From an uncultured Acidobacteriota bacterium (lineage in GTDB: Bacteria; Acidobacteriota; Thermoanaerobaculia; Multivoradales; UBA5704), in contig CAVYRF010000002.1 in NCBI GenBank assembly GCA_963770895.1, forward strand, positions 4,736,001 through 4,800,000: 64,000 nt of DNA. The letters are read 5' to 3'. Shown here one piece after another: positions 1-64,000 of this stretch. The notes below the pieces were generated by a model. That model was not told where the DNA came from, did no database searches, and saw only the letters and a list, made by a program, of their open reading frames with translations. The translations under genes were made by a program, and so were the position numbers. Position 1 is the first letter of the stretch; each line of letters opens with the position of its first letter.

Positions 1-2
1 CC

Positions 3-164
3 ACGGTGTGCACCGAGCCGCCTTACGTGGCCTCCCTGACGATGGATCGCGCGGTGCTCATCAAGGCCTCGGCGGCTTTCGGCCGGCGCACGCTCGCGGC
101 CCTCGGCGCCACCTGGGTTGATTGGAACCTCGGCCCGGCCAGCGCGGCCCGCCTGGTAACCTGA
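3..164 (+). CDS. 3' end of a hypothetical protein (partial, runs off window)
   Basis: Open frame TVCTEPPYVASLTMDRAVLIKAS...ARLVT* with GC-rich third positions, stop TGA 162-164. Confidence 0.45.
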   Translation, partial: TVCTEPPYVASLTMDRAVLIKASAAFGRRTLAALGATWVDWNLGPASAARLVT

Positions 165-280
165 GCCGGGTGCGAACCGGTAGAATTGGGGGCGCCAGCG
201 GTTTACGGGAGGAGTGCGATGCAGGCGAGCCAGCCGGAGGGCGGCGAAGAGCTTGAACGCGGGAAGCGTGGAGCTGGGAC

Positions 281-1066
281 GTGGTCGAGCATCGCGCCCA
301 GCTGGGAGCGGTCGAGTGCATCGTCGAGGAGATGCTGGGTGACCAGGCTCTGCGCCGCTTCGCCGCCATGCGCGACGCGGTGCCGCTGCTGCTGCACGGC
401 ATCGGTCTGTCTCTGGGCAGCAGCGAGGGGCTCGACCCGGTGCGCCTGCGGCAGGTCGAGCGCGCGGTCCAGGCGCTGCGCCCGCCCTGGTTCTCCGAGC
501 ACATCGCCTGGACGCGGGCCGGCGGCGTCGACGTCGGCCACTTGACGCCCCTGCCCTTCACCCACGAAGCGGTCCAGACCGTCGCGCGCAACGTGGAGAC
601 CCTGCAGCGCGCCCTTCCCGGCGTACCGTTGCTGCTGGAAAACATCGCCTACACCCTGCCCTTGCCGGGCTCGCAGATGACCGAACCCGAATTTGTCCGC
701 GCCGTGGTCGAAGCCGCCGGCACCGGGCTGCTGCTCGACCTGGAGAACGTGCACGCCAACACCCTCAATCACGGCGGCGACGCGCTCGACGCCATCGCGG
801 CGCTCCCCCTGGAGCGGGTGGTCGAAGTCCACCTGGCCGGTGGTCTCTGGCAGGAAGGGGAGTACGCCGACACCCACACCCGCCCGGTGCCCGAGGAGTC
901 CTGGGCGCTGCTCGAATGGCTGGTGCCGCGAGCCCCCAACCTGGCGGCAGTGATCATCGAGCGCGACGACGATCTGCCGCCCTTCGCCGACCTGCTCGCC
1001 GAGGTGCGGCGAGCGCAGGGCATTCTCGATGCAGCTCGCCGACCTGCAACGCCAGCTGGCCGCTAG
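281..1066 (+). CDS. DUF692 family multinuclear non-heme iron oxidative enzyme (MNIO)
   Basis: Motifs LHG-LSLG, SEH, LLLEN, LDLEN, EVHLAG, DTH, IERD; N-terminus short (a strong-SD ATG at 219 is in another frame). Confidence 0.9.
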   Translation: MVEHRAQLGAVECIVEEMLGDQALRRFAAMRDAVPLLLHGIGLSLGSSEGLDPVRLRQVERAVQALRPPWFSEHIAWTRAGGVDVGHLTPLPFTHEAVQTVARNVETLQRALPGVPLLLENIAYTLPLPGSQMTEPEFVRAVVEAAGTGLLLDLENVHANTLNHGGDALDAIAALPLERVVEVHLAGGLWQEGEYADTHTRPVPEESWALLEWLVPRAPNLAAVIIERDDDLPPFADLLAEVRRAQGILDAARRPATPAGR

Positions 1067-1547
1067 CCTCACCGGCCGCAGCGGCCGCAGCGCCCCGCCG
1101 GCCGGTTGCGCCGCCACCGCCATCGCACGCGCCCGCCGCGCCCTCGCCGCCAAGCGCCGCCGCGCCGTCCGCCACCTGTTGCCGCGCACCGCGGCAGCCC
1201 TGGCGGGCCGCTGGGAGGCCTGCTGGGGTCCCCACTGCGACCGCTACACGCCCAGCGGCATGCTCTATCACGTGGACGATGCGTGGGAGCTCGCGGCGCA
1301 CCTGGCAGCAAGCCGGCCGCGAGCGCGAGAGCGCGGCGCCGTCGCCATCTCCCCAGAGGTCCGCAGCGCCGCCCACGACGACCTGGTGAGCCTGCGGCTC
1401 CGCTACAGCCGCAGGCGCAGGGTTGGAGGCCTGCGCATCCGCGAACGCCGCGGTGTTGTCGTCGCCTGGATCTCAACCCCGCGCCACACCCTGGTGATAC
1501 GGCTGCCCGGCCGCCGGGGGCTGCTGTGGCAATGGCGAGTGGGGTAG
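1029..1547 (+). CDS. Putative MNIO partner protein (SCO6045/DUF2063-like helical domain)
   Basis: Overlaps the DUF692 stop; 'LQRQLAASL...ALAAKRRRAVRHLLPRTAAAL' resembles partners found downstream of DUF692 genes. Confidence 0.65.
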   Translation: MQLADLQRQLAASLTGRSGRSAPPAGCAATAIARARRALAAKRRRAVRHLLPRTAAALAGRWEACWGPHCDRYTPSGMLYHVDDAWELAAHLAASRPRARERGAVAISPEVRSAAHDDLVSLRLRYSRRRRVGGLRIRERRGVVVAWISTPRHTLVIRLPGRRGLLWQWRVG

Positions 1548-1629
1548 TAGGCGCGGGCAAGGTTCTGGCCGGGAATCAAGAGGCAGTTGGGTGGGGAGTA
1601 AGGAGGAGGAGCAACCTGGCGCGGATTTG

Positions 1630-1801
1630 TTCGCAGGGCAGGATATTGCCCGAGCGCACACCGCGGGCTCAGGGATTGGCGAGTGCGCAGTCGAGTGGGC
1701 AATGTGTTCAGGTGGGGCAGAGGAGCTGGAGTTGGCGAGGTTGGCCGGATTGAGAAGCGCACGGGGGCCGCGGTGCGCGCGAGGCAAAGTTACCGAAGGA
1801 G
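1630..1801 (+). repeat. 170-bp hairpin repeat, copy R1
   Basis: TTCGCAGGG...GCGCACACCGCGGGCTCAGGG...GCGCACGGGGGCCGCGGTGCGCGCGAGGCAA...CGAAGGAG; matches R2-R5. Confidence 0.9.
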
Positions 1802-1876
1802 ATTGGGCGGGCAGACCCAAAGGAGCGAGGTGCCGGCCGACGCGGTTCCGCGCTGAGCCTGCGCTGCGAGTATTCT

Positions 1877-2116
1877 ATGTTCGATGATGCCAAGCCCAAG
1901 GCGCCCCTGGATTGCTGGCGGCTATGGAGAGAACGGCAACAACGTGCCGGTAGCGATCTCGATTCTTACCGCGCCAAGCTGGCAATCGAAACTCACCTGT
2001 CGCGGATCGCCCAGCATCGCCCTCTAGACTCGATTGTCGAGCCAGAATTGCGAGCTGCGGCTGCAGGCCTCCGCAAGTGGTTTTCCCAAGAGTTCTTTGA
2101 TGGCCTCATGGATTGA
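1877..2116 (+). CDS. Small hypothetical protein (possibly 5'-truncated)
   Basis: 79-aa ORF just downstream of R1, no clear SD. Confidence 0.4.
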   Translation: MFDDAKPKAPLDCWRLWRERQQRAGSDLDSYRAKLAIETHLSRIAQHRPLDSIVEPELRAAAAGLRKWFSQEFFDGLMD

Positions 2117-2405
2117 TGGTTCCCTCTGCCCGGACGTTGTTGTGCCTGCGTCTATCGACTCGCTGGCGGATCGGGTGGATTTCATCGTCCGCCTCTGCGG
2201 CGCCTGGGACTTCGGTGTGCTCCCAGGCCGCGCGACCCTCTCCGAAATCTGCCGGCCCGACTGGAGGGCGGCCATCGACGCGGCGCGCCTTCTCACCTCT
2301 CCCAGCTATCACCTGGTTCGCCGCTGGCACGGACTGGAACCTCAAACCTATTGTGGCCAGCAGCTTGCCTACATCCGCGACGATCCCAGCTTGAATTTCG
2401 TCTGA
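2100..2405 (+). CDS. Hypothetical protein
   Basis: ORF overlapping the previous stop; globular-looking sequence (LADRVDFIVRLCGAWDFG...). Confidence 0.5.
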   Translation: MASWIDGSLCPDVVVPASIDSLADRVDFIVRLCGAWDFGVLPGRATLSEICRPDWRAAIDAARLLTSPSYHLVRRWHGLEPQTYCGQQLAYIRDDPSLNFV

Positions 2406-2597
2406 CATGACCTTGCCATCCTGGCGCCTTGAGCGCCAGTGGGCGCCTGAAAAAATCTGCTCGGCGACGAGATCACGTAGGGCTCGCGGGCGCGCGCGTG
2501 GACTGCGCTAGCGTTTCGGGGGCCTTTGCCGCCTTGCCGCTCTTCCTCGCGGTAGGTCCTTGCCCTTCGACTCTCAATCCACTAGCTTGGATCATTG

Positions 2598-2626
2598 TTG
2601 ACAAGAAAAGTTGTCAAGGGTACCAT
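2598..2626 (+). promoter_or_regulatory. Sigma70 promoter overlapped by a palindromic operator
   Basis: TTGACA-17 nt-TACCAT; inverted repeat TTGACAA-GAAAAG-TTGTCAA at 2598-2617. Confidence 0.8.
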
Positions 2627-2632
2627 CGCCTT

Positions 2633-3235
2633 GTGCTCGACATCCAGGTCATCGATGATCCGGGCGTGGCGATGGTGGCCATGGAGCCGATGCGGAGTCG
2701 ACTGCTTTCCGAGCTGGCTGCGCCCGCCTCGGCGGCGACGTTGGCCGCGCGGGTTGGCTTGGCTCGGCAAAAAGTCAACTACCACCTGCACGCCCTGGAG
2801 GCGCAGGGGCTGGTGCGGCTGGCCCAGGAACGCAAGTGGGGCGGGCTGACGGAGCGGCTGCTCGTGGCGACGGCCGCGTCCTACGTCATTTCGCCGAGCG
2901 CCCTGGGTCCGGTCGCAGCGGATCCGAATCGGGAAATCGACAGGCTGTCCGCCAGCTATCTCATCGCCTTGGGCGCACGGGTCGTTCGCGAGGTGGGCGA
3001 TCTCGTTCGTCGTGCGCAAGACGCGGGCAAGCGCCTGGCGACCCTGGCGGTGGATACCGAGGTTCGCTTCCGGTCTGCGACGGACCGGGCGGCTTTCAGC
3101 AACGAACTCGCCGAGGCCATCACGAAATTGGTTGCGAAGTACCACGATGAAACCACCCCCGGCGGCCGCGCGCATCGCCTGGTGGTCGTGGCGCACCCCC
3201 TGCCGCAGAGAGCTGACCCCAAGGAGCCATCATGA
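2633..3235 (+). CDS. ArsR-type HTH transcriptional regulator
   Basis: RSRLLSELAAPASAATLAARVGLARQKVNYHLHALE wHTH; GTG start 7 nt after the -10 box. Confidence 0.88.
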   Translation: MLDIQVIDDPGVAMVAMEPMRSRLLSELAAPASAATLAARVGLARQKVNYHLHALEAQGLVRLAQERKWGGLTERLLVATAASYVISPSALGPVAADPNREIDRLSASYLIALGARVVREVGDLVRRAQDAGKRLATLAVDTEVRFRSATDRAAFSNELAEAITKLVAKYHDETTPGGRAHRLVVVAHPLPQRADPKEPS

Positions 3236-4056
3236 GCGTGAAGAAAGAAGCTTCCGGACGCCGTTCCGTCCAGGTCGAAGTCGAGGTCCCCGGCACGCCG
3301 GAGGAAGTCTGGCAGGCCATCGCCACCGGGCCGGGTATTTCGTCCTGGTTCGTGCCGACTGAGTTCGAGGAGCTCGACGGCAAGCCCGTAGCGGTGAAGT
3401 TGAGCTTCGGTCCGGGCATGGAGTCCCGTTCTGCCGTGACGGCCTGGGATCCGCCGCGGATGTTTGCCGCCGAGGCCGATGGCTGGGCTCCTGGCTCGCC
3501 GCCCATCGCGGACGAGTGGAGCGTCGAAGCGCGCGGGGGAGGCATCTGCGTCGTCCGCGTGGTGCATAGCCTCTTCGCCAGCACGGACGACTGGGACAAC
3601 CAGCTGGAAGGCACCGAATCCGGCTGGCCTGGCTTCTTCCGCATCCTGCGGATCTATCTCACGCACTTCCGCGGCCAACGCTCCGCGATGATGCAGTGGA
3701 TCGCCCCCGCCACGGGAACCGAAGCCGAGGCATGGGAAACGCTGACCGCGGCATTGGGGCTGAACGGCGTGAGCGCTGGGCAGAGTTGGGCCGCCCCGGC
3801 GAGCGTCCCTGCGCTCGGCGGCGTGGTGGAACACGTCAGCCAGAGTCCGTGCAATGCCCTGCTGCGGCTCGACAAGCCGGGGCCGGGCGCCGCCGCCCTT
3901 GGCGCTGTCAACTACGGCGGCGCAATCATGGTCACGCTGAGCTTCTACCTCTACGGCGATCAGGCGGCCGGGACCGCCGCCCGCGAGACACCGGTGTGGC
4001 AAGCGTGGATTCAAGAACGCTTTCCGGTGCCGTCGGAGACGAACAACAGTGAATGA
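3232..4056 (+). CDS. SRPBCC (AHSA1/START-like) domain protein
   Basis: EVEVPGTPEEVWQAIATGPGISSWF...SGW motif; ATGA overlap with the regulator. Confidence 0.88.
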   Translation: MSVKKEASGRRSVQVEVEVPGTPEEVWQAIATGPGISSWFVPTEFEELDGKPVAVKLSFGPGMESRSAVTAWDPPRMFAAEADGWAPGSPPIADEWSVEARGGGICVVRVVHSLFASTDDWDNQLEGTESGWPGFFRILRIYLTHFRGQRSAMMQWIAPATGTEAEAWETLTAALGLNGVSAGQSWAAPASVPALGGVVEHVSQSPCNALLRLDKPGPGAAALGAVNYGGAIMVTLSFYLYGDQAAGTAARETPVWQAWIQERFPVPSETNNSE

Positions 4057-4259
4057 TCGCGTGGTCATGGGAGCACACTCCCGTCGTTGCGCGTGATTGT
4101 CGAGCAACGCAAACGGTCGATCCCCGGCCAGTTGAGGGCCGGATGCCGTGGCGATGTCCGCAAGCGTGTGGCCCGCGTCGAGCGCCATCGATGTAAGACG
4201 CTCAGCCCGCCTCGGCACTATCGATTTCTCTGATACAGGCCACTTTATAGCTGCGTCAT

Positions 4260-4289
4260 GCGGTGGTGTCCTGGACAGGACACCACCGC
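4260..4289. other. Perfect 13-bp stem-loop
   Basis: GCGGTGGTGTCCT-GGAC-AGGACACCACCGC. Confidence 0.6.
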
Positions 4290-4391
4290 GCGGCACTGTG
4301 CCGCGTCGCGCCACGCCACGCCTTGACTTAAAATTGCAAGGCGGTATATACGTCGTTGCTGCAAACTGGCTGTGCTGCGAGGCCGAAACCT

Positions 4392-5789
4392 ATGTACCCT
4401 ATCTTTGCGACCGCTTGGGCCTTGGCCGTCCTTTTTCACCTGGCGACGCCGCACGGGGCCGAAAGGAACGCGGTCTCCGCGCTGCTGCTGGTCGCGGCGC
4501 TGGTCACGATCCTTTTCCCGGGCAACAGCTTGGCGCTGGTGACGCTGGCAGTGTGCCAGATCGCGCAGTTCTGGGAACGGCTCCCCATGCGAGCTCAGAC
4601 CAGCGAGTACTTCAAGTTCATTTGCGGTCTCTGCCTCATCGCCACGTACGTTCCCCAGGCATCGGCGCAGGGGACGGCGTCGATTGCGACCGACCTTTGG
4701 TTCGCGTCCTTCGCGCCGTTGTTGAGGCTGGCGACGAGCCTGCTGTTTTTTGCCTCGGTCCTGCACAAGCTCAATGCCGGTTTCTTCAGCTCCGAGCGCA
4801 GCCACGCCGGGAAGATCGTCGGGCCTCTCATATCCGCTCTCGGATTGCCAAGCCCCAGATGGTTGCGCGCGATGCTGCCCTACGCGACCGTGCTTGGCGA
4901 ATTCTTCATCGCGGCGGGCCTGCTCTTTCCGGCGACACGGGCAGCGGCCGTATGGACGTTGCTGCTGATGTTCTTTGCCGTCGGCCTGCGTGGGGTCGTC
5001 CAGTTTGCCTGGCTGATGTATGCCGTGGGGCTCCTGTTCTGCGACGATCGGGTGGCCGCTCGCGCCATGCCTTATGTGGCGACAACCTTCTCGGTTCGTC
5101 ACGTGCTCTTTGCGCTTGCCTGCTGCTTCTTTTTTCCCGCGGCCATCCTGCTGCGGCGGCGCGCGACCGCATTGCTGCTCCTGGTCAGTACCGTCGTGAT
5201 GGCTCTTGCCTTGTTTGCCTGGTCGGCGGCGGCCGTCACCGGTGCTCCCGCTCCCATGATATGGACAGGAGCAAGCTTGCCGCTGTCCACGGCTCAAATC
5301 GCCCTGCTGGTGCTCTTTTCGCTCAACGAGCTGGGGCCTTATGTTGGCTACAAGGACTGGCCGACCTTTCGCATGTACAGCAATCTCGAAAGCGGATTTA
5401 CCATCAATCACCTATTCCTGAGGGCTTGGCTTTTTACGCCATTTTTCAAGCGGCGGCAGGAGGTCCTGCTGTCGCCGTCCACCGTGAAGCGCATCCCCTA
5501 CCAGCGCTTCAGAGCCGGCGGCGACCTTTATCTGCCGTATAGCTCCCTGGCGGTGCTGGTCCGAGAGTTTGGCAAGGCGGGAGGGCCCCCCATGCCCATC
5601 CAATCTCCCGACCCGGGCAGCAGCGCCGCGACGGCCGCGGCGACCGCGGCGATTTCGACGACCGCGGCGCCCGGGGAGAATGCCGAGCGGACAGCAAGCT
5701 CGTGGTTGGATCTGCTCATGCCGCCGCGCTTCTTCTTCCACTATCCGTGCTCGCGGCCGCCACAAGCTCCGGAGCTCAAATCGCCCTAG
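4392..5789 (+). CDS. Polytopic membrane protein, HTTM-like
   Basis: Many hydrophobic segments; 'SVLHKLNAGFF' and 'GPYVGYK..TFRMYSNL' motifs. Confidence 0.65.
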   Translation: MYPIFATAWALAVLFHLATPHGAERNAVSALLLVAALVTILFPGNSLALVTLAVCQIAQFWERLPMRAQTSEYFKFICGLCLIATYVPQASAQGTASIATDLWFASFAPLLRLATSLLFFASVLHKLNAGFFSSERSHAGKIVGPLISALGLPSPRWLRAMLPYATVLGEFFIAAGLLFPATRAAAVWTLLLMFFAVGLRGVVQFAWLMYAVGLLFCDDRVAARAMPYVATTFSVRHVLFALACCFFFPAAILLRRRATALLLLVSTVVMALALFAWSAAAVTGAPAPMIWTGASLPLSTAQIALLVLFSLNELGPYVGYKDWPTFRMYSNLESGFTINHLFLRAWLFTPFFKRRQEVLLSPSTVKRIPYQRFRAGGDLYLPYSSLAVLVREFGKAGGPPMPIQSPDPGSSAATAAATAAISTTAAPGENAERTASSWLDLLMPPRFFFHYPCSRPPQAPELKSP

Positions 5790-5906
5790 CCAGGGCGTCC
5801 TCTCGATATCGGCTCGGTCGTCACCTGCGCCGGCGCGGTTCCCTTCGGTAGCGCCTGGGGTGGGGGTAGCTGCCCCCGGCCAGGCCCGTCAGGTAGGGGC
5901 GAGCAT

Positions 5907-6076
5907 TTCGAAGGGCTGGCGGTTGCCCGAGCGCGCACCGCGGGCTCAGGGTGTGGCGAGTGCGCGGTCGCGTGGGCAAGGATTAAGGTAAGGCAGGGAG
6001 AGGGAGTGGGCGTTTTCGGTCGGGGTGAGAAGCGCACGGGGGCCGCGGTGCGCGCGAGGCAAAGAAATCGAAGGAG
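5907..6076 (+). repeat. 170-bp hairpin repeat, copy R2
   Basis: Same conserved arms as R1. Confidence 0.9.
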
Positions 6077-6100
6077 ATACTCGTATGCTGGAGGTTCCCT

Positions 6101-6319
6101 ATGAAGAACATCACCTTGAGCGCCGACGAAGACCTGATCGAAGCCGCACGCGCCCGTGCGCGGGCCGAGCACACCACGCTGAATGAGCAGTTCCGCCGCT
6201 GGCTGGGCGAATACACCCAGCGCCAGAAGCAAGCGGACGCAGCCTTGGCAGTGATCGACGAGTTGCGCGGCAAGCTGCGCACCGGGGGGCGCCGCTTCAC
6301 TCGTGGGGAAGATGAATGA
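6101..6319 (+). CDS. Antitoxin (RHH/CopG-like, VapB type)
   Basis: MKNITLSADEDLIEAARARA...FTR; GGAGG SD; overlaps the PIN start. Confidence 0.8.
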   Translation: MKNITLSADEDLIEAARARARAEHTTLNEQFRRWLGEYTQRQKQADAALAVIDELRGKLRTGGRRFTRGEDE

Positions 6320-6412
6320 ACGCTGATTTTCTCGACACCAACATCTTCGTCTATCTGTTGGACGAGACCGACGAACGCCGCCGCGAGATCGCGCGGCGCC
6401 TGGTCCACGCGG
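6316..6412 (+). pseudogene. Truncated PIN-domain (VapC) toxin, first ~32 codons only
   Basis: MNADFLDTNIFVYLLD PIN N-terminal motif; similarity stops at the 45-bp repeat. Confidence 0.8.
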
Positions 6413-6453
6413 CCGCGCAGCGGGCCGGGAAGGCGACGGTCGGACAGGTGGCG
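6409..6453 (+). repeat. 45-bp repeat, copy A
   Basis: 43/45 identical to 9792-9836. Confidence 0.85.
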
Positions 6454-6969
6454 TCAGGGTTTAAGGCTGTAGGCCGCGGCCATCGCGCCGGCGCCAGCCT
6501 GGTACTTGCGGGCGCGGGCCAGTTCGGCGATCTGGCGGATGTGGCCGAGGTCGTGGAGCGCCCATTCATTCAACATCTGCGACATGGTGATCTCGCCATA
6601 CTCCTTATGCACGGCGAGGCGATCGCCGGCACCGGCGGGGAGGTTGCGGAGGAAGTCGATGTTGTGCTCGCGCTGCTCCTCGAAGTGATCGATGGCATCC
6701 TCGGGGTCGGCATCGCGATAGAGGTCGAGGTACATCTGAGCGTCGTCGGGCTCGAACTGGGGACGGGTTTCCGCCATGAAACGATCGAGGCGCATGCGGT
6801 AGCAGTCGCCTTCGGAGTGCGACAGGTGGGCCAGCACCTCGGCGACGGAGAAGCGTTCGGGCGCCGGCTTCCAGCGGGCGTCCGCATCGGTCAGCTCCGT
6901 CATCAGGGCGCGGAGAATTCGAGGCGTGGCCTCCAGCAGGTCCAGGCAGGGCAGTCCGTTTTCCGTCAT
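6454..6969 (-). CDS. DinB family protein
   Basis: FSVAEVLAHL...WALHDLGHIRQI His triad. Confidence 0.88.
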   Translation of the reverse strand: MTENGLPCLDLLEATPRILRALMTELTDADARWKPAPERFSVAEVLAHLSHSEGDCYRMRLDRFMAETRPQFEPDDAQMYLDLYRDADPEDAIDHFEEQREHNIDFLRNLPAGAGDRLAVHKEYGEITMSQMLNEWALHDLGHIRQIAELARARKYQAGAGAMAAAYSLKP

Positions 6970-7083
6970 GGGTTTATCCTACGACGTTGTCGCCGCCATC
7001 GACATGGCGGGTGTTGCCTGCCGGAGAGGCGATGAGTAGCCTGGGCGAGCCGGACCGCAACGGGGCCGGCTCGCCGATTGTGG

Positions 7084-7332
7084 CTAACAGACCGGCGAAG
7101 AGTGGTGCAGGACGTAGGCCGATTGGGTGCCGTAGCACTCGCAGTCGCCGCAGTCGTTCTGGCACGAGCCCACGACGGTGGTGTAGGTGTCGTCCGAGTA
7201 GTACACCCAGGTGTCCAGCTCGGTGTCGCGCGGATTGCAGTAGAAGGTCGCATGCGCCAGGGGCGGGGCTGTCGCCAGAGCTGCCAGGGTCAGTACGGCG
7301 ATCAGGCAGACAAAACGTCTTGCGGTCGTCAT
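7084..7332 (-). CDS. Small secreted Cys-rich protein (DUF6289-like)
   Basis: Signal peptide ending AHA; YYSDDTYTTVVG..CQNDCGDCEC; AAGGA SD. Confidence 0.75.
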   Translation of the reverse strand: MTTARRFVCLIAVLTLAALATAPPLAHATFYCNPRDTELDTWVYYSDDTYTTVVGSCQNDCGDCECYGTQSAYVLHHSSPVC

Positions 7333-7927
7333 GGCCATTCCTTTCGGGGTTGAAGCCGGATGTCGCACCTTGCGGCCGGCGGTCAGTAGCAGATCTGGGC
7401 TGGGTTGCCCCAGCCGATGGACTTTCCAATCTCACCTTAGTTTAGTGCCTGCCATACATCAGCAGCAACACGCGGGAGAGCCCGGCGCTTCGCGGTGCGC
7501 CGCGAGGGTTTTCTTGAAAATCCGCGGATCGCCGCGCCGGTCTTTGCCGCGCCGGAGGTTCCCGCGACTCAGCAAGCTCGCCGCCACCGGCGGGCAAGGG
7601 TCCGCCGCGCCTGCCGGCGGTGCGGAGGTCTGTCCGATGGCACGCCTTCCGAGCTTCCAGCCCGCGCCGCAACCTGCGCAGGTGGTTTGTGCGGACCCCG
7701 CAGCGATGCGGCGTACGCCGGCCAGGCTGAGTTCTTCGTCTGTGGCTCGGGACTGCGCTGCCTGGCGCAAGGCACGTGCAGGGCCACCTCCAGGACGCGG
7801 TGCAGGTGCCTCATCATCCAGGCCCCGCACCGGGTGTGCCCCGCGCTGGCGCTGGCGTAAGGGGTCGCTTGGGGCGTGTCCGGGGCCGTGGCAGGTGACA
7901 GCGCCGAGCGGGCCGGCGGGGTGTCTG

Positions 7928-8097
7928 TTCGCAGGGCTGGCTGTTGAGCGAGCGCGCACCGCGGGCTCAGGGTTTGGCGAGTGCGCGGTTGCGTGGGCAA
8001 GGGTGCTGGTGGGGCAGGCGGACGGCTCTGGCGCGATGGGCCGGGGGGAGGAGCGCACGGGGGCCGTGGTGCGCGCGAGGCACAAGAATCGAAGGCG
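7928..8097 (+). repeat. 170-bp hairpin repeat, copy R3
   Basis: Nearly identical to R4, including flanks. Confidence 0.9.
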
Positions 8098-8130
8098 AGC
8101 GGGCGGGCGAGACGACGCGGGCGACGGCTT

Positions 8131-9585
8131 TTACGCGTACTCGAAAAGCGCCATGAAACCGAAGTCCATGTGCAGCTGCTGGTGGCAGTGGAAGAGGGTG
8201 CGGCCGGGATTGTCGGCGACGAAGTCGAAGGAGAGCTCCTGGAACCCACCCAGCATCACGACATCTTTGATGACGCCGGCGGTCGCCTTGCCGCCGATGT
8301 TGGTCAGCTCGAAGCTGTGCCGGTGTAGGTGCAGCGGGTGGATGTCGTCGCTTGCGTTGCGGACATTCACCCGGTAGCGGCGTCCCTGATGGATCGTGTA
8401 CGTGGGTTGCAAGGGGTCCATCGAGAAGGGTTTGCCATTGAGCGTCCAGACATTGAAGCCGTGTGCGGCGGCGTTGTGTTTGACGATCGTGATGTCGATC
8501 GTCTCGTCGGGCGTTGCCGTGGATGGACCGAGCTTGCCAAAGCGGGTATAGGCCCAATGGAAAGGCTTGGGTTTGATCCAGTGCGGCTTGCCGCCGCGGC
8601 CAGCGTATTCGACGACGGTCCCCATGCCATGACGGCGGTCGTCGTCGGCGAGATCGCCCATGACCCAGACGCCCGGGTGATTCATCTCGACGATCGCGGA
8701 GATGCGCTCGGCCGTGCCCAGCCATAGCACCGGCACCTCGGCTGGTGTCGGCACCGGGTTGCCGTCGAGCGCCACCACGCGGAAGACGTGCCCGGGCAAC
8801 GCGAGGCTGCGAATCTCCGTCGCGCTCGCGTTGAGCACGTGGAACAGCACCCGCTCTCCTTGCTTGACGCGGATCGGCTGGCCATGCCCGAGCATGACTC
8901 CATTGATGCTGAACAGCTCGTAGCCGACCTCGAATCCCTTGGGCGTAGCCTTGGAAGCCGCGTCGGCGGCGTTTCCGATCTGCTTGAGCTCGGCGAGCGG
9001 ATTGCCGGCAAGGCAATCCATCGCCATGTCGCCGCCGCGGCTGAAGGCCGGCGCGAACTCCTTCATCACCAGGAAGATCTCCCGATCGTAGGCGCCGGGA
9101 TCGCTGGCGGGCTCGATGTAGACCGGACCGGCCTGGCCGGTGTAGGTGCCGCGGTTGAGGTCGCTCCCGGCGATGACGTGCGTGTGATAAAAGCGGAAGC
9201 CCGCCGGCTTCGGCACCCAGGCAATCCGCCGCCGGCCGTGCGCGGGAACGAAGGGCGAACCTTCCTCGGCTGCGCCGTCGACGTCGGTCGGGATCTTCTG
9301 GCCGTGCCAATGGACCAACTCCGGCGTGTCCGTGTCGTTGAGGATGTCGACCACCACCCGCCGGCCTTCGTGCAAACGGAGGAGCGGTCCCGGGAACTGG
9401 CCGTTGTAGAGCGTCGTGGACACGATATGGTCCGGCGCGACCTCGACCAGCCCGGTAGCGATGCGCAACGTGTAGTCGGCCTGCTCATCGGTGGCTGCGT
9501 CGACAGCTCGTGCAAAGCGCGGCAAGGCGCCAAGGAGCGGCACCAGCCCGGCAAGCTTGAGCAGCGAACGGCGATCGATCGTCAT
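8131..9585 (-). CDS. Tat-exported multicopper oxidase
   Basis: DRRSLLK Tat motif; HWH, HTH, HPLHLH and HCHQQLHMDFGFM copper motifs. Confidence 0.93.
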   Translation of the reverse strand: MTIDRRSLLKLAGLVPLLGALPRFARAVDAATDEQADYTLRIATGLVEVAPDHIVSTTLYNGQFPGPLLRLHEGRRVVVDILNDTDTPELVHWHGQKIPTDVDGAAEEGSPFVPAHGRRRIAWVPKPAGFRFYHTHVIAGSDLNRGTYTGQAGPVYIEPASDPGAYDREIFLVMKEFAPAFSRGGDMAMDCLAGNPLAELKQIGNAADAASKATPKGFEVGYELFSINGVMLGHGQPIRVKQGERVLFHVLNASATEIRSLALPGHVFRVVALDGNPVPTPAEVPVLWLGTAERISAIVEMNHPGVWVMGDLADDDRRHGMGTVVEYAGRGGKPHWIKPKPFHWAYTRFGKLGPSTATPDETIDITIVKHNAAAHGFNVWTLNGKPFSMDPLQPTYTIHQGRRYRVNVRNASDDIHPLHLHRHSFELTNIGGKATAGVIKDVVMLGGFQELSFDFVADNPGRTLFHCHQQLHMDFGFMALFEYA

Positions 9586-9791
9586 GGTCGATTTCCTCAC
9601 CGAGGTGTGGCGCCTGGGGAACCCTGGACGCCTGCTGAGCCCTCCGTATGCACCCGCGTGACCGGAGGAGGCGGGGCGGTTCTACAATGCTGTGGATCGC
9701 CTGCGGCGCCGAGGGTGGTAGCGACCCCGCCGCCGCTTCCTTTGAGCACCAACGTGGCAATGATACCGCTCCCATGAGCAGTGGCTCGCCA

Positions 9792-9836
9792 GCGGCCGGG
9801 CAGCGGGCCGGGAAGGCGACGCTCGGACAGGTGGCG
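9792..9836 (+). repeat. 45-bp repeat, copy B
   Basis: 43/45 identical to 6409-6453. Confidence 0.85.
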
Positions 9837-10148
9837 GGGACCGCCGGCGGCGTGCCGCGTGCCGTCTGGTTGGAGCCGGGTGCACACTGCACATCCGCTG
9901 ATCCGGCGCTGCGCCGGAGATGGTTGGAGTGTAGTGTGCGGAGCCGAGAGGGCTTGCCTTCCCGGCCCCGGTTGTGGGTGCCAGGGATCGTTGCCGAGTG
10001 AGGATCTACTACAATACCGCTAGCGCGTCCGCCTGCGGAGGCGAAGAAGGAGACGTGCCTGGTTGCGGCACCTCCGATGTCCAAGCTGACCGCCTGCGGC
10101 GGCGGCTTGGCTTGAGCGCGATGGGCCACCGCCAAGAGGTCGGGCGAC

Positions 10149-10658
10149 ATGTCTGGGATAAAACATCATCGATGGAGCTTTGCGTTCCGCCGGCCTCGAG
10201 CTGCGAGTTGGTGCTGGCGCTGCTGCTTGGCGCTGGCGCTGCTTGAGGCGGGTTGTGTCGTCCATTGGCATCCGCCGCCCCAGGGGGCAGGCGGCGCTTG
10301 GGACCCGGCTGCTCACCCCGAGCTGCCCGCAGTTGAGGTGGTGGCGAGCGGGCAGGTGGTGCGGTCTTACAGGACGATCGGTACCGTGCATGCCCTCGGA
10401 TCGATGGGGGAGCAGGAGGCCTTGATCGTGCTGAGGCAGGAGGCGCAGGCGCTGCGCGGCGACGCCCTGCTCAACGTCCACAGGCGTGGCTTGACCGCCA
10501 CGACCCTCGACGCGTCCACCAGTCTGGCCGAGCAACTGTGGGAGGCTACCGTGATCGTGTGGACGGATCCTCCCGCAGAAGCCGTGGCGCCGGAAGCGCC
10601 GAGTGCGCCGCCGATTCCGCATCGTGGCGAGTGGCGACTTGGAGCCGGGCGGCTGTAG
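10149..10658 (+). CDS. Putative lipoprotein (YbjQ-like fold)
   Basis: LEAGC lipobox-like; 'YRTIGTVHA...LRQEAQALRGDALLNV' pattern. Confidence 0.55.
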   Translation: MSGIKHHRWSFAFRRPRAASWCWRCCLALALLEAGCVVHWHPPPQGAGGAWDPAAHPELPAVEVVASGQVVRSYRTIGTVHALGSMGEQEALIVLRQEAQALRGDALLNVHRRGLTATTLDASTSLAEQLWEATVIVWTDPPAEAVAPEAPSAPPIPHRGEWRLGAGRL

Positions 10659-10714
10659 AACGCGGGACATCCGCGCCGGCTGCCGGCGCTGCGGGCGCTG
10701 GCCAGCGACCCGTT

Positions 10715-10927
10715 ATGACAATCGGACTCGACGATCGCTATCGTGACGAAAACGGACGGATCCATGCAAAGCGTGGCGATACACTTGTACGGACACTCCG
10801 CGGAATATACGGCTCGAGCTTTGCCGCGGGATTTCCTGCCGATACGACGCTGGACCGATTGCTCGATGGAACCGGTTTCTCATCGCTGAGCCAATATGTG
10901 AAGCATCACGGGCATTCCCAAGGGTAG
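10715..10927 (+). CDS. Small hypothetical protein
   Basis: MTIGLDDRYRDENGRIHAKRGDTLVRTLRGIYG...SLSQY; compact 70-aa ORF. Confidence 0.65.
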   Translation: MTIGLDDRYRDENGRIHAKRGDTLVRTLRGIYGSSFAAGFPADTTLDRLLDGTGFSSLSQYVKHHGHSQG

Positions 10928-10984
10928 CGGCAAGCCCGCGCGCCGCCGCTGCGGCCGGGCGGCATCGATCGAGTGCCAGCGCGG

Positions 10985-11314
10985 TGACCCGCACGGCGGC
11001 TTGCCAGAGCGGCCGGATGAAGGGCTCGCAGCGCGCTTCATGGCGACTGTCGGCGCTTGCCACACCGACGACGTCCCGTCCCAAGCGCGCGGCTTCGTCG
11101 AGAAAGCCGCCCGAGTAACACTGATCGGCGATCAGGATCAATCGCGCGAAGGGGAGCGGCGCCAGAAGGAGGAGGAAGGCGCCAGCCGTGATCAGACCAC
11201 TTTCCAGATTGAGAAAGGGGGGCCGAAGGCGCGCCCGCCATGGCCGGTGAGATAGACGAGCAGCAGGTCTTGTGGCCGTATCTCGCGGCGCAATAGCTCC
11301 ACGGCTTGGTCGAG
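10985..11314 (-). pseudogene. Clan CD (C13/caspase-like) cysteine peptidase fragment
   Basis: LLVYLTGHGG and ILIADQCYSGGF dyad motifs in two frames, joined by one shift near the G6 run at 11217-11222; 5' end replaced by R4. Confidence 0.7.
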
Positions 11315-11330
11315 GCCGGCGGGGTGTCTG

Positions 11331-11500
11331 TTCGCAGGGCTGGCTGTTGGGCGAGGGCGCACCGCGGGCTCAGGGTTTGGCGAGTGCGCGGTTGCGTGGG
11401 CAAGGGTGCTGGTGGGGCAGGCGGACGGCTCTGGCGCGATGGGCCGGGGGGAGAAGCGCACGGGGGCCGTGGTGCGCGCGAGGCATAAGAATCGAAGGCG
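11331..11500 (+). repeat. 170-bp hairpin repeat, copy R4
   Basis: Same conserved arms as R1. Confidence 0.9.
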
Positions 11501-11581
11501 AGTGGGCGGGCGCGCCGACGCGGGCTTGGCCTTTGTGCCACCTGGCGCGGCCGCGGTGTTTCGTCATGGATTGCGACCGCG

Positions 11582-11597
11582 TTGGCACAGTATTGGT
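11582..11597 (+). promoter_or_regulatory. Possible sigma54 -24/-12 promoter
   Basis: TTGGCACAGTATTGGT; one mismatch (C>G at -12) to TGGCAC-N4-TTGC. Confidence 0.35.
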
Positions 11598-11627
11598 TGC
11601 GGGGCGAACACCCAAGGAGAACACGCC

Positions 11628-11783
11628 ATGAAAAAGCAGATCCGCCACCTGTTGCTCCATCGCGAGACCCTGCAGAACCTGAACGCTGCGAACCTGCCCA
11701 GGGCGGTCGCCGGCGCCGCGACCTCGCCGCCGGTGTGCGAGAACAGCGGCAACGCCATCACCCACTGCACGGGCTGCTGCTAG
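11628..11783 (+). CDS. RiPP (lanthipeptide-like) precursor peptide 1, 51 aa
   Basis: AAGGAG SD; MKKQIRHLLLHRETLQNLNAANLPRAVAG-AATSPPVCENSGNAITHCTGCC. Confidence 0.8.
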   Translation: MKKQIRHLLLHRETLQNLNAANLPRAVAGAATSPPVCENSGNAITHCTGCC

Positions 11784-11979
11784 GTAGCCGCCAGCGATCG
11801 CACCGGGCCGGCTGCGGCCGGCCCCGCCTCGGGCGCTTCAGGTGCGCCGCTGCCGGCGGCAGCGCACCTCGGCGAGGTCTGGGGCACCCGCATCCGGGCC
11901 ACCTATCCGCAGTCGCAGCCCGGGACGTCCGGGAGCCGGGAGCGGCGGCGCCGGGGCCGCAAGCCCGGCGCGGTTTGTG

Positions 11980-12150
11980 TTTGCAGGGCTGGCTGCTACC
12001 CGAGCGCGCACCGCAGGCTCAGGGTTTGGCGAGTGCGCGGTGGAGTCGGCAATATTTCTGGTGGGGCGGATGGATGGAGTTGGGAGCTATCGGCCGGAGT
12101 GCGAAGCGCACGGGGGCCGCGGTGCGCGCGAGGCAAGAGATTCGAAGGAG
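11980..12150 (+). repeat. 170-bp hairpin repeat, copy R5
   Basis: Same conserved arms as R1. Confidence 0.9.
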
Positions 12151-12313
12151 CTAGGGGGGCTGGATCTGGCAGGGTCGTTCCCCCGTTCCCCCGTTCCCCG
12201 AAAGGAAGGCAGCGCCGGCAGGCGTTCTCATTCGCCCCTCCGCTGTCTCGCATCCGAGAGGCGTGGGCACCCGACTTGATGGGACGCTACTCGAATCCGG
12301 AAAGGAAAAGCCC

Positions 12314-12460
12314 ATGAGAAAGACCCTGAAGCCCATCCGCTTGCAGCGCGAGACCCTGAAGCATCTGACCGATGGCACGCTCGACAAGGTGCGCGCCGCC
12401 TGGCGCGAGAACACCAACTACATCAGCTGCCCGAATCCGCAGACCTGCCTCGGCTGCTGA
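12314..12460 (+). CDS. RiPP (lanthipeptide-like) precursor peptide 2, 48 aa
   Basis: AAGGA SD; MRKTLKPIRLQRETLKHLTDGTLDKVRAA-WRENTNYISCPNPQTCLGC. Confidence 0.8.
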   Translation: MRKTLKPIRLQRETLKHLTDGTLDKVRAAWRENTNYISCPNPQTCLGC

Positions 12461-12891
12461 GCCCCCTGCCTGCACAAGAAGGCCGATCGCCGGCCCGGCC
12501 GGCCCGCTGAGCGATTGCGGGCAGGCCGCGCAGTCGACGATTTCGGGAGCCAGGAGATCGCCGGCAATCGCCAAGTCCATTTGGCCCTGCTTGCCCAGGA
12601 AGCGTGCGCAAGTGGAGGTAGGCTTCGACGGCCGCCGCGGCCGGTGCAGCGCCACCATGTGACGGAAATGGTCGGGACCGCCGGCGTAGGCCGTGAGTGA
12701 ACATCTGCTGCCTTGATTGCGGTGCGTTCGGCGTTACTGGCGGAATGGCTGAGGGCGGGGGGGCGGGGGCAGTGGTGGGATGTGATGTCGCTGCTGGGAG
12801 GCGGTGCAGGAGGGGATGGGGGGGGAGGTGGCGGCGCTGGCGGCTGCTGGCGTCCGACCAGGGCAACCATGTATAACCTGTACAGGCCGTC

Positions 12892-14136
12892 GTGGCCTGG
12901 ACCGAGCTGGTAAAGTTGTACGAGCCGCACATGCAACCAACCACCAGAGCCGACGTGGCACCGCAACTCCTTCGCTGGGCGCGCGAGACCGCCGGTCTCT
13001 CCGCCGAGGAAGCTGCGCGCCAGCTCGGGGTCAAGCCAGACCGCCTGGGCGAATGGGAAGCAGGGCAGCTCAGTCCGACTGTGCCTCAGTTGCGCAAGGC
13101 TGCGGCCATGTACAAGCGGTCTCTGGCGACGTTCTTCCTGGCCGAACCGCCGGCGACGGCGGCGCCCCCCCACGACTTCCGGCGACTTCCCCCGGAGGGA
13201 CGCGGCGAGGCTGCGCTGTCTCCGGCCTTGCTTCTCGCCATTCGCCGAGCGAACCGCCGCCGCCGCATCGCGGTCGAGCTGGCGCGCGAGAACGGCGCTT
13301 CGCCTCAGCCGTTTTCGGTTCGCGGGGAGCCGAGCGACGACGAGGAGCTGGGCGCTCGCCTGCGGTCGTTCCTCGGCGTGGCGCTCGACGACCAGATGAA
13401 GTGGAGAGGAGACTACCAGCCGCTCAACGCCTGGGTCGCGGCACTCGAATCAAGGGACGTCCTGGTGTTTCAGGCAAGCCACATCTCGGTAGGGGAGATG
13501 CGCGGCTTCTCGATCAGCGAGCGCACCTTCCCAGTGATTGTCCTCAATTCCAAGGACTCGCCCCGCGGGCGGGTATTCACCCTGATGCACGAGCTGGTCC
13601 ACCTGGCCCTGAGCGAAGGCGGTGTCTGCGATCCGCTGGAAGCCCGCCGTGGCGCCCACAGCCGGGACGACGAGGTCGAGGTCTTTTGCAGTCGCATCGC
13701 CGGCGCGGTCCTGGTTCCGGCCGAGGCGCTGCTGGCGCCGCCACTGGTGCGCGCCGCCGCGCAGCCGCAGGAATGGGACGACTCGGAGCTGCATCGGCTG
13801 GCGCAGTTTTTCGGGGTCAGCGACGAGGTGATTCTGCGGCGCCTGCTCATCCTGCGGAAGACCACCGAGGCGTTTTATGAGGCCAGGCGCCGCGCCTACC
13901 AGAGAGCCTACACGGCGATGAGGATCGCAGACGCGGCCAAGCCGATACGGATTCCACCGTCCGTGATCGTGGTGCGCAACAATGGGCGCCTTTACACTCG
14001 GTTAGTTCTGGCAGCGCTCGACAGCGACAGGATCACCTTTGCCGACGTTGCCGACTATCTGGGCACAAACCTCAAGCACCTGGACGCGATTGCCGATCTG
14101 GTCGGAGCCGCGCGTCCCGCCGAGGCCATGGTGTGA
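12892..14136 (+). CDS. XRE HTH + ImmA/IrrE family metallopeptidase
   Basis: LRWARETAGLS...WEAG HTH; RVFTLMHELVH HExxH motif; start may be ATG 12931. Confidence 0.9.
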   Translation: MAWTELVKLYEPHMQPTTRADVAPQLLRWARETAGLSAEEAARQLGVKPDRLGEWEAGQLSPTVPQLRKAAAMYKRSLATFFLAEPPATAAPPHDFRRLPPEGRGEAALSPALLLAIRRANRRRRIAVELARENGASPQPFSVRGEPSDDEELGARLRSFLGVALDDQMKWRGDYQPLNAWVAALESRDVLVFQASHISVGEMRGFSISERTFPVIVLNSKDSPRGRVFTLMHELVHLALSEGGVCDPLEARRGAHSRDDEVEVFCSRIAGAVLVPAEALLAPPLVRAAAQPQEWDDSELHRLAQFFGVSDEVILRRLLILRKTTEAFYEARRRAYQRAYTAMRIADAAKPIRIPPSVIVVRNNGRLYTRLVLAALDSDRITFADVADYLGTNLKHLDAIADLVGAARPAEAMV

Positions 14137-14162
14137 CAGTTTATGTGGTGGATAGCAGCGCC
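14133..14162 (+). pseudogene. N-terminal stub of a DUF4411/PIN-like partner
   Basis: GTGA overlap, then VTVYVVDSSA, resembling a PIN first strand plus Asp. Confidence 0.45.
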
Positions 14163-14201
14163 GAAGGCTGTGCTCCATCGCTGAGAGGCGGAGGACCGTC
14201 G

Positions 14202-15407
14202 TCATGGAGATCCGAGGACCGCCGGAGAGGATGATGCGGGACCTGAGGACGACGCAAGATTGACCATTTCTCTGATCGAATCGATGACCTCTCGCAGTAA
14301 CTTCAAGGAGATTGTCAGCTCGTACTCGTAGGCTGCTAAAGCCTCGCCAAGGTTCTTCTTTGGTTGGTCGAGCATGGCAGGCAGGTTCGAGACCGTCATC
14401 CGGTATTCCGCTAGAGTTGGTAGTGCGCTGGCCGTGGCAACCTCAGATTCAGTTAACGCTTGGAGTAGTGAACTGAGATATCCAGCTGCCATCCCGCCTG
14501 CGACCAGTGTGGAAATGATTGCAGCCAATCGTCCGTACGCGAGAGAGCCGTTCGCCCTAGAGAGCCGGAATGTGGGCAGCTCAAAGCGTAGGCGCTCAGC
14601 AAATTCGGTCATACATTTCGACACGCGCTCTACCGAGCGTTTTGTGAACGCCATGGCATCCGCCATGCTTCCAGTGCTTCTAATGGCGTTCAATTGCACT
14701 GTCTCGGCGCTCATCAGCTGCGTCATCTGGCGGATTAGAAGAGTAACCCGCTCTGTCGCCCTCGTACTTCTCTCGGTCTCAGAAGCAGACCACTCGCTGG
14801 TTTCCCGCAGATCTGCGCTCATTCCAGTGGCGCCAGTGGCCGGAATAAGCTTTGCTCCGTCAGACGCATTACGCCAAGCTCTTGCGATCTTTTGCAGAGT
14901 CCTTGATAGATGAAACCGTAGGAGCGATTCGAACTGCTCGGTGTCACTAAACGACCAATCGAGCAAGCCAAGGTTCCTGGTGCCTTCTCGAAAAGACCGA
15001 ACCTTCGCCAGCTGGTCGATGTTCACGTCAAAGGGCAGCGCGGCTTCCTTGAAGTAGAGCATAATTGCTGGCCTACCATCAGGGACTGACCGGTTCTGAT
15101 AGGCTCTTTTGAACTCTTCTTCCGTTCCCGATTCAGCCCGTGGAGTGGGAGTGCCAAATCGCGACCATAAAATTCCGAGAAAAATGTCATGATCGTTCCC
15201 AAGCTGTTCATTAAGAACAGCCTGTGCGTCAGAGCCAGCGGCGGGATAACCATGGGTCTCCCAGCGGATAACCTCGATATTGAAGCCCAGCACTTCAGAC
15301 CATAGCGCATTGAGCTCGATGACTACTCTTGTAGCTACCGCTCGCTCGGCAGTCACATCATTGGGCGAGGACACAAACACGCGGATACGTGGAAATCCTT
15401 CGATCAT
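14202..15407 (-). CDS. DUF4062 (TIR/NDT-like) domain protein with helical C-terminus
   Basis: RVFVSSPNDV.AER...DIFLGILWSRFGTPT..SGTEEEF; visibly lower GC than flanks. Confidence 0.85.
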   Translation of the reverse strand: MIEGFPRIRVFVSSPNDVTAERAVATRVVIELNALWSEVLGFNIEVIRWETHGYPAAGSDAQAVLNEQLGNDHDIFLGILWSRFGTPTPRAESGTEEEFKRAYQNRSVPDGRPAIMLYFKEAALPFDVNIDQLAKVRSFREGTRNLGLLDWSFSDTEQFESLLRFHLSRTLQKIARAWRNASDGAKLIPATGATGMSADLRETSEWSASETERSTRATERVTLLIRQMTQLMSAETVQLNAIRSTGSMADAMAFTKRSVERVSKCMTEFAERLRFELPTFRLSRANGSLAYGRLAAIISTLVAGGMAAGYLSSLLQALTESEVATASALPTLAEYRMTVSNLPAMLDQPKKNLGEALAAYEYELTISLKLLREVIDSIREMVNLASSSGPASSSPAVLGSP

Positions 15408-15482
15408 AGAGCACCGAGTTTTCTACGTTGGTCAGGGGCAAGAGCTCGTTTAGTCTTTGCTTGCGGGGTTTGGATTGCAGTG

Positions 15483-15668
15483 CGAAGGTCCGCGCGTTGT
15501 CAGGATGTGCGCGTGGTGGGTCAGCCGATCCAGCGAGGATCCGCGGCCCGGCTGCTGATTCCCGCACCGGGGACACAGCTTGCGGCAGATGTCACCGACT
15601 GGCGTATCGGCTTCTGACTGCCGGAGCGCCATGGCGATCTGCTCCCCCGTGAACCGGCTGTTCCTCAC
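15483..15668 (-). mobile_element. Chimeric IS scar: IS3-family OrfA N-terminus + IS21 IstB C-terminal fragment
   Basis: VRNSRFTGEQIAMALRQSEADTPVGDICRKL followed by LDRLTHHAHILTTRGPS. Confidence 0.75.
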
Positions 15669-15784
15669 TGGGCTGCCCCCTTCCCCGTCGGGAGCTGGGG
15701 GGACCGCGTACCAGCTATTCCGAGAGTCGCTCTGGTCCAAGATCCGGGGCTACCCACCCAATTAATTGTATTACCCTTAAAGAG

Positions 15785-15856
15785 TATCCCCAACGGGATT
15801 CGAACCCGTGTTGCCGCCTTGAAAGGGCGGAGTCCTAACCACTAGACGATGGGGAC
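15785..15856 (-). tRNA. tRNA-Glu (anticodon UUC), CCA not encoded
   Basis: GTCCCCA acceptor stem, D arm, CCGCC-CT-TTC-AA-GGCGG anticodon arm, GGTTCGAATCC T loop. Confidence 0.97.
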
Positions 15857-15979
15857 TTGAGACTGCGGCCCGGGCAGGGGCGCGTCGGTCGGTCGGAGAT
15901 AAGGCTAACACAGGCGGTGCGGCGGAGCGAAGCTGGCGGCTGAGGTTGTCCTGCGGCCGATCGGTGTGTGGCTTTGCCG

Positions 15980-16354
15980 CTAGAGCTCGAGCAGGTTGCT
16001 GTGCTGGAGGAGGGTGCGGACGGCGGCGACGATGGCGAGGGGGTCGGTGTGCTCGGCGTTGGCGATGCAGACGGAGACGTGGCCTTGGGAGATGGGCTGG
16101 ACCAGCTGGAAGAAGTTGCCGTAGCGGACCAGGAGGTAGCGGAGGCCGCCGCAGTCCAGGTTGCCGCGCTGGGTGGTGAGCTTGAGGAGGGCGGGGTTGA
16201 CGAAGAGCTCTTCGTAGCGGTCGGTTTCGTTGGAGCCTTCGCCGATGACGCCGGGACGCTGCCACATGCTGAGGGCGTTGGCGCGATAGAGGGCGACGTA
16301 GCGGACGTCGGGGGAGGCGGCGAAGATCTCGGCGACCAGGGAGTCGAAGACCAC
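15980..16354 (-). CDS. Hypothetical protein (possibly roadblock/longin-like)
   Basis: 124-aa ORF with high-GC codon bias. Confidence 0.7.
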   Translation of the reverse strand: MVFDSLVAEIFAASPDVRYVALYRANALSMWQRPGVIGEGSNETDRYEELFVNPALLKLTTQRGNLDCGGLRYLLVRYGNFFQLVQPISQGHVSVCIANAEHTDPLAIVAAVRTLLQHSNLLEL

Positions 16355-16443
16355 GAACTCATCTTACCTCGGGCTGGAGGGGGCGGAGTGAGATGCCCGG
16401 CTGGCCGGATGGGGCGGTGGTGTGGGCGGTGCGCCGGCGGCGA

Positions 16444-17142
16444 TCAGGCGGGCAGCGGGTTGGTTGCCGCGGGGGTGCCGGCGCGGCTGAAGGCTCGGTC
16501 GTCGAGCCAGCGGGTGATGAGGCGGAGGGCTTCGGGGCGGATTTCGTGGCCCATGTCGAATTCGCGGTAGGTGAGGCTGACGCCGAAGGGGCGGAGGAGC
16601 TCGCGGGATTGGCGGGCCTGCTCGATGTCGATCCGGTTGTCGGCGGTGCCGTGGACGACCAGGACGGGGAAGCCGTCCTGCTCGGGCAGGCGTGGCAGGT
16701 CTTCGGCCAGGGGGACGGGGAACCAGCTGGAGAGGGCGGCCAGGCCGCTGTAGCGGGTGGGGTGGCGCAGGGCCAGGTCGTAGGCCATCATGCCGCCCTG
16801 GCTGAAGCCGGCGACGGCGAAGGCTTGGGGATCGATGGGGTAGCGGGCCTGGGCCTGGGCGGCGAAATCGCGCAGCTCGCCGGCGGCGTGGCGGAAGGCG
16901 TCGTGGTCGGGGGGGAGGCCGGGCTGGAGGGGGAACCAGCCATAGCCCCTTTCGCCGCCGCCGATGGGGAGCACGATGGGACCCTGCGGGCAGAGGACCA
17001 GGGCGCGGCCGCCGTGGATGAAGGGGGCGAGGCCGAAGAGGTCGTGGGCGTTGGCGCCCCAACCGTGGAGCAGGAGGAGGGTGGGGAAGGGGCCTTCGCC
17101 GGCGGGCACGTGCGCGGTGTAGAGGAGCTGGGAGGCGCTCAT
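16444..17142 (-). CDS. Phospholipase/carboxylesterase (alpha/beta hydrolase)
   Basis: LLHGWG, GFSQGG, HGTAD, MGH motifs. Confidence 0.9.
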   Translation of the reverse strand: MSASQLLYTAHVPAGEGPFPTLLLLHGWGANAHDLFGLAPFIHGGRALVLCPQGPIVLPIGGGERGYGWFPLQPGLPPDHDAFRHAAGELRDFAAQAQARYPIDPQAFAVAGFSQGGMMAYDLALRHPTRYSGLAALSSWFPVPLAEDLPRLPEQDGFPVLVVHGTADNRIDIEQARQSRELLRPFGVSLTYREFDMGHEIRPEALRLITRWLDDRAFSRAGTPAATNPLPA

Positions 17143-17924
17143 AGGGCCTCGGTGCCCAGGGCGATGATCGCGAAGGCCGCACCTTGCGGATCGGCCAGGA
17201 CGGCGAAGCGGCCGACGCCGGCGGCGTCGCGGGGGGGCGCCAGCAGGGTGGCGCCAAGGTCCTGGGCGTGGTGCAGGGTGGCGTCGCAGTCGGCGACGGC
17301 GAAGTAGGCCAGCCAGCTGGGGGGCTGGGCCTGGTCGCCGGCGGGCTGCAGCATGCCGGCGATCGGCCTGCCCTGGTTGGTGAAGGTGGTGTAGTGCCAG
17401 CCGCCCATGTCGCGGGTCATGGCGTCCCACCCAAAGAGCTCGCGGTAGAAGTCGCCGGCGGCGCCGGCGTTGGCGGTGACCAGCTCGTTCCAGCACCAGG
17501 CCCCCGGCTCGTTGACCAGCGCGGCTCCGGGATGGCGGCCAGGCTGCCAGAGGGCGAAGCGTGCGCCCGTCGGATCCACCAGGGTTGCCATGCGCCCGGC
17601 TTCCATGACGTCGAACGGCGCCTGCAGGAGCTTGGCGCCGAGCGCGGTGGCCTTGGCGGCCGCGTCGTCGACGCTGGCGACCGAGAAGTAGTGCCGCCAA
17701 GCCGGCGCCGGCGCGGTGCCGGGAGCTGGATCGCTCTGGAAGAGCGCGGCGACGTCCTTGTCGCGCAGGCGCAGCATCGTGTAGTACTGATCCGGCCCGA
17801 TCGGGCTGTCGAAGGTGGTCCAGCCGAAGAGCGCGCTGTAAAACCGCTTGGCGTCGCGGCTGTCGGTGGTGGCCAGCTCGACCCAGCAGGGGGTTCCGGG
17901 GGCATAGGATTCGACTTCGGGCAT
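17139..17924 (-). CDS. VOC/glyoxalase family protein (two domains)
   Basis: PGTPCWVEL..FYSALFGW; WCWNEL..FYRELFGW; DPQGA. Confidence 0.92.
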   Translation of the reverse strand: MPEVESYAPGTPCWVELATTDSRDAKRFYSALFGWTTFDSPIGPDQYYTMLRLRDKDVAALFQSDPAPGTAPAPAWRHYFSVASVDDAAAKATALGAKLLQAPFDVMEAGRMATLVDPTGARFALWQPGRHPGAALVNEPGAWCWNELVTANAGAAGDFYRELFGWDAMTRDMGGWHYTTFTNQGRPIAGMLQPAGDQAQPPSWLAYFAVADCDATLHHAQDLGATLLAPPRDAAGVGRFAVLADPQGAAFAIIALGTEAL

Positions 17925-18096
17925 GACGTTTGTCTCCGCCGGCGTGGCCGCTTCCAGTTGCCTCAGTATCGCCGAAAGCCGCGATGCGGCCAACCCGAGC
18001 CTATTCCGGTTTGATAGGGCGGGGATGGATCGGGAGCGGTGCGGCGGCGGTGATAGAGTCGGGTTCCCAATTCTTGATGGAAGGCTTTGAGGTGCC

Positions 18097-19554
18097 ATGA
18101 GATACGCGCTCTGTGCCGGATTGCTGGTGCTGCTGCTGAGCCTGGGTTCCCTGGCTCCGGGTGGCGCGCTGGCGGCGCCCGCGGTGCCTGTGGGAGCCGC
18201 GGGGTCTGCGCCGACGCCGACGTCGGAGCCGTCTTCTGCCACGGCAGCGCCCGCAACGTCCGCGGTGCCCGCGACGTCCGGGGCGTCCGGCGGCGCCGCG
18301 GTGGCGCGGCCGGCGGCCCGGGTGCGGTTGCATGTGGCCAGGCTGCTGGACGGGCGGGGCGGCGCTGTGGACGATGCGACGGTGGTGGTGGAGGGGGAAA
18401 AGATCGTCGGTGTGCAGGGCGGCGGCCGGGCTGGCGGCGTGGTTGGCGGCGCCGGGAGGGCGGCGGATGGCGAGGTGGTGTGGGAGCTTGGCGAGCTGAC
18501 GCTGATGCCGGGCGGGATCGACACGCACGTGCACATCGGCTGGCACTTCGACGCCGACGGCAAGGCGCATTACGGGGCGGACGAGCAGGAGCCTGCCGCG
18601 GTGTCGGCGCTGTATGCGGCGGAGAACGCGGCGGTGACGGTGGCCGGCGGCATCACCACGGTGCAAAGCCTGGGTGCCAAGGAGGACCGCTACCTGCGCG
18701 AGGCGGTGGCGCGCGGCATGCTGCCGGGGCCGCGCATCGTCACGTCGTTGACGCCTATCGACGAGGAGACCGGACCGCCGGCGGCGATCCGCGCCGCCGT
18801 GCAGAAGCTGGCGGCGGACGGTGCCGACGTGGTGAAGATCTTCGCTTCGAAGAGCATCCGCGACGGCGGCGCGCCGACGCTGACGCAGGAGCAGCTGGAT
18901 GCGGGGTGCGGCGAGGCGCGCCGGCTGGGGCTGCGCTCCGCGGTGCATGCCCACGGCATCGAAAGCGTCCGGCGCGCCGTGCTGGCGGGTTGCGGCTCGA
19001 TCGAGCACGGCGTCTTGCTGGATGCCGCGTCGCTGCGGCTGATGGCCGAGCACCACACGTATTTCGATCCGAATATCGACCTGGTGTTCCGCAACTATTT
19101 CGAGAACGCGGTGCATTTTGTCGGTATCGGCAATTTCACCGCCGAGGGCTTCGCGCTGATGCGCAAGGCGGTGCCGCTGGCGCTGCAGGTGTTTCGCCAG
19201 GCGCTCGCCACTCCCGGATTGAAGGTGGTGTTCGGCACCGATGCCGTCGCCGGTGCGCACGGACGCAATTTCGAAGAGCTGATCTACCGCGTGGAGCAGG
19301 GCGGCCAGGACCCCATGGCGGCCATCGTGTCAGCCACTTCGCTGGCCGCCGAGAGCCTGCGGCTGGGCGACCGCACGGGCGCCGTCGCGCCGGGCCTGGA
19401 CGCCGACCTTATCGCCGTCGACGGCGACCCGCTGCACGACGTGCGTGCCCTGTCGCGCGTCGTGTGGGTCATGAAGGCGGGCCGCGTGGTCAAGAACCAG
19501 CTGCGGTCCGCCCGCGCCGGCGCCGGTGCCGCCGCCTCCTCCAACCACCGTTAG
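18097..19554 (+). CDS. Secreted metal-dependent amidohydrolase
   Basis: Signal peptide; PGGIDTHVH, HAH, EHG, GTD, ADLIAVDGDP. Confidence 0.9.
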   Translation: MRYALCAGLLVLLLSLGSLAPGGALAAPAVPVGAAGSAPTPTSEPSSATAAPATSAVPATSGASGGAAVARPAARVRLHVARLLDGRGGAVDDATVVVEGEKIVGVQGGGRAGGVVGGAGRAADGEVVWELGELTLMPGGIDTHVHIGWHFDADGKAHYGADEQEPAAVSALYAAENAAVTVAGGITTVQSLGAKEDRYLREAVARGMLPGPRIVTSLTPIDEETGPPAAIRAAVQKLAADGADVVKIFASKSIRDGGAPTLTQEQLDAGCGEARRLGLRSAVHAHGIESVRRAVLAGCGSIEHGVLLDAASLRLMAEHHTYFDPNIDLVFRNYFENAVHFVGIGNFTAEGFALMRKAVPLALQVFRQALATPGLKVVFGTDAVAGAHGRNFEELIYRVEQGGQDPMAAIVSATSLAAESLRLGDRTGAVAPGLDADLIAVDGDPLHDVRALSRVVWVMKAGRVVKNQLRSARAGAGAAASSNHR

Positions 19555-19597
19555 AGCAGGCAGGTGCGGCCTGCCGCCCCGCCGCGCGGTCGCGGGG

Positions 19598-21262
19598 TCA
19601 GCGACCGGGAGGCGGCGAGGCGGGCGGTGGGGTGGCGTCCGGCGGGGTTGGTTCGGATGCCCCGGTGGGAGCGGAGGGGGGCGCTGGTGCGTCGGGCGCC
19701 GGCTGGGCATCCGGCGGCGGTGGGGAGTTGGGCGCCGGCTGGGCATCGGGGGCCGCGGCCGCGGGCGGAGGCGAATCCGGTGGCGGTTGGGCGTCGTGGG
19801 AGTCGGATGCCGGCGGGTTTGACGTGGCCGGCGGGGTGGTGGGAGCGGGCTGCGGGCCGGTTGCCGGGCAATCTTCGCCGGCGTTGAAGGCACCGTCGAG
19901 CCCGTCGCATTGCGGTCCCGAAAGGCTGGCGCAGTAAGACTTCTGGCCGTTCGAGAAGGTGCAGGCGCCGCGGATGGCGCCGGGGGGCACGGAGCGGGCA
20001 AGCACCTGGAGGAGCGCGGTGATCACGTCTGCTTCGGCGCCGTGGCCGGGGGCCGCGGGCTCCGCCGGGGCGATCGCCGGCGCCGTGATGGTGGCTTCGG
20101 GGGTGGGTTCGCCCTGGGGGCCGGCGGTTGCGGCCCCGCCGGCGGGTGGCCCGCCGGTTGCCGCGGCGGCCTTGGGGGCGGCTCCTTCGGGAGGGGCGAT
20201 CGGGGTGATGTCAGGGCCGGAGGGCGAGTCGTCGAAGACCGCGACCAACACCATCTCGTAGGGCAGCGACCAGTCGAGCACGCCCGGGGTGTCGGCGGCG
20301 TGGGCGATGCGCCAGGCGACCTGGGAAAGGTCGATGCGCGGCACGCCGACGACGTGCAGGGCGTTGCCCTTGTGCAGCGCCTTCAGGCGTTCGTAGGGCG
20401 GCGTTCCCGCCACGGCGACGATGCGCCGCTCGGCGACCAGGATCTCGCCGGCGGTGTCGAGGAGCGCCGCCTTGACGGCCAGACCGTCGACCAGCAGGCG
20501 GTCGGGGGCTTCGTTGAGGCGGACGACGAACTCGACGTAGGGCTCGGTGCCGGCCATGCGGGTGGTGATGGTGGTGGTGCCGTCGCCGGCGGTGATGTGG
20601 CTGGCGAGCTGCTCGTAGCGCAGAAAGGCCTGGCTGGCGTCGCGGAAGATCCAGCCGTCGGCGGGCCGGAAGGTGCGGATGCCCAGGTCGGCGTCGCCCG
20701 CCCGCAGCAGCGGGTGCAGCTCGAAGACGTGGGGCGGATCGGCGGAGTCGAGCGGCGCCAGGGGCTGTCCCTGCACCTCGCGCGCATCGCCGCCCTGGCC
20801 GCACCACAGGCGCCAGACGCCGCGCACCGCGAGCGGCGTGCCGCTCCGTTCGGCCTGCTGGAAGAGGTCCGTGACAGCCCGCTGCGGCGCCGCGGTGAGC
20901 ACCCTGGCGACGATGGGAAGCCCCACTTCGGGCGCCCGGCCGGCCGCGCGCAGGGTGCCGCCGCCCGACGGCGCCGCCGGGCCGACCTGCGTCCTATCCA
21001 CCGTGTAGGTTGCGCCGAGCGTCGCCCGGTCCTTGACCTGGTCGACGAAGGCATTGTCGAGCGTGATCTGGACGTCGGCGCGGGCGGCCGCGGCGAAGGC
21101 CAGGAGCGCCAGCGCAGCCGCGGTCGCTGCGGCCGGGGCGCCGGCGGTGCGGCGGTGGAACGTCGCAATGCGGGAAGGCGCCGGCGGCAGCGGGCCGTGC
21201 GGACCGGGGCTGGCGGGCGCGGCCGGCTGGAACCGGCGCGCGGCGTGATGCAGGCTCGGCAT
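19598..21262 (-). CDS. Secreted hypothetical protein with Cys mini-domain and Pro-rich tail
   Basis: GGAGG SD; ALALLAFAAAARA signal-like segment; 'HVFELHP'; C-terminal 4-Cys motif. Confidence 0.7.
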   Translation of the reverse strand: MPSLHHAARRFQPAAPASPGPHGPLPPAPSRIATFHRRTAGAPAAATAAALALLAFAAAARADVQITLDNAFVDQVKDRATLGATYTVDRTQVGPAAPSGGGTLRAAGRAPEVGLPIVARVLTAAPQRAVTDLFQQAERSGTPLAVRGVWRLWCGQGGDAREVQGQPLAPLDSADPPHVFELHPLLRAGDADLGIRTFRPADGWIFRDASQAFLRYEQLASHITAGDGTTTITTRMAGTEPYVEFVVRLNEAPDRLLVDGLAVKAALLDTAGEILVAERRIVAVAGTPPYERLKALHKGNALHVVGVPRIDLSQVAWRIAHAADTPGVLDWSLPYEMVLVAVFDDSPSGPDITPIAPPEGAAPKAAAATGGPPAGGAATAGPQGEPTPEATITAPAIAPAEPAAPGHGAEADVITALLQVLARSVPPGAIRGACTFSNGQKSYCASLSGPQCDGLDGAFNAGEDCPATGPQPAPTTPPATSNPPASDSHDAQPPPDSPPPAAAAPDAQPAPNSPPPPDAQPAPDAPAPPSAPTGASEPTPPDATPPPASPPPGR

Positions 21263-21405
21263 GTCTGAGAGCACCTCCTGGGGAGCGGGCCGGCCGCCTC
21301 CGGTCGCCGGCGGCAGGCTGCGCGCGCCGCGTCCGATCGGCAGAAACGCGCCGATTATATAGAGCCTGCCGGACCGGCCCCTGCGCCTGCGCCTCGCCAG
21401 CCGGG

Positions 21406-22467
21406 TCAGGCCTTGATTTGGCGGAGCAGGGCGGCGATCTCGGGGTGGCCGCCGTGGTCGGCCCAGCCGGCGGCGGTGCCGCCCCAGCGGGGCTCGACGA
21501 CGTCGGGGTGGGCGCCGTGACGGAGCAGGAGCTTGACGATGTCGAGGTGCCCGCGGTTGGCGGCTTCGTGGAGGGCGGTGCGCGCTGTCTGGCCGCCGGG
21601 CGCAACCAGGACGTCGCCCTTGGCGCCGTGCCGCACCAGCAGGGCGGCGGCTGCCGTCTGGCCGCGGATGCAGGCCAGGGTGAGGGCCAGCTCCAGCGCC
21701 GCGGGGGGCGGTGGGGCTGCTGCGAGCATGGCCCGCAGCGCTGCGATCTCGCCGAGGGCCGCCGCGTGGCGGAGATCCATGCGGGCGCCGCGGCGGACCA
21801 GCGCCTGCGCGGTGGCGGGCGCGGCGTTGAGCAGCGGCAGGTCGAGCACGTCTGGCGCGGCCAGGTCGAAGGGCGCTCCGGCCTGGACCAGCAGGTCGAT
21901 CAGCTGCAAGGCGACGCCCGCTTCGGCGGCGCGCCTGCTGGTGAGCAGCAGACCGATGGTTTCGCGGGCTGCCTTCCCGTCGATACCGTGGCGGATCAGG
22001 AGACGGGCGCCGTCGAGGACGTTGCGCGGCAGGGGGCCGCGGTCCGGGTTGCCGGCGACGTGGTGGAGGAGCATCGCGCCGGCGAAGTAGCCCTGCTCGT
22101 AGATGTCGCCGGTGCGGCATCGATAGCGCAGCAGCGCGGGGTGGTGGCCCAGCAGCGTCGCCAGGCGCTCCAGGTCGCCGCGGTCGAGCGCCTGCAGGGC
22201 GTTGCGAAACAGCAGGTAGTCCTTGAAGCGGGGCCAGCTGGCAAAGCCGTGCTCCCCGGCGACGGCCCGCTGCGCGTCAGCCAGGCGCGGGGAGTCCGGG
22301 CTGGCCGGGCTGGCCGCGCCGCTTGGGAGCGTGCGCCGGGCGCGCGCCGGCCGATGCCGCACCGCCAGGCGCGCCTGGGCTTCCGGCGTGCCCGCTCGGG
22401 CCTGCCTCAGCAGCTCCTTTGCCTGGGTCTTGTACTGGTCGAGGTCGATGCCCGCGGATGCTTCCAT
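21406..22467 (-). CDS. Ankyrin repeat protein
   Basis: TALHEAANRGHLDIVKLLLRHGA; N-terminal QAKELL...LADAQ...HGFASW domain; AAGGAG SD. Confidence 0.9.
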   Translation of the reverse strand: MEASAGIDLDQYKTQAKELLRQARAGTPEAQARLAVRHRPARARRTLPSGAASPASPDSPRLADAQRAVAGEHGFASWPRFKDYLLFRNALQALDRGDLERLATLLGHHPALLRYRCRTGDIYEQGYFAGAMLLHHVAGNPDRGPLPRNVLDGARLLIRHGIDGKAARETIGLLLTSRRAAEAGVALQLIDLLVQAGAPFDLAAPDVLDLPLLNAAPATAQALVRRGARMDLRHAAALGEIAALRAMLAAAPPPPAALELALTLACIRGQTAAAALLVRHGAKGDVLVAPGGQTARTALHEAANRGHLDIVKLLLRHGAHPDVVEPRWGGTAAGWADHGGHPEIAALLRQIKA

Positions 22468-22474
22468 GACGACA

Positions 22475-22610
22475 CTCCTTTCCCGGCGAAGCGCTTCGCC
22501 ATGCCTGTCGTCCGCACGGTGCAGGCAGAAAAGAGTTGTCGATCCGACTGCGACAGCTGGTCAGGGGTGAGCACAGCTCTTTCCGCGGACCGGACGCGAC
22601 CCCCATCGCG
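22475..22610 (-). promoter_or_regulatory. Candidate structured cis-regulatory RNA leader
   Basis: Multiple overlapping helices immediately 5' of the ankyrin SD. Confidence 0.45.
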
Positions 22611-22780
22611 CTGGCGATCATTCTAAGCCCGTGTCGAGTGCCGCGCGAAGCCAGCGCTGGTCCCGCGCTGCGATCGCGTGCCTGGCGTCGGGCATCTTTG
22701 CTAATAAAACGACCGATCGTGCTATTATGCGCGAAGGCCCGGCCTGCTTCCATTCAACTCCGGGCGGTGAGGAGTCGCGC

Positions 22781-24037
22781 GTGAACAACGGCATGAAGGG
22801 CGCCTGGATCGTCGACGCGGTGCGTACCCCGCGCGGGCGCGGCAAGGCGGGCAAGGGCGCCTTGAGCGGCGTGCACCCGCAGGAGCTGCTCGTGCAGACG
22901 TTGCAGGGGCTTGTCGAGCGGCGCGGGGTGCCGCCGCAGGACGTCGAAGACGTGGTGATCGGCTGCGTCACGCAGGTGGGCGAGCAGGGGGCCAACATCG
23001 CCCGCAGCGCGGTGCTGGCGGCCGGCTGGCCGCTGGACGTCACCGGGGTGACGCTCAATCGGTTCTGTGGTTCGGGGTTGCAGGCCGTCCACTTTGCCGC
23101 CATGTCGGTGCTGTCCGGCGCCAGCCAGGTGGCGATCGGCGGTGGTGTCGAAAGCATGTCGCGCACGCCGATGGGTGCCGACGATCCCGGCCGCGACGGC
23201 GGCAACCCGCGCCTGCGGGCGCTGCATCCGCCGGTGCCGCAGGGGGTGAGCGCCGACCTGATCGCCACGCTGGAGGGTTTTTCGCGCCAGGAGGTGGACG
23301 CCTTCGCGCTCGCCTCGCAGCAGCGCGCCGAAGAGGCCCGCCGCGACGGCCGTTTCGCGGCCAGCCTGGTGCCGGTCCGCGACCCCGCGACGGGGGCGCT
23401 GCTGCTCGCCGCCGACGAGCATCCACGCCCGGCCACGACCGCCGCGGACCTGGCGGCGCTGGCACCCGCCTTCGCGGCCGTGGCGGGCGAGCGCGCCGAC
23501 CCCGACGCATACGGCGATGCGACCTTTGGCGACTTGGCGCTGCGGCGCTATCCCCAGGCCGGCAGGATCGAGCATGTGCACACGGCGGGCAATTCCAGCG
23601 GCATCGTCGACGGCGCCGCCGCCGTGCTGCTGGCTTCGCCCGCATACGTGGCGGCGCACGGCCTCACGCCGCGCGCCCGCATCCGCGCCATGGCCACGGC
23701 CGGCGGCGACCCGCTGCTGATGCTGACCGCGCCCGCCCCGGCGTCCCGCAAGGCGCTGGCCCAGGCCGGCATGCAGGCGGCCGACGTCGACCTATGGGAG
23801 ATCAACGAGGCCTTCGCCGCGGTGCCGCTGCAGACGATGCGTCAGCTGGCGATCGACCCGGCGCGCGTCAACGTCAACGGCGGCGCGATCGCGCTGGGCC
23901 ATCCGCTGGGCGCGACCGGCGCGATTCTCCTGGGCACCGCGCTCGACGAGCTGGAACGCCGCGGCCTGGCGACCGCCTGCATCACGCTGTGCATCCGCGG
24001 CGGCCAGGGCATCGCCACCGTCATCGAGCGGGTGTGA
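22781..24037 (+). CDS. Acetyl-CoA C-acyltransferase (thiolase)
   Basis: [20 protein letters not shown]-terminal CIRGGQG. Confidence 0.95.
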
Positions 24038-24302
24038 CGCGGTGGGCCGGGCGACAGACAGCCCGGCCTCGCCGCGGGCATTGCCGGGCCAGGCCATAGC
24101 TGCGGCCTCCTTGCCGGGAGTGCCGGGCCAGGCGACAGCCTCCCCCGGCCGGTCTGACCGGGATGCCGGCGATGGCGTTGGCGCTGGCCGCGTCCTGCGA
24201 CATAGTTGGCCGTGCCTCGCGGGCGACGCGCCGTCGGCAGGGTGGATGTGGCGCGGCCGGCAGGCGAATGAAATGCGGGCGACTCCTGAAGGGAGGTAGC
24301 GC

Positions 24303-24731
24303 ATGCCTTTGGATCTGATGCAGAAAATCATCCGCGGCGAGGTGAAGCCGCCCATCGGCAGCCTGATCGGGTTTGGGGTGACGGCGGCGGAGCCGGGTCG
24401 GGTGGTAGTGGAGCTGGATACCGACGGGCGCCACACCAACCCCATGGGGACCGTGCACGGCGGCATCCTGTGCGACATCGCCGATGCCGCGATGGGGATG
24501 GCGTACTTCTCCCGCCTGGAAGAGGGCGAATCGTTCACCACCCTGGAGCTGAAGATCAACTTTCTCAAGCCGGTCTGGCGCTCCCACCTGACCGCCGTGG
24601 GCACGGTGACCAAGATGGGCCGCACCGTCGGCCTGGTCGAGTGCGAGATCCACGACGAAACCGGCGCCCTGGTCGCCAAGGTGTCCAGCACCTGCCTGAC
24701 CCTGCGCGGCGACGCCGCCAAGGGCCGCTAG
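24303..24731 (+). CDS. PaaI family thioesterase
   Basis: [17 protein letters not shown]; [11 protein letters not shown]. Confidence 0.92.
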
Positions 24732-26290
24732 CCGGCTGCCGCCGGCGCCGGGGTGCGCCAGGGGGCTTCCAGCATCAGGCCCAGGTCGAGCTCGGGATAG
24801 ACCGGGTGGCGGTCCAGCAGGTCGGTGACGCGCGCCCGCGCCTGGTCGGCGGCGCCGGCAGCCAGGGTGTAGCGAGCCTGGCTGCGCTCGCCGGCCTTGG
24901 CGCCGGTGGCGATCGCTTCCGGCTCGGTGTGGGTGAGGACGAGGTGGATGATGGCGGCCACCTCACGCATTTCGTCGGCACCCATGCCCAGCGTCGTCGC
25001 CGCCGGCGTGCCCAGGCGCAGACCGCTGGTGTACCAGGGGCCGTTGGGGTCGTAGGGGAGGGAGTTGCGGTTGAGGGTGAGGCGGCAGTCGCGCAGCGCC
25101 GATTCCGCCTGCCTGCCGGTGAGGCCCAGGCGGCCGACGTCGATGAGCACGAGGTGGTTTTCGGTGCCGCCGGTCACCACGGTCAGGCCTTGGCCGGCGA
25201 GCGCCGCCGCCAGGGCCTGCGCGTTGTCCACCACCTGGCTGGCGTAGCGGCAGAAGTCGGGGCGCAGCGCCTCGCGGAACGCGACGGCCTTGGCCGCCAT
25301 GGCGTGCGGCAGGGGGCCGCCCAGGATCGTCGGACAGCCTTTGTCCACCCACTCGGCCAGCTCCTGCTTGCACAGCACGATGCCGCCGCGCGGTCCGCGC
25401 AGCGTCTTGTGGGTGGTCGAGGTGACGATGTGCGCGAACGCCACCGGGTCGTAGTTGCCGGTGAAGACCTTGCCCGCCACCAGGCCGGCAAAGTGCGCCA
25501 TGTCGACCATCAGCGTCGCGCCCACTTCGTCGGCGATCTCGCGCAGCCGCGCGAAGTCGATGCGGCGCGGATAGGCGCTGTAGCCGGCGAGCAGGATGAG
25601 CGGCCGCACCTCCCGCGCCTGCGCCCGCACCTGGTCGAGGTCGAGCAGGCCGGTCTGGCGATCGACGCTGTAGCTGTGGGCGTCGAACAGCCGGCTTGAG
25701 ATGTTGTAGCGGTAACCGTGGGTGAGGTGGCCGCCGCTGTAGTAGTCCATCGCCAGCAGCCGCTGGCCGGTGAAGGCGGTGCGCAGGCGCTGCCAGTCGT
25801 CGGCGCCCAGCTGCGCCAGGTTCTTCTGGCCGCTCTGCTCGAGCAGCGGCCGCTCGACTCGCGCCTGCAGCACGCTCAAGAAAGCGACCAGGTTGGCGTC
25901 CGCCCCCGAGTGCGGCTGCACGTAGGCATGCTCGGCGCCGAACAGCTGGCACGCCAGGGCCGCCGCTTCCGCTTCGATCGCGTCGACGTTGTCGCAGCCG
26001 GCGTAGAAGCGGTGCCCCGGAAAGCCCTCGGCGTACTTGTCGGTCAGCAGGTTGCCCTGCGCCAGCTGCACCGCCAGCGAGCTGAAGTTTTCGCTGGCAA
26101 TCAGCTTGAGGTTGTGCCGCTGGTCGGCCAGCTCGGCGACGATGCTGCCGGCAATGGCGGGCGACACGCCGGCCACGGTGTCCAGCGCCGCGTAGTACGC
26201 CGTCGCTCCGGCGTGCGGCCGCCGCCCGCCAAGGGTATCCAGATATCTGTCCAGCAGCCCGCCGGGGGCGTCCGCGTGAGGTCCGCTCAT
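24728..26290 (-). CDS. glyA: Serine hydroxymethyltransferase
   Basis: [40 protein letters not shown]. Confidence 0.97.
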
Positions 26291-26455
26291 CGCGCAAGGA
26301 TATGCGACAACGGTTCAGGCGCCCAGCTGAAGGCGCAGAAAGGTCAGCGCCCCGGCCCCGTAGCGCAGGCGATCCTGCATGTACCTCTTGCGCAGCATAA
26401 AAATAGTGATATAGCATAAAAATGCTTGGCCAACCGGATTACCTGGAGGTGCCCG

Positions 26456-27199
26456 ATGCGCGTACTCCTGCCTTCGCATCCCCACTGTCACCGCTCGGCG
26501 CTGCTGGCCGGCCTCGTCCTGCTGGTGACTACCGGCGGCAGCCTTCTGGGGCAGAACGGGCCGGTAGCGATCCAGATCAGCCCCGCCCTGCCGACCACCA
26601 GCGACACAGTGCACCTGGTCGTCGAGGCGACCTGCTTCAACGTCTCTGCGGCGCCCACCATATCGGGTAACACCATAACCTTGCGGTTCGGCCCGCCTCC
26701 CCCGTTGGTCCCGATCCGAATCTGCGTGCCGCGCGACTTTCCGCTGGGGCAGCTCGCCGCCGGCAGCTACACGGTCAGACAGATCGATCTTTCGGACGGC
26801 CTCCTGGGTACGAGCGGGTTCCAGGTCGTGGCCCCCTCGACCGACCTCAACCTGCTCGGCGGCCAGTTCCAGGCGACGGCTTCCTGGTCGGAGACCACGT
26901 CCAGTGCCAATCAGGACGCCAGTGCTGTGGCGGTGTCGGACAAGTCGGGCTTCTTCTGGTTCTTCGATCCCGCCTCGACCGAAGTGTCGGTGAAGATCCT
27001 GGACGGCACTGCGGTCAACGGTCACTACTGGGTGTTCATCGCCAGCTCGACCACGGTCCCCTACTACCTGACCATCACCCAGGCCGCCTACGCCTGCGAC
27101 TCATTGACGTCGCCTTGCACCCAGTCGTACAACTCGACCTCCGGCACCAATCAGAACTTCGTCGACCTGAACACCTTCGCTCCCTTGCCGCCGAACTGA
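26456..27199 (+). CDS. Secreted hypothetical protein
   Basis: GGAGG SD; signal peptide; SGFFWFFDP...VKILDG..VNGHYWVF domain. Confidence 0.8.
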   Translation: MRVLLPSHPHCHRSALLAGLVLLVTTGGSLLGQNGPVAIQISPALPTTSDTVHLVVEATCFNVSAAPTISGNTITLRFGPPPPLVPIRICVPRDFPLGQLAAGSYTVRQIDLSDGLLGTSGFQVVAPSTDLNLLGGQFQATASWSETTSSANQDASAVAVSDKSGFFWFFDPASTEVSVKILDGTAVNGHYWVFIASSTTVPYYLTITQAAYACDSLTSPCTQSYNSTSGTNQNFVDLNTFAPLPPN

Positions 27200-27502
27200 A
27201 GCCGCGGACCGGCCGGCGCGGCGAAACCCGCCACGCCGGTCACCCATGGGAAGACACGAGGGTGCCGCGGTGGCGGAGCGCCGGCTGACGGGATAGTGCT
27301 CCGCCGTCGCCGGGAGGGCGCGCGGCGGGGGCTTTCCGATAGGACCCTGGGGTCTTGCTAGAGGGGGCGGGCGAGACTAGTATCCGCAGCAGAACAAGGA
27401 CACCTGAAGGACGAAGGAACCCGCTTTCAGGCCCGCTTGAGGCTCGGCGCCGGGACCCCCCGCGCGCCTGCTGCCGCTTGTCGTCGTGAGGATCGGCTGA
27501 GA

Positions 27503-29203
27503 ATGAGGGAGATCGCGGCGGAAGCGCTGCTGCGGGAGTTTGGAGTGGAGGCCCACGAGCGCCTGGGGCGAGTCGAGGGTATGCTGCTGGAGCTGCCGGA
27601 TGTGCCGCTGGAGTTTTTCGACGAGCGCCTGGACCAGATCCGGCGCGATCTGCATACCCTGAAAGGCAATTCGGCGCTGGTCGGCCTGGGCGAGCTGCAG
27701 GCGCTGGCGCACGAGATGGAAGACCTTGCCGACGAGCTGGCGCCGGGCCGCGTGCGCATCACGCCTCTGCTCGCCGAAGTGGATCGCTTCCGCCGCGTGC
27801 TGGTGGCCGCCGAAGCGCAGGCCCGCCGCGGCGTCCACGCCACCCATGGCGCCCACGCCTCCCATGCCTCTCATGCTGCCCAGCCTGCGCATGGTGGCCG
27901 CGTCGATGGCGGCGCTGCCGGTGCCGAACCGCCCGCAGGCCTGGGCGCGGCGTCCGGTGGCGGCGCCGCGGCTGGCGCGTCCGCTGATACGGCCGGCGCC
28001 GCGGTCGCAGGCGCCGGCCGGGCTCCGGACACCGAGGCGGCCAGCGCCCGCATCCCCTTTGGCGCCATCGATGGGCTGATCGAGCTGCTGGCCGAGGTGG
28101 TGATGTTCCGCAACCGGCTGACCGACGGCCTGGGCCGCCTGCAGGCCGAACCGACCGCCTGGGAGCAGGTGCAGCGGGCGCATCAGGGATTGGGCGCCAC
28201 GCTCGACCTGCTGCAGGAGGGCGTGCTGCGGCTGCGCATGGTGCCGCTGCGCACGCTCTTCGGCCAGCTGCACCGGCTGGTGTACGACGAGCGCGAGCAG
28301 CAGGGCAAGGCGGTGCAGCTGGTCACCGAAGGCGGCGACACGCCGCTCGACAAGGGGCTGCTGGAGCTGGCGAGCGAGGTGCTGGGTCACCTGGTGCGCA
28401 ACGCGGTGACGCACGGCATCGAGGCGCCCGCCGAGCGGCTGCGCCTGGGCAAGCCGGAGCAGGGGAGCCTGCGCCTGTCCGCCTTCGCCACCGCGCGCGA
28501 GGTGCGCATCGACGTCGAAGACGACGGGCGCGGCCTGGACACCGCGGCGATCGGAGCTGCGGCGGCGCGCCTGCGCGTCCCCGGCGCGGCGACCGCCGAC
28601 CCGGCGCAGCTGGTGTTTCTGCCGGGGCTGACGACGCGCGCCAGCGCCGACCTGAGCGGCGGCCGCGGCATCGGCCTGGCCGCGGTGCGCGCGGCGGTGG
28701 TGCGGCGCGGCGGCCGCATCGAGCTGGTGTCCGAAGAGGGGGCGGGCAGCTTGTTCCGCCTTACTCTGCCGCTCAGCGCCTCGATCACCCGCGCCCTGCT
28801 GCTGCGCTGCGACACCGAGCTGTACGCCCTGCCGCTGCGCGCGGTGGTCGAAGGCTTGCGCTTTCGCGCCGGCGAGCTGCACGAAGTCAACGGCGCCGGC
28901 ATCCTGCGCTGGCACGGCAAGATCCTGCCGGCGCTGGACCTGGGTTGCAGCTTCGGCACCGCGGCCGAGCGCCGCGCCGCCGGCTACGCGGTGGTGATCG
29001 AAGAGGGGCCGCGCCAGCGCGCCTTGCTGGTGGACGAGATCCAGGGCGCGCGCGACGTGGTGGTCAAGGGGCTGGACCCGGTGCTGGGCACCGGCGGCGG
29101 CGGGCTCGGCGGCTCGACCGTGCTGGGCGACGGCCGCGCCGTGCTGCTGCTCGACCCCCTGGGCCTGCTCGATCTGCCCCTGGCCACTCAGGTGCCGTCA
29201 TGA
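27503..29203 (+). CDS. cheA: Chemotaxis histidine kinase
   Basis: Hpt HTLKG, HLVRNAVTHG, DDGRG, GRGIG, C-terminal CheW-like domain. Confidence 0.93.
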   Translation: MREIAAEALLREFGVEAHERLGRVEGMLLELPDVPLEFFDERLDQIRRDLHTLKGNSALVGLGELQALAHEMEDLADELAPGRVRITPLLAEVDRFRRVLVAAEAQARRGVHATHGAHASHASHAAQPAHGGRVDGGAAGAEPPAGLGAASGGGAAAGASADTAGAAVAGAGRAPDTEAASARIPFGAIDGLIELLAEVVMFRNRLTDGLGRLQAEPTAWEQVQRAHQGLGATLDLLQEGVLRLRMVPLRTLFGQLHRLVYDEREQQGKAVQLVTEGGDTPLDKGLLELASEVLGHLVRNAVTHGIEAPAERLRLGKPEQGSLRLSAFATAREVRIDVEDDGRGLDTAAIGAAAARLRVPGAATADPAQLVFLPGLTTRASADLSGGRGIGLAAVRAAVVRRGGRIELVSEEGAGSLFRLTLPLSASITRALLLRCDTELYALPLRAVVEGLRFRAGELHEVNGAGILRWHGKILPALDLGCSFGTAAERRAAGYAVVIEEGPRQRALLVDEIQGARDVVVKGLDPVLGTGGGGLGGSTVLGDGRAVLLLDPLGLLDLPLATQVPS

Positions 29204-30177
29204 GCCGCACCCCCAAGGGCGGCGGGCGCCCCGACCGCGACGCCGGCGCCGACACCGCGCCGGAGCCGGCGCCCGCATCGCCTGCACCGTCCACATCGTC
29301 GGCAGCGCAGGCGTCGCCCGCGCCGCAGGGTGAAACTCAAGAGGCACTGCCGGCGGGTGCGGTGCCGCCGCCGCCACCACCGCGCCTGGAGCTGCCGGCC
29401 TGGGGCATGGCCGACGAGATTCTGGCCGGCCTCGATGCCGGCGGCCTGGGCGGCGTCGGACCGACCGCCTTCATGACGTCCGCGGTGCCGGCGTCGGCCG
29501 TGGCGCCGGTCGCGGACAGCTTGTCGGCGCCGCCGGACGCGGCCGCCACCGCCGCCCGCCAGCGCGTCTACTCGTTTGCCGACGCCCTGGCACGGCGCGG
29601 CGCCGCGGTGGCGCGGGCGGCGCAGGAGCAGCCCGAAAGCTGGGTGATCTTCGAGCTCGCGGGCGAGCGCTTCGGCCTGCCGGTGACGTCGGTGCAGGAG
29701 ATCCTGCGCGTCGGCGCCATCACCCGCGTGCCCCACACCCCGGCGCCGGTGCGCGGTATCACCAACCTGCGCGGCCGCGTGCTGGCGGTGGTGGACCTGC
29801 GCGTGCGCCTGGGCATGCCGTCGGCGGAGCTGACCGCGCGCAACCGCATACTGGTGGTCGATTCCCGCCAGCGCACGCTGGGCCTGCTGGTGGACGCCGC
29901 GCTGCAGGTGGTCAAGCTGCTGCCGAGCACCCTGGAGGCGGCGCCGTCCGACGTGGTGTCGATGCGCTCGGACTACCTGCTGGGGGTCTACCACCTGGAC
30001 GACCAGCTGATCATCGCCCTGGACCTCGACCGCGTGCTGTTGGTCCATCCCGAAGCCGAAGACGGCGCCGACAGCGGCGAAGCCGGTGACCCGGCGGGTG
30101 CGGCGGGCGCCTTGGGTGCCGCGGCCGGACCGGCGGCGGCCGCGTTGCCCGCGCCGGCGGCGGGACCGGAGCCGTGA
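29200..30177 (+). CDS. cheW: CheW with long low-complexity N-terminus
   Basis: VQEILR..ITRVP..VRGITNLRGRVLAVVDL. Confidence 0.92.
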   Translation: MSRTPKGGGRPDRDAGADTAPEPAPASPAPSTSSAAQASPAPQGETQEALPAGAVPPPPPPRLELPAWGMADEILAGLDAGGLGGVGPTAFMTSAVPASAVAPVADSLSAPPDAAATAARQRVYSFADALARRGAAVARAAQEQPESWVIFELAGERFGLPVTSVQEILRVGAITRVPHTPAPVRGITNLRGRVLAVVDLRVRLGMPSAELTARNRILVVDSRQRTLGLLVDAALQVVKLLPSTLEAAPSDVVSMRSDYLLGVYHLDDQLIIALDLDRVLLVHPEAEDGADSGEAGDPAGAAGALGAAAGPAAAALPAPAAGPEP

Positions 30178-30262
30178 CCTGCGCCGGCTCTTTCCGGATC
30201 GATCCACCTTGCCGCGACTGCTGTCTCCGCTCACGGTCCTCAGGGCCACGAGGTAAAGCCGC

Positions 30263-30709
30263 ATGAGACCATGGCTCAAGTCATTTCTACTGCCGGCGGC
30301 GCTTGCCCTGGCGCTGGGCGGTGCGCCGGCGCCGGCGGCGGGCGCCGAGGGGTTTGAAGTGATCGTCAACGCCGCGAACCCCACGCCGTCGCTGCCGGCG
30401 GCCCAGGTGTCGCGCTTTTTCCTGCATCGCGAGGTGAAGTGGCCGGCCGGGGCGCAGGTCGAACCGGTCGACCTGCCGGAAGACTCGCCGGTGCGCGACG
30501 CCTTTTCGCACGCCATCCACGCCAAGACCACCGCCGCGATCAAAGCCTATTGGCAGCGCCTCATCTTTTCGGGCAAGGACGTGCCGCCGCCGGAGAAGCC
30601 GGCGGCCGAGGCGGTGCGCTTCGTGCGCTCCGACGTCGGCGCCATCGCCTACGTCGCGCCGGGCACGCCGCTCGGCGCGGGCGTGAAGGTGCTCAAGGTC
30701 ACGCCGTGA
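30263..30709 (+). CDS. Small periplasmic PstS-like binding protein
   Basis: Signal peptide; VIVN..YWQRLIFSGK..PP..GAIAYV. Confidence 0.8.
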   Translation: MRPWLKSFLLPAALALALGGAPAPAAGAEGFEVIVNAANPTPSLPAAQVSRFFLHREVKWPAGAQVEPVDLPEDSPVRDAFSHAIHAKTTAAIKAYWQRLIFSGKDVPPPEKPAAEAVRFVRSDVGAIAYVAPGTPLGAGVKVLKVTP

Positions 30710-30748
30710 GGGCCGGCTTGCCGGCGATCTGAAGGAGCGGGAGACGGT

Positions 30749-32809
30749 ATGCTCAAAAACCTGAAGGTGGCGCACAAGATCGCGTTGATGCCGGTGCTGG
30801 CGCTGATCGGCTTCGTGGTGGTGCTGGTCATCTCGCAGCAGTTGAGCAGCGAGAGCAGCGATCGGCTGCGGTTCATCCAGCAGGAATATCTGCCCGCGGT
30901 GCAGGCCAGCCGCGACCTGCAGGAGACGCTGACCAACATCCAGCGCGGTCTGCAGGACGCGGTGGCGGCCAACGATGCCGGCATGCTGGCCGAGGCCGAC
31001 GCGCAGAGCGAGCGCTTCCAGTCGACGCTCGAGGGCCAGAGCGGCAACCAGATGCCCTTCGCCGCCGACGCGCGCGCCATCTCCGCCGCCTTCACCGACT
31101 ATTACAAACAGGCGCGCGCCACCACCGAGCGCATGATCAAGGGCGAGCACGGCGACGACGTGGTCAAGGCGATGCAGACCATGCGGCAGCAGTACAACGC
31201 GGTGCACGGCAGCCTGGAGGACTTCAACGCCAAGTGCCTGCTGCAGACGGCGCTGTCGTTCGACGGCGCCAAGGCCAACCAGGGGTTGGTGGTCAGGATC
31301 TCGGTGCTGGTGACGGCGCTGATCGTGCTGACGCTGGGGGTGCTGTCGTACTTCGTCATCCGCTCGCTCACCCGGCCGCTGTCGCAGGCGGTGGCGGTGG
31401 CCGGCCGCCTGTCGCAGGGCGACATGGGAGTCGGCATCATCCCCACCTCGCACGACGAGGTGGGAGAGCTGCAGCGCGCCATGGCCAGCATGATCGTCTA
31501 CCTGCGCGAGATGGCGCGCGTCGCCGACGCCATCGCCGCCGGCGACCTGACCTCCAACGTCGAGCCGCGGTCTCCGGCCGACAGCTTCGGGCGTGCGTTC
31601 CAGCGCATGACCGCCAACCTGCGCCAGATGCTGGGCGCGGTCAAGGAGTCGACCGGCCAGGTGGCGACCACCGCCGACGAGATCTCGGCGTCGGCGCTGC
31701 AGATCACCCGCGGCGCCGAAACCCAGTCCAGCTCGACCGAGGAGACTTCCGCGACGATGGTGGAGATGGCGGCGCAGATCGACAGCGTGAACCGCTCGAT
31801 GCAGGCGCTGGCCACCAACGTCGAGGAGACGTCCAGCTCGATCCAGGAGATGGGCGCCTCGATCGACAACGTGGCGCGCGGCTCCGAAAGCGTGCTGGCG
31901 GCGGTCGACCAGACCGCCACCACGGTCGAGCAGATGACCGCTTCCATCCACTCGATCGCCGGCAAGGTGGCGGTCGTCGACCAGGTGTCGCGCGAAGCCG
32001 CGGCGGCCGCCGACCAGGGCGGCGCACGCCTGTCGCGCGTCATCCAGGGGATCAGCGCCTCGGGCAAGGACATCGGCAAGATCCTGCGCATCATCGAGGA
32101 GATCGCCGACCAGACCAACCTGCTGGCGCTCAACGCCGCCATCGAAGCGGCGCGCGCCGGCGACGCCGGGCGCGGTTTCGCGGTGGTCGCCGAAGAGGTC
32201 AAGCGGCTGGCGGAGCGTTCGATGCTGTCGACGCGCGAAATCTCGACGGTGGTCGACTCGGTGCAGCGGGACACCGACGAAGCGGTGCAGCTGTCGCAGA
32301 ACGTGCTGCACCAGATCGTGGAAGCGGTGGGCCGCACCACCACGGTGGTCAGCGAGGTGCACACCGCCACCCGCGAGCAGACCAGCGGCGCGGCGCAGAT
32401 CCTGTCCACCGTCAGCTCGATGCAGACCACCATGCAGCAGCTGGCTACCGCGGCGCGCGAGCAGGCGCAGGGGGCGCGCCAGATCCTCTCCGCGGTGGGC
32501 GGCATGAACCGCATGACGCTGCAGGTGGCCGACGCCACCGGCGAGCAGATGCGCGCCGGCGACCAGGTGGTCAAGGCGGTCGACCAGATCGCGCAGGTGG
32601 CGCAGCAGCATCGCTCCGCCACCGAGCAGCTGTCGCGCGCCACGCAGAGCCTGGCTTCCGAGGCCGAGCGCATGCGCCGCCTGACGGAAGTGTTCCAGTT
32701 GAGCGGCGCGGCACCGCCGGCGCCGGCCCCGGCGGTGCGGCACGACCGCCACGACCGCGCCGGCGACCGGCCGGTGCGCTACGAGCGCGAGAGATCGGCG
32801 CGGGCATGA
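30749..32809 (+). CDS. Methyl-accepting chemotaxis protein
   Basis: Two TM segments, HAMP domains, [33 protein letters not shown]. Confidence 0.97.
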
Positions 32810-34905
32810 CGACCTTCTCACGCGGCGACGCCCAGGATCTCGGCCTGCCGAGCTGGGAAGAGTGCATGGAGCTGCTCGACCGCCTGCCGGCGCTGCCGGT
32901 CGCGGCGCGCGCCGAAGCGCTGCAGCGCCTGTTGCGCAACGCCAGCCCCGGCATCCGCGAGCGGGCGCTGCGGCTGGGCGCCGCCATCCTGGCGGACGAC
33001 GCGCTGGTCGAGCTGCTGCGCGACGACGCCGACGCGGTGATGCGCAACGCCGGGCTGGAGATCCTCAAGATGCGCGGCGGCCGCAGCTATGCGGTCGCCA
33101 TCCGGCTGCTGCGCGACGCCGATTCCGATGTGGTGTTGCAGGCGGTGCTCATCCTGGACCACCTGCGCGATCCGCGGGCGCTGGCGCCGCTGCGCGCCGC
33201 GCTGGTCAACTCCGACCCCAACGTGGTGCAGGGGGTGATCCTGGCGATCGGCCGGCTGGGCAATGCCGGCTCGGTGCCCGACCTGCTGCCGTTTCTGGCC
33301 GCCGACCCGTGGTTGCAGATGGCGGCGGTGCAGGCGCTGGGGGACCTGCGCTCGGTGCGCGCCGTGCGGCCGCTCGCCAACCTGCTGACCGACCTGATCG
33401 TCGGCCCGATGGCGGCAGAAGCGGTGGCGCGCATCGGCGGGTCGCTGGCGCTGCGCACCCTGGCGGCGCACTGGCTGAGCTACGGCGAGCAGCTCGACGC
33501 CGCCTCCATGCTGGGGCTGCTGGCGCACGTCCTGGAAGGGTTGCGGCGGCCGCCGGCGGAGATGCCCGAAATGCTGCTGCCGTCGCTCGCCGCGCGGCTC
33601 GAAGACCCGGCGCACGAAGTGCGGGCGGCGGCGGCGCGCGCCCTGCTGGCACTGGGTCCGTCGGCCTGGGACGGCGACGCCGTAGGGGTGCTGGCGGCGC
33701 AGGCCGCGGAGGCGGCGGTGCCGCTCGGGGATGGCGCGCCGACGGCCGGCAGCGGCCGGGGCGATCGGCGATTTGCCGCGGCGGCCGCCGGCGGTGGGGC
33801 GTCCGAGGGGCGGGCCGGCGACACGGCGGGTGCGGCAGGCGGCGCGGGCACCGCGGCGGACGCGGCGCGCGCGCTGGCGGCGGGGGCCATCGCGTTTCCG
33901 CCGGCGCTCGAACGGCGCGGCGACCTGGCCGCGGCGCTGCTGGCGCAGCCCGGCTTTCCGCGGGCGTGGGGAGTGCTGTTGTGCGCGCGCCTGGGCGCGG
34001 CGGTGCCGGTGGCGGAGTTTCTGGCGGCGGCGGCCGACGCGGCGGCCACGCCCGAGCTGCTGCCGTCGTGCGTCAAGGTGCTGAGCCGGCTGCGCCATGC
34101 GCAGGCCGGCGCGGCGATCCTGGACGTCTACCTGGCGGTGCCGGCGGATGCCCGCGCCACCCTTGCGTCGCTTTTGGTGCGCCGGCGCGACGAGGTGCGC
34201 GCGGCGCTCGGCGCGCGCCCGGCGGGCGAGGACCTGGACCCGGTCGATCGGCTGGTCGTCCTGGCGCGCCTGGGCGAGCCGGCGGCGGCGGTGGTCGCGG
34301 CGATCCTCGACCTGGCCCCGGCGCAGCGGGTGGCGGCGGTGCTGCAGCTGGCCGGCCTGCGCGCCGTGGTGCGCGCGCTGCCGTGGCAGCAGTGGCTGCG
34401 CGAGGACCCCGCGGTGTATGCCGAGGCGGCGGCGGAGGCCGCCAGCCAGGCGCAGCTGCGCGAGCTGCTGCCGGCCCTGCGCGAGCTGCCGGCGGCGGTG
34501 GCGACGCCGACCCTGCTGCGCGCGTTTGGCGAGCTGGCCGACCGCGCCAGCGTGCCGGTGCTGCTGGAGCTTGCCGCCAGCCGCCCGGCGCTGCGCGCGC
34601 TGGCGCTCGAGAGCCTGGGGCGGATCGGCGGCCCGGAGGCGCGCGCGGCGCTGTCGGCGGCGGCCCGCGCCGGGCGTGGCGGCGAGGCGCGCGCCGCCTA
34701 TCGCGCCCTCACCCTGTGCGCGGCCGAAGAGGACGAAGGGCTGTTCCGCGCCACGGTCACCCATCCCGATTGGTACGTGCGGCTGCTCTGCGTCGAAGTG
34801 CTGGGACGCTTCGGGCGCCCCGAGAACCTGAACGCCTTGGCGCGCCTGGCGGGCGATCCGGTGCCCGCCGTGGCCAGCCGCGCTCTCGCCCTGCTCGAAG
34901 GTTGA
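32806..34905 (+). CDS. HEAT repeat protein
   Basis: Repeated 'L.D.D..V...A..ALG' units; ATGA overlap with the MCP. Confidence 0.85.
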
Positions 34906-34943
34906 AGCGGGCGGGCGGCGGCGGAGCGGCGGAGGCGTAGGCG

Positions 34944-35858
34944 ATGCGGGTGCTCGGATCATCCATGCGCGCGGTGCCGGAGGCGATGACGCAGGAAGAG
35001 TACCTGCTGCTCAACGAGCTGATCTCCGGCGACATCGGGGTCGCGTTCCCCGAACACAAGCGCGACGTGCTGGAGGCGCGCCTGCGCCCGCATTTGCAGG
35101 CGCTGCGGCTGCGGCGCTACCTGGATTACTACTACCTGCTGCAGGGCGGCGACGAAGCCGAGCGGCGCCTCCTGGCGCAGCTGGTGACCAACAATGAAAC
35201 CTATTTTTTCCGCGAGACGCAGCAGTTCGACGTGCTGTTCGAGCACGCCTTTGACGATCTGAAGGCGGGCGCCGCCGTGCCCGGCGGCCTGCGCCTGCTG
35301 TCGGCGGGCTGCTCGTCGGGCGAAGAGGTGTACACGCTCAGCATCATCGCCCGGCAGAACTTCGTGCGCCTGGCCGGCACCTCGCTGACGATCGACGCCT
35401 TCGACGTGGATCTCACCCGCGTCGAGACGGCGCGCCGCGGCGAATACGCCGGCGCCTCGTTTCGCGCCACCAGCCGCGAGCAGCTGGAGCGCTACTTCGT
35501 GCCGGTCGGCGGCAACGGGGCGGCGGCCGCCGCCCCGGAGGTCATCGGGCTGCCGGGGGCCATCGGGCGCTATGCGGTCAAGACGTTTTTCCACGGCGGC
35601 CTGCGGTTCAACCACGGCAACATCCTGGAGCTGGACAGCTTCGCCGCTCCCGTCGCCTACGACGCGGTGTTCTGCCGCAACGTCTTCATCTACTTTTCCG
35701 AGCCGGCGCTGCACCGGGCGGTGGCCAACTTCGCCGCCGTGCTGCGGCGCGGCGGCCTGCTGTTCCTCGGCCACTCCGAATCGATCATCGGCCTGTCCGA
35801 CCGCTTCGAAACCGTCCGCCTGCGCAACCTGATCGCCTATCGCAAGGTGCGGGATTGA
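34944..35858 (+). CDS. cheR: Chemotaxis methyltransferase
   Basis: TNNETYFFRE, SAGCSSGEE, FCRNVFIYF, LGHSE. Confidence 0.95.
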   Translation: MRVLGSSMRAVPEAMTQEEYLLLNELISGDIGVAFPEHKRDVLEARLRPHLQALRLRRYLDYYYLLQGGDEAERRLLAQLVTNNETYFFRETQQFDVLFEHAFDDLKAGAAVPGGLRLLSAGCSSGEEVYTLSIIARQNFVRLAGTSLTIDAFDVDLTRVETARRGEYAGASFRATSREQLERYFVPVGGNGAAAAAPEVIGLPGAIGRYAVKTFFHGGLRFNHGNILELDSFAAPVAYDAVFCRNVFIYFSEPALHRAVANFAAVLRRGGLLFLGHSESIIGLSDRFETVRLRNLIAYRKVRD

Positions 35859-36988
35859 GTCCCATCCGCGTGGCGGTCGCCGACGATTCGGCGTTCATCC
35901 GCCAGGCGGTCGCCCGCATGCTGCAAGGGGAGAGCGGCATCGCGCTGGCGGGCCAGGCGGGCTCCGGCGAAGAGCTGCTCGACCACCTGGACAGCTGGCG
36001 CCCCGACGTCATCATCCTGGATCTGTCCATGCCCGGCCTGGGCGGCCTGGCGACGCTCGACGCCATCATGGTGCGGCGCCCGACGCCGGTCCTCATCCTG
36101 TCCACCCATTCGCGGCAGGACGCGCCGCAGACCATCGAAGCGCTGCACCGCGGCGCGCTCGACTTCATCGACAAGCAGCAGTACTCGCTGGTCGATTTCG
36201 AGCGCCTGCGTGCGGTGCTGCTCGAAAAGATCCGCCACCTGACGCGCCGTTCCACGGTCGACCCGCCGGCCGGCGCGGCCATCGGTGCGGGAGCGGCCGC
36301 GGGTGCGGCGGCAGCGGTCGCGGACGGGGGTGGCGGCGGTGCCGGCGCCGAGCGCCGGGGCGGCAGCACCGGTGGGAGGGGGGATGCGGGCGGCAGTGCG
36401 GAACCCGAGGTCGTGCTGATCGGGGCGTCGACCGGCGGGCCGCCGGCCATCGAGGCGATCCTGCGCCAGCTGGGCGACAGCCTGCCGCTGCCGGTGGTCG
36501 TCGTGCAGCACATGCCGGCGGGGTTCACGCGCTCGTTCGCGGAGCGGCTCAATGCCGGCCTGCCCCTGCCGGTGCGCGAAGCGACCCACGAAGAGCCGCT
36601 GGTGTCCGGCACCGTCTACGTGGCGCCCGGCGGGGTCCACCTGCGGCTGCTGCGGGCGCGCGGCGGCCTGCGCGTCTCGCTGTCGTCGGCGCCCGAGGGG
36701 AGCACCCACCGGCCGTCCATCGACCACCTGTTCGCGTCCGCGGCGGCGGTGACCGGGGGCCGGGTCCTGGCCGTGGTGCTGACCGGCATGGGGCACGACG
36801 GTGCAGCGGGGGTGGCGGCGCTGGCGCACGCGGGCGCCTACGTCATCGCCCAGGACGAGGCGACCGCCGCGGTGCACGGCATGCCGCGGGCGGCCATCGC
36901 CACCGGCGGCGTGCGCGAAGTGCTGCCGCTCGCCCTGATCGGGCGGCGCCTGCTGGAGCTGCTGAGCGAATCGGACGACGACGCCTAG
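35855..36988 (+). CDS. cheB: Chemotaxis methylesterase (REC + esterase)
   Basis: DDS..LDLSMP; GASTGG, QHMP, RPSID, LTGMGHDG. Confidence 0.95.
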   Translation: MSPIRVAVADDSAFIRQAVARMLQGESGIALAGQAGSGEELLDHLDSWRPDVIILDLSMPGLGGLATLDAIMVRRPTPVLILSTHSRQDAPQTIEALHRGALDFIDKQQYSLVDFERLRAVLLEKIRHLTRRSTVDPPAGAAIGAGAAAGAAAAVADGGGGGAGAERRGGSTGGRGDAGGSAEPEVVLIGASTGGPPAIEAILRQLGDSLPLPVVVVQHMPAGFTRSFAERLNAGLPLPVREATHEEPLVSGTVYVAPGGVHLRLLRARGGLRVSLSSAPEGSTHRPSIDHLFASAAAVTGGRVLAVVLTGMGHDGAAGVAALAHAGAYVIAQDEATAAVHGMPRAAIATGGVREVLPLALIGRRLLELLSESDDDA

Positions 36989-37395
36989 CGAACGATGGCC
37001 ACGTCGTCGTGCGGGGTGCGCGGGGCGCTGGGGGTCAGCACGCGGCGGGCCAGCTCCAGGATCGCTTCGTTGCGGAACGGCTTGCGGACGTAAGCGGCGG
37101 CGCCGGCCTGCAGGCCGCGGATGGTGTCGGCTTCCTTGCCTTCGGTGCTGATGATGATCACCGGGATCTGCGCCAGCGCCGCGTCCTTTTTGAGCTGGGC
37201 CAGCAGCTCAAGGCCGTTCATCGCCGGCATGTTGATGTCGAGGAACATGAGGTCGACGTCGGGGTGCTCGGCCAGCCGCGCCAGCGCTTCGCGGCCGTCC
37301 ATGGCATGCACCAGCGACGCCTTGGGGAAGATCACGGCGAAGAGCTTGTGGATCAGCTGCGAATCGTCGATGACGAGGATTTTCTGCGGCTGCAT
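36985..37395 (-). CDS. Single-domain response regulator (CheY-like)
   Basis: IDDS, LDINMP, ST, KPF. Confidence 0.92.
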   Translation of the reverse strand: MQPQKILVIDDSQLIHKLFAVIFPKASLVHAMDGREALARLAEHPDVDLMFLDINMPAMNGLELLAQLKKDAALAQIPVIIISTEGKEADTIRGLQAGAAAYVRKPFRNEAILELARRVLTPSAPRTPHDDVAIVR

Positions 37396-37857
37396 GGTTC
37401 CTCTCGATCCTCTCCGGTATCTCGGGTGTCTCCGGGCTCCGGGGTCTCCGGGTTCCGGGACGCGGGTCGGCGGACCGACCCCTGTTGCTTACAGTGCGTC
37501 TGCAGGCCCCAGACGCGAAATCCAATTTGGGCAGCCCCAGCGTTGAAGTTTGAGCAGCCCTCGCGTTGATGAGCGAAAGATACCAGAACACAACCGACTC
37601 GTCTATCCCCGTGGGACGTTTGGGGTCATTTTAATCCCATTTCGCAAAAATTAGGGATGCCCGGTATCGTATCTGGCGTCAGTGGCCAGCCTGCCGCCGG
37701 GGGCTGGTGTCGCAGGCCGGGCGCTGATGGCGGCGGGCTGGCGTGGGGCGCCGGGGAATGTGGCGGCGGGCTGGCGTGGCCCGCCGGGGTGCGGCCCCCG
37801 CCCCCCTGGCTGCCTGGCCCCCTGGGCGCGGTCTTTGCTCTATGGGAGGATCCACCC

Positions 37858-40542
37858 ATGCGAGCGATGCGCTCTTGTACCCTGGCCGCCCTGGCTGTCT
37901 GCTGCCTGGTGGGGACGCCACCGTCGCTTCACGCGGACAGCGAGAAGGCGATGGTGGCCCGCCTGCAGCCGCAATACCGTGACTGGTGGCTGGAAGTGTC
38001 GCTGCTGATCGGCCGCGACGAGCGCAAGGAGTTCCTGGGGCTGACCAAGGACTACGAGCGCGACCTGTTCATCCGTCGCTTCTGGGAGGCGCGCAACCCG
38101 GATCCGGGCATTGCGCCCAACGCCTTCAAGATCGAGTGGGAGCGCCGCATCGAGGCCGCCCGCGACTACTTCGGCAACATCACCGAGGACCGCGCGGTGA
38201 CTCTGCTGTTGCATTCGGCGCCGCCGGACCGCATCCAGACCGATTGCCTGCAGGCCACCTGGCCGCTCGAGATCTGGCACTACCGGTTTGGCGAGCGGAT
38301 TCCCGACGACCTGTACCTGCTGTTCTACCAGACCGCCGGATCCGGTCCGTTCCGCCTCTGGCGACAGGGGGACGGCCTGGCGACGCTGATCGCCAGGCTC
38401 AGCAACCAGCGGTCGCCACAGCTGCCGTCGCAGGGTGGAGTCGGGCAGGGGTCGCGGCCGCCCGACATCAATTTCAGCGGCTTGGGTGCGATGTCCAACG
38501 ACCTGTCGACGTTCTGGACCTTCCTGCAAGCCAACTGCCCCGACGAAGCGCCGATGCTGATGAACGCGGTCACCACGGTGGAGCGGGAAGACAGCTTTCA
38601 CATCCTCGACAAGCTCCTGGTGCCGCCGCCGCCGCACGACGCGGAGTGGCTGGCCACGTTCCGCGGCTACTCGACCAACGTGCCGCCCGGATCGCTGGCG
38701 CTGCCGGCGACCCTCAAGGTGACCTTCCCCGCGCGGCAAAAGAGCCGCGCCGTGGTTTCGGGCACGGTGGCGGTGCCGCCGGGGGCGGCCCAGGCCGTCG
38801 AGCTGGAAGGGCATCGCGCCTACAACTTCCTGCTCACCGGCGAGGTGGTGCAGGGGACCGAGCTGGTCGAATCGTTCCGCTACCGCTTCGACATGCCGGC
38901 GCCGAGCGGCGCGCAGGATACGCCGCTGCCGCTGGTTTTCGAGCGCACGCTGGCGCCCGGCGACTACGTGCTGCTGCTGCGCGTCGAAGACCTGCATTCG
39001 CATCACAACTTTCACGCCCAGGAGCCGATCACCGTGCCGCCGCTGGACGGCCTGCCCGACGTGGCCACCGCGGCGCGGCCGCCCGAGGTCACCGCGGTCC
39101 TGGATGCCGCGCGCGCCGAGCTGAAGGCCGGCGACGCCGGCGCGGCACCGCCGGCCGCACCGGGTGCCGCCGGCGCGCCGGCCACGGCGGCGGGTGGTGG
39201 CGCCGGCGCCGCGATCCGGCTGGTGCCTCCCGAGGGCGAGCGCATCACCGGCGCCGTGCGGCTGGAGGCGCAGGCCAGCGGCGACGCGGTGCGCAAGGTG
39301 ACGTTCTACCTCGACGGCAAGGCGATGCTCAGCCGCGTGCGGCCGCCCTATTCCGTCGAGCTGAACCTGGGCGACGTGCCGCTCACCCACGAGGTGCGCG
39401 CCGTCGCCTATGCGCGCGACGGCGCCGAGCTGTCGGCCGACACCGTGATGCTGAACGTACCGCGCCAGCGCTTTGCCGTGCACCTGGTCGAGCCGCGCGC
39501 CGGCGGCACCTACAAGGGCCAGGTGCTGGCGCGCGCCGAAGTGCATCTGCCCGATGGCGGCAAGCTCGACCGGCTGGAAGTGTTCGTGGACGACCAGCGC
39601 GTCGCGACCCTCTACCAGCCCCCCTTTGCCCAGCAGGTGACGCTCAAGGCGGACAACGCCAGCTACGTGCGCGCCGTCGGCTACCTGACCGACGGCACCT
39701 CGGCCGAGGATCTGGCGGTGATCAACTCGCGCAACGCGGTGGAATCCCTGGACGTGCGCCTGGTGGAGCTGTACGCCGCGGTGGTGGACCGCGCCGGGCA
39801 TCCGGTCGATCGGCTGCAGCAGAGCGACTTCAAGGTCACCGACGGCGGTGAGGCGCAGACCCTGCTGCGCTGCGAGCGGGTGCGGGACCTGCCGCTGCAC
39901 GTGCTGTTCGCGCTGGACACCTCGGCTTCGATGACGGCGATCCTGCCGCAGGTGCAAAGGGCGGCGCTCGCCTTTTTGCAGCGCACCTTGACGCCCAAGG
40001 ATCGTGCCGCGCTGCTCACCTTCAGCGACAGCCCGATCCTGCGCGTGCCCTTCACCGCCAACGTCGATACCCTGGCGGGCGCGCTCGCCGGCCTGAGCGC
40101 CGAGCGCGGCACGGCGCTGTTCGACAGCCTGGTGTACGGCCTTTCCTACATGAAGGGCGCCCAACACACCCAGTCGGCCCTCGTCCTGTTCACCGACGGC
40201 GACGACCACCTGAGCCATCTGCGCTTCGAGGAGACGTTGGAGTATGCGCGGCGCAGCGGCATCGCGCTCTACACCATCGGGGCCGGCGTCTCCCGCCTCG
40301 ACCTGCAGTCGCGCGCCCACCTGAGCCGCCTCGCCGAAGAGACCGGCGGCCGCAGCTACTTCATCGACTCGGCGGCCCAGCTCGACAGCGTCTACGACGC
40401 CATCGGCACCGAGCTGCGCTCGCGCTACCTGCTGGCCTACCAGCCCAACAAGCCGCCGCACATCGGCGAGTTCCGCAGCGTCGACGTCCAGGTCCTGGGC
40501 GACGGCCTGCGCGTCAAGACCCAGCGCGGCTACTATCCCTAA
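37858..40542 (+). CDS. GWxTD-like + Ig-like + VWA domain secreted protein
   Basis: ER.LFIRRFW..RNPDP..N.FK..W.RRI; DTSAS MIDAS; FTDG; LAEETGG; ELRSRYLLAY. Confidence 0.88.
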   Translation: MRAMRSCTLAALAVCCLVGTPPSLHADSEKAMVARLQPQYRDWWLEVSLLIGRDERKEFLGLTKDYERDLFIRRFWEARNPDPGIAPNAFKIEWERRIEAARDYFGNITEDRAVTLLLHSAPPDRIQTDCLQATWPLEIWHYRFGERIPDDLYLLFYQTAGSGPFRLWRQGDGLATLIARLSNQRSPQLPSQGGVGQGSRPPDINFSGLGAMSNDLSTFWTFLQANCPDEAPMLMNAVTTVEREDSFHILDKLLVPPPPHDAEWLATFRGYSTNVPPGSLALPATLKVTFPARQKSRAVVSGTVAVPPGAAQAVELEGHRAYNFLLTGEVVQGTELVESFRYRFDMPAPSGAQDTPLPLVFERTLAPGDYVLLLRVEDLHSHHNFHAQEPITVPPLDGLPDVATAARPPEVTAVLDAARAELKAGDAGAAPPAAPGAAGAPATAAGGGAGAAIRLVPPEGERITGAVRLEAQASGDAVRKVTFYLDGKAMLSRVRPPYSVELNLGDVPLTHEVRAVAYARDGAELSADTVMLNVPRQRFAVHLVEPRAGGTYKGQVLARAEVHLPDGGKLDRLEVFVDDQRVATLYQPPFAQQVTLKADNASYVRAVGYLTDGTSAEDLAVINSRNAVESLDVRLVELYAAVVDRAGHPVDRLQQSDFKVTDGGEAQTLLRCERVRDLPLHVLFALDTSASMTAILPQVQRAALAFLQRTLTPKDRAALLTFSDSPILRVPFTANVDTLAGALAGLSAERGTALFDSLVYGLSYMKGAQHTQSALVLFTDGDDHLSHLRFEETLEYARRSGIALYTIGAGVSRLDLQSRAHLSRLAEETGGRSYFIDSAAQLDSVYDAIGTELRSRYLLAYQPNKPPHIGEFRSVDVQVLGDGLRVKTQRGYYP

Positions 40543-40668
40543 CCCGCGGCGGTTGGCGCGCGGGGGTTGAGGCGTGGAACCTGGGACGGCCTTGAGGGGC
40601 AACCGGGCCTTGGACCGGGCTGCCCCTCCTCGATTCCTTCCGGCCGACGCTCGGCAGCGCGCTGTTGC

Positions 40669-40824
40669 CTAAGGGCAAATCGTCGAAGTGCACGTCGGGC
40701 AGGTCGTCTGAGCATAGCTGGTCAGGCAGACGCCTCCATTGAGCTTCTTGAGCAGGGCGGGATTCAAGTGGTGCAGGGTTTCCCGCGAGAGCTTCAGGGT
40801 TTTCCTCGGTCCGCTCTTTTTCAT
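40669..40824 (-). CDS. RiPP (lanthipeptide-like) precursor peptide 3, 51 aa (not in ORF track)
   Basis: TAAGGAGG SD; MKKSGPRKTLKLSRETLHHLNPALLKKLNGG-VCLTSYAQTTCPTCTSTICP*. Confidence 0.88.
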   Translation of the reverse strand: MKKSGPRKTLKLSRETLHHLNPALLKKLNGGVCLTSYAQTTCPTCTSTICP

Positions 40825-40847
40825 TTCAGTTCCTCCTTAATTCGAAA

Positions 40848-40877
40848 ACACTATGGTATTCAAGGAAGCTGTGTCAA
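40848..40877 (-). promoter_or_regulatory. Putative sigma70 promoter of precursor 3
   Basis: TTGACA-18 nt-TAGTGT on the minus strand. Confidence 0.55.
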
Positions 40878-41055
40878 CAGAGGAGCCGCTACAGAAGGTC
40901 GGGCGGGACGGGCACGGGGCGGCAGCGGCAACACACGAATGCACCAGTACTGGGCTCCAGACGCATTTGCGTTTGCTGCCGTATACACTGCAGACTGCAA
41001 ATGACACCGGTCGCGCCCCGGCCAGAGGGCGCGGGACCGGTCGACAGGGGGAGCT

Positions 41056-41664
41056 ATGAGCCAGCGGCGGCAGATGCGACGTGGATCCATGGGTGTGCAG
41101 TCGTTTGCCGGCGCGGTGATGCTGGCGTTGCTCGCGGCGGGGGCGGCGCGGGCGCAGCCGCAGACCAACAGCAGCTGGACCGTGCGCGGCTATCTGTCGG
41201 GCGTCGCCGCGACGGAGAACGACCTGAGCGGCCAGCTGGGCTTCGGGCTGGATCTTGAGTACCGGCCGCTGCCGCTGCTGGGCGTCGACCTGAGCTTCGC
41301 CGAGCTGCGGACGATCCAGACCACCACCGACTTCCCGGTGCCGCCGACGCTCCCTTCCACGGTGCGCTTCAACATCCGCATGATGCCGGTCATGGTCGGT
41401 GTGTACGTGCACCCGAACCTGGGAGTGCCGTTCGACTGGTACCTGGGGCCGACGGTCGGCGCCACCTTCTTTGGCGGCGATGACAACGGCGAGTTTACCA
41501 ATCCCAGCCACGCCATGGCGTTGGGCGCGGTGCTCGGCTTCGACGTGCCCCTGGCCGCCGGCTGGGGAGTCGGTGCCAATGCCCGCTACGCCCATATCAC
41601 CGGCAGCTTCACCATCCCTGTCGATTGGTTTCAATTGAGCGGCGGCGTTTCGTACACCTGGTGA
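41056..41664 (+). CDS. Outer membrane beta-barrel protein (OmpW/OmpA-like)
   Basis: Signal peptide, amphipathic strands, C-terminal GVSYTW. Confidence 0.85.
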   Translation: MSQRRQMRRGSMGVQSFAGAVMLALLAAGAARAQPQTNSSWTVRGYLSGVAATENDLSGQLGFGLDLEYRPLPLLGVDLSFAELRTIQTTTDFPVPPTLPSTVRFNIRMMPVMVGVYVHPNLGVPFDWYLGPTVGATFFGGDDNGEFTNPSHAMALGAVLGFDVPLAAGWGVGANARYAHITGSFTIPVDWFQLSGGVSYTW

Positions 41665-41744
41665 GCCCGCGGGTAGCCGGCGGGTTGCAGGCCAGGCGCG
41701 GCGATCCTCGCGATCCTCGCCGGCAGCCGTGGTGACCGCCAGCC

Positions 41745-42587
41745 CTACGGGTGCAGCGCCTGCGCCTTCAGGAAATCGACGATCTTGGCGGCGGCGCCGG
41801 GCGGCACGGTGTGGCCGCCGGCATGGACGATCATCTCGACCGGAGCGCCTTTGGACGAAGGGTAGAGAGTGCAGCCCTGGCCGCAGGCCTGGCCGCCGGT
41901 CGTGGCGCCGTCGACCGCCTGCGCGGCGGCGACGGCTCGCATCTGGCTGGCAACAGGAACGATGGCGTCCTGCTGGCCGATGACCTGCAAAAGCGGCTTG
42001 GCAACGGTGAGCTGCATCCCCGTCCGCAGCGCTCCGGCAATCGACGCGAAACCGGCGAAGGTGCCGGCGCGCGCGGTCCACAGCAGGTAGCTGAAATAGC
42101 CGCCGTTGGAAAAGCCCGCGGCATAGATGCGCCGCGGGTCCAGCGGGTACTTGGCCTTGAGCGACGCCAGCGCCGCGTCGAAGAACTTGAGATCGCGGTC
42201 GCCCAGGTCGCCGGCGTTGCTCTGCCAGCCGGGATGGCGCCCCTGCGGGTCCACCGGGCTTGGCGTCGGCAGGCCCTGCATGTAGACCACCAGCGCTTCC
42301 GGCCACAGGCTTTGGAATCGCATCGCCAGGGCAGCCGTGCCCATCGTGCCGCCGTGGCCGTGGAATGCGAACAGCACCGGCGTCTTTGCATCCTTGAACG
42401 GCGAGGTCGGGGCAAAGACCAGCGCCTGACGGTCCACGCCCTCGATCGCCCAGTGCATGGTCAGCGGCTGGGCTGCGGCCGGGCGCCCCGCCGCCGCGGT
42501 CAGCAGCAGGCCGGCAAGGCCCAGCACGATGCCGGCCGTGCGGGCCGGCCATGATGTGCAAGGTTGGATCGATCTGTCTGGCTTCAT
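41745..42587 (-). CDS. Secreted esterase (PHB depolymerase/LpqC-like)
   Basis: FHGHGG, GFSNGG, QD, GGH motifs. Confidence 0.88.
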   Translation of the reverse strand: MKPDRSIQPCTSWPARTAGIVLGLAGLLLTAAAGRPAAAQPLTMHWAIEGVDRQALVFAPTSPFKDAKTPVLFAFHGHGGTMGTAALAMRFQSLWPEALVVYMQGLPTPSPVDPQGRHPGWQSNAGDLGDRDLKFFDAALASLKAKYPLDPRRIYAAGFSNGGYFSYLLWTARAGTFAGFASIAGALRTGMQLTVAKPLLQVIGQQDAIVPVASQMRAVAAAQAVDGATTGGQACGQGCTLYPSSKGAPVEMIVHAGGHTVPPGAAAKIVDFLKAQALHP

Positions 42588-42610
42588 GGGGGGGCTGCAC
42601 TCCCGTCGGA

Positions 42611-43714
42611 TCAGTTGGCGTCTGCCTGGCCTGCGTCGACATCCAGGTCCGCCGGCGGCAGGAGGCGCTGTAGCCGCGCCAGCAGCAGACGGCCCTTGCC
42701 CACCGCGGCGGGGGTGGACAGCACCAGCACGAGCGCACCATGGCCGCCTTCGCGCCGCACCACGAGGGTGCCGGCATCCGCTTCCAGGACGGCCGATCCG
42801 AGCTGGCCGATCCCCAGACCGAAGGTTGCCACGTCCGCAGCGCCGAGGAGCCGTGCCAGCAGCTCGCTGCTGGCAGCAGCGGTGCCGGCGGCCGTGTCGC
42901 CCGCGAGCGCCAGTACGCTGGGGGTGGGAGCCAGCTGCAGCAGGAGGCGAAAGCCCACCAGCGCGCGCACCTCCATAACCACCTGGCGAGCCTCCATCGA
43001 CAGCGGCTGCGACACCCGCGACGGCGGCTCCGGCAGCGTTCGGTCTGCCTGCGGCGGCACTGTCAGGTGCGGGGGAGCCTGTGGCGTCGCGTCGGGCTCG
43101 AAGCCGGGACTGGAGTCGGGGTCGAGGCTGGGCCCGGAGCCGAGATCCAGCACCTGTTCGGCGGCCGAACCCGCGGCTGGCGACAGATCCAAAACCTGCT
43201 CGGCCGCCGGCGTGGCAGATCCGGAAGGCGCAAGGTCCAGGACGGCTTCGGCGGGAGCGTGGGAGTCCGCGTCAGGAGCCAGATCCAGCGCCACGCCAGC
43301 CGCCTGTCCGGCCGTCGACGTGGCGGGAAGGCCGAGCACCCGCTCGGCAACGGCCAGCAGCACGCCCGCGTCCAGCGGCTTCTTGAGCACCCCGACGACG
43401 CCCAGCTTTTCGACCTCGCGCTCGACCTCGTCGTCGACGATGCTGGAGATCAGCAGCACCCGCGTCGCCGCCAGCTGCGGCACCTGGCGCAGCCAACGGC
43501 AGATCTGGTAGCCGTCCACGTCCGGGAGCACCAGGTCGCAGATCAGCAGGTCGGGCACCGCGCCAGGCAACCGGGCAACCGCCTCGTAGCCCGAAGCACA
43601 GCTGGCGACCGAGATCCCGCGCGCCCCCAGCACCTGTCCGATCTCCGCCCGCACGGCGGAGCTGTTGTCGATGACCAGCACCCGCGCCGCCCCCCCGAGC
43701 GCCGTCATCGCCAA
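42611..43714 (-). CDS. Response regulator: REC + repeat linker + Roadblock/LC7-like domain
   Basis: ICDLVLP..KP receiver; C-terminal LGIGQLGSAVLEADAGTLVV..VGKGRL. Confidence 0.8.
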   Translation of the reverse strand: MAMTALGGAARVLVIDNSSAVRAEIGQVLGARGISVASCASGYEAVARLPGAVPDLLICDLVLPDVDGYQICRWLRQVPQLAATRVLLISSIVDDEVEREVEKLGVVGVLKKPLDAGVLLAVAERVLGLPATSTAGQAAGVALDLAPDADSHAPAEAVLDLAPSGSATPAAEQVLDLSPAAGSAAEQVLDLGSGPSLDPDSSPGFEPDATPQAPPHLTVPPQADRTLPEPPSRVSQPLSMEARQVVMEVRALVGFRLLLQLAPTPSVLALAGDTAAGTAAASSELLARLLGAADVATFGLGIGQLGSAVLEADAGTLVVRREGGHGALVLVLSTPAAVGKGRLLLARLQRLLPPADLDVDAGQADAN

Positions 43715-43986
43715 GGCCGCAAGGAGCCACGCCGCGCCGTGCCGCCCGCGGTCACTCCAACCACCGATTGCCGAAGCATGTTGCGGTCAGTATACCGGCA
43801 GCCGCCCGCACCCCGCAACGAAACGGCCCCTCGCGCGACGGCGGCCGCCAAGCCAATGACGAGAATCCGTGCGGCATGTCCGTCCAAAGCGTCATGGCGT
43901 CCTGCCAGACCCGGTGGTAGATCGGAAACCGCTGGTCATCTGGATCGAGACATGCGGGTGAAGGGCCGACTCATAGGGAGAGCAGC

Positions 43987-46635
43987 ATGTTGCACGAAGG
44001 CAGCGGTGCCGGCCGTCACACGGCGGCGGAGCGGCAGGGTGTCGCGGACGCTCCGGCCGCAGGGCGGCTGCGGAAGATCGCCGTCGTGGTGGTGCACGGT
44101 GTCGGGGACCAGAAGCCGGGAGAGCCGGTGCGGGCGGTGGGCAACCTGCTGCTGAGCTCCCAGAAGCAGGACTGCGGCTCAGTTGGCGAGCTGGCGCCAC
44201 GGACGGTGCGCATCCCGCTGCGCAAGGTCGCGGTTGCCGGGAGGGTCGAGACGCCCCGCAAGCGCGGCATGTTCACGTTTGACGAGCGGTCGCCCTACGC
44301 CCGCTCCAAGCTGCACCAGGCGAGGGCCACCCCTGGCCCTGGTCCTGGTCTCCGGTCGCCGGAAGGGGATGCGCCGCCGCCGCAGGGGCAGAGCGCTGGC
44401 CGGGGCGCCCGCAACGACGCCGGCACCCAGGACGGCGGGGATGCGGGGTACGAGTTCATGCGGGCGCAGCTTGCGGGCTATAAGCCTGCGGCCGCGGGCG
44501 ACAAGGAGGAGCTGGCCTACGAGGTCGCGTGCCTGGAAGGCTACGTACGTGACGGGCAGGGCAAGCCGGTGGCGCGGCTCGACATGTACGAGATGTTCTG
44601 GGCCGACCTGGGGAAGATCGGCACCGGCATTCTTTCGGTCTTTGGGCACCTCTACCAGCTGTTGTTCCACCTGCCCAGCCTGGGGCGCCAGACGGCGGAC
44701 TTCACCGCGATCGAGCAGCCGGGAAAGTGGGCGTGGCAGGCGTTCATGCGTTCTCGCAATGCCGCCGTGCGCGTCCTGACCCTGGCGGTGCCGATCCTCA
44801 ATCTGATCCTGGTCATCGCGTCGCTGGTCGCTCTGTCGGGAGCGCCGCGGTTGCAGCGCTATCAGCCCTGGGCCGCCGCGGGCCTCGCCGTCCTGTTGTC
44901 GATCGGGGCGGTCCTGGCATGGCTGTGGAAGAAGCCGCCGCCGACGACCGTGTCCTGGTATCTGCGGCCGATCGCTGCCGGCGCCGTCCTGGTCGGCCTG
45001 AGCCTGACGGCTGCCTGCGCCTATCCCAATCATGCCTTGGCCATCGAAGCGTGGCTGGCGGGATGTGTCGCGGCGCTGGTCGTTTTGGGCCGGTACGACA
45101 AGTTCAGGCCGGGGGCGCTTGGCTGCGGCCTGGTCGGGATCGCGGCTGCTTCGGCGTGGTTTGGCTGCGAAAGCTGGACCGCTCACGGATCGGCGGCCGG
45201 CAACGCGACGATCGGGCTCCATGTCATCCAGCTCGGGCTGTGCGCGCTCAGGATTTCATGGGTGCTGGTGGCGCTCTGCTTTGCGGGGGCGCTGGCGGCG
45301 AGCGCGTGGGCACTGGTGAGCACACGCCCTGCTGACCGTCGCCGCTCAGCCCGCGGCGTGTGGACCGCCCACACCACGCTGGGTCTCTCGTCGGCGCTGG
45401 TGCTGATCCTCAACCTGTCGCTGTGGAGCGCGGTGATTCAGTTTGCCGCCAAGCCCCTGTTGCAGCCGGACCCGCAGGGCAACCCGGTGACCGTACAGCA
45501 GCTGTGCAACGGCCACCCTTGCGCCGACCTGACCTTGCAGCAGCCGTGCGCCAGGATCCAGCCGCTGCCGGTGGGGAAGTTTTGGCAGGAGCCCGATACG
45601 GCCTGCGCGGTCGATCTGGCCAATGAACTGATCACTGTCCACGCGGGTTGGGGTTTTGTGCTCTCCCTCTGCGGGCTGGCCGTGGTGCTGCTGGTGGCGG
45701 TGTGGGGGCTGGCGCCATCGATCGTGGCCGAGATCGATCCGCCGCAGCGCTCCAAAACGGAACGGGCGCGGCGCTTCGGCCGGTGGCTCACGTGCGGAAT
45801 GAGTGTCATCGGCAGGTGCGTCTTCCTGCTCGGGCCGCTGCTCGTCGGCGGCGTCCTGTGGTCTGCCGTCCTGGCCGGTCACGGCCATTCGCCGATCCTG
45901 TTCTGGATCTCGGACCTGGCGGTGTTCGCACTGGTCGGCGGCAGGCAGTGGTTGAGCTCGGTGGGCGTGATCCTGGGGATCATGCTGGAGATCGACAACT
46001 ACATCCGCGAGCACCCGACCGAATCGGCGCCGCGCGCCCGGATCGCCGAGCGCTTCGCATCCCTGCTGCGCCATATCGGGCAGGACCGGCGGCACGGCCT
46101 TGCAGGGTACGACGCGGTGATCTTCGTCGCGCACAGTCAGGGGACCGTGGTCACGGCGGACCTGCTGCGGTTCCTGGCGATGGAGCGCCGGCTGCCGGAG
46201 GCGCAGCACGAGCCTGCGCTGCGCTGGCTGGAATGGACTCCGATCTGTCTGTTCACCATGGGATGCCCGCTGCGTCAGCTCTACGGGTGGTGCTTTCCCA
46301 ACCTGTACGACTGGGCAATGCCACCGGCGACGGCCGCGGCCGGCAGCTGGCTTCCCGGCAACGTGCGCTGGCTGAACGCCTACCGCAGCGGCGACTACGT
46401 CGGCCGGTATCTATGGGCGCCGCCCGAGCATCCCGACGTGTGGACACGCTGGCCCGCCGGCGCCGCAGGACTGATGCACTTTGTGAACGGCGCGGGCACG
46501 CAGGCCGAGGGGTGCATCGGCGAGGGCGCCCACACCCACTACTGGGACGCGACGGCCGGCGACGTGGCCGCGCTGCTCCAGGGGCTGGTCGTTTCCAGCC
46601 TGGGTGAGCCGTTCTCTCCCTTCCCGCCGGGCTAG
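43987..46635 (+). CDS. Membrane protein with split alpha/beta-hydrolase domain
   Basis: N-terminal VVHGVG, many TM segments, AHSQG, TMGCPL, DYVG, HTHYW. Confidence 0.8.
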   Translation: MLHEGSGAGRHTAAERQGVADAPAAGRLRKIAVVVVHGVGDQKPGEPVRAVGNLLLSSQKQDCGSVGELAPRTVRIPLRKVAVAGRVETPRKRGMFTFDERSPYARSKLHQARATPGPGPGLRSPEGDAPPPQGQSAGRGARNDAGTQDGGDAGYEFMRAQLAGYKPAAAGDKEELAYEVACLEGYVRDGQGKPVARLDMYEMFWADLGKIGTGILSVFGHLYQLLFHLPSLGRQTADFTAIEQPGKWAWQAFMRSRNAAVRVLTLAVPILNLILVIASLVALSGAPRLQRYQPWAAAGLAVLLSIGAVLAWLWKKPPPTTVSWYLRPIAAGAVLVGLSLTAACAYPNHALAIEAWLAGCVAALVVLGRYDKFRPGALGCGLVGIAAASAWFGCESWTAHGSAAGNATIGLHVIQLGLCALRISWVLVALCFAGALAASAWALVSTRPADRRRSARGVWTAHTTLGLSSALVLILNLSLWSAVIQFAAKPLLQPDPQGNPVTVQQLCNGHPCADLTLQQPCARIQPLPVGKFWQEPDTACAVDLANELITVHAGWGFVLSLCGLAVVLLVAVWGLAPSIVAEIDPPQRSKTERARRFGRWLTCGMSVIGRCVFLLGPLLVGGVLWSAVLAGHGHSPILFWISDLAVFALVGGRQWLSSVGVILGIMLEIDNYIREHPTESAPRARIAERFASLLRHIGQDRRHGLAGYDAVIFVAHSQGTVVTADLLRFLAMERRLPEAQHEPALRWLEWTPICLFTMGCPLRQLYGWCFPNLYDWAMPPATAAAGSWLPGNVRWLNAYRSGDYVGRYLWAPPEHPDVWTRWPAGAAGLMHFVNGAGTQAEGCIGEGAHTHYWDATAGDVAALLQGLVVSSLGEPFSPFPPG

Positions 46636-46711
46636 GGACAGGGCGGTGCAGCGGCGGCGCCGGGTCGGTCCGGCGCTCTCCAGGCTGCCCGGATTGGTGT
46701 AGTGTGCGGGC

Positions 46712-48232
46712 GTGGTGGTGGAGGAGCCGGCTGCTGCGGCGGCGCGTCCGCTCCGCCTGGAGCGGTGGTTTGGGCGGTGGTGCCCGCCCGGGGTGGCGAC
46801 GTTTTTCTGGTCGCGGTGGATCTTCCTGCGGGCGCTCGGGCTGATCTTCTTTTCGGCTTTCTATTCGCTGGCGTTTCAGATCCATGGGCTGATCGGTCCG
46901 CAGGGCATCCTGCCGGCGGCGGACTATCTGCGGCTGGTGGCGCGGTCGTATGCGGGCAACCGGTTCTGGCTGGCGCCGACGCTGCTGTGGCTGGGGGCGG
47001 GCGACGGGGCGTTGACGGCGCTGGTGGCGGTGGGCCTGGCGGCGTCGGTGTTGCTGGTGCTCAACCTGTGGCCGCGCGGGGCGCTGGTGGCGGCGATCCT
47101 GGCGTTCCTGTCGTTCATCGCCGCGGCGCAGGATTTTGCGTCGTACCAATCCGACGGCATGCTGCTGGAGGCGGGATTGCTGTCCTGCCTGCTGGCGCCG
47201 CCGGGGCTGCGGCCGCGGCTGGGAGCGGCGCACCCGCCTTCGTGGGCATCGCTCTGGCTGCTGCGCTGGGAATGGTTCCGCATCTATTTCGAATCGGGCA
47301 TCGTCAAGCTGGCGAGCGGCGATCCGCAGTGGCGCCACCTGACGGCGATGGATCACTATTACGAGAACGGGCCGCTGCCGACGTGGCTGGGCTGGTACGC
47401 GCACCAGCTGCCGCATGGGTTCCACGCCGCGACCGCGCTGCTGACGCTGGTGGTGGAGCTGGGGGTGGTGTGGCTGGTTTTCCTGCCGCGCCCGTTCCGC
47501 GTCGCGCTGGCGCTGCTGGTGACGCCGCTGCAGATCGGCATCATCGCCACCGCCAACTATGCCTTCCTCAACTACCTGGTGCTGTTCCTGGGCGTGCTGC
47601 TGCTCGACGACGCCTGCTGGCGGCGCTGCGGACTGCCGCCGGTCGCCGCGTGTCCGCCGGCGCGGTCGCGGCAGTGGCGGCTGCTTGCCGCGGCGGCGGT
47701 GTCGGCGTGGGTGTTCTACGCCACGGTCGTGGCCTTCGTGCCGCAGCTGGTGCCGCGAGCGCTGGTCGCGCCGGCCGTGGCGCTGGAACCGTTCCGCGTC
47801 GCCAACCGCTATGGACTGTTCGCGGTGATGACCCGCGCCCGCTACGAGATCGAGTTCCAAGGCACCCTGGACGGGCATTCCTGGATCGCCTATCCCTTCC
47901 GCTACAAGCCCCAGGACGTGCTGCAGGCGCCGGGCATCTACGCGCCGTACCAGCCGCGCTTCGAATGGAACCTGTGGTTCGCCTCGCTCGCCAGCTGGGA
48001 ATCCTACCCCTGGGTGGTGACCACCGAAGAGCGGCTGCTGGCCGCTCAGCCGGCCGTGCTGCACCTGTTCGCCCGCGATCCCTTCCACGGCCGCCGGCCC
48101 GTCCAGGTGCGCGCCGTGCTGTGGCAGTACTGGTTTACCGACCGCGCCACCCGCGCCGCCACCGGCGCCTGGTGGCGACGAGAGCTGCTCGGCCCGTACG
48201 CCCCCGCCGTCGACGCCGGGTCGGAGCCGTGA
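46712..48232 (+). CDS. Lipase maturation factor family protein
   Basis: FLRALGLI, GLIGPQGILP, QSDGMLLEAG, SGIVKL, GLFAVMT..R.EI, PYQPR. Confidence 0.92.
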   Translation: MVVEEPAAAAARPLRLERWFGRWCPPGVATFFWSRWIFLRALGLIFFSAFYSLAFQIHGLIGPQGILPAADYLRLVARSYAGNRFWLAPTLLWLGAGDGALTALVAVGLAASVLLVLNLWPRGALVAAILAFLSFIAAAQDFASYQSDGMLLEAGLLSCLLAPPGLRPRLGAAHPPSWASLWLLRWEWFRIYFESGIVKLASGDPQWRHLTAMDHYYENGPLPTWLGWYAHQLPHGFHAATALLTLVVELGVVWLVFLPRPFRVALALLVTPLQIGIIATANYAFLNYLVLFLGVLLLDDACWRRCGLPPVAACPPARSRQWRLLAAAAVSAWVFYATVVAFVPQLVPRALVAPAVALEPFRVANRYGLFAVMTRARYEIEFQGTLDGHSWIAYPFRYKPQDVLQAPGIYAPYQPRFEWNLWFASLASWESYPWVVTTEERLLAAQPAVLHLFARDPFHGRRPVQVRAVLWQYWFTDRATRAATGAWWRRELLGPYAPAVDAGSEP

Positions 48233-48289
48233 AGGTTTGTCGAGCCCCGGGCGCAGTACGGTGGCCGCTGTGCTTAGCCAAGTGCGATC

Positions 48290-48508
48290 TCAGCGAACCT
48301 GGCGAAGGAAATCGCTCAGCTCGATCTCGGCATCCCTCAGGGCTCCGCGGAGCGTATAGCGGTCGATCTCGTCATGGTAAGGAAACACGATCACTCGGCC
48401 ATCAAGGTGACGCATTTTTACGTGGCTGCCCTTGCGATGGGTTTCCGCGAAGGCGAGTCGTTCGAGCGCTCTGAGAACCTGGCCCCCAGAGAGCAGTGGT
48501 ACCTTCAT
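48290..48508 (-). CDS. hicA: HicA family toxin
   Basis: F....RKGSHVKM..VFPYH motif. Confidence 0.88.
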   Translation of the reverse strand: MKVPLLSGGQVLRALERLAFAETHRKGSHVKMRHLDGRVIVFPYHDEIDRYTLRGALRDAEIELSDFLRQVR

Positions 48509-48708
48509 ATTGCGATCTTGACGACTTCGTGCTGTCCGTCGGCGGGTAGCTCGCCTGGATCTGCCTCCAGGTATAGCTCGATTGCCTCTCGCACGTTGTG
48601 GAGTGCTTCCTCACGGTTTCGCCCTTGCGACCAACAGCTCTTTAGCGCTGGGCAGTGCGCAACCACCATCCCGTCCTCTCCTGGTTCCAGGACAATGCTC
48701 AGGTCCAT
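48505..48708 (-). CDS. hicB: HicB family antitoxin (short form)
   Basis: CPALKSCWSQGRNREEALHNVREAIELYLE; AAGGAGG SD. Confidence 0.9.
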   Translation of the reverse strand: MDLSIVLEPGEDGMVVAHCPALKSCWSQGRNREEALHNVREAIELYLEADPGELPADGQHEVVKIAI

Positions 48709-49057
48709 GACTCCTCCTTTGTCGGTCGGGGCTCACAACGCCGAGCCCCGACCGGCGCCTTTGCGTCGCCATCAATGGTAGCAGGGCTAGCAAGCCGAGA
48801 GCCGATCACGGCGCTTCCAGTTTTTTGGAGCTCGCCAAACTTTTTTCAGCTGACCAGCCGGTGCCGGCGCCGGCCGGGTGGTGCCGCGGCGAGGTGCTGC
48901 CGCGGGCCGGCGATGCGCACCGCAGCGGCGGCCGGCAGGATCGGGCGCGCCGGGAAGGCGTATGTGCACAGATACTTTTGAAGCGCCTGCCGCGGCGCGG
49001 CGCTTGACAGGGGTGGGCGGCGCTGGTCTGATGCGGGGACTTTCGCGGAGGTGGTCC

Positions 49058-50497
49058 ATGGGCTCAAGTCGCCGTCGTCTGCTGGTCGGGATTGTCGCGG
49101 TGTGTGCGCTGGCGCTCGGTTTGGTCGTCGCGCTGCCGCGGCTGGGCGCGGCCGCGATCGCGGCACCTGCTGCGGCGGGCGGCTCAGCCGCTTCGGCGGC
49201 CATGCCCGCGGCCACGGCGGGCTCGCCGGCCCCTGGGGCCGGCGCGGTGCCTCAGGGGGCAGCCGCGGCGGATGCCGCCGTGGACCCTGACCTGGTGGCG
49301 CTCTACATCGATCTGCACCAGCATCCCGAGCTGTCGCTGCATGAGGAGAAGACGGCGGCGAAGCTGGCCGAGCGGCTGCGGCGGCTGGGTTTCGAGGTGA
49401 CGACGGGAGTGGGCGGCACCGGCGTCGTGGGGGTGCTGCGCAACGGCCAGGGGCCGACGGTGATGTTGCGCACCGAGCTGGACGCGCTGCCGGTCGAAGA
49501 GAAGACCGGCCTGCCTTACGCCAGCACGGTCAAGACCAAGAATGACGCGGGGCTGGAGGTGCCGGTGATGCACGCGTGCGGCCACGACGTGCATATGACC
49601 GTCTGGGCTGGCACGGCGGCGCGCATGGTGGCGGCGCGCGCCAGCTGGCACGGCACGCTGGTGCTGATCGCGCAGCCCGCCGAAGAGGTGGTGCGCGGCG
49701 CCAAGGCGATGCTGGCGGACGGGCTCTTCACCCGCTTCCCCAAGCCTGATTATGCGATCGCGCTGCACGACTCACCGCGCGTGCCGGCGGGCAAGATCGG
49801 CTTCACGTCCGGCTTCACCCTGGCGGCATCCGACTCGGTGGACGTGGTGATCCACGGCAAGGGGGGGCATGGGGCGGCGCCGCAGACGACGATCGACCCG
49901 GTGGTGATCGCGGCGCGGACCGTGCTCGCCCTGCAGACCATCGTGTCGCGCGAGGACGATCCGCTCGACCCGGCGGTGGTGACGGTCGGTTCGATCCACG
50001 GCGGCACGAAGCACAACATCATCCCCGACGAAGTGAAGCTGCAGCTGTCGGTGCGCACCTACCGCAAGGAGGTCCGCCGCCACGTGCTGGACGCCATCGC
50101 GCGCATCGCCCGCGCCGAAGCGGCGGCGGCCGGCGCGACGCAGGAGCCCGACGTAAAGGTGGTGGACAGCGTGTCCGCGACCTACAACGACCCCAAGCTG
50201 ACGGCGCGGATGGCGGCGGCCCTGCGGCAGCGCCTGGGCGACGCCAACGTGGTCGAGGGCGCGCCCGAAATGGCCTCCGAAGACTTCAGCGAGTTCGGCA
50301 ACGCCGGCGTGCCGGCGGTATTGTTCAGGCTGGGGGCCGCGGACCCCGCGGCGCTCGCCAAGGCGCAGGCCGCGGGCGTCGAGCTGCCCTCGCTGCACTC
50401 CTCGCTCTTCGCGCCCGACCGCGACCCCACCCTGCGCACCGGCGTCGAAGCCGAGGTGGCGATGCTGCTCGACCTGTTCAACCGCCGCGCCAGCTGA
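49058..50497 (+). CDS. M20 family amidohydrolase (secreted)
   Basis: LHQHPELS, ELDALP, MHACGHD, QPAEE, GGHG, SEDF. Confidence 0.93.
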   Translation: MGSSRRRLLVGIVAVCALALGLVVALPRLGAAAIAAPAAAGGSAASAAMPAATAGSPAPGAGAVPQGAAAADAAVDPDLVALYIDLHQHPELSLHEEKTAAKLAERLRRLGFEVTTGVGGTGVVGVLRNGQGPTVMLRTELDALPVEEKTGLPYASTVKTKNDAGLEVPVMHACGHDVHMTVWAGTAARMVAARASWHGTLVLIAQPAEEVVRGAKAMLADGLFTRFPKPDYAIALHDSPRVPAGKIGFTSGFTLAASDSVDVVIHGKGGHGAAPQTTIDPVVIAARTVLALQTIVSREDDPLDPAVVTVGSIHGGTKHNIIPDEVKLQLSVRTYRKEVRRHVLDAIARIARAEAAAAGATQEPDVKVVDSVSATYNDPKLTARMAAALRQRLGDANVVEGAPEMASEDFSEFGNAGVPAVLFRLGAADPAALAKAQAAGVELPSLHSSLFAPDRDPTLRTGVEAEVAMLLDLFNRRAS

Positions 50498-50540
50498 GGG
50501 AGGGCTTGGCGTCGAGAGGGGGATAGGACGCGGCGCTTTG

Positions 50541-53228
50541 CTAGTGTCCCGGCGCCGAGGGGATGGGGCTGGGGGGGCGCTCGGCGCGGTAGGGGGCGGA
50601 GCGCCGAGGTGATGGGGACGGGCTCCTGACGCGCGGCGGCGGACGCACCCACCAGGCGGCGCCGGCGGCTAGCGCGAGGGCGGCGAGGATGCATCCGCAG
50701 GAGTGCGCCGGCGGGCGGTAGAGCAGATCGACGCTGCCCTGGCCGGCGGGCAGCCAGGCGCCGACGAAGGCGCCGTTGACGCGTATCGGCGCGAGCGGTC
50801 GGCCAGCGGCCAGCACCTGCCAGCCGCCGTCCTGGTAGATCCCGGCGGCCAGCAGGCGCGGCTCGGCGCAGACGCCGGTGGCGTGCACCCAGCTGGCGCC
50901 GATGAGGATGGGATCTTCGAGGTGCGACGCGTCGGGGTCGGCGGCGCGCCAATGCCGTGCGGAGACATTGGCGGACGATCCCGGTTCGAGCAGGACGCGG
51001 AAGCCGAAATCGGGATTTGCATCCAGCCAGCTCTCCCAGCTTTCTTCGCCGGTGGCGATGGCGCGCTCGGGTAGGAAGAGGCGGTCGAGCGGGTGCGGCC
51101 GCTCCCAGATCCAGGCGGTCTTGTCCGTGTAGACGCGGGTCAGCGGGAGGCGCGCGCCGGGGCGCGAGATGACGTAGCGCACGCCCAGGAAGTCGTAGAG
51201 CGGGTGACCGAAGCGCCCGAACCGCGGCTCCAGGATGCCGTGGTCCAGGAAGCTGGTGGCGCGCTGGTAGGCGAACGGGCCGGAGGGATCGTCGACGCGC
51301 ACGTCGGAGAGCCCATAGACGCTGGCAAAGTTGGCGGGCAGCACCGTCGGCGTGCCGACGATGCGGTCGTCGCCGGCATGGGTTTGCAGAAAGCGCACCG
51401 CCGGCAGGCGCGGGAACGCCAGCCGCGCGTCGTTCGGCGGGTTGGCCGGCACGTAGAACGCCAGCAGCTCGCCGGCGAGGATGAAGATCAAGGCCCACGG
51501 CGCCCGGCGCGCGATCGCCGCAGCCCAGGGCGGCACGCGGCGCTGGCGGTCAGCGGAGGCGGCGGCCGCCGCCGTTGCGGCCAGGGCGACGCATCCGATG
51601 CCGGCAAGGAGCGTCGCCAGCTGTACGCCCAACCAGCCGGTGCGGAAGTCCGACCTGGCCCAGGCACCCGCCCAGAGACCCGAAGCGTCGTGCTCCAGGG
51701 CGTGAGGGTTGGGATTGGCGAGGTAGGCCGCGGCGACCAACGCCATCACCGTGGCGCCTGCCAGGAGGAGCGCGGGGGGCCGCACTTGGGCTTGCCGCCA
51801 GCGGTCGATTTGACAGGCTGCCAGGTAGCTGAGGCAGAAGGCGGCCCAGACCTGGAGGCGCTGGTGCCGGTGGATGGCGGTCATGCCGATGAGCGGCAGT
51901 CTGGCGGCCAGGTGGTCGAAGCCTGGCGGCTGCGCCAGGAGCGCCAGGGTGCCGGCCAGCATGGCGCCGGCCCAGCGCTCCTGGGGGAAGCGGCGGCGGC
52001 CTGCCCCGAAGAGACCCCAGCAGGCGGGGAGGGCGAACAGCAGGGTGATGCTGCCGGCGAAGGCGCTGGTGTCCTGGATGTAGTTGTTTTCTCCCCAATA
52101 GGTGGTGAACTGGTCGCCCAGGGCGTCGGGAGCCGCCAGGGGCATCAGGCGCTGGACGGCGAAGCGCCGCCATTGGGCGAGTCCCGCGGGCTGGGCGAGG
52201 CCGTGCCAGAGCTGCTGGAACGGCACGGGCTGCAGGTGAAACCGCACGATGGCGGAGCGCTGGGTGGTGGGGAGATAGGCGAGCGTCGGCAGCAGCACGG
52301 GCGCGGTCAGGGCCACCGCCAGCAGCATCGACGTCCCGCCGCGGAGGGCGAGCGCCAGGCCGGCCCGGTTCGCGCCGCGCTGCCGGCAGCGATCGAGCAG
52401 GAAGAGCGACGCGCCGATCAGGACGTAGGTCAAGGTTTCGGGATGGCCTCCCAGGACCAGTGCGGCGGTGGTCAGCGCGAGCAGCAGCGTGTCGCGCCTG
52501 CCGCCGTTCTGGTCGCAGCGGACGATTGCGTAGAGCATTGCCGGCAGCAGGGCGCCGCAGGTGGCGAGGGGCCATCCCAGCCAGAGCAGGATGAAGCCGC
52601 TCAGCCCGAAGGCGGTGGCGCCGGCGGTGGCGGCGGCTTCGCCCAGACCCTGGCGGCGCAGCAGGAGGAACGAAAAGACCAGCGCGGTGAGGATGCGGAG
52701 CGCGGCGGTGACTGCCGCGGCGGTCCAGATGGTGAAGGGGTAGGCGAGCGCCGCGAGGGGCTGGAAGGCCTGCGCCTGCGGGTCGGCCAGCAGCGGCATG
52801 CCGGCACCCTGGTGGGCGTTCCACAGCGGCCAGCGGCCGTCGAGCAGGGCGCGCTTCACCTCCAGCTGCCAGGGGACGACCTGGTGCACCAGGTCGCGTT
52901 GCAACGGGATCCCCGGCGGCACGGACGCCGGCAGCTCCTGATAGGGCGCATGCAGCGGCAGGAGGTCGAGCGGCAGCAGCACGCCGTCGCCCACCAGGAC
53001 CGGCGCCAGCAGCACCGCCACATAGATGCCGAACAGCAGCAGCACCTTGGCCGGCACCGGATCGAACCACCGGCGCAGCGCCGCGGCGCCGGCCAGGGTC
53101 AGCGTCGCGACATAGAGGGCGGGCAGCGGCTGCATGGCGTGCACCGCGCTCCATCCGGTCACCATGGTTTTGCTCGCCACCGCCGCGGCCCGCGGCGTCG
53201 ATCTGCCATTTGCATACACGTCCCCCAT
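50541..53228 (-). CDS. YfhO-like membrane glycosyltransferase (GT-C)
   Basis: PLWN..QGAGMPLLADPQ, GGHPET, GW..VNGAF.G..LPAG..V.L.YRP; start uncertain. Confidence 0.85.
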   Translation of the reverse strand: MGDVYANGRSTPRAAAVASKTMVTGWSAVHAMQPLPALYVATLTLAGAAALRRWFDPVPAKVLLLFGIYVAVLLAPVLVGDGVLLPLDLLPLHAPYQELPASVPPGIPLQRDLVHQVVPWQLEVKRALLDGRWPLWNAHQGAGMPLLADPQAQAFQPLAALAYPFTIWTAAAVTAALRILTALVFSFLLLRRQGLGEAAATAGATAFGLSGFILLWLGWPLATCGALLPAMLYAIVRCDQNGGRRDTLLLALTTAALVLGGHPETLTYVLIGASLFLLDRCRQRGANRAGLALALRGGTSMLLAVALTAPVLLPTLAYLPTTQRSAIVRFHLQPVPFQQLWHGLAQPAGLAQWRRFAVQRLMPLAAPDALGDQFTTYWGENNYIQDTSAFAGSITLLFALPACWGLFGAGRRRFPQERWAGAMLAGTLALLAQPPGFDHLAARLPLIGMTAIHRHQRLQVWAAFCLSYLAACQIDRWRQAQVRPPALLLAGATVMALVAAAYLANPNPHALEHDASGLWAGAWARSDFRTGWLGVQLATLLAGIGCVALAATAAAAASADRQRRVPPWAAAIARRAPWALIFILAGELLAFYVPANPPNDARLAFPRLPAVRFLQTHAGDDRIVGTPTVLPANFASVYGLSDVRVDDPSGPFAYQRATSFLDHGILEPRFGRFGHPLYDFLGVRYVISRPGARLPLTRVYTDKTAWIWERPHPLDRLFLPERAIATGEESWESWLDANPDFGFRVLLEPGSSANVSARHWRAADPDASHLEDPILIGASWVHATGVCAEPRLLAAGIYQDGGWQVLAAGRPLAPIRVNGAFVGAWLPAGQGSVDLLYRPPAHSCGCILAALALAAGAAWWVRPPPRVRSPSPSPRRSAPYRAERPPSPIPSAPGH

Positions 53229-53335
53229 GGCGCCAGCACCCTGGCGTCGCGGTAAATTCGTCAGTCCGCCGAATCTGCAAGGTATACGGAGCGACTTGCG
53301 AAGCCGCCGCCCGCGGTGCTGTCGTGCGCGACCGC

Positions 53336-53389
53336 TTGACAGGCGTTGGAGGGCTGTGTAACCTTGTGGTTACGTAACCGAATGGTTCA
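53336..53389 (+). promoter_or_regulatory. Sigma70 promoter with tandem ArsR-type operators
   Basis: TTGACA-17 nt-TAACCT; GTAACC-TTGT-GGTTAC and GTAACC-GAAT-GGTTCA. Confidence 0.8.
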
Positions 53390-53395
53390 GCGCAA

Positions 53396-53761
53396 ATGAC
53401 GACATCGACCGACCCACTAACCGCAACGTTCTCTGCTCTGGCCGATCCGACGCGCCGCGCCATCCTGGCCCGGCTGGCGGCGGGGGAGGCTTCGGTGACC
53501 GAGCTGGCGGCGCCGTTCGCCATGAGCATGCCGGCCATCTCGAAGCATCTGAAGGTGTTGCAGCGGGCGGGCCTGATCGCCCGCGGGCGCAAGGCGCAGT
53601 GGCGGCCGTGTTCGTTGCAGGCTGGGCCGCTCAAGGACGTCGCGGATTGGGTACACCACTACAAGCGTTTCTGGGAGGAGAGCTTCGACCGCCTGGACGA
53701 CTACCTGCGCGAGATCCACGGCGACGGTGGCGGCCGCGATCGCGGTCGCGACGCCGGTTGA
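53396..53761 (+). CDS. ArsR/SmtB family regulator
   Basis: FSALADPTRRAILARL..SMPAISKHLKVL. Confidence 0.95.
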   Translation: MTTSTDPLTATFSALADPTRRAILARLAAGEASVTELAAPFAMSMPAISKHLKVLQRAGLIARGRKAQWRPCSLQAGPLKDVADWVHHYKRFWEESFDRLDDYLREIHGDGGGRDRGRDAG

Positions 53762-53859
53762 GATGGGGTGGCCGCCAGCCGCGCTTTGTTCGCGCGGCCG
53801 GCCCTCCCGCCGGCCGGTTTCAGCAACTCGACACCCAGCCAACCTCATGGAGAAACATC

Positions 53860-54441
53860 ATGCCCTTGGACAAACCAGCAGCCGCACCATCGTCCGTCGC
53901 CCCGACGACCGCCCCCGCCGCGGCCGGCGCTGCAGCGGGCGCGACAGGCGGGCCAGACGCGGCCCGCGTCGCGTCAAACCTTGCCGCCGGCGGCTCGCCG
54001 GCGGGCGACGCCCCGGCCGAGCTGTTTCTGACCCGGCTGTTCAAGGCGCCGCGCCGCCTGGTGTTCGAGACGTGGGCAAAACCCGAGCACCTGGTGCGCT
54101 GGTGGGGACCTAAGGATTTCACCTTGCCGACGTGCGAGGTGGATTTCCGGCCGGGCGGCGTGCTGCGCTTCTGCATGCGCTCGCCGTGGGGCGACGACCA
54201 CTGGATGGAGGGGACCTTCGACGAAATCGTCGAGCCGGAGCGGATCGTCTTTTCGGTGACCATCGAGGGCGAGCCGCCGGGCCGTCAGCTCCTGACCACC
54301 GCGGTGTTCACCGAAGAGGAGGGTGGGACGCGGCTCACCCTGCGCCAGATGGCGCCGACCGATCCCAACAAGGCGCGCGGCCAGAAACAGGGCTGGACCG
54401 AATCCCTGGATCGCCTGGACGACCACCTGGCCGGGTTGTAA
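53860..54441 (+). CDS. SRPBCC (AHSA1) protein
   Basis: TRLFKAPRRLVFETW..WWGP..DFRPGG..GW. Confidence 0.9.
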   Translation: MPLDKPAAAPSSVAPTTAPAAAGAAAGATGGPDAARVASNLAAGGSPAGDAPAELFLTRLFKAPRRLVFETWAKPEHLVRWWGPKDFTLPTCEVDFRPGGVLRFCMRSPWGDDHWMEGTFDEIVEPERIVFSVTIEGEPPGRQLLTTAVFTEEEGGTRLTLRQMAPTDPNKARGQKQGWTESLDRLDDHLAGL

Positions 54442-54536
54442 AAGCGGTGCTGGTGATGCCGGAGGTGGCGGCCGTGGTGGCCGCCGCCCGCGGGCCGCGC
54501 TGCCTGAAAACCTTTTCATTCACACCTGGAGGCGAT

Positions 54537-55007
54537 ATGAGCACACGTTCCACGGAACATGCCACGTTCGTCATCGAGCGCACCTTTGATGCCACGCCGG
54601 CGCAGGTCTTCGCCGCCTGGGCGGACCCGGTTGCCAAGGCCCGCTGGTTTGTCGGTCCCGACGGCTGGAAGCAGCTGCGGCGCGAGCTGGACTTTCGCGT
54701 CGGCGGCAGCGAGCACGTGAGCGGCAGCCGGCAGGACATGGTGACCCACTTCGACAGCACCTACCACGAGATCGTGCAGGACCAGCGGATCATCTACTCC
54801 TACCGCATGCACCTGAACGAAACTCCCATTTCGGTGTCCCTGGCGACGATCGAATTCGAGCCGGCGGGCGCCGGCACGCGCATGGTGCTGACCGAGCAGG
54901 GTGCCTTCCTGGACGGCTACAAGGACGGCGGCGGCCGCGAGCAAGGCACCGGCATGTTGATGGACCAGCTGGCGGCGGCGTTGCGCCACCAGCCGGCCGC
55001 TGTCTGA
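54537..55007 (+). CDS. SRPBCC (AHSA1) protein
   Basis: IERTFDATPAQVFAAW..DFRVGG; GGAGG SD. Confidence 0.92.
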   Translation: MSTRSTEHATFVIERTFDATPAQVFAAWADPVAKARWFVGPDGWKQLRRELDFRVGGSEHVSGSRQDMVTHFDSTYHEIVQDQRIIYSYRMHLNETPISVSLATIEFEPAGAGTRMVLTEQGAFLDGYKDGGGREQGTGMLMDQLAAALRHQPAAV

Positions 55008-55035
55008 GCGCGGCGGGCGGCGCGGGCGCGGGCGC

Positions 55036-55716
<681 letters not shown>

Positions 55717-55791
55717 GCCGCTATTGTGTGGCGGCGGTGGTGGCCGCGCAAGGGAGCGGCTGGACGGCCGCGCGGCGCGCCGGACGTGTCG

Positions 55792-55818
55792 TGTCGATCT
55801 GCCCGGCTGCCGTTCGTC
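55792..55818 (+). promoter_or_regulatory. ECF42-type promoter
   Basis: TGTCGA-17 nt-CGTC upstream of a DGPF/YciI gene. Confidence 0.65.
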
Positions 55819-55910
55819 GTCCTGATAGATGCGGGGCGCGTGGGCGCCCGGCCGCCACCGTCCGGGAGCGCTCTGGCACACCGGACCCAGACCGACAAGG
55901 AGACACGGCA

Positions 55911-56339
55911 ATGCGATTCATGATCCTGGTGAAGGCCAACGCAGACAGCGAGGCGGGGATCCCGCCGGGGACCGAGCTGCTGGCCGAGATGGGGAAGTAC
56001 AACGAAGAGCTGGTCAAGGCGGGGATCCTGCTGGCCGCCGAAGGGCTGCAGCCCAGCGCGAAGGGCGCGCGGGTCAAGTTCTCGGGCAGCCAGCGCATCG
56101 TCACCGACGGGCCGTTTGCCGAGACCAAGGAGCTGATCGCCGGCTTCTGGTTGATCGAGGTGAGCTCCAAGGCGGAGGCGATCGAATGGGTCAAGCGCTG
56201 CCCCAAACCGATGGCGGGCGAGCCCGAGATCGAGATCCGCCAGGTGTTCGAGGCCGCCGACTTCGGTCCCGCGCTCACCCCCGCGCTGCAGCAAGCCGAA
56301 GAGCAGCTGCGGGCGCAGATGGCGGCGCGCAAGCAGTGA
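55911..56339 (+). CDS. YciI/DGPF family protein
   Basis: [17 protein letters not shown]; AAGGAG SD. Confidence 0.93.
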
Positions 56340-56586
56340 CCGCGCCGTGGCGCTGGGCATGGCGCGCGGCCCGGCGGCCGCCCTGGAGCTGGTGGACGCC
56401 CTGGCCGACGAACCGGCGCTGCGCGGCTACCACCTGCTGCCCAGCGTGCGCGGCGACCTGCTTGCCAAGCTGGGCCGCGGCGCCGAAGCGAGCGCCGAAT
56501 TCGAGCGCGCCGCCCGGCTCACCCGCAACGGCCGCGAACGCCAGCTGCTGCTGGCCCGCGCCGCCGCCTGCGCCGCGGCCGGCTGA
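56336..56586 (+). pseudogene. C-terminal TPR remnant of an ECF42-type sigma factor
   Basis: RAVALGMARGPAAAL..YHLLPSVRGDLL.KLGR..N.RER.LL; sigma domains missing. Confidence 0.8.
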
Positions 56587-56824
56587 CGCGGGCGGCGACG
56601 GCGTGACCGAGCTGCGCGTCATGCTGGAGCCGGGAGACATGCAGCACAGCGAGTGATCGACCTCTCCGCGCCGTCTTCCGGTGGGCGATCGCGGGAAGAT
56701 CTGCAAAGGAGCCGCGGTGCATTGAGGGCGCCGGGCTCCTCCCCCGATCATGGCGACATCGCGGCGCGCCGGGCTGCCGGCGCGGCCGTTCCAACGATCG
56801 CCACGATTCGATCAGGAGGAGACC

Positions 56825-57406
56825 ATGAGCTTGCTTCGCCGCTTCGCCGTCTGCTGTCTGTTGTGCGCGCTGGTCTGCATCGGGCGCCCCTTGCCGGCGG
56901 CGCCGGCGACCTCCGGGGCCGCGGCCGTGGCGCCGCACGATGGCAGCCACGACTTCGACTTCACCCTGGGCACCTGGCACACGCACATCAAGCGCCTGGA
57001 GCACCCGCTGACCGGCTCCGCCAGCTGGTACGACGTCGACGGCACGGTGACGATCCGGCCGATCTTGAAGGGCCGCGGCGACCTTGAGGAGCTGGACGTG
57101 GACGACCCGCACGGACGCCTGGAAGGCTTGACCCTGCGTCTGTACAACCCGCAGGCGCACCAGTGGAACGTGCTGTGGGCCAGCGCCAGCGACGGCACGG
57201 TCGGCCAGCCGATGATCGGCGAGTTCAAGGGCGGGCGCGGCGAATTCATCGACCAGGAGGCGTACAACGGCAGGACGATCCTGGTGCGGCAGGCCTTTTC
57301 GGACATCACGCCCACCACTCACCACTTCGAGCAGGCGTTTTCGGACGACGGCGGCAAGACCTGGGAGCCCAACTGGGTCGCCAACCTGACCAAGATCGGG
57401 CAGTGA
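56825..57406 (+). CDS. Secreted DUF1579-like protein
   Basis: Signal peptide; HDFDF.LG.W...EQAFSDDGGKTWE.NW. Confidence 0.8.
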   Translation: MSLLRRFAVCCLLCALVCIGRPLPAAPATSGAAAVAPHDGSHDFDFTLGTWHTHIKRLEHPLTGSASWYDVDGTVTIRPILKGRGDLEELDVDDPHGRLEGLTLRLYNPQAHQWNVLWASASDGTVGQPMIGEFKGGRGEFIDQEAYNGRTILVRQAFSDITPTTHHFEQAFSDDGGKTWEPNWVANLTKIGQ

Positions 57407-57418
57407 GCCGCGGCGGGA

Positions 57419-59674
57419 TCAGGATCTGTCGGCGGCGCCGGCCGGCGCCGCCGCGTCGGGTTGCAGCCCCTTGACCAGGTACAGCTCGGAGAGCAGGCGG
57501 GTGTAGCCGTAGGCGTAGACCTGGCCGTCGGCGCTGAACAGGACGTGCGCGATGTCGCCCGGCCCGGTTCCTTCGGGCGGGCTGAGCACGCGAAAGAGCT
57601 GGCGCTGGCCGTTGGCGACGTCGAGGCGATAGACCTTCACCGGCGTCTGGCGGGCGCGGTACGCATACAGGAAGTGCGAATCGGCGGTCCACAGGATCTC
57701 TTCGCCGGGCTGCAGGCCGGGGATTGGGCGCCGCTCGCTGCCGTCGAGCGCAAACAGCCATGCGACACCGCCGGCGGGGTCGTCGCCGGCGACCGTCCGG
57801 CCGTCGGGGGACACCTGACAGCGGGCGAAGCCTTCGGGCGTCACGGGGTGCGGCGGCCCGCCGTCGACGCTCTGCACGAAACAGCGCGTGGCGTGGCCGG
57901 GCTGGTTGGCCGAAAAGACGATCCGCCTGCCGTCCGGCAGCCAGCGGGCGCCGTGCCAGTAGTGCTGGACGTCGCCTTTGACCAGCTGCCGGGCGGCGCC
58001 GGCGCCGGTCGGCAGCAGCAGGATCTGGGAGTTGGCGCGGATGCTGGTGGCCCACCGGCCGTCGGGCGACAGCGCGCCGGCCAGCCCTTCGCCCAGCGGC
58101 GTCGGCGGCGACCCCTGCAGGTCGCGCACCGCGGCGGTGTAGGTCGGCCCCGCCTCGGCGCCCTGCTCGTCGAACAGCAGCGTGGCGCCGTCCGGCGACA
58201 GGTCGGCGGGGATCGACCAGTCCTTCCACGACAGGTCGCGCTCGGCGCTGGCGCCGCGCGGGAGCGCCTGGATGCCGACGCGCTGGTCGTCGCGGGTCAG
58301 CAGCAGCCGGCCGTCGGCGGCGATGTCCTGGAGCGTGATGCCGCCCGGCGCGCGCAGCTGCAGGCTTTCCCGGCCGGTTGCCAGGTCCACCGCGTAGATG
58401 CGGCGCTCCAGGCCGCTGTGGGTGGCGGAAAACCAGACCTTGCGGCCGTCCGGCGCCCACGCCACTCCCTGGACGCTTTCCCAGCCGGTCGAAAGCGCCT
58501 GTTTGTGGCCGGCCAGATCGACCAGTTGCAGGCTGCCGCCGTCGTCCGGGTAGGCGGGGTGGTCGAGGAACGCCACCTGGTCGCCGCGCGGTGAGATCCG
58601 CGGATGGCTGAGCCAGCCGGACGACTCGTACAGCACGTGGCCGAGCGGGAATTCCAGCCGCTGCCGGCCCGCCGCCTCCCGCACCACGGCCAGGGCGGTG
58701 CCCTGCGGCGCCCAATCCGCCCAGTCCACCCGCTCGGCGATCTGGCGCGGCGAGCCGCCGCTCTGCGGCACCTGGCCCAGCGTCCCCCGCACGGTGAACA
58801 TGAAGCGCCGTTCGGCCGGTTGCAGCACCGCCATCACCCCCGCCGGCGACACCGCCAGCAGGTCGGTCGCCGGCAGGCCGAGGCTCTGCGTGCCCATGAA
58901 CGCGGGGTCGGTCGAAAAGATCTCGATCGGCGCGCCGCCCCACGCCGCGGCGTAGATGACGTTGCGCCCGTCCGGCGCGAACCGGGCGGCGTACACCGTG
59001 CCGCGGCGCGAGGTCAGCCGCTGAAAGTCCGGCGGCCGCCATGGCGCGGCGGTGCGCCGCCCGAGCATGGCGCCCAGGCCCACCAGGACGACGGCGGCGC
59101 CGATCGCCACCGTCGCCTGGAGCGCGCGCCGGTGGCCGCGGGTGGCCGCTGCCGGCCGGGCACCGCCGGCCGCGGCCGATGCGCTGGGGGTCGCGGTGGC
59201 GCCGACGGCGATGGCGCCGGATGCGGCGGTCGGGCTGGTTGCCCCGGTGGCGCCGGTGGCGCCGTTGGCGGCGGCGGTTGGCGCGCCCGGCGGCGCGGCG
59301 TCGTGCAGCGCGGCCGGTGCGCCGGCATCGGGCGCCGGCGGCGGCGGCTTGTCCAGGGCGGCCACGAAGCGGTAGCCGCGGCGCGGCACCGTCTCGATAT
59401 AGGAAGGATTGTCGGCGGCATCGCCCAGCGCGGTGCGCAGCTTGGCGACCGCAACGTTGACCGCGTGGTCGAAGTCGCCGAAGCTTTCGCTGGCCCAGAT
59501 GCGAGACTTCAGCTGCTCGCGGGTGACCAGCTGGCCGGCGTTTTCGAGCAGCACCTGCAGCACCTTGAACGGCTGCTCCTGGAGCTTGAGGCGGCTGCCG
59601 CCCTTGTGCACCTCGCCGGTATAGAAATCGACTTCGAAGGCTCCGAAGCGAATCCGCGCCTTGCCATTGTCCAC
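57419..59674 (-). CDS. CadC-like wHTH + TM + TolB/WD40 beta-propeller regulator
   Basis: RFGAFEVD..LQEQPF..IETVPRRGYRF; repeated SPDG/W.PDG. Confidence 0.9.
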   Translation of the reverse strand: MDNGKARIRFGAFEVDFYTGEVHKGGSRLKLQEQPFKVLQVLLENAGQLVTREQLKSRIWASESFGDFDHAVNVAVAKLRTALGDAADNPSYIETVPRRGYRFVAALDKPPPPAPDAGAPAALHDAAPPGAPTAAANGATGATGATSPTAASGAIAVGATATPSASAAAGGARPAAATRGHRRALQATVAIGAAVVLVGLGAMLGRRTAAPWRPPDFQRLTSRRGTVYAARFAPDGRNVIYAAAWGGAPIEIFSTDPAFMGTQSLGLPATDLLAVSPAGVMAVLQPAERRFMFTVRGTLGQVPQSGGSPRQIAERVDWADWAPQGTALAVVREAAGRQRLEFPLGHVLYESSGWLSHPRISPRGDQVAFLDHPAYPDDGGSLQLVDLAGHKQALSTGWESVQGVAWAPDGRKVWFSATHSGLERRIYAVDLATGRESLQLRAPGGITLQDIAADGRLLLTRDDQRVGIQALPRGASAERDLSWKDWSIPADLSPDGATLLFDEQGAEAGPTYTAAVRDLQGSPPTPLGEGLAGALSPDGRWATSIRANSQILLLPTGAGAARQLVKGDVQHYWHGARWLPDGRRIVFSANQPGHATRCFVQSVDGGPPHPVTPEGFARCQVSPDGRTVAGDDPAGGVAWLFALDGSERRPIPGLQPGEEILWTADSHFLYAYRARQTPVKVYRLDVANGQRQLFRVLSPPEGTGPGDIAHVLFSADGQVYAYGYTRLLSELYLVKGLQPDAAAPAGAADRS

Positions 59675-59837
59675 CTTGGGCTCCCTCTGCTTGCCAGCGA
59701 GCAAGGCCGGAGCGCGTGATGCCACAGCCCTTCGATCCATGCTACCGGACCCTGAATCCTGCCGGCAAGGCGCTGCTCCCCCCGCGGCGTGCCAGCTGTG
59801 GACACTGCCGCCGGGAGCGGGCTGCGGAAGGGGAATC

Positions 59838-60911
59838 TCAGTGGACGTAGTTGATCGCCAGGGCGGGGGTGATGGTGGCCGCGGTGTTGTGGCCGGCGGC
59901 GAGGATGCGGGCGCCGAGCAGGACGCCCAGGTTGGGTTTCCAGCTGTATTCGAGGGCTGGCGCGATGCCGAAGGAGTCGGTGGCGCCGAGGTTGGTCTGG
60001 ATGCTGGGCGGCAGCGGCACCCCGTCGGCGGCCGTCATGGTGCTGCCCAGGACGCGGGTGTTGGCGCCGTGGCGGAAGAGCAGGTCCGATGCCAGGACCC
60101 AGCTGCGCGTCAGGCTGTATTCGCCGGACACGTCGAGGGTCGAGGTGCTGCCGGGTCTGGCGGTGCCGTGGAATCCGGGCGCGGTGCCGTAGACGCTCAC
60201 GCCGTCGACGGTGGCGTCGCTGGACAGGGCCTGTGACAGGTTGAGGCGCAGGCGCAGGATGCGGCCGTTGGGGAGCCACAGGTAGGTCTGGGCGTAGTAG
60301 GCCAGAGTGGTGGTGTAGGCGCCGCCGCCGAAGCCGTCGCTCGGCCGATCGCCCAGGCGGTCGTAGCGGCCGGTCGGGAAGGTCTCCTGCAGGTTGACGG
60401 CGGTGGTCGGCAGCCAGCTGCCGGGGTGGAACTGCGTCAGCTGGTATTGCGCCATCAGGCTCCAGTCGCCGACTCCGGGTGCGGAGCTGCGGGGGCCGCC
60501 CTGGATCGTGTCGTAGCCGACGTTGGGGATCAGCCCGATGCCCAGGTGCTCGGCCACGCCGTAGACCAGGTAGCTCTGCGAACCGAAGCCGTTGGCGCGC
60601 GGCGCGGGGTGGCGGGTGCCGCCGGCGTCGAAGCGGCCGTCGGTGATCACGTCGTAGAAATAGGGCTCGAACAGGAAGTGCCCCGGCGCGGCCGAGGCCG
60701 GCGTGTTGGCCAGCATGGGGCCGGTCCACCAGGCGTCGTCCAGGGCCTGGCGGGCCGCGGGGGGCGGCGGGAGGTTGTTGGCGCGGGCGGCGCGGGCGCC
60801 GGTGGCGGCCATCATCGTCATTGCCGCCAGCGCCGCCGTCGCCGTCATTGCCGTTATCGCCGCCCTCGCCACTGCCGCCGGCATCGCCCGGCTGGTCTGC
60901 CGCCGCGCCAT
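59838..60911 (-). CDS. Putative outer-membrane channel (MetA-pathway/transporter-like)
   Basis: Signal peptide; WWTGPMLA..EPY, GD, PTG.YD, G.G.Y; beta-strand C-terminus. Confidence 0.75.
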   Translation of the reverse strand: MARRQTSRAMPAAVARAAITAMTATAALAAMTMMAATGARAARANNLPPPPAARQALDDAWWTGPMLANTPASAAPGHFLFEPYFYDVITDGRFDAGGTRHPAPRANGFGSQSYLVYGVAEHLGIGLIPNVGYDTIQGGPRSSAPGVGDWSLMAQYQLTQFHPGSWLPTTAVNLQETFPTGRYDRLGDRPSDGFGGGAYTTTLAYYAQTYLWLPNGRILRLRLNLSQALSSDATVDGVSVYGTAPGFHGTARPGSTSTLDVSGEYSLTRSWVLASDLLFRHGANTRVLGSTMTAADGVPLPPSIQTNLGATDSFGIAPALEYSWKPNLGVLLGARILAAGHNTAATITPALAINYVH

Positions 60912-60914
60912 GGA

Positions 60915-62081
60915 TCAGTTCACCTGCACGTAGTCGTTGATCCAGTTGGTCTCCCAGGTTTTGCCGCCGTCGCCCGAAAAGGCCTGCTCGGAATGGGCCG
61001 ATCTGGCGTCCCGAGGGCCGATGTCGAAGCGGATGAAGATCGACCGGTCTTCGGCGAAGGGCTCCGAGTCCAGGAACTCGCCCTGGCCGTTCTGGAACAC
61101 GCCGACCGTCGGGACGTCGTTGAGCGTGCCGCTGCCGCTGCTGGCGAAGCGGATGCTCCATTGGTGGGAGCGCGGGTTGTAGAGGCGCAAGGCCAGGATC
61201 TCCAGGTGGGGCTCGCCGGGCGCGTCGCCTTCGACTTCGGCGATGTTGGCGCGGCCGCCCCAGATCGGCTGGGTGACGGTTGAGCCGTCCATCTCGAACC
61301 ACTCGCTGGAACCGGTCAGCGGGTGGCGCAGGCGGCGCATGTGAATCTTCCAGCTGCCCATGTCGAAGTCGAAGTCGTGCTGCCCGTCGCGGGGCGTCGC
61401 CACGCCGGCTTGCAGGCCCTGCGGCGCCGGCGGCTGCGGCCGCGCCGGTGCGCGCGCCGGCTGGGCGTCGTCGGGCAGGCGGGTGTCGACCGCGATCCAG
61501 TTCACCTCCCAGGTCCTGCCGCCGTCGGCGGAAAAGGCTTGCTCCGACCGGCAGGAGGTGGGGGTGATGTCCGACCAGACGTTGCGCACCAGGATGTTGC
61601 GGCCGTTGAAGTCTTCCTGGTCGACGAAATAGCCGCGTCCGCCCTGGAAGCTGCCCACCAGGGGCATGCCGTCCATGGTGCCGTTGCCGCTGTTGGCGAA
61701 GTAGACGTTCCACTGGTGCGAATGCGGGTTGTACAGGCGCAGCGCCAGCCCCTCGATGTGGCCCGCCGGGCCGTCCACCTCCAGCTCGCCGAGGTTGGCG
61801 CGGCCGTTCCAGAGCTTGCGCACGATGTGCGTGCCCTCGTAGTCGACCCAGGTCGAGGAGCCGGTCAGGGGGTGCTGGAGCCGCGACACGTGGGTCTTCC
61901 AGGCGCCGAGGTTGAAGTCGAAATCGTGCTGCCCGTCCGGCGGCAGGGCCGTGGCGGCGGCCGGCACCGCGGCCGGCGGCGCCGCAGCCGGCGGCGTTTG
62001 CGCCGCAAGCGGCGGAGGGTGGCACAGGAGCGTCGGTAAGCAGAGCACAAGGGCGGATAGCAAGCGGTGTGGCGCGGTCAT
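60915..62081 (-). CDS. Secreted tandem DUF1579-like protein
   Basis: Two copies of DGQHDFDF..G.WK...EQAFS.DGG.TWE.NW. Confidence 0.82.
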   Translation of the reverse strand: MTAPHRLLSALVLCLPTLLCHPPPLAAQTPPAAAPPAAVPAAATALPPDGQHDFDFNLGAWKTHVSRLQHPLTGSSTWVDYEGTHIVRKLWNGRANLGELEVDGPAGHIEGLALRLYNPHSHQWNVYFANSGNGTMDGMPLVGSFQGGRGYFVDQEDFNGRNILVRNVWSDITPTSCRSEQAFSADGGRTWEVNWIAVDTRLPDDAQPARAPARPQPPAPQGLQAGVATPRDGQHDFDFDMGSWKIHMRRLRHPLTGSSEWFEMDGSTVTQPIWGGRANIAEVEGDAPGEPHLEILALRLYNPRSHQWSIRFASSGSGTLNDVPTVGVFQNGQGEFLDSEPFAEDRSIFIRFDIGPRDARSAHSEQAFSGDGGKTWETNWINDYVQVN

Positions 62082-62275
62082 GGTCGTCTCCAGGTGCGAG
62101 CTGGGCGGGTGGTTGGGGTAGCCATTGCCGCCATGCTCGTCCAGGTCGCCGGCCGGCTCAATGCACCGCACCTCGCTGGTGGGTCCACCGGCGATTCCCT
62201 GCCGGGAGAGGGGGCGGAGAGGAGCGGGAGACCTGTGTCGCCGCGGGTGCAGCGGCTGGGGGCGGTGGCGCCGGG

Positions 62276-63235
62276 TCAGGAGCGGGTGGCGAGCCAGACC
62301 GCGACGGCCAGCGCGGCGACCAGCAGGGCGGCGGCGGCGAGCAGGACGCGGCGGCGGGGGGAGCCGGCGGGGCCGAGCAGGCGGCTGATGCCGCGCAGGT
62401 GGGAGAGCAGGCGGACGCGCAGCGATTCTTCCAGCTGGTCGAGAGCGGCGAGCAGCGCCGCGGCGTTGGCAAAGCGGGCGTCGGGATCGCGGGCCAGGCA
62501 CTTGAGGACCAGCAGGTCGGTTTCGGGGGGCAGCTCGGCGTTGGCCTGGCTGGGCAGCGAGAACTTGCCTCCCGGCGGCCGGCCGGTGAGCATCTCGAAG
62601 AAGATCACCCCGGCGGCGTACAGGTCGGAGCGCGGATCGGGCGCCGCGCCCTGGCCGCCCTGCTTCTGCATCTGCTCGGGCGCCAGGTAGTGGAAGGAGC
62701 CCAGGGCGTAGGCGCCGGTGCGCAGGGTGGAGTCGAGCTCGGAGATCACGTCCAGCTCGCCGGGACCGAAGTCGGCGACCTTGACCGTCTCCAGGTCGGG
62801 GGTGACCAGCACGTGGCGGGGCGACAGGTGGCCGTGCACGAAGCCGCGTTCATGGGCGAAGGCCAGGCCGCGGCACAGGCCGCGCAGGACCGCGATCGCC
62901 TGCGGCGCGTCGAGGCGCCGTTCGGCGATGAGCCGTTCGAGCGAAACGCCGCTGAACAGCTCGGTCGCGAGCCATAGCTGGTCGTCCTGCTGGCCGGTCG
63001 CCAGAACGCGCAGGATGTTGGGGTGGTCGAGCGGGATGACGGCCCGCACCTCCTGGTGAAAGCGGGCGATCAGGGCGGCGGTGTCGCGGCCCTCCGATGC
63101 GGCGAGCACCTGTGGCGAGAAGATCTTGATGGCGACGGCGGCGCCGTCCGGGCCGGTGGCCCGGTACACGTTCGACAGGCCGCCTTCGCGCAGCGGCTCG
63201 CGGATGCGGTAGGGTCCGATGGTCTCAGGGTTCAT
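62276..63235 (-). CDS. Hanks-type Ser/Thr kinase-like protein (predicted pseudokinase) with C-terminal TM
   Basis: AIK, HPNI, DFG, APE, SDLY present; catalytic loop reads HGHLSPRH. Confidence 0.85.
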   Translation of the reverse strand: MNPETIGPYRIREPLREGGLSNVYRATGPDGAAVAIKIFSPQVLAASEGRDTAALIARFHQEVRAVIPLDHPNILRVLATGQQDDQLWLATELFSGVSLERLIAERRLDAPQAIAVLRGLCRGLAFAHERGFVHGHLSPRHVLVTPDLETVKVADFGPGELDVISELDSTLRTGAYALGSFHYLAPEQMQKQGGQGAAPDPRSDLYAAGVIFFEMLTGRPPGGKFSLPSQANAELPPETDLLVLKCLARDPDARFANAAALLAALDQLEESLRVRLLSHLRGISRLLGPAGSPRRRVLLAAAALLVAALAVAVWLATRS

Positions 63236-63999
63236 CAGGGTTCGTCGCGCTCGAAGATCATAACGGTGTCGCCGATGGCGACGCGATCGAGCGGCGCCAG
63301 CACCGCCTGGCTGACCGCCTGGCCGTTGACGCGGGTGCCGAAGCTGCTCCCCAGGTCGGTCAGCACAAAGGCGCCGTCCTGCCAGACGATCTTCAGGTGC
63401 TCCTTGCTGGCGTTGGGGTCCGACAGCGCCAGGGTGCAGCCGCGCGAGCGGCCGATGACGGCGGGCGCCGCCGTCAGCTCGAGCGACCGGCCGCGTTCCG
63501 GCCCCTCCAGCACGTACAGGCGGGCCGCGGCCGGCAGGGCGTCGGCGGGCGGCGCGGGCGGGCTGGCGTCGGCAGGCGCGGCAGGGCTGGCGTCGGCAGG
63601 CGCGGCAGGGCCGGCGGGGCGGGTAGGGCGGGCGCGGCGGCGCGGCGCCAGCTCGACGGTGCGGGTGGGGTAGGGGATGGTCATCCCCGCCTTGCGCAGC
63701 TCCTCCCAGGCGCGGCAGCGCAGCTCGCTCGCCACGCGCGGCGCGTCGGCCACGTCGTCGATCCAGACGCGCAGCTCGTAGACGACGGCGCTGTCGTCGA
63801 AGGCGATGACGTAGACGTCCGCCGACGGTTTGTCCAGGATGCCCGCGACGCCGGCGGCGCATTCGGTCAGCACCCGCCGGACGCGGTAGGGGGGCGCCTG
63901 GTAGTGCACCGGCACGCGCACCCGTTCCAGGTGCAGCGGGTGCGGATAGTAAAAGTTGTGGACCCGCTCGTCGGCGAGCTTGCCGTTGGGAATGACGAT
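63235..63999 (-). CDS. MscS-family mechanosensitive channel C-terminus fused to an FHA domain (partial)
   Basis: IVIPN..F.DSAVVYELRVW..IPYP, then IGR..SKEH..DLGSSFGTRVNG. Confidence 0.88.
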   Translation of the reverse strand: MVIPNGKLADERVHNFYYPHPLHLERVRVPVHYQAPPYRVRRVLTECAAGVAGILDKPSADVYVIAFDDSAVVYELRVWIDDVADAPRVASELRCRAWEELRKAGMTIPYPTRTVELAPRRRARPTRPAGPAAPADASPAAPADASPPAPPADALPAAARLYVLEGPERGRSLELTAAPAVIGRSRGCTLALSDPNASKEHLKIVWQDGAFVLTDLGSSFGTRVNGQAVSQAVLAPLDRVAIGDTVMIFERDEP

Positions 64000-64000
64000 G

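Follow-up and report, generated by a model that had tools for sequence, protein, structure and literature searches.

A non-coding repeat, here called R, occurs in five copies (R1 to R5; Table 1) in the analysed window, 64 kb of a 5.83-Mb chromosome to which all copy counts given here refer, and looks most like a new selfish palindromic repeat family, not like an integron. Repeat finding and nhmmer both placed the five copies on the + strand, with start-to-start distances of 4277, 2021, 3403, and 649 nt (from R1 to R5). An nhmmer profile built from these copies returned exactly five matches, all on the + strand (E 5e-50 to 1.5e-49), and no sixth copy was found on either strand of the 64 kb, the next-best match (E 0.31) being noise; the 48 kb of core sequence contained neither a copy of R nor a solo arm above chance level. 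The five-copy non-coding repeat is real, and the profile search bears out the original prediction of five co-oriented copies with none in the other 52 kb (the predicted starts were off by no more than 4 nt). The length proposed there, 170-172 bp, was too short, as the core measures 175-179 nt and the unit including its conserved flanks 210-222 nt. The DNA adjoining the five copies is mutually unrelated, which makes R a discrete unit. Pairwise identities are star-like (76-79%), with the exception of one young pair, R3 and R4, which are 95-97% identical over 221 nt and differ by scattered point changes. That all five copies lie on one strand has a probability of 0.06 under random orientation. 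Single-base indels put the copies out of frame with one another, as had been anticipated, and no Pfam family was matched in any frame across R; a coding repeat was therefore rejected.

Table 1. Coordinates of the R copies, of the island that holds them, and of neighbouring features in the window.
Feature	Position	Strand	Remarks
R1	1612..1822	+	core 1626-1804; arms 1654-1666, 1768-1780
R2	5889..6098	+	core 5904-6079; arms 5931-5943, 6043-6055
R3	7910..8131	+	core 7924-8098; arms 7952-7964, 8064-8076
R4	11313..11534	+	core 11327-11502; arms 11355-11367, 11467-11479
R5	11962..12172	+	core 11976-12153; arms 12004-12016, 12117-12129
Low-GC accessory island holding R1-R5	1548..15783		cargo segments 62-67% GC; weak codon-position signal
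Multicopper oxidase gene	8131-9600	-	convergent to R3
Caspase-like fragment	about 10950-11330	-	5'-truncated, frameshifted; abuts R4 left edge; metacaspase-4 E 0.032
pep1 (51 aa, ends CTGCC)	11628..11783	+	126 nt after R4 core
pep2 (48 aa, ends CLGC)	12314..12460	+	161 nt after R5 core
tRNA-Glu (UUC)	15784..15856	-	right island edge

The nested architecture first described for R was recovered in every copy. Two outer 13-mer arms, mutually reverse-complementary, are present in 5/5 copies with at most one mismatch, the inner 6-bp helix is invariant, and the middle is variable. Short GC palindromes lie inside each arm, an internal loop of 17 nt is conserved, and so are the extra, asymmetric flanks. 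Pairwise identity amounts to 85-95% in the arms and 56-66% in the centre; when R4 was left out because it nearly duplicates R3, variation among the remaining four copies affected 16 of 93 columns in the arms, compared with 28 of 45 in the centre (∼45 nt; Fisher p=2e-7). The arm 13-mer was matched 16 times in the window; 10 of these matches are the R arms, and the other six are close to the chance level of 3.5 ± 1.8. In all folds of the + strand, as RNA and as DNA, a helix of 13-16 bp forms between the arms. Folding z-scores against shuffled sequences were weak (for RNA, -1.05 and -0.48 on the + and - strands, respectively), and the stems are either invariant or changed without compensation: across the five sequences, too few to inform on covariation, 88.8% of cells were paired versus 87.4% after shuffling, a value reached by 40 of 500 shuffles. 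No terminal inverted repeats were found at the ends of the unit, which are not complementary, the inverted arms lying ∼25-40 nt inside, and none of the five flank pairs showed a target-site duplication.

The island carrying R is foreign in composition: its cargo segments have 62-67% GC versus 72-73% in both flanks. It is situated between a RiPP maturase pair and tRNA-Glu on a soil-type Acidobacteriota chromosome, and R1 forms its left edge, starting 65 nt past the stop (1547) of the MNIO partner gene. R is not tRNA-like and the 20-mer at the 3' end of tRNA-Glu occurs once in the window, with no second copy at up to three mismatches; tRNA-derived att repeats were thus rejected. Cargo families comprise ArsR-type HTH, SRPBCC, DinB_2, multicopper oxidase, HTH+M78, and DUF4062 proteins, of which the last two match PADLOC RmrA and PDC-S60. 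The cassette-like partition of heterogeneous cargo that had been noted is genuine, with low-GC, mixed families between the copies, in segments that hold several genes on both strands together with pseudogene pieces.

Several genes end, or are broken, at or near a copy of R. At the 3' end of R2, the motif GAAGGAG precedes the ATG of a 72-aa antitoxin-like ORF (6101-6319) by 8 nt, and downstream of it comes a 46-aa PIN N-terminus (E 0.002, which misses the Pfam cut-off). A 45-nt stretch of the truncated PIN gene is duplicated (6409-6453 and 9792-9836). The toxin-antitoxin cargo proposed earlier is weakly supported after R2 and nowhere else, as the ORFs following R1 match no family. The oxidase stop codon (8131-8133) lies 33 nt from the R3 core, in agreement with the predicted ∼35 bp, and exactly at the end of the homology between R3 and R4, which bracket a 3.2-kb segment. 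A gene truncated at the edge of R4 was likewise recovered, although the "peptidase" proposed there is a weakly supported, frameshifted caspase-like fragment, the missing 5' part of which is not found on the far side of R4. A terminator-like hairpin (11948-11971) abuts the 5' edge of R5. The claim that no transposase is visible holds for intact genes; a weak IS3-type transposase HTH fragment exists at 15453-15749(-) (E 4e-4, below the cut-off).

Outside the window, the invariant 24-mer of R had no exact match in 185,579 species genomes, and blastn returned no match to R in plasmid and phage collections. In 19 comparison loci, each with a relative of the MNIO gene too distant (67-80% amino acid identity) to bear on cassette gain or loss, tblastn of 24 window proteins recovered MNIO in 19/19 and its partner in 14/19 loci, and none of the other 22 proteins; R was absent there (best cmsearch E 0.54 among 24 matches at E up to 10; a single nhmmer match at E 7.5), as was tRNA-Glu from all 16 of these loci that were scanned for it. 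The contig of the closest MNIO relative stops 61 nt past the gene. Word-index protein searches with translated R gave no match among 33 and 25 candidates, and missed the window's own copies as well. One R3/R4-type copy was found inside a spurious ORF of an environmental contig (28/39 aa identical, E 5.8e-7), the only match among 1,835,955,588 representatives in an insensitive type of search that again missed the window's own copies and is a poor guide to copy number. Thermoanaerobaculia are abundant and little studied, and no repeat family of this class is described in the literature searched. A searchable model of R would aid their annotation, avoid spurious ORFs across repeats, and mark recombination-prone islands.

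R is read here, tentatively and somewhat short of probable, as a lineage-restricted REPIN/MITE-like repeat, the copies of which act as recombination junctions. The copies would most likely have spread, via an enzyme that another part of the genome encodes or by recombination, within an island acquired horizontally, and would now provide portable homology for the insertion, duplication, or deletion of DNA segments; recombination at R could then account for both the cassette-like layout and the broken genes at its edges without integron machinery. The mobility of R, an enzyme acting in trans, and the part that R plays in recombination are what we infer. Its discrete units with unrelated flanks, the contrast between arms and centre, and the pairing of the arms support a REPIN-like reading, as do the star-like identities with one young pair, the foreign GC content, and the copy on an environmental contig. 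The caspase-like gene cut at R4 and the truncated, duplicated PIN piece support the copies being junctions. According to Bertels and Rainey (2011; PMC3116915), REPINs consist of two conserved inverted regions with a less conserved spacer and form a long single-strand hairpin; R shares with them the conserved inverted arms, diverging spacer, hairpin, and non-coding, extragenic, clustered occurrence, with an arm-start spacing of ∼115 nt versus 71 or 110 in REPINs. Of the REPIN/MITE-like element originally envisaged, it is this arm-spacer anatomy that stood up; terminal inverted repeats and target-site duplications were not found. Their lack argues against this reading, as do the asymmetry of R and its restriction to one strand, both unlike typical REPINs, the lack of a RAYT/TnpA or other transposase in the window (the weak IS3-type HTH fragment aside), of copies or solo arms above chance in the core sequence, and of any 24-mer match, and the fact that conservation of arms over centre also fits a site functioning in place. 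Neither a RAYT (Y1 transposase), the gene of which REPINs typically flank, nor an IS200/IS605 TnpA was present among the window ORFs scanned. R further departs from REPINs in its conserved flanks and 17-nt conserved loop, and from MITEs in that its inverted arms are internal. ERIC and Correia-type repeats are imperfect palindromes of 100-200 nt, intergenic and capable of being co-transcribed with their neighbours, and R resembles them, by these general properties, as an imperfect intergenic palindrome; members of those families, to which no sequence similarity is expected, are proteobacterial and lie at many loci in either orientation.

It is unlikely, though by no means far-fetched, that R is instead a cis-acting module, that is, a shared 5' leader RNA or "mobile promoter" placing the + strand genes of the island under common control through its stable hairpin and G-rich sequence. 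Four of the five copies are followed, at 22-161 nt, by an ORF on the + strand, but the island genes are mostly on that strand, so this number is close to expectation, and R3 faces a convergent gene. GAAGGAG would be a well-spaced ribosome-binding site for the ORF after R2; it is mutated in R3 and R4, and in R1 and R5 no start codon is suitably spaced from it. The in-place conservation of the arms is as expected of such a module, yet the weak folding z-scores and uncompensated stem changes speak against it. No sigma-70-like promoter or intrinsic terminator was detected inside any copy; both promoter-like sites in 1400-13000 (2 versus 1.0 ± 1.0 expected) are outside R, and terminator-like sites (8 versus 7.2 ± 2.1) include the one abutting R5. 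At gathering score, the sole Rfam match was the tRNA, and at E up to 5 none of five weak matches over 1400-12600 fell within an R core (one, at 6097-6188, overlaps the final two bases of R2 in its extended form); R as a known RNA family was rejected. The structured ncRNA considered at the outset thus gained no positive support from Rfam, from folding, which was not clearly better than that of shuffles, or from the stems. A dedicated leader of the peptide genes was also rejected, because a third member of the peptide family (40669-40824(-)) lacks R and has a promoter-like region of its own. Highly similar non-coding sequence upstream of unrelated genes in one genome is a described phenomenon, that of putative mobile promoters, the movement of which has no known mechanism (Nijveen, Matus-Garcia and van Passel, 2012; PMC3575422). 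Their definition asks for non-paralogous genes that share no less than 80% identity along 50 nt or more between -150 and -50. In R1 and R2, the 3' blocks agree at 84% across 82 nt; they are placed at -155 to -74 (R1) and -104 to -23 (R2) relative to their ORFs, which leaves only ∼50 homologous nt inside this range in both. R differs from them in having no recognisable promoter, in its variable distance to the start codon, and in the copy facing a convergent gene. If the leader reading were true, R would be a new regulatory RNA before defence, toxin-antitoxin, and RiPP-like genes.

Rather unlikely is a recombination site of an integron-like cassette system, analogous to a CALIN, with another type of site and a recombinase encoded elsewhere, in which each R with its cargo would have entered as a circle via site-specific recombination in R. 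According to Cury et al (2016; PMC4889954), attC sites likewise are co-oriented, with conserved boxes around a variable centre, and a CALIN, with heterogeneous cargo, does not require an integron integrase nearby; integrase-less site clusters are common, and Acidobacteria have chromosomal integrons (PMC4889954 and PMC8352920). The low-GC cargo of toxin-antitoxin, defence, and unassigned types, the near-identical R3 and R4 around their 3.2-kb segment, and the oxidase stop at the exact end of their homology would fit. Paired RYYYAAC/GTTRRRY cores, however, are absent from both strands of all five copies (a lone GTTRRRY without a partner occurs in R3 and in R4), just as predicted, and attC was rejected on this ground; R also lacks AAC/GTT triplets, and its paired region spans ∼127 nt with ∼100 nt between outer arms. 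Among 147 stop-to-stop frames (60 aa or longer; 1400-15800) and the 54 and 21 ORFs scanned elsewhere, there was no tyrosine or serine recombinase, no integron integrase (PF00589 with the IntI-specific domain), and no pseudogene of these. Unlike integron cassettes, the segments between copies hold several genes on both strands plus gene fragments, and although R2-R5 (2021, 3403, and 649 nt apart) conform to at least two same-strand sites <4 kb apart, the gap from R1 to R2 (4277 nt) exceeds this distance. The differences between R3 and R4 are point changes in scattered positions, not those of reciprocal chimeras. Quite improbable, too, is that R is the attachment site of a non-integron cassette platform in Acidobacteriota, its recombinase encoded elsewhere and its units stacked beside tRNA-Glu; such an enzyme would recognise the nested hairpin in its folded form and may act on single-stranded DNA. 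The proposal of a non-canonical recombination site building the array found no backing in the frames and core ORFs scanned, which contained no integrase, RAYT, or transposase, or in the missing attC cores. If true, such a platform would amount to an independently evolved second way of capturing cassettes, one that falls outside the integron paradigm.

That R has no activity of its own and is simply the best-preserved remnant of old segmental duplications is very unlikely. R4-pep1 and R5-pep2 do resemble an old tandem duplication, with leaders 34% identical over 29 aa and faint similarity of the spacers, but R1, R2, and R3 have flanks with no relation to one another or to the peptide units. Moreover, R (76-79%) is far better conserved than the adjacent coding sequence, which is not expected from passive decay, and its arms much more so than its centre. 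As for the peptides themselves, the Atlas clusters nearest to pep1 contain a leader domain of class I lanthipeptides (score 0.85), which serves as a lead only.

R, the non-coding nested-hairpin repeat present as copies R1 to R5, was searched for with a profile built from these five copies. Exactly five matches were obtained in the 64-kb window, all on the + strand (E 5e-50 to 1.5e-49), which agrees with the five co-oriented copies of the original prediction; a sixth copy was found on neither strand of the window (next best match of the profile search, E 0.31). Given random orientation, five of five copies on the same strand corresponds to p=0.06 only. The start-to-start distances from R1 to R5 were 4277, 2021, 3403, and 649 nt. 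The unit turned out to be somewhat longer than the 170-172 bp first proposed, homology extending over ~210 nt across all five copies, and R3 and R4 were 95-97% identical across 221 nt. Pairwise identities were star-like (76-79%), plus a single young pair, and the flanks of the copies were unrelated. The 13-base outer arm, allowing at most one mismatch, occurred 16 times in the window; 10 of these occurrences are arms of R, the remaining six being near the chance level for the window (3.5 ± 1.8).

Features of the island and of other loci in the window (R, repeat copy; pep1 and pep2, small peptide genes)
Feature	Position	Strand	Remarks
MNIO/DUF692 RiPP maturase and partner gene	281-1547	+	left of island; maturase of MbnB/TglH/ChrH family, E 8e-74
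Island	~1548 to 15783		contains all five R copies
R1	1612-1803, core 1626-1804	+	repeat search in register; profile search
79-aa ORF			unsupported
ArsR-type HTH
SRPBCC protein
477-aa protein	4356-5789	+	membrane-type; no named family
R2	5889-6078, core 5904-6079	+	repeat search in register; profile search
72-aa antitoxin-like ORF
PIN (VapC-like) gene			cut after 46 codons
45-nt direct repeat, first copy	6409-6453		last 45 nt of truncated PIN gene
DinB_2		-
DUF6289-like ORF		-
R3	7910-8099, core 7924-8098	+	repeat search in register; profile search
Multicopper oxidase		-
45-nt direct repeat, second copy	9792-9836		~190 nt upstream of oxidase start
Two small ORFs			no assigned family
Caspase-like fragment	10950-11330	-	ends at left edge of R4
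R4	11313-11502, core 11327-11502	+	repeat search in register; profile search
pep1	11628-11783	+
R5	11962-12152, core 11976-12153	+	repeat search in register; profile search
Tandem repeat	12176-12199		just 3' of R5
pep2	12314-12460	+
G-rich tract	12700-12850		upstream of HTH+M78 gene
HTH+M78 protein, DUF4062 protein	12892-15407		convergent pair
IS3-type HTH fragment	15453-15749	-	directly adjoins 3' end of tRNA-Glu
tRNA-Glu (UUC)	15784-15856	-	right side of island
Third peptide gene	40669-40824	-
LMF1 family core gene	46712-48232	+

The + strand of R is strongly G-rich (G 43-50%, C 20-23%), with a local GC skew of +0.35 to +0.40 compared with +0.064 for the whole window. RNAalifold predicted 43 pairs, comprising an outer helix of 16 pairs (12 of them never varying), an invariant inner helix of six pairs, and weaker apical pairs in the variable centre; between the two helices, a conserved 17-nt stretch on the 5' side faces five G on the 3' side. 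The predicted division into conserved arms, inner helix, and variable middle was borne out: identity among independent copies was 85-93% in the left and 87-95% in the right block, but 56-66% in the centre (outer flanks, 50-81%). Among R1, R2, R3, and R5 (R4 was omitted as a near-duplicate of R3), 16 of 93 arm columns varied versus 28 of 45 in the centre (Fisher p=2e-7). With so strong a contrast in conservation, the arms must be important in some way; the contrast does not separate recognition by a mobilizing enzyme, recognition by a recombinase, and RNA folding. Evidence for selected structure was weak. The RNA fold of R3 gave z=-1.05 (+ strand) and -0.48 (- strand), the DNA folds of the five + strands z -0.46 to -3.08; 88.8% of cells were paired versus 87.4 ± 0.9 in column shuffles, a value attained by 40 of 500 shuffles, and changes in the outer helix were uncompensated (three mismatches and one G-U common to R3 and R4). 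Indels of a single base put the copies out of frame with one another, ruling out a coding repeat, and no Pfam family was matched in any frame across any copy; R is thus non-coding, as first stated. It is not derived from tRNA-Glu either, and matched no Rfam family, neither at gathering scores nor at E up to 5.

The reading we favor, tentatively and at somewhat less than even odds, is that R comprises REPIN-like repeats which were copied and then acted as junctions. R would have been copied within the island, the low-GC accessory region between the maturase pair and tRNA-Glu, and DNA would subsequently have been inserted, duplicated, and deleted at the copies. This is suggested by the star-like identities with one young pair and the unrelated flanks, and likewise by a gene cut at the edge of R, the other half of which is absent across the repeat, and by a mosaic of fragments that includes the duplicated end of the PIN gene. 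The two copies of this 45-nt direct repeat are 96% identical and bracket 3.3 kb including R3. That R4 cuts a peptidase gene held insofar as a fragment ends there; its caspase-like identity is weak (best support, metacaspase-4, E 0.032; no Pfam match). This pseudogene is frameshifted and lacks its 5' part, the His and Cys motif regions lying in two frames. As outlined for REPINs (PMC3116915), R has a pair of conserved arms in inverted orientation, separated by a spacer of lower conservation, and a long hairpin is predicted; to this extent the proposed REPIN/MITE-like nature stands. Against it, R lacks terminal inverted repeats and target duplications, is asymmetric, occurs in a single orientation, and has no cognate enzyme in view in the window. 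R would represent a new family of palindromic intergenic repeats, with a modest chance that its nature is more unusual. No prior description of an R-like element was found in literature searches on integrons and miniature inverted-repeat elements of Thermoanaerobaculia, which did not extend to subscription journals.

Alternatively, R might be a shared leader or 'mobile promoter' (PMC3575422), which we consider unlikely. Only in R2 can the GAAGGAG at the 3' end serve as ribosome-binding site, namely for the ORF that follows; R3 and R4 carry mutations in this motif, in R1 and R5 no start codon is suitably spaced from it, and no sigma-70-like promoter was found within R. pep1 and pep2 follow R4 and R5, respectively, and share with the third peptide the leader motif K..L.L.RETL..L and Cys/Thr/Ser-rich C-termini, the leaders of pep1 and pep2 being only 34% identical. 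All three look like lanthipeptide-type RiPP precursors, for which the Atlas provides a lead only (score of 0.85 against leader clusters of class I lanthipeptides); neither Pfam nor NCBIfam contained a matching family, and the window ORFs that were scanned did not include a lanthipeptide synthetase. The third gene possesses a promoter-like region and a ribosome-binding site of its own and is without R, which rules out R as an obligatory leader of such genes.

That R is a cassette site of a non-integron type, on which a recombinase encoded elsewhere would act, appears rather improbable. Acidobacteria do have chromosomal integrons, and integrase-less clusters are common (PMC8352920, PMC4889954). 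Paired RYYYAAC and GTTRRRY cores, whose AAC/GTT triplet is more conserved than any other feature of attC sites (PMC4889954), were present in none of the five copies on either strand, as already noted from the sequence. Because of this, and because the segments between R copies, unlike integron cassettes, are multi-gene, on both strands, and partly broken, R is not an attC site. No integrase, serine recombinase, RAYT, or IS200/IS605 transposase was found in the 147 stop-to-stop frames 60 aa or longer within 1400-15800, nor in 54 ORFs of 1-17.7 kb and 21 core ORFs. The claim that no transposase is visible has to be qualified, however, by the fragment beside tRNA-Glu, whose weak similarity to an IS3-type transposase HTH (OrfA; HTH_Tnp_1, E 4e-4) stays below the cut-off. 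The integrase of an island normally sits beside the 3' end of the tRNA. That the copies are passive relics of duplication, with arms so much more constant than their centre, is quite improbable.

Beyond the window, the invariant 24-mer of R1-R5 had no exact match in 185,579 species (one genome each; the source genome is evidently outside this set), and blastn retrieved nothing from plasmids and phages. The translation of R3 matched one of 1.84 billion representative proteins (E 5.8e-7), a 209-aa ORF on an environmental contig of 2357 nt; the alignment (28 of 39 residues identical) spans the left arm and an R3/R4-type centre. On the strength of this alignment, R exists outside this genome. Queries in other frames or length ranges gave no match, and the translation route, which also missed the window's own copies, is no measure of abundance.

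The MNIO maturase is BufB-like (below the NCBIfam cut-off) and its gene overlaps that of a 172-aa partner of no Pfam family; the precursor gene is presumably upstream of the window start. Several named Thermoanaerobaculia encode relatives that are 66-84% identical to it, and the host is an Acidobacteriota of Thermoanaerobaculia type. In 19 loci encoding relatives (264,530 nt), no R-like sequence was found (best cmsearch E 0.54, nhmmer E 7.5). Shared with the window were the MNIO gene (19/19) and the partner (14/19); none of 22 other window proteins was found there, nor tRNA-Glu in the 16 loci scanned. The locus of the closest relative, which is 80% identical, stops 61 nt past the MNIO gene.

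The island cargo has 62-67% GC, compared with 72-73% in both flanks, and a weak codon-position signal. Two sequences did not match the R profile, namely three perfect tandem copies of CGTTCCCC next to R5 and the very G-rich tract (GC skew +0.51). The convergent pair matched candidate anti-phage defence models (HTH_XRE + peptidase M78 protein, PADLOC RmrA, 2e-18; DUF4062 protein, PADLOC PDC-S60, 1e-47, N-terminal 170 aa only). The 477-aa protein, of no Pfam family, was nearest to Atlas clusters of unnamed bacterial proteins and of LMF1, HTTM, and MauE types (score 0.91-0.96), and a core gene clearly encodes a lipase-maturation-factor (LMF1) family member.

Follow-up and report, generated by a model that had tools for sequence, protein, structure and literature searches.

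A scattered family of about 90 probable class I lanthipeptide precursors and a distant LanB/LanC pair in a soil Thermoanaerobaculia genome

The stretch of DNA analysed here (the window; 64 kb, C2:4736001-4800000) belongs to an 8.16 Mb, 95% complete genome of a soil member of the Thermoanaerobaculia (Acidobacteriota). It contains three short ORFs, two on the plus strand and one on the minus strand, which together with their associated elements are located as follows (window positions):

11614..11619, plus strand: Shine-Dalgarno sequence AAGGAG, 8 nt 5' of the precursor 1 ATG (sequence inspection)
11628..11783, plus strand: precursor 1 ORF, 51 aa, leader MKKQIRHLLLHRETLQNLNAANLPRAVAGAA, putative core TSPPVCENSGNAITHCTGCC (ORF scan)
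12241..12489, plus strand: conserved unit of ~250 bp around precursor 2, consisting of ~75 nt upstream, the gene and ~30 nt downstream (DNA comparison)
12314..12460, plus strand: precursor 2 ORF, 48 aa, leader MRKTLKPIRLQRETLKHLTDGTLDKVRAA, putative core WRENTNYISCPNPQTCLGC (ORF scan)
40669..40824, minus strand: precursor 3 ORF, 51 aa, leader MKKSGPRKTLKLSRETLHHLNPALLKKLNGG, putative core VCLTSYAQTTCPTCTSTICP (ORF scan)
40832..40838, minus strand: Shine-Dalgarno sequence AAGGAGG, 7 nt 5' of the precursor 3 ATG (sequence inspection)
40850..40877, minus strand: promoter-like TTGACA-16-CATAGT upstream of precursor 3, with 10/12 consensus matches (consensus scan)

The leader/core boundaries and cut sites follow our own heuristic. 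Split in this way, the leaders of precursors 1, 2 and 3 end in AA, AA and GG, and the putative cores carry 4, 3 and 4 Cys, respectively, alongside Ser/Thr. Each peptide starts with a basic N-terminus (MKKQIRH, MRKTLKP and MKKSGPRK) and has an LxLxRx5L motif in its leader, represented by LLLHRETLQNL, IRLQRETLKHL and LKLSRETLHHL. The Shine-Dalgarno sequences (AAGGAG, AAAGGA and AAGGAGG) are spaced 6-8 nt from the ATG, and for all three ORFs the annotated frame outscores the other five in codon usage, with a GC3 of 0.94 in precursor 1. The promoter-like element is the one site found by the consensus scan at precursor 3 against 0.1 expected, which is no proof of function, and terminator scans near the three genes gave no excess over the shuffled expectation. 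Precursor 1 has a paralogue at C2:3876774-3876929, the two cores being 95% identical. In public records all three peptides occur with no name that points to a function; their clusters contain a single name, 'hypothetical protein', given to a near-identical sequence.

NF038153, a model of class I leaders, is the sole NCBIfam match of the three peptides, detected for precursor 1 (13.1 bits, E 0.081) and precursor 3 (18.0 bits, E 0.0023), both below its cut-off of 22 bits; precursor 2 has no NCBIfam match. Searches against NCBIfam and Pfam at E<=10 found no Nif11 or NHLP-type leader in the three peptides. All 10 scanned neighbouring genes are unrelated to RiPP biosynthesis, and in genome-wide profile searches none of the matches to Lant_dehydr_N, Lant_dehydr_C, LANC_like, DUF4135 (LanM), Peptidase_C39 or Radical_SAM falls within the window. 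An earlier note on this DNA had thus correctly described three ORFs of 48-51 aa with Shine-Dalgarno sequences and basic N-termini in 64 kb devoid of LanB/C/M, radical SAM enzymes and peptidase-ABC exporters, and the resemblance it saw to the LxLxKx5L leaders of Bacteroidota class I lanthipeptides also holds, with R in place of K.

Far from being confined to the window, the leader family comprises 93 ORFs in the host genome according to a leader HMM (E<=0.01; 2.3e-12, 1.5e-8 and 1.1e-9 for precursors 1, 2 and 3) and 91 according to an independent genome search. Three genomes of the same taxonomic family and of similar size (G011, G014 and G016) contain no match at all. A chance origin of the ORFs is excluded. 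The members share a conserved leader of ~31 aa (M-K/R-K...LxLxRETLxxL...GG/AG/AA), whose motif in its general form allows K as well as R (LxLx(R/K)ETLxxL), followed by a nearly unique core of ~24 aa. An AAGGAG-like Shine-Dalgarno sequence precedes nearly all 93 ORFs, and in 82 of them the annotated frame has the top codon score of the six (mean GC3 0.83). By the heuristic cut sites, GG is the terminal doublet of 51 of 91 leaders. NF038153 recognizes 8 of 23 family leaders at E<=0.01 (best 4.6e-4), all under its cut-off. Mean leader identity is 38%, and just 2 of 3916 core pairs are more than 50% identical. In the upstream regions, strict sigma-54 promoters (TGGCAC-N5-TTGC) were present in 0/93 and loose ones in 1/93, so they are not enriched; a Gibbs search gave no strong common motif (~8 bits over 30 positions); and the all-against-all comparison revealed no general likeness, only a dispersed repeat common to 3 loci.

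In composition the putative cores (n=90, mean 24 aa) resemble lanthipeptides. Cys makes up 17.2% of their residues, Thr 15.5% and Ser 8.7% (~24% Ser+Thr overall), compared with 0.7% Cys in the leaders; a few members have no or very few Cys and are thus unable to form lanthionines. Cys-rich cores could also form disulfides, and the GG/AG/AA leader ends, the C39-ABC exporters encoded in the genome and the lack of an enzyme beside the orphan genes would all suit double-glycine-leader peptides of a bacteriocin-like or signalling type, cleaved and exported by C39-ABC without LanB, either unmodified or disulfide-bonded. We consider this unlikely, because Ser and Thr are enriched along with Cys (Ser+Thr equals or exceeds Cys in 86 of 90 cores) and because, as described below, the family goes together with a LanB orthologue in the genomes compared and has members within LanB/LanC clusters of relatives.

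The host genome encodes a single full-length class I dehydratase, LanB (C2:5180050-5183583; PF04738 1e-165, PF14028 5e-71), which resembles MibB (6e-47) and NisB (1.8e-24). The adjacent LanC carries WCYGD and CHG motifs and matches NisC (3.7e-10). This pair (C2:5178606-5183583) lies 403-432 kb from the three precursors, with none of the 93 family members within 16 kb of it. The genome has 12 further LanC-like regions, 2 of them inside the two LanM genes (C2:272811-275888 and C2:4307702-4310953). Apart from LanB/LanC, a separate locus harbors a C39-peptidase ABC transporter (C2:2970253-2972568) next to a GAF-HlyD gene, the two spanning C2:2970253-2974508, and a LanC-like gene; the transporter is an orthologue (57% identity) of an exporter encoded within the cluster of a relative. 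The median distance from a family member to the nearest lanthipeptide enzyme or C39 match is 130 kb, 7 of 93 members lie no more than 10 kb from any such match, and clustering of 519 proteins encoded within 4 kb of the precursors revealed no recurrent modifying enzyme. As the genome is 95% complete, another modifying enzyme could be absent from the assembly. The earlier note had proposed a genome-wide combinatorial RiPP system with a remote promiscuous modifying enzyme. The family and the remote LanB/LanC support this, although the scale had been underestimated (3 versus ~90 precursors) and the enzyme class had not been named.

Because the three genes lie 0.4 Mb from LanB among unrelated neighbours, their link to it rests on family membership. 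Structure modeling lends weak support to binding between LanB and the leader. The complex predicted for LanB residues 1-800 with the leader scored 0.60, against 0.02 for the best of 3 controls, and the runs agreed in at least 61% of contacts with a partner pLDDT of at least 50. In the calibration of this score, 58 of 80 solved complexes passed the mark, as did 2 of 110 mismatched pairs; among those passing, only 7 of the 80 solved complexes but both mismatches did so with scores at or under 0.60. As NisB-leader complexes have already been solved, the score may reflect likeness only.

Among 30 related genomes, 17 have both the leader family and a strong LanB orthologue, 11 have neither, and each occurs alone in one; the counts are not independent of kinship, and the threshold for a strong orthologue (E<=1e-100) was set after the data had been seen. 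The two exceptions are G005 (84% complete), with the family but no strong LanB orthologue, and G023, with a LanB orthologue but no leader match. The usual mining criterion, LanB and LanC within ~7 genes, identifies nothing in the window, whereas in four relatives (G002, G019, G021 and G024) family members directly adjoin LanB/LanC. In G002, a member of the same genus, the enzyme genes lie in a syntenic RNase II-LanC-LanB arrangement, and in G021 the cluster consists of HlyD, C39-ABC, six tandem LanA genes, LanC and LanB. In public genomes, a family ORF is found within 8 kb at 28 of 80 LanB-orthologue loci.

The same genomes bear on the possibility that the peptides are instead modified by one of the genome's two class II LanM synthetases, in a true prochlorosin-type arrangement. 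One family member (C2:4304002) is indeed located 3.5 kb from the second LanM (C2:4307702-4310953), and GG-type leaders are, according to Walker et al. (2020, PMC7268733), usual in class II. Yet beside each LanM lies a precursor of its own, whose leader differs from that of the family (AWRDEDYY... and AWKDPVYR...). Moreover, LanM correlates with the leader family worse than LanB does: the family occurs without a LanM match in five relatives (G002, G008, G017, G018 and G021), including the 100% complete G018 with 36 family copies, and LanM occurs without the family in three. We therefore regard LanM substrates as highly unlikely.

Individual precursors were also compared with close relatives. 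Two congeneric species carry orthologues of precursor 2 with 96-97% nucleotide identity, and its core is identical in all three species although leader and synonymous changes have occurred. The ~250 bp unit around it is 93-95% identical in these two species, where its flanks are unrelated, compared with only 68-78% identity, in longer patches, for ordinary window genes (9.5 kb) in the same two genomes. For precursor 3, a comparison with 9 same-genus genomes yielded no DNA match, and for six further precursors checked against same-genus genomes a DNA match was found for one. Judging from these comparisons, the precursor repertoire turns over quickly between species. Such turnover, along with the single copy in G002, might be taken to mean that the majority of orphan copies are leftovers of duplication or transfer that are silent, unexpressed or unprocessed, and that the functional ones are the few beside LanC-like genes. 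A look-up of RNA runs covering window positions 38000-43000 listed none. The relic reading seems very unlikely to us, considering that the ORFs are intact, with Shine-Dalgarno sites and coding-type codon usage, that Cys/Ser/Thr-rich cores have been kept across ~90 copies and that the core of precursor 2 is identical in three species while the leader and synonymous sites changed.

Taken at the level of sequence, the three ORFs are thus probably LanA-type genes encoding precursors for a class I lanthipeptide system with components dispersed across the chromosome, and most likely the ~90 dispersed precursors share one distant modifying-enzyme pair. The dehydratase and cyclase of nisin-type class I systems (NisB and NisC, acting on NisA) are homologous to the host LanB and LanC. 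In nisin-type systems the leader has an FNLD box and is cleaved off by LanP, a subtilisin-like protease, and the genes form a cluster that includes one or a few precursors; none of these features applies to the host. The compact cluster type of related Thermoanaerobaculia, seen in G021 (HlyD/C39-ABC/LanA(x1-6)/LanC/LanB), shares the leader family and orthologous LanB, LanC (47% identity) and exporter (57% identity), but in the host the parts are split into the LanB/LanC pair, the HlyD/exporter/LanC-like locus and the ~90 dispersed LanA genes. Walker et al. (2020, PMC7268733) describe LxLxKx5L leaders with GG ends and C39 proteases for Bacteroidetes class I LanAs. These LanAs (pinensin family; NF038153 lant_leader_L1a) resemble the host system in leader pattern, GG-type ends, possession of LanB and LanC, and a C39-peptidase ABC transporter in place of a LanP-type protease. 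The host differs in belonging to Acidobacteriota, in having R for K and NF038153 scores below cut-off, and in carrying ~90 copies per genome, almost all unclustered.

In the latter respect the system is reminiscent of the class II enzymes ProcM and SyncM of marine picocyanobacteria, for which 29 prochlorosin precursors (review PMC12328550) and up to 79 SyncA substrates (PMC9872173) are reported. Both share with the host many dispersed precursors far from the enzyme, conserved leaders and hypervariable cores. A single promiscuous synthetase serves many precursors there, and we propose that the same may be true here. However, ProcM and SyncM combine LanM with long Nif11/NHLP-type leaders, whereas in the host a ~31 aa LxLxRETLxxL leader is associated with a tRNA-dependent LanB and separate LanC cyclases. 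In literature searches we found no description of dispersed class I precursors or of this leader family in Acidobacteriota, although the supplementary lists of Walker 2020 may include related peptides; the one paper found to mention both Thermoanaerobaculia and lanthipeptides (PMC13083261) deals with class II and class III clusters.

We infer modification, enzyme promiscuity and leader cleavage from these genomic patterns, and they could be combined as follows. The leader would dock on the single full-length LanB, which would dehydrate core Ser/Thr in a glutamyl-tRNA-dependent manner, glutamyl-tRNA being used by class I dehydratases (PMC9993889). The adjacent LanC, or another stand-alone LanC-like paralogue, would then join Cys thiols into (methyl)lanthionine rings, and the C39-peptidase ABC transporter with its GAF-HlyD partner would cut after the small-residue doublet and export the product. 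One dehydratase acting on ~90 different substrates would amount to prochlorosin logic implemented on LanB/LanC instead of LanM. A broader scenario, which we put forward tentatively and with some doubt, is that soil Thermoanaerobaculia independently evolved a prochlorosin-like library on tRNA-dependent LanB/LanC, with a single dehydratase, diversified stand-alone LanC and new substrates gained as mobile promoter-leader-core mini-cassettes of ~250 bp moving between species; the ~90 precursors would then be the largest per-genome set that we found reported (versus up to 79 for SyncM).

So far, the natural combinatorial lanthipeptide libraries on record come from marine cyanobacteria and their class II enzymes. 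If our reading is true, abundant but uncultured soil bacteria possess a class I counterpart, which would mean that this strategy evolved more than once, and that the LanB/LanC pair has an unusually broad substrate tolerance, useful in peptide engineering. Enzyme-centred genome mining would detect no more than 7 of the 93 precursors of this genome, which exposes a blind spot of such approaches, and the ~90 ready-made core sequences per genome would be on offer as a natural peptide library.

The three small ORFs that an earlier note had proposed as precursors with an LxLxRETLxxL leader are present at the coordinates claimed for them:

11628-11783, + strand, precursor 1
12314-12460, + strand, precursor 2
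40669-40824, - strand, precursor 3

Purine-rich Shine-Dalgarno sequences stand 6-8 nt 5' of the three ATGs, and in every case the annotated frame scores highest of the six for codon usage. The peptides are also laid out alike: M-(K/R)-K is followed after a short stretch by LxLxRETLxxL, then come roughly ten residues that close with AA or GG, and the core behind them holds 3-4 Cys plus several Ser/Thr. The Shine-Dalgarno sites, basic N-termini, leader motif and Cys- and Ser/Thr-rich cores described in the note were all recovered. The flanking genes (multicopper oxidase, IrrE/HTH protein, hydrolases, VWA protein, outer-membrane barrel, CheB) are unrelated to peptide modification. A Pfam scan of the peptides gave nothing meaningful; their sole family-library match is NF038153, a class I lanthipeptide leader model, with a score under its cut-off. 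Public protein collections contain all three peptides without a functional name, the only cluster name being 'hypothetical protein', on a near-identical sequence. The leader family is a sub-threshold, unclustered relative of NF038153 class I precursors.

The family is large and dispersed. In the host assembly (8.16 Mb, 3 contigs, 70.7% G+C), the six-frame motif search proposed in the note, run genome-wide and followed by a leader HMM, returned 93 small ORFs with E<=0.01, among which one or two are doubtful; a second, independent search with a 23-leader alignment gave 91. Nearly all carry an AAGGAG-like Shine-Dalgarno sequence, the annotated frame has the top codon score in 82 of the 93, and mean GC3 is 0.83. 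Placing the leader/core boundary by a simple leader-end rule, we obtained 90 putative cores averaging 24 aa (Cys 17.2%, Thr 15.5%, Ser 8.7%), in 86 of which Ser+Thr equals or exceeds Cys. The leaders have a mean length of 31 aa and a Cys content of 0.7%, and their putative ends are GG (51), AG (14), AA (13) and GA (12). The cores are as hypervariable as had been claimed: just 2 of 3916 core pairs exceed 50% identity, one being precursor 1 and its paralogue at C2:3876774 (C1 and C2 are contigs of this assembly; the window lies on C2).

Lanthipeptide enzymes are present, but far from most precursors. Genome-wide matches to LanB, LanC, LanM, C39 peptidase and radical SAM all lie outside the window, bearing out their claimed absence from the 64 kb, and the predicted remote modifying enzyme has a counterpart in one full-length LanB (1177 aa; Lant_dehydr_N 1e-165, Lant_dehydr_C 5e-71) that is similar to MibB and NisB, two dehydratases with solved structures. 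This LanB and a 469-aa LanC are convergent at C2:5178606-5183583, among genes for RNase II, chorismate synthase, an M14 peptidase and a secretion ATPase; next to the pair, the flanks inspected show neither a precursor nor a protease or transporter. The closest family member is 16.5 kb off and the three window genes 403-432 kb off. The genome also holds one weaker Lant_dehydr_N match, an isolated Lant_dehydr_C match, two LanM genes, a further twelve LanC-like regions (two inside the LanM genes) and, at C2:2970253-2974508, an exporter locus in which genes for a GAF-HlyD protein and a C39-peptidase ABC transporter accompany one more LanC-like gene. Precursors lie at a median of 130 kb from the nearest lanthipeptide enzyme or C39 match; of the 92 on the two large contigs, no more than 6 have one within 5 kb, four of them in small pairs of a LanC-like gene and one precursor.

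Several of these loci have features of their own. C1:1579906-1581435 and C2:2707890-2709301 are paralogous pairs, each made up of a stand-alone LanC-like gene and, after it, a family precursor whose leader has the variant ETLLPL; both cores are His-rich and lack Cys, making lanthionine impossible despite the adjoining cyclase-like gene. The LanM-adjoining precursors (C2:4307447-4307653 and C2:276212-276460) belong to a different family with GG/GA ends and leaders AWRDEDYY... and AWKDPVYR..., and the two loci look like ordinary class II clusters. A radical SAM gene (C1:999998-1000453) lies about 0.9 kb from a precursor (C1:1001314-1001484), which may be chance given 31 radical SAM matches genome-wide.

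The leader family and LanB are genomically linked. We counted co-occurrence in the 30 nearest genomes, which are mutually related, making the counts descriptive.

Co-occurrence of the leader family with candidate enzymes (family and enzyme; family only; enzyme only; neither)
Strong LanB orthologue: 17; 1 (G005); 1 (G023); 11
LanM: 13; 5; 3; 9

A strong orthologue was defined by E<=1e-100, a threshold fixed after the data were seen; it parts this LanB clade from a second one, found also in G011, a genome without the leader family. The exception with the family only, G005, is 84% complete and has an N-terminal LanB fragment at a contig edge. LanM is an unlikely alternative enzyme for the leader family: it tracks the family less well, and each host LanM adjoins a precursor of its own whose leader differs. 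The leader-LanB link is seen more directly in gene order than in co-occurrence. In G002, of the same genus, RNase II-LanC-LanB synteny is kept, and about 2 kb separate the LanC gene from the sole family member. G021 has two compact clusters in the order HlyD, C39-ABC, LanA (one or six tandem copies), LanC, LanB, and in G019 and G024 family members also adjoin LanB. Across public genomes, a family ORF lies within 8 kb of a LanB orthologue at 28 of 80 loci, with Holophagales, Archangium, Cystobacter, Kofleriaceae and some Actinomycetota MAGs among the taxa. A complex predicted between the leader and LanB residues 1-800 lends weak support (score 0.60 vs 0.02 for the best control); in calibration the mark was reached by 58 of 80 solved complexes and 2 of 110 mismatched pairs, at 0.60 or less by 7 of the 80 and both mismatches. 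Because NisB-leader complexes have been solved, this prediction shows likeness at most.

Other elements recur near precursors, including these:

1628-1812, 5907-6077, 7911-8122, 11300-11540, 11962-12148, copies of a dispersed repeat
11579-11601, 12260-12282, GGCAC-bearing upstream sites
C2:76589-78991, C2:3877433-3879757, C2:5660281-5662734, ADOP permease loci

The repeat (about 200 bp) has 18 genomic copies of at least 120 bp with 80-100% identity; precursors 1 and 2 each have one immediately upstream, and 4 of 18 are within 1 kb of a precursor gene vs roughly 0.5 expected. ADOP-family duplicated permeases (TIGR03434; 51 loci) lie within 4 kb of 12 of 93 precursors vs 6.0 +/- 2.3 under random placement (P 0.013, clustered precursors taken as independent), six loci being within about 200 bp, and could have a role in immunity or export. 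GGCAC, a pattern picked after viewing the data, occurs in sense orientation in the 150 nt upstream of 38/93 precursors vs 427/1843 intergenic controls (P 1.7e-4); its reverse complement is not enriched upstream of the 93. Regulator genes adjoin about 11 precursor loci, at least two encoding sigma-54-dependent activators, and canonical sigma-54 spacing was not found upstream of the 93 precursors.

Copy number varies widely, from 1 (G002) to 64 per genome in the genus, with 91 in the host, and 51 in another family of the same order. Any match occurred in 10 of 201 genomes sampled evenly across the phylum (unpublished G173 included), and many copies only in the host, G019 and G140, with at most 38 candidates per genome scored. 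LanC-domain count rises with precursor count (Spearman 0.84, 31 related genomes). Among the precursors tested, most lack a close DNA counterpart in the 9 other species of the genus: precursor 3 has none whatever, precursor 1 has its in-genome paralogue and only short, weak matches in other species, and just one of six others is matched, at 79% in a single genome. Precursor 2 stands apart. It sits in a unit of about 250 bp that G001 and G003, two genomes of the same genus, share at 93-95% identity (the gene itself at 96-97%), with an identical core and unrelated flanks, whereas 9.5 kb of ordinary window genes reach just 68-78% there, in patches of at least 100 bp. This pattern points to strong selection or to a mini-cassette that was transferred recently. 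Outside the window, about 400 bp between two precursor genes (L149 701-1109, C2:4838000-4838408) is 77-80% conserved in four other species of the genus, in which those two precursors are not conserved.

Walker et al. (2020, PMC7268733) report Bacteroidetes class I LanAs to have an LxLxKx5L leader, a GG end and C39 proteases; the host family resembles them in leader pattern, GG end and C39 exporter, in agreement with the match drawn in the earlier note. Prochlorosins and SyncM are class II with Nif11/NHLP leaders (PMC7268733, PMC12328550, PMC9872173), and the host family would share their logic of one enzyme and many scattered substrates. We found no description of such a system in the main text of the freely accessible papers searched. 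We infer dehydration, cyclisation, the cleavage site and export of the precursors, and one LanB would serve all copies. The proposed genome-wide combinatorial RiPP system with a remote enzyme is supported, and made concrete by the family and the LanB/LanC pair: it combines Bacteroidetes class I leader and exporter traits with prochlorosin logic, and would work like prochlorosins but outside the prochlorosin family.
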